A stretch of 64,000 nt of DNA, from positions 45,198,001 through 45,262,000 of the forward strand of contig OX597830.1 in NCBI GenBank assembly GCA_951406725.2. Reading direction: 5' to 3'. The position numbers and the translations under genes are program-made. Below are positions 1-64,000 of the stretch, piece after piece. The notes below the pieces were generated by a model. It was given only the letters and a program-made list of their open reading frames with translations. It was not told where the DNA came from and did no database searches. Each line of letters opens with the position of its first letter. The stretch's first letter is position 1. Source of the DNA: Octopus vulgaris. Taxonomy: Eukaryota.

Positions 1-2
1 AA

Positions 3-377
3 GAAATAATTCCAGAAAATGCTCCACCCCAACCGGAAGTCTCTGACAAGTCTCCCGAATGCGAAAACAATAACCATTTTCCGCGCCAGATCTCAGTCAA
101 AACAGAAAACGAAAAAAACATCGATTTTGAATGTAAACAAAATGACGAAAAATGGCCGTGTGCTGTGTATCAGGCACTATTATCACGGAAGATTGTCGTG
201 GCAGAATGGCAGCGGATAGCATGTGTTATTGATCGATTTCTGTTCTGGATTTATTTCATATCCACCATCGTTGCTTACATTGTTATTCTAGTTATTATAC
301 CTGGTCAGCGACAAGATGCACGCGAAGAAGCTTACCGAGCGCGTGGAAGCTCAGTTTTTAACTCATCATTTACATGA
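3..377 (+). CDS. 3' terminal coding segment of a Cys-loop ligand-gated ion channel (nicotinic acetylcholine receptor-like subunit): M3-M4 intracellular loop, M4 helix and short C-terminal tail; 5' part lies outside the window
   Basis: The frame is open from position 3 to TGA at 375-377: EIIPENAPPQPEVSDKSPEC...VYQALLSRKIVVAEWQRIACVIDRFLFWIYFISTIVAYIVILVIIPGQRQ...SSFT*. EWxxxAxVIDRxxxW followed by about 20 hydrophobic residues is the characteristic nAChR MA/M4 signature. Confidence 0.9.
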   Translation, partial: EIIPENAPPQPEVSDKSPECENNNHFPRQISVKTENEKNIDFECKQNDEKWPCAVYQALLSRKIVVAEWQRIACVIDRFLFWIYFISTIVAYIVILVIIPGQRQDAREEAYRARGSSVFNSSFT

Positions 378-589
378 ATATGAAAAATTTACTATTCAAA
401 GTTCGGCTGATAAATTCCTGAATGCCATAAACGCATGAAATCACTTCCATACATATCTCTCCCAAACATACGATCCCCGTGAATATGAAGCAAATCAGAA
501 TCTCATATTTAGTTAAATATCTTCATAAGCCCAAATATCCATACAGAACATGTGATATGCTCTCAAAGATTATGATATGCCTGAGATCT

Positions 590-632
590 GTATATATATA
601 TATAAATATTTATATATATATATAGACATACT

Positions 633-686
<54 letters not shown>

Positions 687-713
687 CATATATATATATA
701 TATATGTATACAC

Positions 714-744
<31 letters not shown>

Positions 745-824
745 CATATATACATACATATACATATATATATATGTACATACACATATATATATACATA
801 TATATACATACATACATATATATA

Positions 825-858
<34 letters not shown>

Positions 859-1105
859 TACATATATACATATATACATACATATATATATACATATATA
901 CATACATACATATATATATACATATATACATACATATATATATGCATATATACATACATATATATATACATATATACATACATATATATATATATAAATA
1001 TATATATATGCATATATACATATATATATATAAATATATATATATACATATATACACACACACATATATATATACATATATACATACATATATATATATA
1101 TATAA

Positions 1106-1164
<59 letters not shown>

Positions 1165-1767
1165 AATACATACATATATATATATATAAATATATATATA
1201 TACATATATATATGCATACATATATATATATACATACATATATATATATATATATACATACATATATATATACATATATACATACATATATATATATTTA
1301 TACATATATACATATATATATATACATATATATATATATACATATATACATATATATATACGCACATATATACATACACATATATATACATATATACATA
1401 TATATATACATACATATACATATATATATATACATATATACATATATATATACATATATATACATATATATATATATATACACATATATATATACACATA
1501 TATACATACATATATATATACACATATGCATACACAGATATATATATACATACATATATATGTATATATACACACATACATACATGCATATATATATACA
1601 CACACATATATACATATATATATATATACACATATATACATACATATATATACATATATATACATACATACATATATATATATATACATACACATATATA
1701 CATACATATATATATATATACATACACATATATACATACATATATATATACACACATACATATATAT
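590..1767. repeat. Compound (TA)n/(CA)n/(TACA)n microsatellite
   Basis: About 1.2 kb of nearly pure alternating purine-pyrimidine sequence; source of the spurious Y/I/H/T ORFs. Confidence 0.97.
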
Positions 1768-2048
1768 CAGTAGTGATTATAGTTTTATTTTAAAGCTGAA
1801 AGGTCTTACATTACAACTACTAGCTTCATGTTACCGTTCATTAGTTAACTGAATCTAATACTTGTAACTATACCCACACCCCCCACACACACACACACAG
1901 CCACACGCTCACATGGGATTGGGACGCTAATTGAATTTCACGCTCTGCGATGTACTGGATTCCCTTTGCATGATGCAGAACTAACGATCAAATTTTCAGT
2001 TTAGATACATAAATCTACACGAAGTAATGAGTTTGATCCTCTTCACTC

Positions 2049-2083
<35 letters not shown>

Positions 2084-2089
2084 TTTATT

Positions 2090-2181
<92 letters not shown>

Positions 2182-3978
2182 TTGATTGAGTTGAATGAAT
2201 TCACATTGAAATTCACAACTCATTTACTAATATATTGTACACGAAATTCAATTTAAAACAGAGAGAGATTTCCAGATAAAATTAAGGCGTCATAAAGGAC
2301 ATGGGTGAGTGTATTAGTCTTAATTTTCTCTTTTTTCTAGCTGTGAGTTGTGAACGGCGTTACAACCTCTGTTCTAATTAAGGATATAAACAAATACACA
2401 TGTAAATTTGGAAAGATAGGCGTAAGTAATGATAATGTCAGCAAACAACTAGACAGGTGAACGGAAAATAAACATACATCAAATATGTGTAAAAATACAC
2501 ATCAAATAAACCATATCACCTATCATAGCAATATTATTACACCAAGTGATAATGTTAACCACACATGTGATAATAATAGTTTACAACATAGAATGTAATA
2601 TGCAATACAGATATTTTATATCGTTGAGTAACAAAATATATGCCCATATAATTTTGTAAATACACACATACATAAATATTCTGTAAAAATCTATCCTTAC
2701 CTAAGTATATTAAGGCTAAATTAACTACACACACACATAAATACAGCGTATATACATTGCAGATATGCATATTCTCTTAAGGATGTATAATGTCGGTATA
2801 TGCATATATTGTGTGAGTGTATATATGTATATATTTATGCATGTAGTGTTGAGGCTCATGTTTCGCAAGCAACTTTCGTCGTTGTGAACTTAGAAAATGT
2901 CTCTAAATGACTGCCTGCTATTCCTGATTATTTCACACAACAAAAGTAATTTGTTTCATGACATCTTCCAGTCATTATCATTATCGACATCGACACCGTC
3001 GACATCGTCGCCGTCGTCGTCATCATCACCACCATCATCATCACCATCATCATCACTATCATCATCATTTCTGTTTCGTGGCTGTTTAAATCTATAACTC
3101 CGCGTTGACATTTACAAACAACCATTAAAAGCAGTCATTGGCAGACTGATATAGTAATGATGTCTTCCTTTGCACCAGGATTTTTAAAATCTGTGATGTG
3201 CGTCTTGGTGATAATTTCTCTCTCTCTCCCTCTCTCCTACTTTCTCTTCCACCTTCTCACTCCCTTCCTCCCCCTTTCTCTCTTATCTCACCCTTCTCCA
3301 GCACACACAGAGATTCTGTCACTGTTTCTCTTTCTCTCTATCTTTCTTTCTTTCTTACACACACACACACACAATTAATACAAAGAAAAACTCTCTGCGG
3401 TAACGAAATATGTTCTGCATTGTTTTTCTTTCGAAGTTGATAGACTTAAAACAGTATTATTTTGGAGATGTGATTAGACTCAAACCATACAAGAGAAAAA
3501 CCATCATCATCATCATCAATATCCTCGTCGTCGTCATCATCTAACATATACGCTCAAGTATACATAGAAACACACAGACACACGTTTTGTTTCCACCCAT
3601 ATCACTGGGTCAGAGTTCAACTGCCGCACTTTTAAAGTGATTTACTTTCTTCCTTCCTAATTTCTGTTCACAAATTTCAAAGGTTAGGTATTGTTATTTC
3701 TTCAGGTTTATATTGATTTATTTGCCGATTTTCGCCTTTCACTCGTTGCCCATTTTATCGCTGCAATAATCCTGCTGTGGTAAACCGGGTCCTGGTTTAT
3801 AGATATTTTTTATAGATATCCTTCAACTTCCAACTTTTTCCCCAAAACTATTCCTTTAAGCCGCCTGATTCTGTGTAATAACACTGTACGTTTTTCACAT
3901 AAATCATTGCTGCTATCTCCTATCTATGACTAGAGTCGTCGCTGTAATATCTATCTATCTATCTATCCAAACACACAC

Positions 3979-4022
<44 letters not shown>

Positions 4023-5490
4023 GCATATGCATAAATATGTGTGTGCGTATGTATGTATGCATGTATGTATACACGCGTGTATGTATGTATGTATGTATGC
4101 ATGCATGTAGGTGTATGTATGCTCCTGCATAAAAGCTTAATCGAGATGGTCTGTGGCAGATATTTTCCTTCCTCGTTATATTTGATGCCCACTCTTAGCA
4201 TTGCATCTGCCTGTCTTTTCCCATGATTTCATTTTTGTTTGGTAATTTTTGTAATAGCCAGCAATCGATTAATATTACAGCCGTTTATGACATTTAGTCA
4301 TTAAACATTTATAGTAACATGTCTTAGTTTTTCAGTAACTATCTGCACATTCATTCTAGAATGTTCAAACACTTGTTGATGGCATTCTCTGCATGATTTA
4401 GTTTAATTAATACTAAAACTTCACTTTCTCCAACTCTGATTGCTTCTTGTTCTCTGCATTTACACAATGTCTTACCTTTTTATCAATACTGAATATCACA
4501 CATGCACATGTCTAGGGCAGATCAAATGTTTGCCGCACATACTCTTGCTACGTTTTAATTGTGATCTCAGCTAACCTTTCCCAGTCTACAATTCTCAATG
4601 AAACTATATTTATACGATACATATTTTATCTATTGTTTTGGGGATGAGGTGTGAAAAGCAGAGGCAAATTCAGATAAGTTGAGACTAGGTTACTTACTTA
4701 AGATGAGGCTTATCAAAGTTACAACTCGACGGTTTACTAAGATGCATTTTTTTAGTATAGCTGTAATAGTTTTTGATGCACTTAAATAATGAATGCAGTG
4801 AGTAGACAATCACCAGTGTAGTGGGAACTGGTTGAGCTCTAAAATAAAAATTACTGTTTAGTAATTACAGTTTAGAACGAAATTACCATACAAGTAATAT
4901 TCGTATTATTAATTGCGTCTTCAGATTATATTTTCCCCTGGAAGATGTGTGGAACTCGAATTCAATCGAAGCATTATCTGATGCCAAATGCAAAATCCTT
5001 TCTTGAACTAAAACTCTCCAGTTCATGAGATCATTTCCCAATGATCTCGTGTGCTGGAGACAATTTCGGTTCAGTCTGTTAGAATTTTCCAATCTACATT
5101 CAACATTGCTCAAACAGTTTATGAATGTCTGCATCTTAGGTTCAAAATGTTCAGCAATAGAACGATTGTTAATGTAGTTAAGTAAATTAATATTCTGACA
5201 CCACTAACATAGGAGAGATGAATGTTATTGTACAAAAGTATGGTGGAGTACAAAAATCATCCAATGAAGGACGGCATTTCAGCTCGGTATTGAAGTGTTG
5301 CTTCTACAGTGACAAACATTATAAAGAAGGCTCATATCCGAGATTTGGTAGTATAATTGTCATAATATATTAAAAAGATAGTTTTTCTTTAAATTTTTAT
5401 TTATTTCGAGGGTAGGCATTTACTACTATGACTAGTGAAAGTAGAATTGGCAGAGGTTTGCCTGATAAACAACTAAAACAACGTCATATA

Positions 5491-6058
5491 CACAGACATG
5501 CAGGGAGTAAGTAGACACCTTTAATTTTCAAAATCTTTTATTTGATATTAATTGGTTGAAGGAGAGGTTTTCTTCTAGCTTTTCGTCCACAATACCCAAG
5601 CTTATGCAGCTATGTAACACACGTTCTTGGACTAACTTCTAGCTGTTTTGCAATGTCAGAAGCCTTCGAACGGGGTTCGTTTTCCACAATTCTCTTCAAA
5701 CAGTGAAGCTTCCTTTCCGAGGGCTCAGGTCGGCTTGGGCGAGAATCTGTTGATTCTTTTCCTTGGATTTTGAATTGCACTATAATTGTATTAACAGTAG
5801 CAAGAGGGATTTGAAGATTTTTCGGTAATTTTTCGCTGGCTAAGACCAGCTTCAGATTGCCCAACAATTCGACCTCTTTGAAAATCTGACAGTTCTGCCG
5901 AATTTCTTGTATGTGGTTTGGTTACTCTTCGCAAATGTTTAATATAATGGCACTTGGAATGAAAAAGAATAATTACATTGTAAATTCTAACATATTAAGA
6001 CGCTTAGATCAAACATTTTGAAAATTAAATGTGTCTATTTACTTCCTGCATGTCTGTG
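5491..6058 (-). mobile_element. Internally deleted Tc1-like DNA transposon
   Basis: Terminal inverted repeats cacagacatgcagggagtaagtagacac / gtgtctatttacttcctgcatgtctgtg, with TA on both sides (5489-90, 6059-60). The minus strand encodes a paired-HTH transposase N-terminus (LQIPLATVNTII...SRPSRP...LKRIVENEPRSKASDIAKQLEVS...LHKLGYCGRKARRKP). No DDE domain. Confidence 0.85.
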
Positions 6059-6082
6059 TACACATGTACGCACATGTATGTG

Positions 6083-6170
<88 letters not shown>

Positions 6171-7579
6171 CTCTAGATAAAAGAAGCTAAACTCCACCTG
6201 AAAATTGCTTAGCCTCCAATCTTAGGTGCCACCTATCCCCGATAGAAACCAATTTTTCTGCTTTTTCTGAATCTTGTTTTCATTAAATTGGAATACTCTT
6301 GTACTATTAACTTGCATTATATTTTCATCATCTTTGTATGAATGCTTCTTGGAAACATTATTTATTCTTATACTACTTAAATTCGTGCTGGCATTCGTTT
6401 TCCTATAGTTTTCCTCTTTACAGAAGAAAAAAGGGAAAATAAACATTTACATACATATACACGAAAATATTACTCTCTCTTCTAAATTTTATTTTTTAAC
6501 TTATATATACACAATATATAATTCTGGTGGAAGAATTCACAAAATACCATCGGACAAAATACCTTGCGGTGTTTAGTTCCGATTTGTTTATGTTCTGTGT
6601 TCAAATTTCGCCGAGGTCAAGTCTGCCTTTTATCTTTCTGGTGTCATCGATGAAATAAAGTACCTGACAAGAATTGAACACGATTCAATATTCCTATAGT
6701 TCTATAAAACACCCTGGATGTGAATGGGATTATAGTTGAAGACTAAAGCAAAGATCTACCTTCGTTAGTCAAGTCAAAAGCGCATATTTACCAGAAATGT
6801 TTAAATTCTTACTAACTTTTATTAAACTCCCCCGTTTAGGAAATTAGGAAATTAATGGAAGGGACTGACTACCGTTTATATTTCTCCAATAACTCCATCG
6901 GATGGTCGAAATTCTATCTTCATTGTTTCTGCGGCACTTTCGTAGTTGATATTTCAATTACCATGGTTTTATCCCAATTGTTTGAGGTGAGTGCCATTAA
7001 TTTCATCATGACTAAGATGAGGAGGATGGTGATGCTGATGATTATCACCATCATCAACACCATCTTCTTTCTATTTCATCTGCACCTTCTCTTTCTATTT
7101 TCCTTCCTCGTTTTCATCATTATCATGATACCTACTGTTCCTATTTTATTGTTTTCACATATTCAAAAATAAATTAAGTAAAATTTCAGATATATATATA
7201 AAAAAAATAGATGAAGTTTCTAATTCTGACATTTTAAAACCTAGTTTATTCTAAAATACATCGTAATAAATGCTAATTTCTTGCCATGTGACAGCAATTA
7301 CAGTAAACGAACACCACCAGACGGGATTATAGAAAAACATTTGTGTGAACTCGAATAATAAGTAATTCAATGTTACCAAAAGGAGAGTTCCTTGGCTCGA
7401 ATTAGTAAAAGAAAGAAAATAAATCTCAGATATCCAGAGAGCAAGCAATAACGAGCTGAAATTGAAATAATATATATATATAAACTTTAAATATTTTCAG
7501 TCTGATATCGTCAAATACATTTTATTGAAATATATTTTGATAACTAACACACAATATGAAATAGTTTACAAAGTAGGCC

Positions 7580-7633
<54 letters not shown>

Positions 7634-7649
7634 TAATAATAATAATAAT

Positions 7650-8075
7650 CTTATAGAATTTTATGAGTCAGTGTGACCATGAGATAGAGAATAAGAAACC
7701 AGATATAGTGTTAATTGAGAAATAAAGCAAACGATGCTGTATCATAGATATAGCATGCCCGGCTGACAACAAGGTATGCGATAAGGAAGGAAGAAAAATC
7801 GATAGATATAACAGGTTAGCTTGGGAGGTTAAGCAGTTGTGGTTGCTGAAAAAGGTGGCAGTATTACAATTGTTGGAGCCCTGGGAGTACATGGAACAAA
7901 TAGGAGCTGCAATAAGGGCAGAGCACTTGCAGAAAACAGCACCGTTTGGAACCGCTCGAATACTCCGGATGGTGCTCGAAAAATAAGGGGTGTTACCTTA
8001 GTTCATTGGTAGTGAACAGCCAACACCGTAGTAAATCTCCATCGTTAGAAACTGTGCAAAGACAATATAATAAAG

Positions 8076-8076
<1 letters not shown>
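7650..8076 (+). mobile_element. 3' end of an R4/Dong-clade non-LTR retrotransposon (restriction-like endonuclease) inserted in (TAA)n
   Basis: Degenerate reading CDHEIENKKPDIVLIEK*SKRCCIIDIACPADNKVCDKEGRKIDRYNRLAWEVKQLW...GALG...HLQKTAPFGTARILR (PD..D..K RLE motif). Flanked by (TAA)n at 7582-7648 and 8077-8128, the known Dong target type. Confidence 0.85.
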
Positions 8077-8128
<52 letters not shown>

Positions 8129-9195
8129 TCTTACGTTGATATGTAAAAAAGCAAATGAAAATAATAAAGCCGTTATGTATTCTGTGATGAAATGTTGCTA
8201 TGTCAAATAGCTTTGTATATAGACGAAACTTAACGCAAAATACAATTTAAAGTTATATTCTAAAAGCAATGTTAACGTAAGTTTTGCGGTTCATACAAGC
8301 CGAAAACTGTATTTTATCTGAATAGGTATTTATAAATATTCTATCAATTGATATAGTACTTACCAATAAATGCTGAAGTGATCAATTATTATTTGGTTGA
8401 AGACTTGTATGTATTTATTAATCAAAGGGGAAATATAACTTCTCTTTATACTCTAATTACGGAAGTTTTAAGTAACAAACATTAATGAAAAATGAGATTA
8501 ACTTTAATTAAATGCTTCTGAAATACCTAAACATAGACAATACTAAGAGAACCAAACATTTATACAGATTACTTGAAAGCTTGTACTGAAATATTCCTGG
8601 ATGATTTCATGAGATAATTCTTGTATTCCATTCATTATTAAAGCTAAATTATTTTATAAAAGCCGTCCCAAACGTTAAAACAAACATGGAATATCAAATG
8701 TTTAAACATATCAAAACCAAAACTATTTACTGTTAAATTTGATCATTTCAAAGGATTAAACATTCAAAAGTAATATAAAGAGGTACAAAGATAAGATATT
8801 TAGATTGACCGAAAATCCCTTCTGATTACATTTCTGGGTTCATTTCCTGCTAAAATCACGTTCATCAATAAAATTATCAATTAAATAATTTCTTGTAGAT
8901 TGCATGATCGATGATATTGATTATGACTTCCTTATAAAGATATCATGTCATTTTAAAATTAAATTACTTCTATAATAAAAAAAAAGTAGAGCATTGTAAA
9001 GATAATTCGCCGAATCAATAGTCTGGAGAGTTCAGGCCATTATAAAATTTTTAAAAATGTAAACCAATAAAAACTGAAGTAGAACATATTTATAGAAATT
9101 CTTTTTCTCTAAGCTGCATAGATATAGATAAATATCCCATATTGCATAGTATTATATGCCTCTAGATGTTTCTAGTTTGAAATCTTCTCTTAGGA

Positions 9196-9497
9196 CAGTG
9201 GTTCCCAAATGATGCGCGGCGGAACACAAAAGTGCAAACGAGATGCAGAAAGGCACGCCATAAAAATAATAAAATTATATTCAAAATGTGCAAAATACAA
9301 GCTAATATTCTTATAAAGCCTTGATAATTATGCTTTATTTACTGAATTGAGAAATGAGAACTCAATAATGATCAGTAATTTAAATTAGACTAAAAGTATT
9401 TCAATAGCTTTTGATACATTTTTTGAATTTGTGCGTAAAGTGCATATTTTATTTGCTCTGAAGTGCGCCGCAACTAATCACTGTTTGAGAATCACTT
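9196..9497. mobile_element. hAT/Charlie-like MITE
   Basis: Ends cagtggttcccaaa ... tttgagaatcact, with sub-terminal gcggcggaacac / gtgcgccgc. Imperfect 8-bp target duplication tcttagga / tctaagaa. Confidence 0.6.
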
Positions 9498-10083
9498 TCT
9501 AAGAAGGCGTAGTTACATTTGGATACCACAATATATTTTTGATTCCATAATTTTAACGCATGCATGTAAGAGATATTCATTTACTTGTAAATATCAGCAG
9601 ATTTGTCATTCAAAAACAATAGTATAACTAGCTACCTTCCAGATATCCAGCATAACGACATACAAAGACTACGTATATCAAGTTATGACATTTTTCTTCT
9701 TGAACATTCGTAGCCTGATAAAATTACTCAGAAATATATGTGTATGTTCACTAACAAATATTGATTCAATTAAATGTACTGAATCAAAAAGATATCATCT
9801 ATATAAACATCTCTTCCTTCCCTTTTTGCTCGCTCTTTCTCTCTCCCCCTCGCTGTATAATATATATATATATATAATACACAGACACACGCACGCACAC
9901 ACACACATGTATATGTGTACATATACGCATACTAATATTTGCATATATATATATACCTCTGCACACACATTCACATATATGTAAATACATATGTTTGTGT
10001 ATGTATATATATATATATCCACATATATTTAAACATATGAATATATATATATGCGCATACATCTCTCTCTCTCTCTCTCTCTC

Positions 10084-10137
<54 letters not shown>

Positions 10138-10643
10138 TATATCTATATCGATTTATATATATATATGTGTGTGTGTGTATATACACACACATGTAAAAAC
10201 GCATCCTGCTTTGAAACAAGTCAAAGTATGAAAAGATATGTATGAAAATTTTATATTGAATATAAAATTCAAGAAAGCCAAAGTAACGAACGCTGAAAGG
10301 AACAATCGTATAGTGGATGTATTTGATGTCAGGATGATCTTTTTGAAAGAATCGACATCAAATCTGAAGACATAATTTCGTAAAGAGACGACAATCAAAG
10401 ATGTCCAGTCAAAGTTTCGTGTCTGCCTTATGATAGAGTTGATTGTACAAGGCAAACTTACCAAAAATTTACCAAAACCTTTTTCGTCACGAACAAAAAA
10501 AAACAAAACAGTCTGTTGCAAAGAAAGTTTGCGCATACGCAAGTATAAATGCATACATACATACATATATATCCATGTAGATTTATGCATATATATGTAT
10601 GTATTTATATATGTGTATACGTGTATATATTTCGATATATATG

Positions 10644-10739
<96 letters not shown>

Positions 10740-11099
10740 TGTATACATTCATGTATACATATACACACACACATATGTATATACATACATATATACATAG
10801 TCATACTTACTTACATACATACATACATATATTCTTATAAAATTAACTTTCCACTGAAACAAGAACCTATACTTACAACTGAAATAGTATCTTCTCATAT
10901 AGAAATATATTTACAAGCACGTTCAAAATAATTTGGGTCTGAACGATGCGCTCCCTTTTTATCTTTTTAATCGTTTTCGTTTTTTCAATTCTATTTCTGT
11001 ATTTTTGTTTTATCTTCTGTATATTGTTATTTTCACGGTTCTATTAAAATATTATAAAAACAAAGCGAATTCAGAATTTGAAATCGAGTCTTTCTTTAC

Positions 11100-11509
11100 T
11101 CTCTTTACTCTTTTACTTGTTTCAGTCATTTGACTGTGGCCATGCTGGAGCAACACCTTTAGTCGAGCAAATCGACCCCGGGACTTATTCTTTGTAAGCC
11201 CAGTACTTATTCTATCGATCTCTTTTGCCGAACCGCGAAGTGACAGGGACGTAAACACATCAGCATCGGTTGTCAAGCAATGCTAGGGGGACAAACACAG
11301 ACACGCAAACATATACACACACACTTATATATATATACATATATACGACAGGCTTCTTTCAGTTTCCGTCTACCAAATCCACTCACAAGGCATTGGTCGG
11401 CCCGGGGCTATAGCAGAAGACACTTGTCCAAGATGCCACGCGGTGGGACTGAACCCGGAACCATGTGGTTGGTTAGCAATCTACTTACCACACAGCCTCT
11501 TCTGCGCCT
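11100..11509 (-). mobile_element. tRNA-derived SINE (family A)
   Basis: Reverse complement of ggcgcagaagaggctgtgtggtaag...ggttcagtccc (A/B-box-like head) through ccagcatggccacagtcaaatgactgaaac and a (GTAAAAGA)n tail. Homologous to copies at 21420 and 39812. Confidence 0.85.
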
Positions 11510-12138
11510 ATGGCACTCTTTTGAAATGTTTATGGCACTCTTTATGGCACTCTTTTGAAATGTTGTTTTAGTCTACTAAGAATTTTCTTCCCACATTTCG
11601 AAATGATAAAATATTCGGGATATGTTTCGGGATTTAAATTTATTTAGATGTATTTCTGAGAAGGATGATCAGTATTCTTGCAGTAAAATATTATGCTTAG
11701 AATGCCTAAGTAAGGAACATATTTTTTTAACTTATCATCTGTTCAAAATCTAGCTTCCAGGAACGTAACGCCTCTTTAATTTCTCTTTATTGAGACAGAA
11801 ACAAAACATTACGATGTTCAAAGAGTGATTTCCATATGTATTTGTCACCCGAAACGAAAAGTGATTTGATATTATCTACCATCAAAACACAAAAGTCTAC
11901 TCCTGTTTAATTGTATAATGAGAGATAAGAAAAGAAGTTGGTAGCAAATGATTTACTACCGTGATATAGAATATCTAGAAAACGTCCACAAGAGGACTCA
12001 GGAGTAAGGATATGCTTGGAATCAGGTATTGACTGTTGTCGTTAAAGATTTAGCTTAAAAAAGATATTTCAACCACATTCATATTTCTGTAAAGATTGAT
12101 CCACCTGATACTTATATACTATATGTATTATATATACT

Positions 12139-12185
<47 letters not shown>

Positions 12186-12223
12186 ACATATCTATATATA
12201 TGTATAGATATATATATACACGT

Positions 12224-12650
<427 letters not shown>

Positions 12651-12656
12651 ATTTCT

Positions 12657-13660
12657 CATATGGTGATATGTGTCTCTGCTGTAGCTTCAGACCAACAAAG
12701 CCTTCTCAGTGGATTTTGTACATATATATACATACATATATATATATGCATGTTCTATATTTTATAAATTACCCATATTTATTCCCATGTTCATTCCATC
12801 TTGCCTACATAGGGCATCCATTCTTTTAATACAGCATGAAGTTTTGTAACAGCACATAAATCGAAGAGACGCTATTCATGCGAACGTTTTACACCGCCTT
12901 CCACGACTATCAAATTCTTACAATTATGAGAACAATAACATGGCTCTTTTCATAACTCGCATTCAATTCTTACACCATTCTACGAGGGGTAGGGACCCTT
13001 TACACGGCTTTCTATACACTTACAAATACATTCATTCGCCGTAAACGTATATCAATATTTGCCTGAATAATCATCATAATTCAGTGCAATTAACAGTATT
13101 CCAATTAGCGGCATCGCCGGGCAATTCTGCAGAATTGCCCGGCGATGCTCGGGCTGAATTGCTTGAAAGTACTGTTAATGATTGCACTGAATTATGATGA
13201 TTATTCAGGCAAATATTGATATACGTTTACGGCGAATGAATGTATTTGTAAGTGTATAGAAAGCCGTGTAAAGGGGTTCCTACCCCCTCGTAGAATGGTG
13301 TAAGAATTGAATGCGAGGTTACCTTGAAAAGAGCCATGTTATTGTTCTCATAATTGTAAGAATTTGATAGTCGTGGAAGGCGGTGTAAAACGTTCGCAGG
13401 TGAATAGCGTCTCTTCGATTTCCACGAACGACAGCGGATGTGCTGTTACAAAACTTCATGCTGTATTAAAAGAGAATGGATGCCCTATGTAGGCAAGATG
13501 GGAATGAAGCATGGGTAAGTAAATATGGGTAATTTATAAAATATAGAACATGCATGTATATATATATGTATGTATGCCTGTATATATGTACAAAATCCAC
13601 TGAGAAGGCTTTTGTTGGTCTGAAGCTACAGCAGAAGACACATGCCAAGTCACCACATAG
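12657..13660. repeat. About 1 kb spacer-less palindrome (fold-back inverted duplication)
   Basis: Centre between 13129 and 13130 (perfect 38-bp gcatcgccgggcaattctg|cagaattgcccggcgatgc). The arms stay reverse-complementary for about 470-530 bp, with several small deletions in the left arm. Confidence 0.95.
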
Positions 13661-13754
13661 TAAGACTGAACGTAGTTTGTTACCACACAGCCACACCTGC
13701 CCCTATGTATGTGTGTGTGTGTGTGCGTATGTATGTATAGGTAGATATATTATG

Positions 13755-14280
13755 CATGTATATATGTGTACATATTACATGTACATCTATATATATACAT
13801 CTACACATAAAATACAAAATACAAAGTTATATCTTGATATCGCTAGTGATAACAATACTCAAAGTATATAACAGACTGGAATTGTAGGCCCGTCTCTTTT
13901 GCAATTTCGATCAATTGGATCTTGTCCTCCCTCTTGTATAGAAGTGTACGGCTGCAGTGAAATTCCTTTTTGGACTTTCTTCTATCGAAAGCATTTTAAC
14001 AAAAATGCTTCCGTAAAGACGGTGAAAATATTGTCAATTTCCCCAAACAAGGACACAATTCAATTTTTAAACAATAACCAAAGCTCCTTCTCCGAAAGTC
14101 GGAGGGTTACGGTTTACAATTATTTAACAAATGCAAGACAACAACGTTTCCCTGACGAGGAACCAACAAACGTGATTACAATAGTCAAACAGTAATAATA
14201 ATAACAACAAACCTTTTTAATTTATCCACATTTATGTGAAACTACTTATTCAAGTTCAAGTGATTCGTGCAACTTTATAC
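13755..14280 (-). repeat. Internally deleted copy of the element at 55060-56191
   Basis: Collinear with 55060-56191 except that 55259-55655 and about 200 bp near 55920-56130 are absent. Confidence 0.85.
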
Positions 14281-14289
14281 GAACTGCTA

Positions 14290-14340
<51 letters not shown>

Positions 14341-15419
14341 GAAAAAAGGGTGAAAAATTGAATATTAATTTGATTAATATGAATTGAAAACCAGTGGTGT
14401 AGCATATAAGACCATAACGGATCTTCTTCTAGCAACATGGATATATACGTACGTACGTACGTATGTTTGTATATATACGTACGAACGTACGTATGTATGT
14501 ATGTGTATGTATGTATGTATGTATGTATGTATATATACGTACGTACGTACGTATGTATATATGTATAATACGTACGTACGTATGTATGTATGAATATATA
14601 CGTACGTATGTACGTATGTATGTATGTATATATGTATGTATGTATTTATGTATGCATGCGTACGAACGTACGTATATATAAATAAATAATACGTACGTAC
14701 GTAGGTATGTATGTATATATACGTACGTACGTACGTATGTATGTGTGTATGTATATATGTATGTATGAATGCATATATACGTACGTACGTACGTACGTAC
14801 GTACGAATGTATGATAGTATATATACGTACGTACGTATGTATGCGTGTATGTATATGTATGTACGTACATACGTACGTACGTCCATATATATGAACGTAT
14901 ACATGTATGAATGTATGTATGTATATATATATATACGTATCTATGTAAGTATGTATGTATATTCGCGTATGTCTGTCTGTCTGTATATATATATGTATAC
15001 GTATGTATTTATGTATGTATGTATATACGTATATATGTATGTATGCATGCATGTATATACGTATGTATGTATTTATATACGTATGTATGTATATATGTAC
15101 GTATGTATGTATATATGTATATATATACGTATGTATGTATGTATATACGTATGTATATACGTATGTATGTATGTATATAAGTATGTATGTATGTATGTAT
15201 GTATGTATATACGTATGTATGTATATACGTATGTATGTATATACATACGTTTGTATGTTTGTATGTATGTATATACGTATGTATGTATGTATACATGTAT
15301 ATACGTATGTATGTATGTATGTATGTATGTATGTATGTATGTATGTATGTATGCACGTATACACGTATGTATGTATGTATGTATGTAGGTATACATACGT
15401 ACGTATGTATTTTAGTATG

Positions 15420-15456
<37 letters not shown>

Positions 15457-15607
15457 GTGTATATATATATACCTATATATATAAATATATACCTATATAT
15501 ATATATATATACACCTGTATATATGTATATACATATGCATGTATGTATGTATAAATATATACGTATGTATGTATATATATATACGTATGTATATATATAT
15601 ATGTATG

Positions 15608-15641
<34 letters not shown>

Positions 15642-30014: not shown

Positions 30015-32576
30015 TGTGTGCGTGCTTTGCTTATATCTGTGCGAATGCATTTGTATTTTTGTTGTTACTGTTTATCCCTAGGTTAGCTCTGATTAGGCAG
30101 AACTAGGATCAAAGAGCCGTGATTAATTTGTTTTTCTTGTTTGGTTTTCAGTGTCTCTTGATGTCAGTTATTCAGTGATTTGTTTTTTGTATTCTTAAAG
30201 ACAGGGATGTGATTTCAGAGAGACATGGTTGTTATTTCATGCAAGTCAAATGCTTCTGACGAGGCTCAGCTCCTTGTTGGCCATTGTAGATGTGTGTGTA
30301 TATTTGTGTGCTGTTCAGATAATGTAGACTACACATGTAACAATGATGAAAGAAGTGTCTATAGAAAGTCGTGACTACGGACGCCATACCCACTTTAATT
30401 TACACCTTCGTAAGATGATGTCCTATTTCTCAAATGGAAAAACGTCTTGGAATAAATAATTTTTTTTCTGTAACTACCAAAGAATTAAACCCTACACTCT
30501 AGATTTCACAGTTGCAGAATAGGGACAAGGGAAAAGAAGCCTGAATGTCCAGCAGAAATACGGAATTCGTTATAAAAAGTTTTCATTTGTTTAATTTTTT
30601 AAAATATGATTTTGTCAGACGAGCTGCGCTCAAAACCTTTTTCAGATCTTCGGTAGTCTTAGGAGGGGATTTCCCTCTGACTGTATAAATGGCCAGAATA
30701 CTTGCAACATTATAAACCCCACTATAGACATCTAATGGATTCTCTGTCGATCTAAAGATGAGTATTCAGTTGTTCGACAAACTGAATTCCTATTCGTAAA
30801 GTTAATGAGTAGGTAGCTGCATATTCCACAGACTTGTGTATCCTTAACACAACTCTCAGGCCAAAGAATTGTGGTACAATGTGACAAGACTGGCCTTCTA
30901 AATTACAACCCATACAGTGAGAGGGAGGAGGAATCTACCCTAGTATTGGACTGGTACTTGGTACTTTATCGACTCCGAAAAGATTAAAGAGAACGTTGAC
31001 CTTGGCCTGATTTGAACTGAAAGTGCAGGGAGTCGTAACAAATACTATAAGGTTTGGTATCCGACACTTGCACGATTCTCTCAATTAGGTCAAATGATAA
31101 CCAACGAGTGTTAAACAGTGCATTGAATTCAGTCTGATTTTTTGCCAAGAAAAACAAATGATAAAATATTGAAAGCAATAACAAAATATAACAAGACAAC
31201 AGTTATAGTAACAATTAACTTCAGTCGTATAATATCAAATATTGCAATATAGAAAATTAATGATAATTTCTTACGTAGATTCAAGATGAGATTTTGATGG
31301 CGGCGATTTGAACTCAAAACGTAACGAGACATAATTGAATCTTGTAATGCTTTTTTGTCCGACATAATACCGACTGTGCCATTTACTAGCCTCGATTTAA
31401 TAATAATAATAATGATTTCTAAGAGGGACAAAAGGCAACGCAAAGAGAATTAAAGTCAATTTAATCGAGCGAGCACGGTGCTTCCCCAACATCAGAACAA
31501 CGTAAGGTAAAGTTGTCCTGGCAGGTTTTGAACTTAAAACGTTTTTTGTTCGTCGCTCTACCAGTTGTTATTCATCGCCCTCCTGCCATGCATCAACCAT
31601 AATAATAATGATAACAATGATGATAATAATGATGATGATTATGATAATAATATGACAAAGAACGTAGCAACGGGCGAAATACTGCTAAGCATTTCGTCCG
31701 GCGTGCTAACGACTCTGCCAGCTCCACCATCCACCCCCGCCTTCTAATAATGAGTAATAGTAAAATGATTACACAGTTTCAATAAATATTAACAGGAATT
31801 GTCCTCATTATTGTTTTAAAAGAAATGATAATTACAGGGTATATAAACATAATACATACACACACACAAACATATATATATATATACATATATATACCAA
31901 TGTAAATATATATGAAGTGTGTGTGTGTGTGTGTGTGAAAAACAAGAATATAAAGGATGCTAAATAATGTTAAATGAGTAAAAGTGTAAAATAAGTTAAA
32001 TTGATGTTGCTGTGTTGTGTTCCATGGATAGAAATCCATGATTTTTCAACAATTTTACTACAGTGATTTAATGGAGTGAACAGTGAAAGCAAGTTTGGTT
32101 GTAGTAAACAACAATAACAGCAGCAGCAGCAAGTATAATGTTAAATAATTTATAAAATTGGTTTCGTAGTTTTCAAAAGTATTCGACGATACTGTCAAAA
32201 TGAATTTTTTTCTTTAAATGAGAAACTTTGGAAATGTGCTTGACAATGATTTTCTATACAGTTTTCGTGCATCCATTCAAAAGTGTGTTTTCTTTTGAAT
32301 TAATTGAAATATCATGTCTGATGATGACATTTTCGATTAAAAATTGATTACTAATTATTTTCACAACACTCAGATTACATATGATATTCTTTACCATTTC
32401 CATAAGAAATTTGAAAAAAATTCCCGAAGTTGCTGGGTAATATTGTCGTACAAAATTTTGATTATAAACAGGTACACATCACATTATTACCACCAGCAAT
32501 ATCCTCAAATATCAGCGACAAGATAGCTGTACACGAATATATTCTGTTTTATGGAACGAGCGATCAAGGTTCATTT

Positions 32577-32821
32577 CTATTGATAAAACAGTTTGACAGA
32601 TCCAGCTTGATCGGCGTCACCGAAATTACAATACATTTTACTTGCTGTATAGGGTGTATAAGTACTGGCATCCATCGTAGTGGCTTTAACAAACACCTGA
32701 CCGTCATTATTGAAGATAAAAGTAACAAAATTCAACACATATCTTGGATAGTTTCTGAAATATGTCAAACGTCGACTCATGGATACTTCTATCATTTTTT
32801 CAGATTCCATAACATCGTAAT
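32577..32821 (-). CDS. Tandem VirK-like domain protein, terminal coding exon (phase 1 in, TAG stop)
   Basis: Acceptor tttttctttttgtatcgttacAG, 245 nt. Translates (D)YDVMESEKMIEVSMSRRLTYFRNYPRYVLNFVTFIFNNDGQVFVKATTMDASTYTPYTASKMYCNFGDADQAGSVKLFYQ*. Confidence 0.85.
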
Positions 32822-34254
32822 CTGTAACGATACAAAAAGAAAAACAAGATGTATGTTAGAAAAGCTACCCTAAATATTTTCAGATCAAATTTTAATTGTT
32901 CTGAGACTGCATCTTAAAATCTGAGCACAATTTCATCAAAGTCTACAACAATGTTCAGATAATTCCATTGGTATCAAAGTACAAGCGTTAACTTGTTTTG
33001 TTCATTCGTTTCGCCTTTGTTTGCAAGTGTGTGTGTATGTGTTATTAATTTTCTATATTACAATAGTTGTGTGTATGTGTGTGTGCGTGCGTGTACGCCC
33101 GTGGGAATTTATTCTATATTTTGTTACCACAAAGTAATCGTAACTAAAACTCAGTTGTGGAACTGTATTTTATCTATTTTGTTTAGTAATGAAGACTATA
33201 AAACATCAAGCTACAGACATTTAGTCTAGGACCTTTGCAGTCTAACCCCAAACTTTATTTGGATTAAGGAGATAATTTTAAATTACAAAGCCAGCAAGGA
33301 ACAGATTAATATTAATAAAAGAGAGAGATACAAGTATTTTGCCACTGCTTTATCAGATAGACACGCAGCATTATAGTTAAATCTCATATATCTGTTAGGG
33401 TAGATAAAGATGCTGATATCTCAAGATTGAAAGAGCGTCATGCTGTATATAAAGCAGCATTTAGTTAGATGCCATTGTATTCTGAGTTCAAATCAAGGTC
33501 TGCAGATGCCTGTCATACAAGAGCTGTAGGAACAGCGATTAATACACGGGGTTGAGAGACAGCGAATATGAGCCGGGCTATATATGAATTCTTGAGGCTA
33601 TAATCGGGCCTACGTGAAAGGAGTGATGGGATTTTAGAATGGATTTTGCTCCTTCATTATTTTTCTAATTTAGGCACAAGGCCAGCATTTTAAGAGGAAG
33701 GGTGAGTTGTTGATAGCATCGATCCCAGTACTTGAATAGTATTTTATTTTTTATTGACCTCAAAAAGAAGAAACGCAAAGTTGATCTCGGCGCCATTTAA
33801 GCACAGATAAAAAATCGCAACAAATATTGCAAGCCATTTATTCCAACTCTCTAACAATTCTGCCAACTCGCTCCATTATAATAAAAGTTTGGATACATGT
33901 TCTAAGTCAGAAATCAATATTTTACTAAAATCAACGTCGTAATTTCTTCATTATATCGACTAAAATCAACTTTGTTCCAAATATAAACAAAATCAATATT
34001 TCTTTGATATCTGGGCGAAGCTGGTTGTGTAAGTAAAATGTACGCTTCACAAACAGATGGTTCAGAGTTTGATTGTAGTGGGTGCCTCTTTCAACAAGTG
34101 TTCCTCATCATTGCCTTGGATTAACCAAAGTCTTATCAATGAAATTGACTTGACAGAAACTGTACGAAGCCCGTCGAAAGGAGTGTCACTCCTCACAGAG
34201 GACTTGACTCACCGTCAATTTAACAGCTCCACTTGGTCTCTTGTGTATCTTTAA

Positions 34255-34430
34255 CCCCTTACCCAACAATTATTTTGAAAATAAATGTATTTTTACAGAC
34301 ATATTTTTTAATTGTTTTATTTTTTAATTGTCGATTTTGGCGAGTCTATCTTTTGACGAGTTAACTCGCCAGGGATAGAAAAAAACGATTTAGGTCAAAA
34401 CGCATATATTCGTTTCTGCCGGGTAAGGGG
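34255..34430. mobile_element. piggyBac-like MITE
   Basis: TTAA-ccccttaccc ... gggtaagggg-TTAA (terminal inverted repeats plus TTAA duplication). Confidence 0.75.
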
Positions 34431-34835
34431 TTAAGAGAGTCTATTTTGTTGAAAGTATAAGAACCAAGCCATCGATCTAAGGATAACTCATGAGAGATTA
34501 TTTATTCCATTTCACCACCTATTTAGGAAGCTCTGAAAATGCCATGGAGCATCACGGTATTCCAGCTGACTCTCTTCTAAAACTTTGCTGCACTGTGAAG
34601 CACAGCAACGCTTATCTAGAAGCACATCAGAGGTTTGCAAATATAATCTACTCGATAGTAAATTATATTTTAAGGTTTGATCATCGTGAAAAAACATGTT
34701 TATACCTTGTTGTCGATAAGTATTATTAATAAAACAAGGTAAATAAACTGTAAAGCATTTCTTTAAAACTTCTCATTGAGAAACATCATAAAGCCTATAT
34801 CTCAGCTTGTATGAAGAGAATCACTCTCTTACACG

Positions 34836-34883
<48 letters not shown>

Positions 34884-34886
<3 letters not shown>

Positions 34887-34979
34887 AGAATGAGATAAAA
34901 TCCAAGGGTGTGAAAGAATTCAGAATGTTCTGAAATGTTCTGAAATCTTTCACAGCCTTCGATTTTATCTCATTCTGTT
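34884..34979. repeat. About 96-bp near-perfect hairpin
   Basis: aacagaatgagataaaatccaagggtgtgaaagaattcagaa ... ttctgaaatctttcacagccttcgattttatctcattctgtt. Confidence 0.85.
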
Positions 34980-35185
34980 AATTTTATATATATATATGCA
35001 TGCTAATATATGACCTACGTTGGACACCTCATTTGCATAATCACCGAACCTGGAGCTTAACTGTCGTCTGTCCATAGTACTTGTAACTCAAGGGTACCAA
35101 CGAATTTGAATCAAACTGTTTTGATCCATACAGGTAATTCCCAATAAATGGATTGCCTGCCCTTCTTTTGTTTGTTCACTTACTC

Positions 35186-35220
<35 letters not shown>

Positions 35221-35271
35221 CACACACACACATATATATATATATATACATATACACATATATTATGTATT

Positions 35272-35516
35272 TATTGCTATATTTCGGAATGGTCATATTG
35301 CCAGTTTAGCCAATAAAAACACACGCACTAAATAAGTGAGAAGAAAACAAAGGACCACTGATGCGGTCACAGGAGTGTGACGAAAGAACTCTGGCCGAAA
35401 TAAGATTAAGATTAATGTAAAAAATAAATATCACTGAAGCAAAATAACATCAAATATATAGTCGTGTGTTTTTATTGGCTAAACTGGCAATATGACCATT
35501 CCGAAATATAACAATA
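35272..35516. mobile_element. MITE-like element with about 55-bp terminal inverted repeats
   Basis: tattgctatatttcggaatggtcatattgccagtttagccaataaaaacacacg / cgtgtgtttttattggctaaactggcaatatgaccattccgaaatataacaata. Confidence 0.75.
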
Positions 35517-36055
35517 TCTGTTTCAACACACGACTTCACATAAAAAATCTTGCACAACAAATATTTAAACGTATATTATGTATATTATGTATGTGTGTAT
35601 GTATGTATACACACAAACACACACATTGGAGTGTTATTGAGAATTTTCTTTCGTGACCATGTCTTTCGTTCAGTGTCAGCGTTATCAGCGTGATACTATG
35701 AGCAAGTATTCTCTATTACTGCTTCGAGTCAACCAATACCTTATGAGGGAAATCGGTCGACTGAAATTGTATAGAAGTCTGTGATATATATATGGGTAAT
35801 GTGTGTGTGAGTGTGGGTGTGTGAAGCCACGTGATCTAAATATTAGCATAGCTTTCACTGTCTGCGTCTCTCTCTCTCTCTCTCCCTCTCCCTCTTTCTC
35901 TCTTTCTAGCTGTTACATTCTCCATGTCCGGATCAGGACTATCGAGATTTTGTCTGCTCCTGACTATGTAGACACCCAACACAACGAGCAAAAACGCGGT
36001 ACAAGCTACGATTTATACTCGGTTGCGAGTGTGGTTAAGCTTCTAGAAAACTCCA

Positions 36056-36122
<67 letters not shown>

Positions 36123-36134
36123 TGCGTGCGTAGT

Positions 36135-36517
36135 GGAGGCGCAATGGCCCAGTGGTTAGGGCAGCGGACTCGCGGTCATAGGATCGCGGTTTCGATTCCC
36201 AGACCGGGCGTTGTGAGTGTTTATTAAGCGAAAACACCTAAAGCTCCACGAGGCTCCGGCAGTGGGTGGTGGTGATCCCTGCTGTACTCTTTCGCCACAA
36301 CTTTCTCTCACTCTTACTTCCTGTTTCTGTTGTACCTGTATTTCAAGGTGCCGGCCTTGTCACTCTCTGTGTCACGCTGAATATCCCCGAGAACTACGTT
36401 AAGGGTACACGTGTCTGTGGAGTGCTCAGCCACTTACACGTTAATTTCACGAGCAGGCTGTTCCGTTGATTCGGATCAACCGGAACCCTCATCGTCGTAA
36501 CCGACGGAGTGCTTCCA
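36135..36517 (+). mobile_element. tRNA-derived SINE (family B), apparently full length
   Basis: Head ggaggcgcaatggcccagtggttagggcagcggactc...ggtttcgattcccagaccgg with A box and B box. Inserted in (TG)n/(CGTG)n. Confidence 0.88.
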
Positions 36518-36542
36518 CGTGCGTGCGTGTGTGTATAAGTTA

Positions 36543-37029
36543 TAAATGACAGAAATATGATGAAAATTTATTTAACGATATGAAAATTTAATAATCCCGA
36601 CAAATTGTTTCCTAACTTCAACCATGTAAAGATCATTTATATTATTATAATTAACAATAAATAAATTACATGTCTGCATTAATGCAAAATTTCTTTTAAA
36701 GCAATGCAGAAATAAAGTTATGTTCTCAGCCTTTGTTGAATACTAAATTCACGACATAACTTTTCAAAAACGCAAACTCAATGATTAAAAGTTTAAGGAA
36801 GACAATAATAATAAAATTACTATAAAATAATAAGACGATTGTCTAATAAACGGAACTAGTAGATATCATTAGAGTAATAAAAGAAAAGAGATATATTTAT
36901 TACTAAAAATCTAGAAAATAAAAGATCGTGGAAATAGAGAAAAAATCTTTATATGATTCCATAAACAATAATTTGTGGTGATATTTGAATTTCATATTGT
37001 TAAATTTTCATCATATTTCTGTCATTTAC
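36543..37029. mobile_element. AT-rich MITE-like element with imperfect terminal inverted repeats
   Basis: taaatgacagaaatatgatgaaaattta...atatgaaa / tttcatattgttaaattttcatcatatttctgtcattta. Confidence 0.55.
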
Positions 37030-37159
37030 AATTTTATGCACTCCTTATCGTTTTCTCTTGTGTTGTAATATATATTGTAGATGTTTTGTAGAATGATAGA
37101 TTAATGAACTTTTTTCAGGAGTACTACTGGATTACTGGTATCCATATATTATGACATAT

Positions 37160-37332
37160 ATCACTACACTCTCGGAGTGGTTGGCGTTAGGAAGGGCATC
37201 CAGCTGTAGAAACACTGCCAGATCTGACTGGCCTGGTGCAGCCTTCGGGCTTCCCAGACTCCAGTTGAACCGTCCAACCCATGCTAGCATGGAAAGCGGA
37301 CGTTAAACGACGATGATGATGATGATGATGAT
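37160..37332 (+). mobile_element. 3' tail of a SINE/RTE-related retroposon ending in (GAT)n
   Basis: gagtggttggcgttaggaagggcatccagctgtagaaac...ccaacccatgctagcatggaaagcggacgttaaacga(tga)n. Confidence 0.65.
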
Positions 37333-37359
37333 ATGTGTGTGTGTGTGTGTGTGAGAGAG

Positions 37360-37930
37360 GGTCCGTAGCTTAGTGGTTAGGGTGTTGCTCTCACGATCGT
37401 GATTTCAATTCCTAGGCCGGATGCTGCGTTGAGTTCTTGAGCAAGCCCTTCATCTCACGCTGTTCTGCAATCATTTCGACACCTGACAAATGGCGCACCG
37501 TACACCTTTTCAGACAACGTCGATTTTATGGAGAGAACGAGATAATTTGCAACATGATCCCTATAAACAAATATGTGTGTATAATTGTATGTACGTACGT
37601 ATGTATGAACGTGTGTGTGTAGGCACATGGTGCAGTGGTTAGAGCGTCTGGCTCACAATCATGGGGTAGTGAATTCAATTCCTGGACCGGGCTGTATGTT
37701 GTGTTCTTGAGCAAGACACTTTATTGCACGTTGCTCCCATTCACTCAGCTGTAGAAATGAGTTGCGACGTTACTGGTGCCAAACTGTATCGGCCTTTGCC
37801 TTTCCCAACATCTGTGGTGTGGAGAGGGGAGGCTATTATGCATGGGTGACTGCTGGTCTTCCATAAACACCCTGTCCGGACTTGTGCCTTGGAAGCTAAC
37901 TTTCTTGTGCAATCCCATAATCCTTCATAA
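37360..37930 (+). mobile_element. Two adjacent degenerate tRNA-derived SINEs
   Basis: Heads tagcttagtggttagggtg...tttcaattcctaggccgg (37366) and ggcacatggtgcagtggttagagcg...ttcaattcctggaccgg (37622), each followed by ttcttgagcaag. Confidence 0.7.
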
Positions 37931-37963
37931 CAAGAGGTGGTACATATACATACATACATTATA

Positions 37964-37999
<36 letters not shown>

Positions 38000-38013
38000 T
38001 GTATGTATGTATG

Positions 38014-38044
<31 letters not shown>

Positions 38045-38548
38045 GTATGTATTTATATTCCATATTTTCTACTAATCAATCTAATTTCCTTTTGGACGTA
38101 CACCTTTTTATATGCATTAGTCACGACATTCTCACTGGCAATGCACTTCATATTCAACGCTCCGATGAAGCTGTGGGATGTCATTCATACACTCAACTAC
38201 GAATCCACTGCATCTTATAGAAGAAACAGCTGTAAGCTAATGAAATTCATAACATAACCATTGGTTTTCCTGTGTTATCTTTTACACACACACACACGCA
38301 CACACACACATAGACTTTCCAAGTTCTATAAATTCGAAATAATCTACAACGGAATAGTCTCCTCAACATATACATTAGTAACATTCATGTAAGAGGCATC
38401 AAGTTATCGTATTTACATTACACATATGTATCATATATATTTTACATATTAAAGGAATTCATATTACATGCTTTCTTTCGAAAATTGGCTTTAGATAGTA
38501 AGAATGGTGTCAAATGTTTTAGAGAATCGTAAGTATCAAATATTTTAC

Positions 38549-38718
38549 CTGTGATTTCACCGCCAGAGATAGCTTTTGTTCGGGCTCCAGCGCAGGTTGT
38601 ATAATCAACAGACATACGTACAAGACGACCTTTCCTCAACAGTGATAGCAGCGACGTAAACCTTTTGATTGGTATGACATCTTTGTGAGGTTCGGTGATG
38701 AATTTTAAATTGCCATCC
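38549..38718 (-). CDS. Tandem VirK-like domain protein, internal exon (phase 2 in, phase 1 out)
   Basis: Acceptor ttaactctacAG, donor G|GTAAAA, 170 nt. Translates (R)DGNLKFITEPHKDVIPIKRFTSLLSLLRKGRLVRMSVDYTTCAGARTKAISGGEIT(D), covering the end of repeat 1 and the start of repeat 2. Confidence 0.85.
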
Positions 38719-39734
38719 CTGTAGAGTTAATTGCAAGATTTAGTAAAAGAACATTTATATATATACATATAGCAAAATAATTGAGATTCGGATGAATTAG
38801 GTACTTAAGTTGAAGCATCCAAATTTAATGCAGTATTATCCGTACAACTTCAAAAAAAGGTGAATAAATCAAAATAAGCAACAGGATATCCAGAAGTGAT
38901 GCAGTGTCAATCCAGGAAAAGTATATCTAATAGCTAATTCCTTCAGCTGCCCACCTGTTCGAAGTCTTCGATGTAGGAGTGCAGCAATATCGATATGTTT
39001 TTCTTTCTGAACATGAGCAACAAGTACTGTTCTTCGTTCCGATTGTTTCTTATGACCTTCTGTTGTACATACAATATATTTATTTTAAAAAATTTTCCTT
39101 TCGTTTTCTCCATTTTTCGACTGCATGAATTTACATCCAGTCACCGTAGAAAGGGCATCTTTTCTAACACCCTCCCATACATGAGAAAGCTATCTCATCC
39201 TGAGAAGACTGCTTTGTTGTTGAGACGCGGACACTAAATATGAAACTGCTTATAGAGCGACCATCTGCTTCTTACTACCGTATGTACAAAAGCTCCTGCT
39301 AGAGATCTCTAATACTATCACTTTATCGCCATAGGATTTTCCTTTTGACTTTCTGTTACTCAACGACCTGCGCCATGAAGTTGATTGTAGTGGGTTTTGC
39401 ATATGCTTCATGTAACATACCCTCTCTCTCTGCCTAGAGAGCGTGGCTTGTAATGGTGCATGGCGTGCCACATGTCAGATGCTAACCAGGCCGCAAATCA
39501 AATTAAGGTGTCTGGATTTACTTACCACATTCCTAAAAATTTTACAGAGTTAAAAAATAAAAGCAGTACTACACAGGTAAACTGCTCCTCAATTTGCTTT
39601 TTGACGATTGATGGCTCCAGGGAGCTCAAGATGTCTTTTGCTTTGGCGTAGTTCCTATTGGAATACACCCAGTGCCATACATATAATCATATGTACAAAA
39701 TTATTGTCAGATCGCCCTTTAGCGGTACTAGTAA

Positions 39735-39782
<48 letters not shown>

Positions 39783-40215
39783 GCGCAGGAGTGGCTGTGT
39801 GGTAAGTAGCATAGGCGCAGGAGTGGCTGTGTGGTAAGTAGCTTGCTTACCAACCACATGGTTCCGAGTTCATTCCCACTGCGTGGCAACTTGGGCAAGT
39901 GTCTTCTACTATAGCCTCGGGCCAACCAAAGCCTTGTGAGTGGATTTGGTAGACGGAAACTGAAAGATGTCTGCCGTATATATGTATTTATATATATGTG
40001 TGTGTGTATGTTTGTGTGACTGTGTCCCCCCAACATCACTTGACAATCGATGATGGTGTGTTTACGTCCTCGTAAATTAGCGGTTCGGTAAAAAGAGACC
40101 GATAGAATAAGTACTAGGCTTCTAAAGAATAAGTCCTGGGGTCTATTTGCTCGACTAAAGGCGGTGCTCCAGCATGGCCACAGTCAAATGACTGAAAAGA
40201 GTAAAAGAGTAAGAG
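39783..40215 (+). mobile_element. tRNA-derived SINE (family A) with duplicated 5' head
   Basis: gcgcaggagtggctgtgtggtaagtagc occurs twice in tandem (39783, 39815), followed by the full body and a gagtaaaagagtaagag tail. Confidence 0.88.
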
Positions 40216-40319
40216 TATATATAGAGTATATATAGTCGATATATATAATCTGTCGGTAGTTCATATATCCGAAAAGACGCACACTCCAAAACATTAGAAG
40301 GTTGTTTATTATTGACGGT

Positions 40320-42170
40320 CAGAGAGTGACCATTAGTTTCACATTTATAAGGCTCTTAGCTGTACGGGCGACGCGTTAGACTCGTTGACCGGAGGTGCAT
40401 AGCCTCTCAACAACTGGAGGAAGAAAAACGAAATGATCAGTTAAAGTTGTAAACAAAAAATTCAAAACGAAATTCTACTGGAAATATTAGGGTGTCAAGA
40501 AAGTTCTTGCGGTTTTTAACCTTTAAATTCAAATACACATATCTCGGCTCAAACAAAACTTTATTAACCGAAATGAACACCATCAGAATCAACACACTTT
40601 TGCCAACGTAAAACAAGCTTATCTATGCCAGTAGCGTTAAAATCCTGCGTTCTGGTGGCGATGAAGTCGTTGAAGGTGTGTTTGGCATCGTCTTAGTTTC
40701 TGAAGCATTTCTCACACAGGAAGTTGTGGAGATGCTTGAAAAAGTTCTAGTCAGTAGGTGAAAGGACTGGTGAGTATGGCGGATGAGGCAGAGTTCCGTA
40801 GCTCAATTCGTTCAGTTTCTGCAGGGTCAGTTGTGCGACGTGCGGTCGAGCGTTGTCGTGGAGAATTGGTCCTTTTCTATTGACCGATGCTGGCTGTTGT
40901 TGTCGGAGTTTCTTATGCATTTCATCCATTTGCTGACAGTAGTTCTCCGCCGTAATGGTTTCGCCTGGATCCAAAAAGCTGTGATGGATGAGACCGGCCG
41001 CAGACCACCATACAGTCACTATGACCTTCTTTTGATGCAACTTTGGCTTCGGAAAGTGCCGTGGAGCTTCGTCGGCGTCCAACTACTGAGCTGAGCGTCG
41101 GCGGTTGTCGTAAAGAATCCATTTTTCATCACAAATCACAATCCGGTTGAGAAACGGGTCGTTCGTATTGCATAAAAGAAGGGAAGACGACATTTCAAAA
41201 CGGCGATTTTTTTGTTGTTATTCAATTCGTGCGGCACCCATTTCTCAAATATTTGTGTTTTTCCAATCTCTTTCAAGTGGTTGGAAATTGTCATAAACGT
41301 TATGTCTAATTCAGAAGCAAGCTCTCGAACAGTTGTGCGTGGATTGGCTCCCACTAAGGCTCTTAGTTGATCGTTGTCAACATCCGATGGCCGACCACTA
41401 CGCTTATCATCTTCAAGACTCTCGTCACCGCTATGAAATTTCTTGAACCACCATTGTACTGTACGTTCATTAGTGGTTCCTGGGCCAAACGCATCGTTGA
41501 TATCGCGAGTTGTTTCAGCAGCTTTTCGGCCTAGCTTGAACTCGAATAAGAAAATTGTGCGAATTTGCTTTTTGTCCATAAACGTTCCAGAAAAATGGCC
41601 TAATTATTCAAAAAGAAAAAGAGTAACACGATTAGATAGAGCGAAAATCGGGCTTTAAAATTATATATAAAATCAAAGTAATTTAACGAAAATTAATATG
41701 AAAACACTTAATTTAAAAACAAAATTTTAAATCCTGCAAGAACTTTCTTGACAACCTAATAAAAGAACGTAAGGTGGAGTTTTCCGTTTTAGATCGTTCC
41801 AGTTGCATTTTGAACATCAGCGTATAGTCGATTACTTTTCCTTATTCGACAAACGGTGAATTTCATGTTTTCAATACGAATTTCTACTGATGTAGGCACC
41901 GGTTAAACGTCTTTTTTAGAATTTAAGAAGGTCCCCAGATCAAGTGAGTTTTTCAGGGTTCTTGTTCTCTCAGCCAAGCAATGCTTACATCGTTTTCCCC
42001 GTTGAGGTATAACCCCGGCTTTTTCAGGAGCCTCCATTTAATTATGTGTGGTGTACCCTCCTCATTTAAATGCCATACGTAGCTAGCCAAGTACATGATG
42101 TTGTTCCTCTCTAGTATGCTAAAAGGGGACCTGTGATTTTTAAAATGATGCTTGATACTCTGTAATATGA
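40320..42170 (-). mobile_element. Penelope-like element remnant (GIY-YIG C-terminus plus 3' pseudo-LTR) interrupted by the mariner
   Basis: Minus strand 42160-41870 reads IKHHFKNHRSPF...LASYVWHLNEEGTPHIIKWRLLKK...NG-KRCKHCLAER...LNSK...RCLHQ*KFVL, matching the PLE endonuclease C-terminus. Downstream sequence on both sides of the mariner is an inverted homologue of 42515-42765. Confidence 0.75.
40487..41759 (-). mobile_element. Full-length mariner (cecropia/Hsmar1-like) with a disrupted transposase
   Basis: 1273 bp. Terminal inverted repeats ttagggtgtcaagaaagttcttgc / gcaagaactttcttgacaacctaa, TA duplication. Transposase from 41579: MDKKQIRTIFLFEFKLGRKAAET...WVPHEL...DEKW...HDNARPH...YSPVLSPTD, with a frameshift and stops. 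Confidence 0.95.
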
Positions 42171-42700
42171 TAAATGATACTCTGTAAATTCAGCATATTT
42201 TCGTTTGTGCCCTTGTGCTGGTGGTGTTACAGCTGCTATTGTTGCTGTCGTTATCGCTGCCGTTGATTTTGTTGTTGCTGCTGCTACTGCTGGTGTATTG
42301 CTGACGTTATTTCTGTTATTGTTGGACGCGATGCTGGTGCCATAGTTGCCGCCATCGTAGCCACTGTTGCTACTACTGTTGGACGCATTGTTGTTGCTGC
42401 TGTAGCTGTCGCTGTTGCCATCGTGCGCTGCTGCAATTGTTGCTGCTGTTGTTGTTACCAGACACTACCTCAGCGTCATAGATCATTCCTTCAGAGGAAA
42501 TTCTAGATGGAATCATGGAATTCCACGTCTACCAAATAGGGAAAAGCAATCGACTATACGCTGACCCGTTTTAGACGCAACTGGAACCGATCTACATTTA
42601 TTTCCAGTAGAATTTCGTTTTGGAATATTATCTTTAAGACATTAACCTACTATGACGCATTCCATCCGCCTGTTGTTCAAAATTTATGTACCTTTGGCCA

Positions 42701-42763
42701 ACGAGTCTGACGAATCATCTATACAGCTAAGAGGTTTGTAGATACGAAACCAATGTCACTCGT
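42701..42763 (+). ncRNA. Type I hammerhead ribozyme motif (Penelope pseudo-LTR associated)
   Basis: acgagt-CTGACGA-[stem II atcatctatacagctaagaggtttgtagatac]-GAAA-c caat g-TC^-actcgt. Stem I acgagt/actcgt is 6 perfect pairs; predicted GUC cleavage after 42757. Confidence 0.7.
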
Positions 42764-42798
42764 AACAAACAACGTTGTCATAATATATTTTCTACGGA

Positions 42799-43340
42799 CA
42801 TATAATTTTCATCTGTCTTGCCCGCCTAATTGTTCTGGTGTCCGCTGAATTTTCCTCTAGAGAACATTCTTTGTAGTTTGATCGTAGGTGATCTATTTCT
42901 AGCATACGGCCAACTACCTAGTGGTCTTGCCCTTTGAATATACATATGTATTAGAATGTTCTCTGATTTTTCAGATTTTTGTATGCTAGGCTACTGGTTT
43001 TAAATTGATGTTAATTAAATTAATAATAATTTATCTCCCACATTATTTAAATATTAAAATAAATATCAGTAAAACTAAACACGTGTCTGTTTTGGTACAG
43101 AAAGGTGGTGTTAGTTTTACAAATTACATTATCTGTTGGAACGATCGTACTGACGAATCAACGGACAATTGGATTATATAAGTAATTCATTTGTTAATAG
43201 ACGAAACCGACGGTCTGTGAGTAATTTTTTTTTTTCATATAATTTTCATGTCTTGCCCGCCTAATTGTTCTGGTGTCCGCTGAATTTTCCTGTAGTTTGA
43301 TCGTAGGTGATCTATTTCTAGCATACGGCCGACTACCTAG
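42799..43340 (+). repeat. Direct repeat of about 105-120 bp (42799-42922 and 43237-43340)
   Basis: catataattttcat..gtcttgcccgcctaattgttctggtgtccgctgaattttcct..gtagtttgatcgtaggtgatctatttctagcatacggcc.actacctag occurs twice, each copy just downstream of a hammerhead motif. Confidence 0.9.
43146..43219 (+). ncRNA. Second type I hammerhead ribozyme motif
   Basis: cgta-CTGACGA-[long stem II including tggattat/gtaattca and gacaa/ttgtt]-GAAA-ccgacgg-TC^-tgtg. Near-palindromic stem III (accg-a-cggt); stem I is weak with G-U pairs. Predicted cleavage after 43215. Confidence 0.55.
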
Positions 43341-45667
43341 AACGAGTCTCTAAATACTTTACTACGCTGGGGAACCCGCTTTGCCGTGAAGAGGCTACAT
43401 CGACAATAAAGTCAATAGAGCTCGCAGGATGAGTCCTGGATCCACAGACTTTCGGTACTGTCGCCCCTCTCCTCTGTGGTCTCCCCACACCAAACAAAAC
43501 ATTTGGAGAATTAAGTCACCCCAGAGAAATTTCACTAAACAAATTGAGGGCATGACTGATCTTGTTTATTAGGACTGTATTAGAACATTGAACGTTATTC
43601 TCTCCAACGCTGCCGTGAGCGCTACATCATTTGCACAATGTCGAGAACATACCACCAGCATTGTCCACACAACCTTAACATTAGATTCAGAGTTCATCCA
43701 AGGCTAGAGTCACGTGCCATCGCCCCCTGCACAATTCAGGCTCACAACATTTAAATCTATTGCAGCACAATTTCTTTTCCTCAATAGGCCCTGCTCGATT
43801 TGGCATTATCCCAAAAACAAATCGCAAGGGATACCAGATTAGCCACCCATACCTGGATACATCTCAGCCAACAGCTTACTACTTGAACGAGTCATGTTAC
43901 CACAAAATTCAACTTTAAAATGACTTAACAGATCCTATTTGGTGATGCTATTAAGTTAGACATGGTCTGGGACAATCTTTGGCCGAAACACATCTATCTA
44001 TGTTATCGAACACATTGATTAGAGTTGCACGAGCAATGTGAAAGGCCAGCAAAGGATTGTGCTAAATGTGACAGTTGTAGAACTGAAGCTGTAAAGCTAT
44101 TTGATGGTGATGGTTTAATACACGTCTAAGAGTTTATCCAACAGCTTTATGTGGTATCCGCACGATATTTATAACAGACAATATAAACCACGTGGGTGAG
44201 AATTTTTGTTAAGGAGAAAATTAGTTCTGAGGTCTATCGTGATGTGCCTCACAGCAAAACAATATGAATGTTGGTTAGGGCTAATGAAAGCTTTTAAAAT
44301 ATGGATGTCTTGAGCTGCGTATACAATGAAGAAATATAAAAAAGACTTCCGAATTTGATTGTCTTTTTCAATAGAGTTTATATAGAAATACCAGATTTGT
44401 TCATTCCAATCTTAGCAGCAATTTAAGTCAATTAATGATGCTGGGAAAACAAAATCAAAGTAAAAATGCAAAAACAAAAGTTGTTTAGGGCCACAATTGT
44501 TGTCATTGAGAAGGGGTTGACACTGACGCTTGTGTTGAGTAACTAAGTTCAGCTCGTACGAAAATGTTTGTGGAGGATTAGGACTAAATCTGTTTTTATT
44601 GGAGCGAATTAGTAGTAACAACTTGCATTGTGCTATCTTGTTACAAAGTCACAACTTTTATTGGAATAAATTTTATTGGCGAGGAATACATACTGCAAAA
44701 TGCTTCAGTAACATACATGACTCGCATTTTAAATCTTCAGTTTTAAGAGGAAATATACTAGAAACTGAAGTTATTCAAGAAAGAGAACATAAACTTGAGA
44801 CTTGAGTAAACATTTTATTATTAATTGTGAATTCTATAACTAACAGGATACTTAATTCGTTGAAATGTGATTGGATTAATGCCATAGAAACAGAAATACT
44901 TGTAATCATGCTGCATAAAATGTGACAAGGAGGATGATACATTACGGCTATAAAGAAGAGGCATTGAACTTATTAACTCCAACTTTAAACGGGAGAGGTT
45001 ATTAACCTTCAGCAAAAAAGTTTCCCTTTGAATTGATTGTTATTATCATAGTTTGTGATGAGTATTCATGAAAAACAAAAATCAAAAAAGCACCACTTCC
45101 ATTAAGGCCGGCAGAGGTAGTATGATTGAAGAGATATCGATTTTGCTAATCACTAACTTGAATCTTATTAGCATTTTGCGCTTGGAAACACATCAAAGTA
45201 CAGGTTGGCTAAAATTAATTCTGATTTAGCTATTTTCTCTGTTATGATTTCTCTAAATTAATCCAGCTCTTCTTGCCATAAAAATAACACCCTCAATCTC
45301 ATCAACAGCATTTTGTAGTTGAAACATGCCAATCTAGACAAGTTCCAATAAAAGGCAATTTGGGGTCATAAAACTTTTACACTGATGGATCGGATCTCAC
45401 AGAAGCTAATTATTTCCAGTTTGCGTATAATTCGATCATGTTCAGCGCACTTAACATAAAATTCCAAAACTGTTGTTATTACTGAAGTAAATCATCTTAA
45501 ATCTGCTGCGTCTCGAATCTACTTGACCATTAAATACCACAGGAAACATTGACATAACTATACCTATACACATATGTGTGTATATATACTTGTATATATA
45601 TGTATGTGTAATAACATGCATATATACACTTATATACATATAAGTGGTATACATACACACGCATACA

Positions 45668-45740
<73 letters not shown>

Positions 45741-46794
45741 TAGAGTCTCTCTGAAGAAATCCTAATCTACTTTGTACAATAACCATCACTCTAAATCAAG
45801 ATGGAAAGTGTCAAACTATTTATATAAAATAGAAAACATTCGTGATAGAGTAGATATAACTGAATTCTAATTCATATAACATTTAACAACTCATGTAAGA
45901 TCATTTTGAATCTGTAAAAATTCTTACCTGAGGTTGAAAAAAACCCAAAAAACAGTAAATTTCCTACAAGAAAAGATTTTTAAATGTTCTCTTTTTCGTG
46001 TATATTCTCCGGAACTTAATTAATACTATGATATTCTTTGGTCGACCCACCGAGTTTGTTCAACCGTTATTTCCTGTCATATCTTTCTTTCTATCTATCC
46101 ATCTATCTATCTATCTATTTTACATGTGTCAGTCATTAGACTGCGGCCATGCTGGTTCACCGAGTTGACGTATTTTAGTCGAATGAATCGTCCCCCCCAC
46201 CCACATTTTAAAGCTGGTACTCATTCTATTGATCTCTTTTACCGAACCGCTAAATTACTGGGATGTAACATTGCAACACCGGTTGTCAAACAAAGACACA
46301 TACATACATACATACATTACATGTATGTATATGTGTGTATGTGTGTGTGTGTATGCGGGTGTGTGTGTGTGTAATTTAAAAATAGGATAAAATCTTTATA
46401 AGAATTTATCAAGTAGTTAGCATGAAAAACCCCATAAGGGAAAAATTTATTTATTATTCCCTTTAAATATATTTATTTATATTAAGGGCATTACTATACA
46501 TAAATGCCCTCACGCTAGGAGGGACACTTAAAGTAAAAACTACTGTAATAAATTCAAACTACCATAATAAACATCCCGTCACTTACATAGATATATAAGT
46601 GTCAACAATTCTATGTACTATGCTGTATACACTTTGGTGTTCGCCTGGCATGTTGATATATTTTTGTTCATTTTTATGTGTCTTGCTTATGCTTGCACGG
46701 ACCATTAAAAAGTGCATTTTATGCACTAATTATGAAATCATATGATTTGCAGCTGAATCTGTTTTTAAAAGGCTCACTTCAAGAGTTGCATTCG

Positions 46795-47450
46795 CACGCG
46801 TATCTGAGCGTATGACAGCATATTGCGGTATGTGTATTTCTGCACCCCCTATATCGGGTCCAAGATGCGTTTCTATGAGTGCCATGCATATAGCTTGATT
46901 GCATGCCACAAGGTCTCTCAGGAATGATATTTTCCTTTTGCAGTTGCCGCGCAGCAGCCCTCCTACGTTCAGTAGAAATATTTTTGTGGTGTATGTGTTG
47001 GTGTCTGTGGTAGCCTTCCTGCATCTGTTGGTGGTAGTTCCAGCTTTGTGTTTGTAGCCATGTCAGCTGCTGGACAATTTTTTGTGCCATGCACAAAAAA
47101 GGTTGCTGTTCAGCTGCTGCCCTTCTCACATCTGGGTGAAGCTGGCCATTTGTTGGGCTATGCAGTATCTTTTGTGGACCGCGCACTACATCCGCATATC
47201 GTCTTTCAGGAGTGGTCAGTGCGCCGTTTTTCCTTCTTTTATATTTTTCTTTTTCTTCCCCCAGAGGAAGGGATTTTTGTCTTGTGTCCATGCGGTTTTG
47301 GCAGGGCTTCTGATGTGCAAAACGACAGTTTGCACCATCGACGCCATGCCAGCAGTCTCCCTTCTGGTAGAATTTGCGGATGTTTCTGCTTTTGCCCTTG
47401 TAGCTCTTGCTGGGGTTCTTCTCTTTCAACATGTGATCTCTTGAGCACCA
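46795..47450 (-). mobile_element. 5' fragment of a LINE (ORF1 with a CCCH-like finger plus the start of the APE endonuclease)
   Basis: RKFYQKGDCWHGVDGANCRFAHQKPC in ORF 46779-47432. A shifted frame at 46890-46797 reads CMALIETHLGPDIGGAEIHIPQYAVIRSD, the APE N-terminal xETxL...I.xY...RxD motif. Confidence 0.7.
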
Positions 47451-47639
47451 CCAGCAAAAATATATTTTTCCTCTGTCTTCCCTTCTCGGGATCTTTCCTT
47501 CTCCTTGTTTCCGACGAAGAGCTCCGCTCGAAATGTTAAACCCTCCTTCCCTTCTTTCCTGAGCGTCAAATAATACTTTAATTGTTCCACGTCCTCGCGT
47601 TGCTGTGTTTTTTTCTGTGTTTTCTTGTTTGGATTAACT

Positions 47640-47840
47640 TTATATATATACATATATATACACATATATATATATACATATATATATACATATATATATA
47701 TACATATATATATACATATATATATATACATATATATATACATATATATATATATATACACATATATACACATATATATACATATATATATACACATATA
47801 TATATACACATATATATATACACATATATATACATATATA

Positions 47841-47904
<64 letters not shown>

Positions 47905-47932
47905 CATACATATATATATACATATATATACA

Positions 47933-47966
<34 letters not shown>

Positions 47967-48136
47967 CATATATATACATACATATACATATACATATTCA
48001 TAAATATATATATACATATATATATACATATATATATACATACATATATATATATATACATACATATATATACATATATAGATAGATATATTTATATACA
48101 TACATATATTTATATACATACATACATATAAATATA

Positions 48137-48177
<41 letters not shown>

Positions 48178-48180
48178 ATT
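47640..48180. repeat. (TA)n/(TACA)n microsatellite
   Basis: Seen directly. Confidence 0.95.
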
Positions 48181-48517
48181 AATAAATAAAATAAAACATA
48201 TGCATATATATAAAGATATATGTACGTACCTACCTCTACATGTACATATACACGCATATATGCGTACAAGACACCAAAAAGGACGTCGAACACAATGAGA
48301 AACGAAAACATAGACACAAACGAAAGGAACTGGACATTTATTTAAAAACAGCAAAAAATATATATATATATATATATATGCACGTATGTGTGTGTGTGTA
48401 CGTGAGAGAGAGAGAGAGAAAAGAAAATGTGTGTGTGCGCGCGCGCGCCTTCTGTAAAACTAAGAAATGATTGATGAGTATGGATTCGACAAAAGAGTAA
48501 ATAATTATGCGACGAAC

Positions 48518-48656
48518 CTTTGGATGACGTCATAGAGCTGACAAAACCATTTTCCTTGTTTGCGGATGTGGCTTTGGGGAGGCTGCAGGTAGGTGACGGT
48601 GACATAAACGGAAGAGTTGCTGTAGACGACGACCTCTTTTATTATGGAAACAAATC
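48518..48656 (-). CDS. Tandem VirK-like domain protein, internal exon (phase 1 in, phase 2 out)
   Basis: Acceptor tttttttttgtttcttccggaacAG, donor AG|GTTCGT, 139 nt. Translates (G)FVSIIKEVVVYSNSSVYVTVTYLQPPQSHIRKQGKWFCQLYDVIQ(R). Phases match both neighbouring exons. Not listed in the ORF track in this frame. Confidence 0.85.
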
Positions 48657-49906
48657 CTGTTCCGGAAGAAACAAAAAAAAACGTTCAGTTCATTTAAAAA
48701 CCCCAAAAAATAAAAACATCAAAGCAAACGAGTTGTATATTTGTTCGTATAAACGGGGGTGTGCGCGTGTGTGCGTGGGTGCGTGTGTGTGTATGCGTGT
48801 GTGTATGCGTGTATGTGTGCGCGTGTGTGTGTATATGCGTGTGTGCGTGTGTGTGTGTGTGTGTGTGTGCATGTGTGTGCGCGTGTGTATGTATGCATGT
48901 GTGTGCGTGTATGTGTGCGTGTGTGTGTGTGTGTGTGTATGTGTGTGTGTGCATGTGTGTGTGTGCTTATTGTTGCTGCTGTTACCGATTAGCCGCATGT
49001 CCTTCTTTTACGTTTAGACCAATGGTCAAAACCATTCCTACCGCTGGTAATCCGTCTTTTCCAGGAAACTGAAATCACATCATCAAACATCTTTTATTAG
49101 ACTGTAAGGTGTTATGTGAAGAAGATTTGGGTTTTATTTCTTACTAGGTAGACGTGTTCGTATTGGTGTGCGTGTGTTTGTGTGTGCGTGTTGTATTTTC
49201 AAGTAAAATTTCATTAAAAAAAAAGAAAAACGTATTTAGATGTATATAATCCATAGAGAAATATAACAAGGTTTATCCAGATTGTGGATTAAGCAAACGT
49301 TATGACTTCAATCAAATGTGAAGCAATAGATATGATCCTATACCAATCAGCTCAGAAAGAAATTGTGACAAAGGCAAAAACTACTGGTCGTCTTAAATTT
49401 TAAACTTCGTCTGCTAGAGACACGAACGGGAAATGTAAATTTGAATTCCCCTTCTATGGTTATGGAACAATCCAAAATATGTGTAATCTGATGGGTTTTT
49501 TCCATTATAGGATTCCGTTTCTTTTGATTGAGTAAGAATACAACAATTGTATAAATTAAGGTTGAAAGTCTTAATGCAGATAAGTAAAAAGATGGTAAGG
49601 TAATAATTGTGGAATCGCGTTGTTTAGTGGTTAGGGTGTTGCAATTATTTTTGTAAGATTGTGGTTTCCATTCCAGGACCGATGATGCGTTATGTTCTTG
49701 AGCAAGACACATCATTTTACATTGCTCCAGTCCACTCATCTAGCGAAAATTAGTCGTCTTGCGACGAATCGATATCTCGTCCAGGTAGGGGAATATTTAC
49801 GTCACGGAATCTGGATACCAGCTTTATAATGGTTCAAGAAGGAGCGTGGACATATTTTTGATAAAGTAAAAAGTAATAAGAATGAAAGATTTGATGGAGA
49901 TAAGTA

Positions 49907-49957
<51 letters not shown>

Positions 49958-51201
49958 TAGTGACTGTTTCTAACATAGGCTAAGGGCCAGCAATTTGAGA
50001 GAGAATTTAATCAAAATATATTGATCCCACTAATTGAGTGGTAGTTTATTTTGTTAACCTCAGAAGGCCGAAAGACAACACTAATTTCTGTAGGATTTGA
50101 ACTAAGAACGTAAAAATTTGAAAGCAATACCACGAAATATTTTGTTTGATGTTTGATACAAGGCCAGAAACTTTGATGGTCATAACTTAGTTGTATTGAC
50201 CTTAAAGCCAAACTTAAAATTACAGTTGAGGCTAAAAAAAGGCGTACGTTTACATTTTATGCGTGGGGTGGGAGTATATCAATTCGATCTACCACCTCAA
50301 TGTTCTAATATAATCAATTTTTCTTCTTTTCTTCGTTATTCTTGTTAGAGTGCCTACTTCTCCATTCTACGGCGGTTGTCGTTATTATTTACAATTATGT
50401 ACTAATCTTTACAATTATGTACTAATAGCATAGACCAAATAGACTGGTAACTTTCTTTTTGTTCTTGCTCTATTATATAACAAATGTTGATCTGAATAAG
50501 CCTTTGTTAACCTGTCTGCTAAGAATATATTACTTCTAAAGGATATTTTATCAAACAATGTTCACTTTATATTTATATTTGCATTCAGAAGTTTTCTTTT
50601 GTATGGGATATAACTACGTAAAATAGAACAGAGAGTCAGTTCTAGTTATTGCAATAAACTTGAGAATAAATGATATTGAAAGAATGGAGAGTGTCGGCTA
50701 TGTCTAATGTTGCGTGTAAGCGCAAACTAGACGGAATATCTATAAAATAATTTTGTTTTCAAAATATGTCAGTACTTTAACAATAACTTCAAAATCAAAG
50801 TAAACGTAAATACGTTCCCTGAACATTGAACTAACAGTAATGGCTTTGATTCCAGTTGGGTTTAATGATACCGACAACAAACTTGTTTCCACCCTCCGTT
50901 GATATTCTTCACAGTGTTCTTGTGTGTTGCTGATAATCATTTAGCGTGTATCATATTACAGTCTTTACCACCTTTAACAAAAATTCATTCATTATAAACT
51001 GTTTCTAATGTAAAATGTATTTTACTTTAATATTTTCACTTCATCAGAAATTATTAGAATAACAAAGAGGAGGAAGTTAGTGAAACTAAGTGTTTCTCTG
51101 AGTGGATTTGTCAGAAACGGTTTTGTTAGAGAGGACGTAGAAGTAGAAATATAGTGATTATTTTATTTATTTATTTAAATATATGTGTAGATAGATAGAT
51201 A

Positions 51202-52802
51202 TGCTTCTTTATTAGCCACACAGGGCTGCACACAGACGGGACAAATTACAAGGTGAGCTTTTCTTTTGGGGATAAAAAAAGGGGTGGGTGGTTTTCGATC
51301 AAAAGGGATCGTAAAAGGAAAGAAAGAGGAAAGCAAAAAAAAAGGTGGGGGGATAAAATAAAAAGAAAAAGAAAAATCGATCAATAGGGATCGTTATCAC
51401 AGAAATGTCAATATAAAGTGTAAAGGGGAAGACAGGTGAGGTTTACCCGTGGAAAGAAAAGCCTACGGAAAAGACCACGGTAACCTCGGTCAAAGGAGTC
51501 ACATGCTACATTTTTTTTTTACAAATAAGCAATTCTCTGTATTAAATTTTTACCGTTCATAGGATCATACTCAAGGTGGCTTCGTCATTCATACGTGCCA
51601 TCCTTGCTACATTCACCCATCTTTTTTTAAAACATTCACTAGACAAAACTTGCCTCTCTACTCTCACTTTCCTTTTCAAGTGATACTTGAAGAAGTTGAT
51701 GAAAGATTTACCAGAGAGGAAAGTGTTTGTCTCTAATCCTTTCAGGCGTGTCCACCAGATGCATTCTTTCGCCATAGCCACAAGTTTGAGGAAGGAGGCG
51801 TGACGATATTAACGATAGACTCGGCTGATAAACCGGTACGTCCCACACGTGACAGCAGTCGTTCGACATAAGTCCACAGGTCGGAGATAGTTGGACACTG
51901 CACAATTGCGTGCAGAACGGTTTCGTCGGCCCCGTGTTTCTCGAGCCATGCCTATAGAGCTTATCCCGAACGGGTAGCGCTTCTCGGTAGCACTGCCAGG
52001 CCAGGGATCTCTGGAAGTTGCCCATAGGTCCTGGCCCGAAAGTCGTCCTGAACAGGCGGGTCAGGTATTCCTCGTCGACGCCCAGGTTCGCCCCAAGATC
52101 GTCGTCGTACCTCCCCTCCACTAATCCCCTATAGAATGCTTTGGTTGCGTTGAAATCACTCACGGTCGACCCGGGACGGCATAGTTGCTTGAGAGCAACG
52201 CGACACTCGCGGTGCCATTCGCCCTTCCTCGGAATCTTTTTGATCCACGACTGTAGTTCGGTCATGGAGACGAGCTGCGGGAAGGCGTGCCTCACAAACG
52301 ACGACCAAACCTGTTCACCGTCGTCTACATAGAGCTAGAGATGTCGCAGTCTCAGCGCGTGTCTGCGCATCATCAACCACAGCATGCCCAGCCCTCCTTT
52401 TAACGGGTGTTGACAGCAAATGGATCGCCTGGCCATCGGGATGCATCCTTTCCACAAGAAGCGGAAGAGAATGCGTTCTAGTTTGGTGATGGTAGGGTCG
52501 GGACAAGGTACGACGGTCAGGCGGTAGTAGATGATGGACGCGATGTACGTGTTCGCCACCTCCGCCCGACCTTTTAGGGACAGTTTCCTCTCAGCCCATT
52601 GCTGGGCGAGAGTGACCACCCTACTCGTTATTTCGTTCCAGTTCTTCTCCATTTGGAGGTCCGGGCCGAACCAGACCCCGAGCAACTCGACCGGGCCGTC
52701 CGTCCAGCGTCCCACGACGGAGGCACTGGTGGACGGCATAGGCTTGCTTCTCCAGGTGTCGAACCGCAAGCCCACTGACTTTTCCCGGTTGATTTTCGCT
52801 TC
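51202..52802 (-). mobile_element. 5'-truncated L1/Tx1-clade LINE (RT end, thumb, zinc-knuckle region, 3' UTR)
   Basis: AKINREKS...VELLGVWFG...[22 protein letters not shown]...FRFLWKG...LKGGLG and RSLAWQCYREALPVRDKL. GC-rich relative to flanks; AATAAA near the 3' end; flanked by tgtagatagatagata at 51186-51201 and 52803-52818. Confidence 0.9.
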
Positions 52803-52804
52803 TG

Positions 52805-52886
<82 letters not shown>

Positions 52887-52906
52887 ATCGATAGATAGAG
52901 AGAGAG

Positions 52907-52985
<79 letters not shown>
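52803..52985. repeat. (AGAT)n/(AG)n microsatellite
   Basis: Seen directly. Confidence 0.95.
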
Positions 52986-53291
52986 CAACGGCGGATAATA
53001 TGGAGAAGTATTCACAAAGCTGCCAATAATCTTTATTTTGTGAACAAATCCAAGGCTGGACTCAGCTTTTATCCAGAGCATAAAAGGAGCATAAAAAGAA
53101 TGTCAGTGCAAAGGTAAGTCTGCTATACATTTTTGTCACAAACTTAATGACGTTCCCCCTTCAACATTAGTCAGTAGTTTCTATCCCTAGCTCTCTTCCC
53201 CCTCCTCCTTTTCATACTTGTCTTCTTCTCCTTCTCCTTCTTCTTATTCTTCTTCCCATTACTATATATTTCCTCTTGTTATTTGTATTTA

Positions 53292-53820
53292 GGGCGGCGA
53301 ACTGGCAGAGTCGTTAGCACGCTGGGCAAAATAGTGGCATTTCGTTCGTCTTCACGTTCCAATTCCACCGAGGTCGACTTTGCCTTTCATCCTTTTGGGG
53401 TCGATAAAATAAGTACCAGCTACGCACTGATCGATATAATCGACTTAATCCGTTTGTCTGTCCTTGTTCAAATTCTGGCGAGGTCGACTTTGCCTTTCAT
53501 CCTTTCGAGATAAAATAAGTACATGTTGAACACTGGGATCGATTTAATCAACTTAGCCACCGTCCACCAATCTGACGGTTTTGTACCAAAATGTAAACCA
53601 ATCTCTTTGTGTATTTCTTAAGGCGGTGAGCTAGCAGATTCGTAAGAACACCGGGGAAAATACTTTGCGGCATTTCGTCCGTCTTTATGTTCTGGGTTCC
53701 AATGCCACCAGAGTTGACTTTGCCTTTCATCCTTTCGGGATCAATAAAATAAGTATGAATCGAGCATTGGGGTTGATGTAATCGACTGACCCCCAAGTCC
53801 CTTGGGCCAAAATTTGAAAT
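53292..53820 (+). mobile_element. Cluster of family C SINE copies
   Basis: ggcggcgaactggcagagtcgttagcacg and ggcggtgagctagcagattcgtaag heads; gactttgcctttcatcctt occurs three times. Confidence 0.8.
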
Positions 53821-55059
53821 TGATATGTATGTATTTATTCATTTATGAAGATTCGTAAATTAAAAAATAAATCTAGGATGTCTTCCACAGATCAGTTGCC
53901 ACCCCACATCTCTATAATCCTTAACGTTGTTTCCAGTCTGTCTAAGTATATTCTGAAGAAGTGCCATAGCAACATTTCGTTAGATTGCTTTAGATTAACA
54001 TTAACTGTGCATGGCTATCTCGTATATTATAACATTCTTTTGGAAGAATACCATGGAATAGTCTTTGTTGCCTTCTCCTGGTACGCATGCTTAGCTATCA
54101 CTATGCTTTCTTTCTCTCTTTTTCTGTTCTAGAGATGCCATATCATATTAACTTCTGTCTGTTTGTCAGTGGATATACTATCTTCTTAAGACAAGCAGCT
54201 TAGATAATAAAATAGAGGATTGTTTTAGTTATCCGTACACACAGATAGCGCCCGTAACGACATACAAAATATCAAATCAAAATGCTAGCGAATTGCCATC
54301 GGCAATTTGCAAATCATTCAAAAAATGTTAAATGAAATGGTGATTAGTTACGGTTATAATGTCATAGAAATTGTTTTAGTTTTCTTCGTGACTTATGGAT
54401 GCTTAAAAAACAAAATAGTTGAAATTACCTGATACAACTAAAAGTATTATTTACGCATCAAACAATCTTCACATATGGAGCAAAAATGATATAAATAAGA
54501 AGAAGCAAAGAAAACAAACGGTTGCTCAGGAAAAATACGCTGTTCTACAGTAAGAACTGAGGAGGACAGAAAACTAGAGAGAGAGAAGAAGAAACATGTC
54601 TCGAATAGACAGCCATCACCTGCTGAAATTATTGGAAGTAGGAACGTGGTGTAGTAATGTTGAAGATGGCGGAAGGCGAAGAGATTTGAGATCAGGCATT
54701 TTGGTAGGGCAAGGTGAGGTGAAAAATAAGACAGAAAGTAGAGAAGAGAAGGAATCGTAGAATGGTAGTAGATTGTTGTGATACAAATCAACAACAGAGC
54801 ATAGGTAAGATGCAGGAAGGCAATGATCTAAGCAGAATATTCCAGATCATTGAGAGGCTGAGATAGTCTAAGAAATGAGGTGGCCCGAGAGAGAAAGGAG
54901 TTCAGTCTAGACAGAATCCAACTGGGGTGACCACGTGAGCGTATATTATATATGGTGCAAAACTTACCAAAATATCATGAAGACGAGGAGAGAAAAAGTG
55001 GAGAGAGGAAAGACCAAACATGTTTCAATGACCCGTCGTTGCCGGATCATAGTGCTAGT

Positions 55060-56191
55060 GCATGTATATATGTGTATATATATATGTGTACATATTACAT
55101 GTACATCTATATATATACATCTACACATAAAATACAAAGTTATATCTAGATATCGCTAGTGATAACAATACTCAAAATATATAACAGACTGGAATTGTAG
55201 GCCCGTCTCTTGCAATTTCGATCAATTGTATCTTGCCCTCCCTCTTGTATAGAAGTGTGGCTACAATCCAGCCCACCTCTACTTCTGGGGGGACATTTTA
55301 AATTTGTATCTGGGACGTAGGACGTCCCAGATATAAAGGTAAAAATAAGATATTTCCACTTTGCAAGGTTCGAGTCGAGTACTCCCTTGCACGCTCCGTT
55401 GACTCGAACCTTGCTTCTATTGTGGCGAGTTTACCGCCTCTGGTTAGATACTTGATATCTTTCATAGTCGCACCAAGACACTTTTCAATGGTGCTTTCCT
55501 CCAGGTGTTCAAATCTTTTTTTTTTCTCTACATTGTATACTTTTTTAAATTTAATTTTTTTATTTCGTTTGGTGGTGTTATCCTAGATTCACCGTCTTTG
55601 TCGGTGATCAATTCGTATTTCTTCCATGTTAATTTCAATGAGTTCGCGCCCACCGACGGCTGCAGCGAAATTCATTTTTGGACTTTCTTCTATCGAAGGT
55701 ATTCTAACAAAAATGCTTCCGTGTAAACGGTGAAAATATTGTCAATTTCCCCAGACAGGGACACAATTCAATTTTTAAACAATAACCAAAGCTCCTTCTC
55801 CCAAAGGGGGAGGGTTACAGTTTACAACTATTTAACAAATGCAACACAACAATGTTTCCTTTACGAGGAACCAACAAACATAACAATAGTTAAACAGTAA
55901 TAATAATAACAACAAACCTTACGATGAATCAGAAAGCAGTAAGCAGTTGAAGCTTTAGTCCTTTATGTATAAGAAATAAACCAACAGCAGTACTCTGTAG
56001 TAGCGGCTGTTCGAGAAAACAGATATTACATACAGCCTAACTTCATATAGATACTTAATGCTAGCTAATTAGCAGATAATCTAATGTAAAAGCACAGACT
56101 ATTCCATTTCTGCACGCTAATTTTATTTTTAATTTAATCCCATTCATGTGAAACCACTCATTCAAGTTCAAGTCATTGATGCAATTTTATA
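55060..56191 (-). mobile_element. Repeat carrying a degenerate LINE ORF1-like segment (possibly Tx1-type)
   Basis: Minus strand ESTIEKCLGATMKDIKYLTRGGKLATIEARFESTERAREYSTRTLQSGNILFLPLYLGRPTSQIQI*NVPPEVEVGWIVATL resembles RRM-like retroelement ORF1. A second copy lies at 13755-14280. Confidence 0.5.
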
Positions 56192-56360
56192 CCAATTTTA
56201 CTTTTGTTTTGTTACGATTATATTATACTTTAGTTTGATTTTCATTATTACTTACTACATATAATTCAATTGTTATTATTATATTTATTGTTAAAGTGAA
56301 AGTATCTGACATAAAATAGAGAAATGTTTTTTGTTTCACTTTTAACACGTAATACTGAAA

Positions 56361-56700
56361 TAGTGGAGAAGATATGATATGGCTATGGGCTCGCTCTAGG
56401 CAAGAAGTTGAACATTGGTTTTGCCCATGAAACTACATGGACCCTAAATAAGGCATGTGTAAAATTTGAATGAAATTGGTTGTGTAGTTCTCAAGTTTTA
56501 GGGAATCGTAGTGGAGAAGATATGATATTGCTGTGGGCTCGCCCTAGGCAAAAAGGTAAAAAAAATTTTGCCGATGACACTCCCCGGACCCTAAGTAAGG
56601 CATGTGTAAAATTTGAATGAAATTGGTTGTGTAGTTTTCAAGTTTTAGGGAAACACACAGACAGACAGACAGACACACATTCTCAGTTTTATATATATAT
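56361..56700 (-). repeat. 148-bp tandem duplication within a Helitron-like end
   Basis: tagtggagaagatatgatat...gtagtt.tcaagttttagggaa repeated at 56361 and 56509, followed by (CAGA)n cacacattctcagttttatatat, similar in layout to the end of the 29.6 kb element. Confidence 0.65.
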
Positions 56701-56964
56701 ATATATATATATATACGCACATATGAGTACACAAACATGCCACACCCGCGTATGTATGCATTGTATGTCTGCATGTACGTATTTATATATGAATTTGTGT
56801 ATGTACGCATTTGTGTCTTATGGATGGATGGATGGATGGATGGACAACTGCTCTTAACATCTTTCCTCTTCAAGAAACATACAATAGTCACAAACTGTAG
56901 CGTCTGTAGATTTTTTTTTTATCTTTTGAGAAATTGAGATATTCTTTAGGATATTCTTACTTAC

Positions 56965-57257
56965 CCGTTTCACTGTGAATTAGTTTGTGGTGAGAAAATT
57001 CCAGCCGTGTGATCTCTTTCTTTTTACCGTCTTGAAAGATTTCAAATGTATCAACGTAATCTCCGAATGATAGACGGTCCATCGTAGTACCAGAAACCAG
57101 GAAACAATTGGTCAGGTTCACCGTATACCTTACACTGTGGCCGGACATTAAAGCTCCTGCCAGACTAACCAAATCACGTAACTCCCAGGGTCCTATATAC
57201 AGATTAGCTAACTTCGGTGAATCTTTCTGAAATTTTCGCGATCTGCCAAAACGTAAT
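56965..57257 (-). CDS. Tandem VirK-like domain protein, first identified coding exon (phase 2 in, phase 1 out)
   Basis: Acceptor ttgatttatgttccAG, donor G|GTAAGT, 293 nt. Translates LRFGRSRKFQKDSPKLANLYIGPWELRDLVSLAGALMSGHSVRYTVNLTNCFLVSGTTMDRLSFGDYVDTFEIFQDGKKKEITRLEFSHHKLIHSET(G). ALxSGxSVRxxVNLxxC resembles the VirK N-terminal motif. Confidence 0.85.
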
Positions 57258-57723
57258 CTGGAACATAAATCAACAACAGAATAAGATAAAAATGCAAAAT
57301 ATAGTTAAACGTCTACATATTGGTTTCAAATTATGGCACAAGGCCAGCAATTTCGGAAAAGGGTACCCAATGTTCATCTGGTACTTATTTTACCGAATCC
57401 AAAAAGATGAAAGGCAAAGTCGACCTGGGCGTAATTTGAATTCTGAACGTAAAGACTGACAAAATGGTGCTAAGCAGCATTTTGTCAGTCTCGTTAACGA
57501 TTCTGCCAGCTCTCCGCCTTAGTTAAACGTTTAAATATTAGTATATGTAATTACATAATTACATATTAATACATACAATTACATATAATTACAAATATTG
57601 GTAAATCATATCTTTAGACACGAATGCTATCTAAACTGTTGTATGCAGTGGGTCACAAAGATGAAGTTAGCAAGGTATTGTCACCTCCAACATGTTTGTG
57701 TGTGTGTGTGTGTGTGTGTGTGC

Positions 57724-57798
<75 letters not shown>

Positions 57799-58289
57799 AT
57801 GACAAGTTTGGATGTGTGAGAGGTGAATATATGATATTTATCTAACCACTTGTCATCTTTAGGATTAGAGCTGAATAGTTGGTGTAACATTGATGTTCTG
57901 GTGATTTGATGAACTAACTTCTTTCATCTGCATTGGTCTATGAATATACACTTGTATTGTACGATGCGTTACAGGCATATTAGTCCAGACATGTAAGCAT
58001 AATTTATCATACGCTGAAATTATGAAATGAAGAAGGCTGCGAAACGGCCGTATTCTCAAGGATAACAAGTAGTTCGATAAATATATTTACCTCTCATGCC
58101 TCCAGACTTTTATAGTTTATATATTCTTTATGAAATAATTTCATCGATCGCATCTCCTAGATTTCAGCTCCATGGAACTCTGCATCATACTCTTCTGCAT
58201 TGGATTACTATGTTGTCTGTTAGCTGAGTCTCCTGGAGGAGCTTTCCGTGATAGTCACACGATTCTATGAGCTTATATATTACACTGCA

Positions 58290-58320
<31 letters not shown>

Positions 58321-58768
58321 TACATATATATCTAATCATTAAGAAACGCTTAAAAATACTTTAAATATCTTTCTTTCTTCAACATTTTCAAGATATGAAA
58401 TTCAATAGTGACTTGATTTTATGCATGACAGATAATGATTGTAAAGCCAAGAATATTTTCTCTCGAAATATTGCTCTCCATATATTTGCTGGATTCCTCA
58501 AAATGACCTTTCTGTCGTCCTGTATCAACGTCATTTCATGAACTCTGGTCTCCTGTAAGGACAAGTGGTTTGTCCTCTCATAATCATTTTCTTCAATAAC
58601 TGTCCTCCTATAGTCATTAATAGCACACCATCCTATATTGTCAAGAGAATGCAAGCAATTTCACTTAAATATTTAACGACTACTATCATCATGTGCTGTC
58701 AAAAAAACATTTAAAATCTATTGTTCAAAATAGAGGACTTCAGGTAGCCTTCATTGAGAAGATTGCCT

Positions 58769-58901
<133 letters not shown>

Positions 58902-61900
58902 GGGGTAGGTGGGAGAAACGCTTCTTTAAGCCTCATATTTATAATCTGGGAATGCATACAACGAGCTTCTCTGCACAAGAACTATATACTTTATACTTCT
59001 TATCCTTTATGATCTCAGTTAAAAGTATGACAAAACTTGCATCTTTAGACGAAAAAAATTATTAGTATATCCAAATCCACAGGAAGGAGCCTTTTGAAAA
59101 ATACTTGGTAAATGATATTTTATTATGTGCAAGACACAAGTAATCTCTAAGAAAAATAATAGATGATATCCAGATGGAAATTCTATCCTTGCTAAAAAAG
59201 GAGGTGGATGGAGAAACGCTTCTTTAAGCCTCATATTTTTTTCCTGTCAGCATAACAGACACTGTTATTTATAGCCTGATACTTTTACTTTATCTCAAAT
59301 GAAAGGAAACTTCATACATCCTGTCGTTATATTTTATTTTAAGCGTATTTTGCCTCGTACAAGATATCCTTTACAAGGATAATCTCTTCTGTCACACGTA
59401 CCTCTATAAAACAACCCAAAACTTTCTTATAAACAACTTCAGATCATCTCTTCAAAGTAATTGTCAAGGATCTTTTTTGTAAAGGTGCTTCGATAAATTG
59501 ATTCAGAATACCTTAATGTTCACATCGTACTGAGATGTGTATGTCATTGTCTATATTCGAGCAAAAAAAAGGGCCATTATGACATTTAACGAGCATGGAA
59601 TTTCAAGGAAACATCGTGTAATGTTAACACTAAGCTACATTAGTGTTTAACTTCATTTAAGTTTTAATGTCAGTTCCCACACCCGATTTTACATCTTAGC
59701 TAACAATGCTTATCAAAAACTATCCTACGTTTCTACGTTTCGTTTCTTCTGTATTACATCTACAACTGGCCGACTAAGGTACTCCATTTAAAAAATAACA
59801 ATGACCTTAAATAATGAGAAAATTAGTAGAAAGGGTTGTATGAGAAAATCATTAACGGATGTAATTTAGAGTGAAGAGGGTAGCAACAACAGCGAGAAAG
59901 AAGGAAATAAAAAGTGATGGATCGACTAGCATCAACAAAAGAACTCATTTTCGTCTAATTTTCTTTATTTCAAAATATTGAAATTTCTTAACTATTAAAT
60001 CATTTCCTTAGTTTCGTAGTTTAAAACTAATTCACCAAACTCATCTGCACTGTTGCCCGACATAGTGTTTTATTTTCAAATTGAAATTTTTGTGTAAATT
60101 TATTTTACGCGGCTTCACTGAGCTAATACCATGTTTCACCTAACTCACCGTTCAAAGATGAACCAGAATTCTAGCACTGTTTACCGAGTTTTTACACTCT
60201 ACTCTCCCCATTGCACTAAAGTAACAGAAATTTTAGATAATGTTTTCGTAAAATAATAATATTTAGTTGAAACGAATGGACAAAACTTGTTGGCAAATAA
60301 CAGACTGAATGTTTATCTGCAAGAAAACGTTAGTTTGTTATTTTTTTAATCAACACCCCGTTGACATTTCCGTTACTTTTTATTTCCCAAACCAAACGAA
60401 AATTCCAGGCATGTACATTTGGCATCAGTATTGTAAAATAGATTCCAACAAGGAGGGGGAGCAACGTGATCTTTTGTATATGCAATAAAAATATCCTACA
60501 GACTATAAATAATTACGAAGGGCATCTTGTAACAAGTGCAACGCTCGTTATCTCAGATATTTTGCAACAGAAAAGCCTAAACTTTAAGAAAGAAATTTGA
60601 AATTGCTAATGAAATAGGTAAATGCTAACTATGCGTACGGTACATCAATCATAATATAGCCAGAACTATAGTGAAAGGATTAAAACACAGTTAAGCTAAG
60701 GCTGCAACTGAATAAGAAAGGCTTGGAGAAACGTACGATCTTCACAGTTTTGCATTCACTTTCACTTAAAATGTAAGAAGCCATTAAATCAGATAAGTGA
60801 CAAAACATTACACAGAAGAAGAAATAAAATATTAGGAAAGGTGAAGTTGAACAAAAGCATTCCTTTCTGCCTAACGTCGCTCTTCTAACCTAATAAAAGT
60901 TGTTGAAGGCATGATCGTGGCGCTTAGGTCTCTGCAGTTGCAATCATCATCCAAATTTTTTATTGTCAAACCATATCAAAGACTTTTATAAGGCTTATGA
61001 ATTCTACCGTCAGATCCATGTCCTATCCAGATTGACCTGTGTCCTTTTGAATCAACAAGGGAGTCATCACGAGAAGGTTTCCATATTCTGACCATCAAAA
61101 TGAATAACGCGTTATATGGTACAAGGCGTCACACACTTCATTAGCGTCGTTCTTAATAATGTCCCTTTCAAGAAAAACACCAGCAGCTGTCTAGAAAATA
61201 AATAAAAAGCCAGTAGTTCTCTTATCAACTCTCCAAAACAGTTTGGACTTGAGTACGAATGTTCATGTATATCAAACTAGTAATACTACAGCCATATTGA
61301 AAGGTGCGGAAAATCTTTTACTTGTTCTTCAGACAACTTGAGCAATTCTATTAACATTAAGAGATACGGTCAAGTAGATGTTCTGCAAAGCGCAAATTTG
61401 CCGGGTAGTGAATGCATTCGTTGCCAGCTACTACAATGGCCTGGTCAATAGACATTCTGTGAAGGGGTAAGTTTCTTGAAATAGTCAACTCAGTACCACT
61501 AAGCCAAATCATGGTACAAAGATTAACTCAGGCAATAGTTTTGAATATTATACTTGAAATATTCATTAAGGTTTCGATGTTGACACAATAATTGCTATAA
61601 CCAATACTGACTCGACTTGTTTGAATCTCGCACAATTTCCTTTACCTTAGAAGAAAAAGTTAAGTTTTACTATGTTTATTCCCTTACGTTTCATTTGATG
61701 CAATTTTTAATATTTCATTTGCGTTGAATATTTAACATAAAGACAATTAAAGAAAATGTCGGGAAAGCAGAGGGAAAATCAACCCAATTTCTATTGATTG
61801 AGCTCAATGCCGATGTTGATTAGCTGAAGGTCATCTCTCATAGACTTAACTCTTTCAATATCCAGAATTAGATTATCTCAGGCATGATTTCTTTTAAAAA

Positions 61901-62295
61901 CGAGTGCAATTTTAGAAAGATTTGGCCTCTAGTGCTAGCAGATCAAGAGACTGCGTAAGAAATTCCCAGAGTTTCATTACATTCTGAGTGATAATCCAGA
62001 GTTAAGCGCCAATGCATTACTGACGCTTGTTTCATTCTCGCTGGAAGAATAAAATGTTGCGTACCTCTTCAGAGATGAAACAATGCATTAAATCAATAAT
62101 ATAATAAAACCTGATATATATGATTTAGTGGGAAAATCAATGCGTATGTGAGGTATCCTTTCTACTGTAGGTACAAGGCCTGAAATTTTGAAGAAGGGGC
62201 TAGTCGATTATATCAACACCAGGACGCAACTGGTACTTAATTTATCGTCCCTGAAAGGATGAAAGGCAAAGTCGACCCCTGCGGAATTTAAACTT

Positions 62296-62935
62296 CACAC
62301 CGCCCTTCCCAGAGCACGTTCCGTGGATCGTACATCTGCTCTCTTCCCCAGAACCCGACCTGCCGTCACCCGCCTCCCATTTCCCCTCACCTGCCACCCC
62401 ACTACACTATCTCTCCAACGCACCATTCTCCGAGCATTCCGGCGACTCCAGTCCGATCCCTCCACTTCGCACATCTTCCCTAACCGATCCCTTCCCTCCT
62501 TCAAACGAGCCCACAACCTACGAGGCCTCTTGGTCCACATCTTCTTCCCTAACCCAACCTCCCAACCCGGCTTGTTCTCCTGCTCCCACCCACGCTGCTA
62601 CACTTGCCCTTAGCTCTCCAACACCACCCTCCTCACCGGCACCCGTCATTGACTCTATCACATCACCGACTCCTTCTACCAATATCATCTACTGCATCTC
62701 CTGCTCTCTATGACCTTCTCTATACATCGGGCAAACGAGACACCGCTTGGCTGACCTGTTTGCGGAACACCGCTGAGACATCCGACTCGACGATGACACT
62801 CCGGTCTCGCGACATTTCCGCTCTACCGGTCACTCTTTGCAACACCTGTCCGTGTTCGGATTGTCCTTGCACAGTGGCCATCCGGCTCCCGTTTGCGCTG
62901 TCAATGGGCTCAACTCTCCTCCCCTCTTCATCTAA
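62296..62935 (+). mobile_element. Penelope-like element 3' fragment (GIY-YIG endonuclease)
   Basis: LPFPLTCHP...LQSDPSTSHIFP...FKRAHNLRGLLV...CSHPRCYTC...NIIYCISCSL...LYIGQTRHRLADLFAEH...PVSRHF, with stops and frameshifts. Confidence 0.85.
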
Positions 62936-63542
62936 CCTCCTCCCTTCACCTCTCTCCCCATCACACCTACATCCTCCCACCCACCTCTCCTATCTTGCTC
63001 AGTCTCCTACTTCTCTTCACTCCTACTCTCCTCTCTTCTTTTCACTCCTATCATAATATACAATCCCTCAACGCTTCTATCAACTTTCTAATGAATACCA
63101 TATTTAATGCCACCACTAATAATGAACCTAACACTGGTCCTTCACTAAATGACAATTACTCCACAAATTCATCCCGAACACCACCCATGAACCTATACAG
63201 CTGCAGAGTGATGCCGTCGTGGGATGGTAAGTGGGGTGCTATGCTTAGAGAAGCAAAGCTGAGCTAGGAGGAAAGAATGAACAGGTAGTAGGGGGTGATA
63301 TTGGGGGGGGGTATCGATGGGGAAACCAAAGCCTAAGATAGATAGCTAGATAGATAGATAGATATAGAGAGAGAGAGCAGCAGCAGCAACGACGACCAAC
63401 GAACCGATGACGTTAATGACATTTATAACAAAAACAATAACAACAGAGACAACGACGGAAAAAAAGAGCAAAGAAGACAAAGAGAGAGTGAAAGAGGGAG
63501 GGATAAGCGGGAGGGATAAGCAGGGGGGATAAACAGGAGGGA

Positions 63543-63975
63543 TATATCAATCTTCCAAACTACAGAGAAAGGGTTGAAAAGAAACTAAGGAACGCGCTCA
63601 GAAAGTCTGGCCTCCCTGTAAGAATCACGAGGCCACACCCTCAGACACTATCTCTTGCACAACAACACACAGAACGCAGGCTGTCTGAGCCAACGGACAG
63701 CACCAGGTTATGTTTCCAAACGAGTGTAATATACGAATTGACCTGTTCTTGTGGGGATACATAGATTGGATCGACTAAACAAGAGCTTCATGTCAGAGTG
63801 AAAGAACATCTCAAGGTCACCACCCAGTGCCGTATTCCAACACCACCAACACTGCGATGGAGAATTCTTTACCTGGATACTGGCCAGGGGAACTGATGCT
63901 GTCAACCTCCGAATAAAGGAGCCACATTTCATCAGGAAGAAGGCGTCCAACCTCAACTGGCTCCGGAACCCCTAA
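63543..63975 (+). mobile_element. Second Penelope-like GIY-YIG fragment (different family)
   Basis: INLPNYRERVEKKLRNALRKSGLPVRI...CFQTSVIYELTCSCGDT*IGSTKQELHVRVKEHL...SAVFQH...LRIKEPHFIRKKASNLN. Confidence 0.8.
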
Positions 63976-64000
63976 CCAACGGCAACAGTAATTGTCATGT

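Follow-up and report, generated by a model that had tools for sequence, protein, structure and literature searches.

Predicted combination of a CpcT/CpeT-type barrel with two VirK domains in a spliced gene of Octopus vulgaris and other molluscs

Background

What is the protein encoded by four dispersed exons in a 64,000-nucleotide stretch of the Octopus vulgaris genome (contig OX597830.1, positions 45,198,001 to 45,262,000; hereinafter, the window), and how did its domains come to reside in an animal genome? The original prediction, derived from the nucleotide sequence of the window, was an animal gene for two tandem VirK domains that had been either horizontally acquired from bacteria or anciently shared.

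The protein is already present in RefSeq and UniRef as uncharacterised, with both of its Pfam domains precomputed. A literature search identified no paper on the gene, which may be listed in the supplements of a compendium of horizontal gene transfer in Metazoa (PMC13342648), and the literature searched contains no report of a CpcT-type barrel in animals. VirK is described as specific to plant-associated bacteria (PMC5700972, PMC554113), and homologues of the plant barrel protein CRL are stated to be absent from animals (PMC11606413); an intron-rich, conserved mollusc fusion runs counter to these statements. This single gene ties together two families of open function, and its paralogues with and without the His/Arg/Arg pocket, together with the barrel-only and double-VirK-only forms, offer direct tests of the ligand and of the domain roles.

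Gene structure

The four minus-strand exons (Table 1) are present as originally described: each is preceded by AG and the first three are followed by GT, as verified in the sequence, and the join, with internal phases 1, 2 and 1, comprises 281 codons without a stop and ends with TAG. As a control, quartets of AG-started minus-strand segments matched in length to the exons were drawn at random; of 20,000 such quartets, none was free of stops in the required phases. The 281-aa frame lacks an ATG, and the acceptor at 57257 is in phase 2; four further coding exons are located 15-64 kb past the window edge, and those in the window are exons 5-8 of 8. The entire gene occupies 95 kb of an 80-Mb contig, with 8 coding exons and 7 introns, and its product is 504-531 aa long; isoforms in database records show alternative use of two cassette exons, one of which adds a furin-type site.

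The evidence of splicing consists of splice signals and database proteins. Three database entries under the name Octopus vulgaris (P0005-P0007) end in exactly these 281 residues; they probably come from the same assembly, so that this identity is not independent evidence; the RefSeq proteins of O. sinensis differ from the frame at 2 of the 281 positions and Argonauta at 25 of the 281. A genome search detects a single matching locus in O. vulgaris. The four exons almost certainly make up the 3' half of a conserved, spliced gene of molluscs, in which a CpcT/CpeT-type barrel is encoded ahead of the two VirK domains. Calling it a VirK-repeat gene captured a spliced animal gene with two VirK domains and was incomplete with regard to the first half, which is the barrel.

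Table 1. Features of the gene; positions are those of the window unless the contig is given
Feature	Position	Strand	Description
Exon 1, contig OX597830.1	45325120-45325647	-	start codon (ATG), signal-peptide-like N-terminus and the greater part of the CpcT-type barrel
Exon 2, contig OX597830.1	45312911-45312940	-	30-nt cassette
Exon 3, contig OX597830.1	45287324-45287463	-	last barrel strands
Exon 4, contig OX597830.1	45277533-45277583	-	51-nt cassette; basic 17-residue stretch with furin-type site
Part of phase-2 intron, continuing past the window	57258..64000	-	separates exon 5 from the exons outside the window
Coding exon 5 of 8	56965..57257	-	end of the basic linker, then the opening part of VirK repeat 1; residues 224-321 in the numbering of the 504-aa isoform; phase-2 acceptor
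Intron, phase 1	48657..56964	-	GT/AG ends; position common to non-cephalopod relatives
Coding exon 6	48518..48656	-	second part of VirK repeat 1; residues 322-367
Intron, phase 2	38719..48517	-	contains a mariner-type transposase remnant
Coding exon 7	38549..38718	-	final strand of repeat 1, then the opening part of VirK repeat 2; residues 368-424
Intron, phase 1	32822..38548	-	splice ends
Coding exon 8	32577..32821	-	remainder of VirK repeat 2 and TAG stop

The VirK domains

A Pfam search with the full protein (P0001) matches VirK (PF06903) over two stretches, with 34.8 bits against a cut-off of 23.7; exon 5 alone yields 21 bits (E 3.6e-4), below this cut-off. The internal duplication noticed originally is real and weak in the pairwise comparison (23 of 118 positions identical, E 1e-4), and a family profile, which includes these same sequences, matches both repeats with E of about 1e-38 to 1e-42. 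The four cysteines, two per repeat as first noted, are invariant or nearly so across 23 aligned relatives, and the pair is common to the mollusc domain and Agrobacterium VirK (profile comparison, probability 90).

In the AlphaFold2 model, repeat 2 (residues 381-503) aligns with the VirK structure 5XTA over 117 of 120 positions (Z 12.7, rmsd 2.0, TM 0.84 by target), and repeat 2 of the modelled brachiopod double-VirK protein, which is predicted to pack as one unit (pTM 0.80), matches 5XTA with Z 11.9. Repeat 1, the best Pfam stretch, has the same order of helices and strands in the model; the structure search gave the best alignment per entry only. When the family profile is compared to PDB sequences, only 5XTA (E 5e-4) and 4O4O (E 8e-4) are found under E 0.3, and a fold search with the double VirK gives only 5XTA above Z 8 (the next entry is at Z 5.2) and no other fold family. 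The weak rows for HemS/PhuS and CRL in this search were rejected as noise. The family assignment, made initially from motifs by eye, is thus borne out by both the profile and the predicted fold.

The likeness to bacterial VirK proteins (from the Agrobacterium Ti-plasmid, Xanthomonas, Dickeya, and Legionella, lpg1832/NttG, and 5XTA) includes the profile, the predicted fold and the signal-peptide-like start, at about 14-18% identity of the octopus domains to 5XTA and Agrobacterium VirK. Unlike the small, single-domain bacterial type, the octopus protein is a three-domain animal protein of 504-531 aa, with a tandem VirK pair, predicted to pack together, behind the barrel, glycosylation sequons and eight exons. 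By the family profile, the best-scoring bacterial relatives have a single domain and come from Bacteroidota/Ignavibacteria-type genome bins rather than from plant pathogens. The Shigella-type VirK/YbjX proteins are a different family.

The duplication of the VirK repeat appears to be older than the mollusc-brachiopod split. An origin of the repeat by exon duplication was considered and rejected because intron positions differ between the repeats. Some relatives are truncated near the exon boundaries, as would fit intron positions in common with octopus: in 12 of the 102 scanned, the match ends at profile positions 317-327 and the protein shortly thereafter (the octopus junction is at 321), and 4 of the 102 are fragments that cover positions 366/367-423 (compare exon 7, Table 1).

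The CpcT/CpeT-type barrel

The N-terminal half of P0001 matches Pfam CpeT (PF06206) with 55.8 bits (E 7e-15, cut-off 21). The AlphaFold2 model of P0007 (mean pLDDT 83.5) includes a low-confidence linker at residues 223-244, and its pTM of 0.52 implies no fixed overall arrangement of the three domains. The modelled barrel aligns with CpcT (4O4O) over 188 residues (Z 19.8, rmsd 2.7) and with phage CpeT and plant CRL at Z 15.7; the next tier, at Z 6-9.4, includes nitrobindins, CpeS, fatty-acid-binding proteins and UnaG, that is, small-ligand barrels. An atlas structure search pairs the barrel of Haliotis with a cluster of bacterial CpeT proteins at TM 0.92, and feature-based comparisons in the atlas, which are leads only, score 0.84 for bacterial VirK and 0.89 for a cluster of 95 members, mostly from molluscs.

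Alignment of the octopus protein to Acaryochloris CpcT places F62, Q96, K98 and T206 at the positions of His33, Arg66, Arg68 and Trp175, which have roles in bilin binding in CpcT; the Tyr65 position is changed as well. The Cys116/Cys137 pair is kept (C148 and C168 in octopus), and this pair, the acid at position 163 and Glu/Gln at position 54 are present in all 16 animal rows, Trp175 in none. The pocket positions vary widely in paralogue A, and paralogue B, a second copy of the family in molluscs, has His/Arg/Arg at 33/66/68 in Haliotis and Lottia and Arg/Arg in Batillaria. Barrels of non-photosynthetic bacteria also keep His/Arg/Arg, which is therefore not a mark of bilin use.

The T-type lyases CpcT and CpeT (PF06206; 4O4O/4O4S, phage 5HI8) share with the mollusc barrel the fold, Glu54, Cys116, Cys137 and the acid at 163, and these Pfam and fold matches, together with the known chemistry of CpcT, are compatible with an active lyase that links a bilin to an animal protein through a cysteine. 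However, the key positions are changed, and the mollusc barrel, unlike the lyases, has a signal-peptide-like start, a fusion to two VirK domains and no known phycobiliprotein substrate. Animals are not known to have phycobiliproteins. Furthermore, the best trees, built from a set with one named cyanobacterial sequence, place the animal barrels outside the CpcT-type clade with support of 100/100, even if an AU test does not reject joining the two (p 0.154). Lyase activity is therefore very improbable.

A possibility that we consider unlikely is a true binder of tetrapyrroles (bilins, haem-breakdown products or porphyrins) that moves or deposits pigment outside cells, with a drifted octopus copy. 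Bilins and porphyrins serve as mollusc pigments, the best fold matches are three proteins of the bilin-lyase family, and the pocket residues of paralogue B and the cysteine pair and acid kept in the 16 animal rows point in the same direction. Against this, the octopus protein has the substitutions listed above, His/Arg/Arg is found in non-photosynthetic bacteria, with the domain present in 23 of 301 genomes, and a paralogue-B query (P0037) matched only the first exon of this gene in the O. vulgaris genome, in an exon-wise search that is not proof of absence.

Plant CRUMPLED LEAF (CRL) and rice SSG7 (6LIX) likewise represent a CpcT-derived barrel in a eukaryote without phycobilisomes, although CRL, unlike the mollusc barrel, is a plastid-envelope membrane protein, and the trees here included no CRL sequence. 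The CRL/SSG7 barrel is reportedly used in protein contacts, and this, along with the variable pocket of paralogue A, would fit a ligand-free extracellular scaffold or matrix protein in which all three domains are protein-binding surfaces. Such a scaffold seems quite improbable given the retention of Glu/Gln54, both cysteines and the acid at 163 in every animal row, and a cephalopod barrel conserved to the same degree as the VirK repeats.

Phyletic distribution and origin

The full architecture, with common intron positions, extends beyond cephalopods: among named species, four bivalves and six gastropods have it. Lingula (a brachiopod) and Dreissena have the double VirK without the barrel, and Elysia and Bradybaena the barrel only; this occurrence of the modules singly in animals fits separable modules. 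Per-domain identity of the octopus protein is 89-93% to Argonauta and 70-76% to two distant cephalopod-type proteins. Word-based homolog searches reached cephalopod-type proteins only, or 3 proteins. Among the 20 of 102 relative clusters that were looked up, the named eukaryotes are molluscs and one brachiopod only. The LDL-receptor repeats of P0033 likely reflect a gene-model fusion, and P0089 was discarded as a spurious match.

Of 301 sampled bacterial genomes, 7 carry a VirK-like gene, 23 a CpeT gene and none both (about 0.5 expected by chance); bacteria thus offer no evidence that the two domains act together, which counts against the carrier reading given below. Outside the animal group, one bacterial-looking protein (P0070) of the 102 scanned is a VirK-CpeT fusion, with the domain order reversed. 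Three genomes with VirK-like loci gave no CpeT match, and 11 bacterial VirK-like loci share no neighbours beyond close kin and contain no CpeT gene in their short flanks (71 of 119 listed frames scanned). Searches of viral contigs with two alignments yielded no relatives, BFVD no match at E 0.001, plasmids nothing with a Bacteroidota-type VirK query, and a direct search of the O. vulgaris genome with PF06903 no matches at E 0.1, the latter being exon-wise and so insensitive that it misses even this gene.

From these comparisons, the gene is old and not a cephalopod acquisition, because bivalves and gastropods have the same architecture with shared introns and a brachiopod has the double-VirK form. 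The literature consulted treats both families as bacterial or plastid, which could suggest that cephalopods acquired the gene recently by horizontal transfer or that the assembly contains bacterial contamination; the chance of either is practically nil, being refuted by the seven introns of a 95-kb gene within an 80-Mb contig, the mollusc-wide architecture and the shared intron positions. The gene resides in the host chromosome and has spliceosomal introns.

The evidence does not establish horizontal transfer from bacteria, one of the two origins proposed initially: molluscs at large have the gene, with introns in common, and the animal sequences are not nested within bacteria in the tree of either domain. 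The VirK tree, obtained by a quick method, leaves 30 of its 63 inner branches open. In the barrel tree, the animals group with P0127, P0075 and L057 (91/90, not starred) as the sister group of the secreted bacterial-type barrels, rather than within them. The other origin proposed initially, ancient sharing, may hold.

The two modules, derived from secreted proteins of microbial type, were probably joined no later than in the last common ancestor of these molluscs; they may have come straight from bacteria, via a microbial eukaryote, or by patchy inheritance. Inheritance from early eukaryotes or via a microbial eukaryote, with loss in most lineages and no direct bacterium-to-animal transfer, is a reasonable guess that we hold at rather less than even strength. 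The sister position of the animal barrels and their grouping with P0127, P0075 and L057 are in its favour; the L057 locus, on a gene-sparse, AT-rich contig with AATAAA after the stop, looks eukaryotic, and the double-VirK proteins P0076 and P0084 resemble paralogue B. However, an AU test leaves the placement of P0127, P0075 and L057 unsettled (p 0.329), and the clusters looked up include no named eukaryote beyond molluscs and the brachiopod.

Predicted function

The N-terminus is hydrophobic and, by eye, signal-peptide-like; all 5 of the cephalopod proteins checked retain the three N-x-S/T sequons, and the mature protein has six cysteines. We infer that the protein is secreted and contains three disulfides, in line with the original prediction of secretion and disulfide bonding, which the hydrophobic N-terminus and the conserved cysteine pairs support. 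All domains are neutral to basic, and the linker with the 51-nt exon has a net charge of about +14.

These features might be best compatible with a secreted carrier that binds a ligand without enzymatic activity and attaches to surfaces by its double-VirK module, a tentative reading to which we give slightly less than an even chance. In this model, a small amphipathic molecule would occupy the barrel, attachment to a cell, matrix or microbial surface would fall to the VirK pair and the basic linker, and optional cleavage at the furin-type site of the 51-nt exon could free the barrel from its tether. The secretion of bacterial VirK proteins, cited below, and the small-ligand barrels among the fold matches are in its favour. 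The ligand in octopus would be something other than phycobilin, because the His33/Arg66/Arg68/Trp175 positions carry Phe, Gln, Lys and Thr. The tether is conjecture because the VirK fold has no characterised relative, and a shared fold shows no function: plant CRL reportedly retains bilin binding, yet its phenotype is independent of it.

Alternatively, the protein might be a secreted innate-immune or microbe-handling factor with recognition of microbial or glycan surfaces by the VirK pair and action on these surfaces by the basic linker or the barrel. Immune families typically expand and change fast, whereas this gene is a single, strongly conserved locus. The neutral-to-basic domains, the charged linker and the double-VirK-only proteins of Lingula and Dreissena are consistent with such a role, as are bacterial VirK proteins, which are described as secreted at host interfaces (PMC5700972, PMC6617341, bioRxiv 10.1101/2021.08.03.454866). 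Against it, a D. dadantii virK mutant reportedly shows unchanged symptoms. Altogether, we regard an immune role as fairly unlikely.

Extending the preferred carrier model to tetrapyrroles gives a bolder and rather improbable scenario: a secreted tetrapyrrole-handling system in molluscs, assembled from two microbial secreted modules in a gene fusion that we take to be more than 500 million years old, in which the barrel would capture extracellular bilins or porphyrins, the double VirK would dock, and splicing of the furin-site exon would set whether the two are joined or separate. If true, the tetrapyrrole reading would define a pigment-carrier family of animals' own and provide a functional handle on the VirK fold.

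The carrier has a partial counterpart in secreted CpeT-like proteins of non-photosynthetic bacteria (such as L052, L058 and P0077; about 320-350 aa). These are the sister group of the animal barrels in the trees and have a signal-peptide-like start and the same barrel subtype, followed by a C-terminal domain that is not VirK (no match with the family profile). At the one locus, the L058 gene is directly behind a gene for a TonB-dependent receptor.

Exon structure

Re-reading of the DNA bears out the exon coordinates, splice sites and frame of the original prediction. Each of the four minus-strand exons in the window is preceded by AG, the first three are followed by GT, and they join in phases 1, 2 and 1 into 281 stop-free codons ending in TAG; in a random control, none of 20,000 four-segment sets of the same lengths was stop-free. 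This frame lacks a start codon and begins at a phase-2 acceptor, so that it represents the end of a longer gene. A search started with the first exon identifies four proteins of 514-522 amino acids with precomputed matches to both PF06903 (VirK) and PF06206 (CpeT/CpcT), two of them named (Octopus sinensis and Argonauta). Three proteins named Octopus vulgaris, likely from the same assembly, end in exactly these 281 residues, which differ from the O. sinensis RefSeq proteins at 2 positions and from Argonauta at 25. Searching the O. vulgaris genome and reading the adjoining stretches locates four upstream coding exons (see the table). The predicted gene is real and spliced, but only half of it had been seen, these exons and the CpeT barrel being missing. 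The whole coding span is 95 kb and the shortest isoform has 504 codons plus stop. Three genome searches, conducted exon by exon and hence no proof of single copy, matched this locus only.

Each of the two short exons (30 nt and 51 nt) is used in some octopus records and skipped in others, and the same variation is found in Logan proteins from two clusters further away, one of which has Sepia records. The Logan contigs are only 1.7-4.1 kb long yet encode the full protein, and so are most simply interpreted as spliced transcripts. The sole R-x-K/R-R site of the octopus protein comes from the 51-nt exon. In the upstream stretch (from G000:C17 45325647), an AG resembling an acceptor lies 13 bases ahead of the ATG and suggests an additional non-coding 5' exon.

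Most long ORFs in the window are made by microsatellite fields. LINE-like text near 16.3-16.9 kb gave no Pfam match in the one frame tried, nor did six retroelement-like frames at E 0.001.

Coding exons of the gene and other features of the window (G000:C17, contig coordinates; W, window coordinates)
Feature	Location	Strand	Evidence
Exon with ATG, 176 codons	G000:C17 45325120-45325647	minus	genome search and reading
30-nt exon	G000:C17 45312911-45312940	minus	genome search and reading
Further coding exon	G000:C17 45287324-45287463	minus	genome search and reading
51-nt exon	G000:C17 45277533-45277583	minus	genome search and reading
Four window exons	W 56965-57257, 48518-48656, 38549-38718, 32577-32821	minus	re-reading of DNA
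Mariner/Mos1-type transposase remnant, two frames, in the phase-2 intron	W 40747-41603	minus	HTH_48 E 6e-18, Transposase_1 E 7e-25
Reverse-transcriptase fragments	W 22815-24297	both	RVT_1 E 4.5e-4 and 7e-12
Very long degenerate TA/TATG/GTAC microsatellite fields	W 591-1767, 14437-22604, 24990-26344, 47641-48212
Longer non-repeat open frames	W 46730-47633, 51708-53102, 62255-63267		retroelement-like by eye
147-bp tandem duplication	W 56361-56652

Domain architecture and predicted fold

A Pfam search with the whole protein detects CpeT with 55.8 bits (cut-off 21) and VirK, in two stretches, with 34.8 bits (cut-off 23.7); the window's first exon alone scores below the VirK cut-off (E 3.6e-4). A 23-sequence family profile has as its two best PDB sequences 5XTA (Legionella VirK) and 4O4O (CpcT), and aligns to Agrobacterium VirK, both cysteines included, with a probability of 90. 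The AlphaFold2 model (pLDDT 83.5, pTM 0.52; linker 223-244 below 50) matches CpcT (Z 19.8, rmsd 2.7, 188 residues aligned), phage CpeT and plant CRUMPLED LEAF (CRL; both Z 15.7), and 5XTA (Z 12.7, rmsd 2.0, 117 aligned). The VirK assignment, made by eye in the original prediction, is correct, and its tandem repeats are real. A model of the double-VirK protein of Lingula (pTM 0.80), which exceeds Z 8 for 5XTA only, suggests that the two repeats pack as one unit. The N-terminus is a hydrophobic stretch, all five cephalopod-type proteins checked keep three N-glycosylation sequons, and there is one cysteine pair per domain; the octopus protein is probably secreted and disulfide-bonded.

In the literature, VirK is described as specific to plant-associated bacteria and without a known function (PMC5700972, PMC554113), Dickeya VirK as type II-secreted, with a mutant unchanged in symptoms (bioRxiv 10.1101/2021.08.03.454866), and the activity of Legionella NttG as undefined (PMC6617341, PMC7325957); CRL is said to keep bilin binding with no tie to its phenotype, and animals to have no homologues (bioRxiv 10.1101/2021.04.25.441383, PMC11606413), and CpcT chemistry is covered in PMC10254012. 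No title or abstract start among the matches listed, mostly open-access literature, concerned animal VirK or CpcT domains (36 of 36 matches to VirK phrases and 9 of 10 to CpcT identifiers; for broad terms, the best 40 of 12,742, 30 of 11,480, 25 of 546 and 12 of 163). The gene is a new combination of two known domain families, already present in databases as uncharacterised.

Phyletic distribution and age

Searching 1.84 billion representatives with a profile yielded 103 proteins. Among the 20 of 102 non-query clusters looked up for names, the full architecture, with both repeats scored by the family profile, is present in four named bivalves (Sinanodonta, Potamilus, Mactra and Pinctada, the last with only a partial second repeat) and six gastropods (Physella, Aplysia, Haliotis, Batillaria, Lottia and Plakobranchus); Lingula and Dreissena have double-VirK-only proteins, and Elysia and Bradybaena barrel-only ones. 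There are two paralogue groups, A (octopus-like) and B (Haliotis, Lottia, Batillaria). Fragments end near two octopus introns: 13 animal-type rows of 102 at profile positions 177-183 (intron at 176; three non-animal-type rows also ending at 176-177 are left out) and 12 of 102 at 317-327, by the intron at 321. A further 4 of 102 cover positions 366/367-423, which correspond to the third exon in the window. The barrel fragments fall, in the tree, with rows from bivalves, gastropods and paralogue B, so the introns appear to predate cephalopods, and the first one the A/B split. A quick VirK tree unites repeat 1 from every named animal, Lingula among them, in a single group (SH-aLRT 98, with a long-branched bacterial-looking protein, P0070, inside), so molluscs and brachiopods probably split only after the tandem duplication. 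The gene is old and pan-molluscan, not a cephalopod oddity.

One animal clade consists of barrel-only proteins (P0059, P0066, P0056 and P0100; Bradybaena, Elysia and two others), and P0066 has a hydrophobic C-terminal tail, a possible membrane anchor.

Origin

The original prediction held the gene to be either horizontally acquired or anciently shared. Recent transfer into cephalopods and contamination are excluded. No donor emerges from the VirK tree (quick search on 66 rows and 139 columns, with 30 of 63 branches open). Single-domain bacterial VirK-like proteins close to the eukaryotic ones come from three named genome bins, from 7 of the 301 genomes sampled in one phylum and from 3 of 6 in a second phylum sample; six proteobacterial VirKs were taken from plasmids. 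CpeT domains are common in the 301-genome sample (23 genomes), none of which carries both (about 0.5 expected).

In carefully searched barrel trees (LG+G4 without mixture; 51 and 37 rows, selected out of about 90), the sequences fall into a CpcT-type clade (100/100) and a secreted type; in the latter, animal barrels group with proteins P0127 and P0075 and locus L057 (91/90). This group is sister to, not nested within, the bacterial-type rows (84/91), "bacterial" mostly being a reading of the proteins themselves, with genomic context for L052 and L058 only; AU tests reject neither alternative placement (p 0.154, 0.329). L057 looks eukaryotic by its genomic context: at L057:435-1457, an intronless secreted CpeT-like gene adjoins an S-adenosylmethionine decarboxylase gene on a gene-sparse, eukaryote-looking contig. 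Direct bacterium-to-animal transfer is possible and slightly favoured, with a protist route or patchy inheritance nearly as likely.

P0070 has a signal-peptide-like start followed by one VirK-like domain, CpeT and an unnamed C-terminal domain; this order is the reverse of the mollusc fusion and probably independent. Its very long branch attaches to animal repeat 1 in the quick tree.

Barrel pocket and possible function

The fold neighbours of the barrel are largely small-ligand binders. Like Acaryochloris CpcT (its numbering), the octopus barrel has Glu54, Cys116, Cys137 and an acid at 163; unlike CpcT, it has Phe, Ser, Gln, Lys and Thr in place of His33, Tyr65, Arg66, Arg68 and Trp175, of which His33, Arg66, Arg68 and Trp175 are presumably bilin-binding. 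Given these neighbours and the changed pocket, we tentatively take the octopus protein to be a secreted, non-catalytic small-molecule carrier, a reading with somewhat under an even chance, in which the barrel would hold a small amphipathic molecule other than phycobilin, the basic linker (net charge about +14 including the 51-nt exon) and the double-VirK unit would tether it, and optional cleavage could free it. A putative tetrapyrrole carrier would agree with the retained CpcT positions and with paralogue B of Haliotis and Lottia, where His/Arg/Arg are kept as in CpcT, but fits poorly with the octopus substitutions and is unlikely; an active lyase, facing the same substitutions, is highly improbable. 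An immune or microbe-handling role, to which the bacterial VirK relatives might point, is marginally less likely than the tetrapyrrole carrier, and a ligand-free scaffold is more doubtful again.

Among bacterial loci, the gene run L058:543-6514 (TonB-dependent receptor, secreted CpeT-like protein, glyoxalase-CpeT fusion, UbiD-type decarboxylase) may serve to take up or break down a small molecule. At L052:3-3565, a secreted CpeT-like gene belongs to a run on one strand that also holds genes for an MFS transporter, the small subunit of an aconitase and a family III CoA-transferase, and at L038:1-2193, a CpeT domain is fused to a prolyl oligopeptidase propeller domain. Several other CpeT genes sit between mutL and an enoyl-ACP reductase-type gene.
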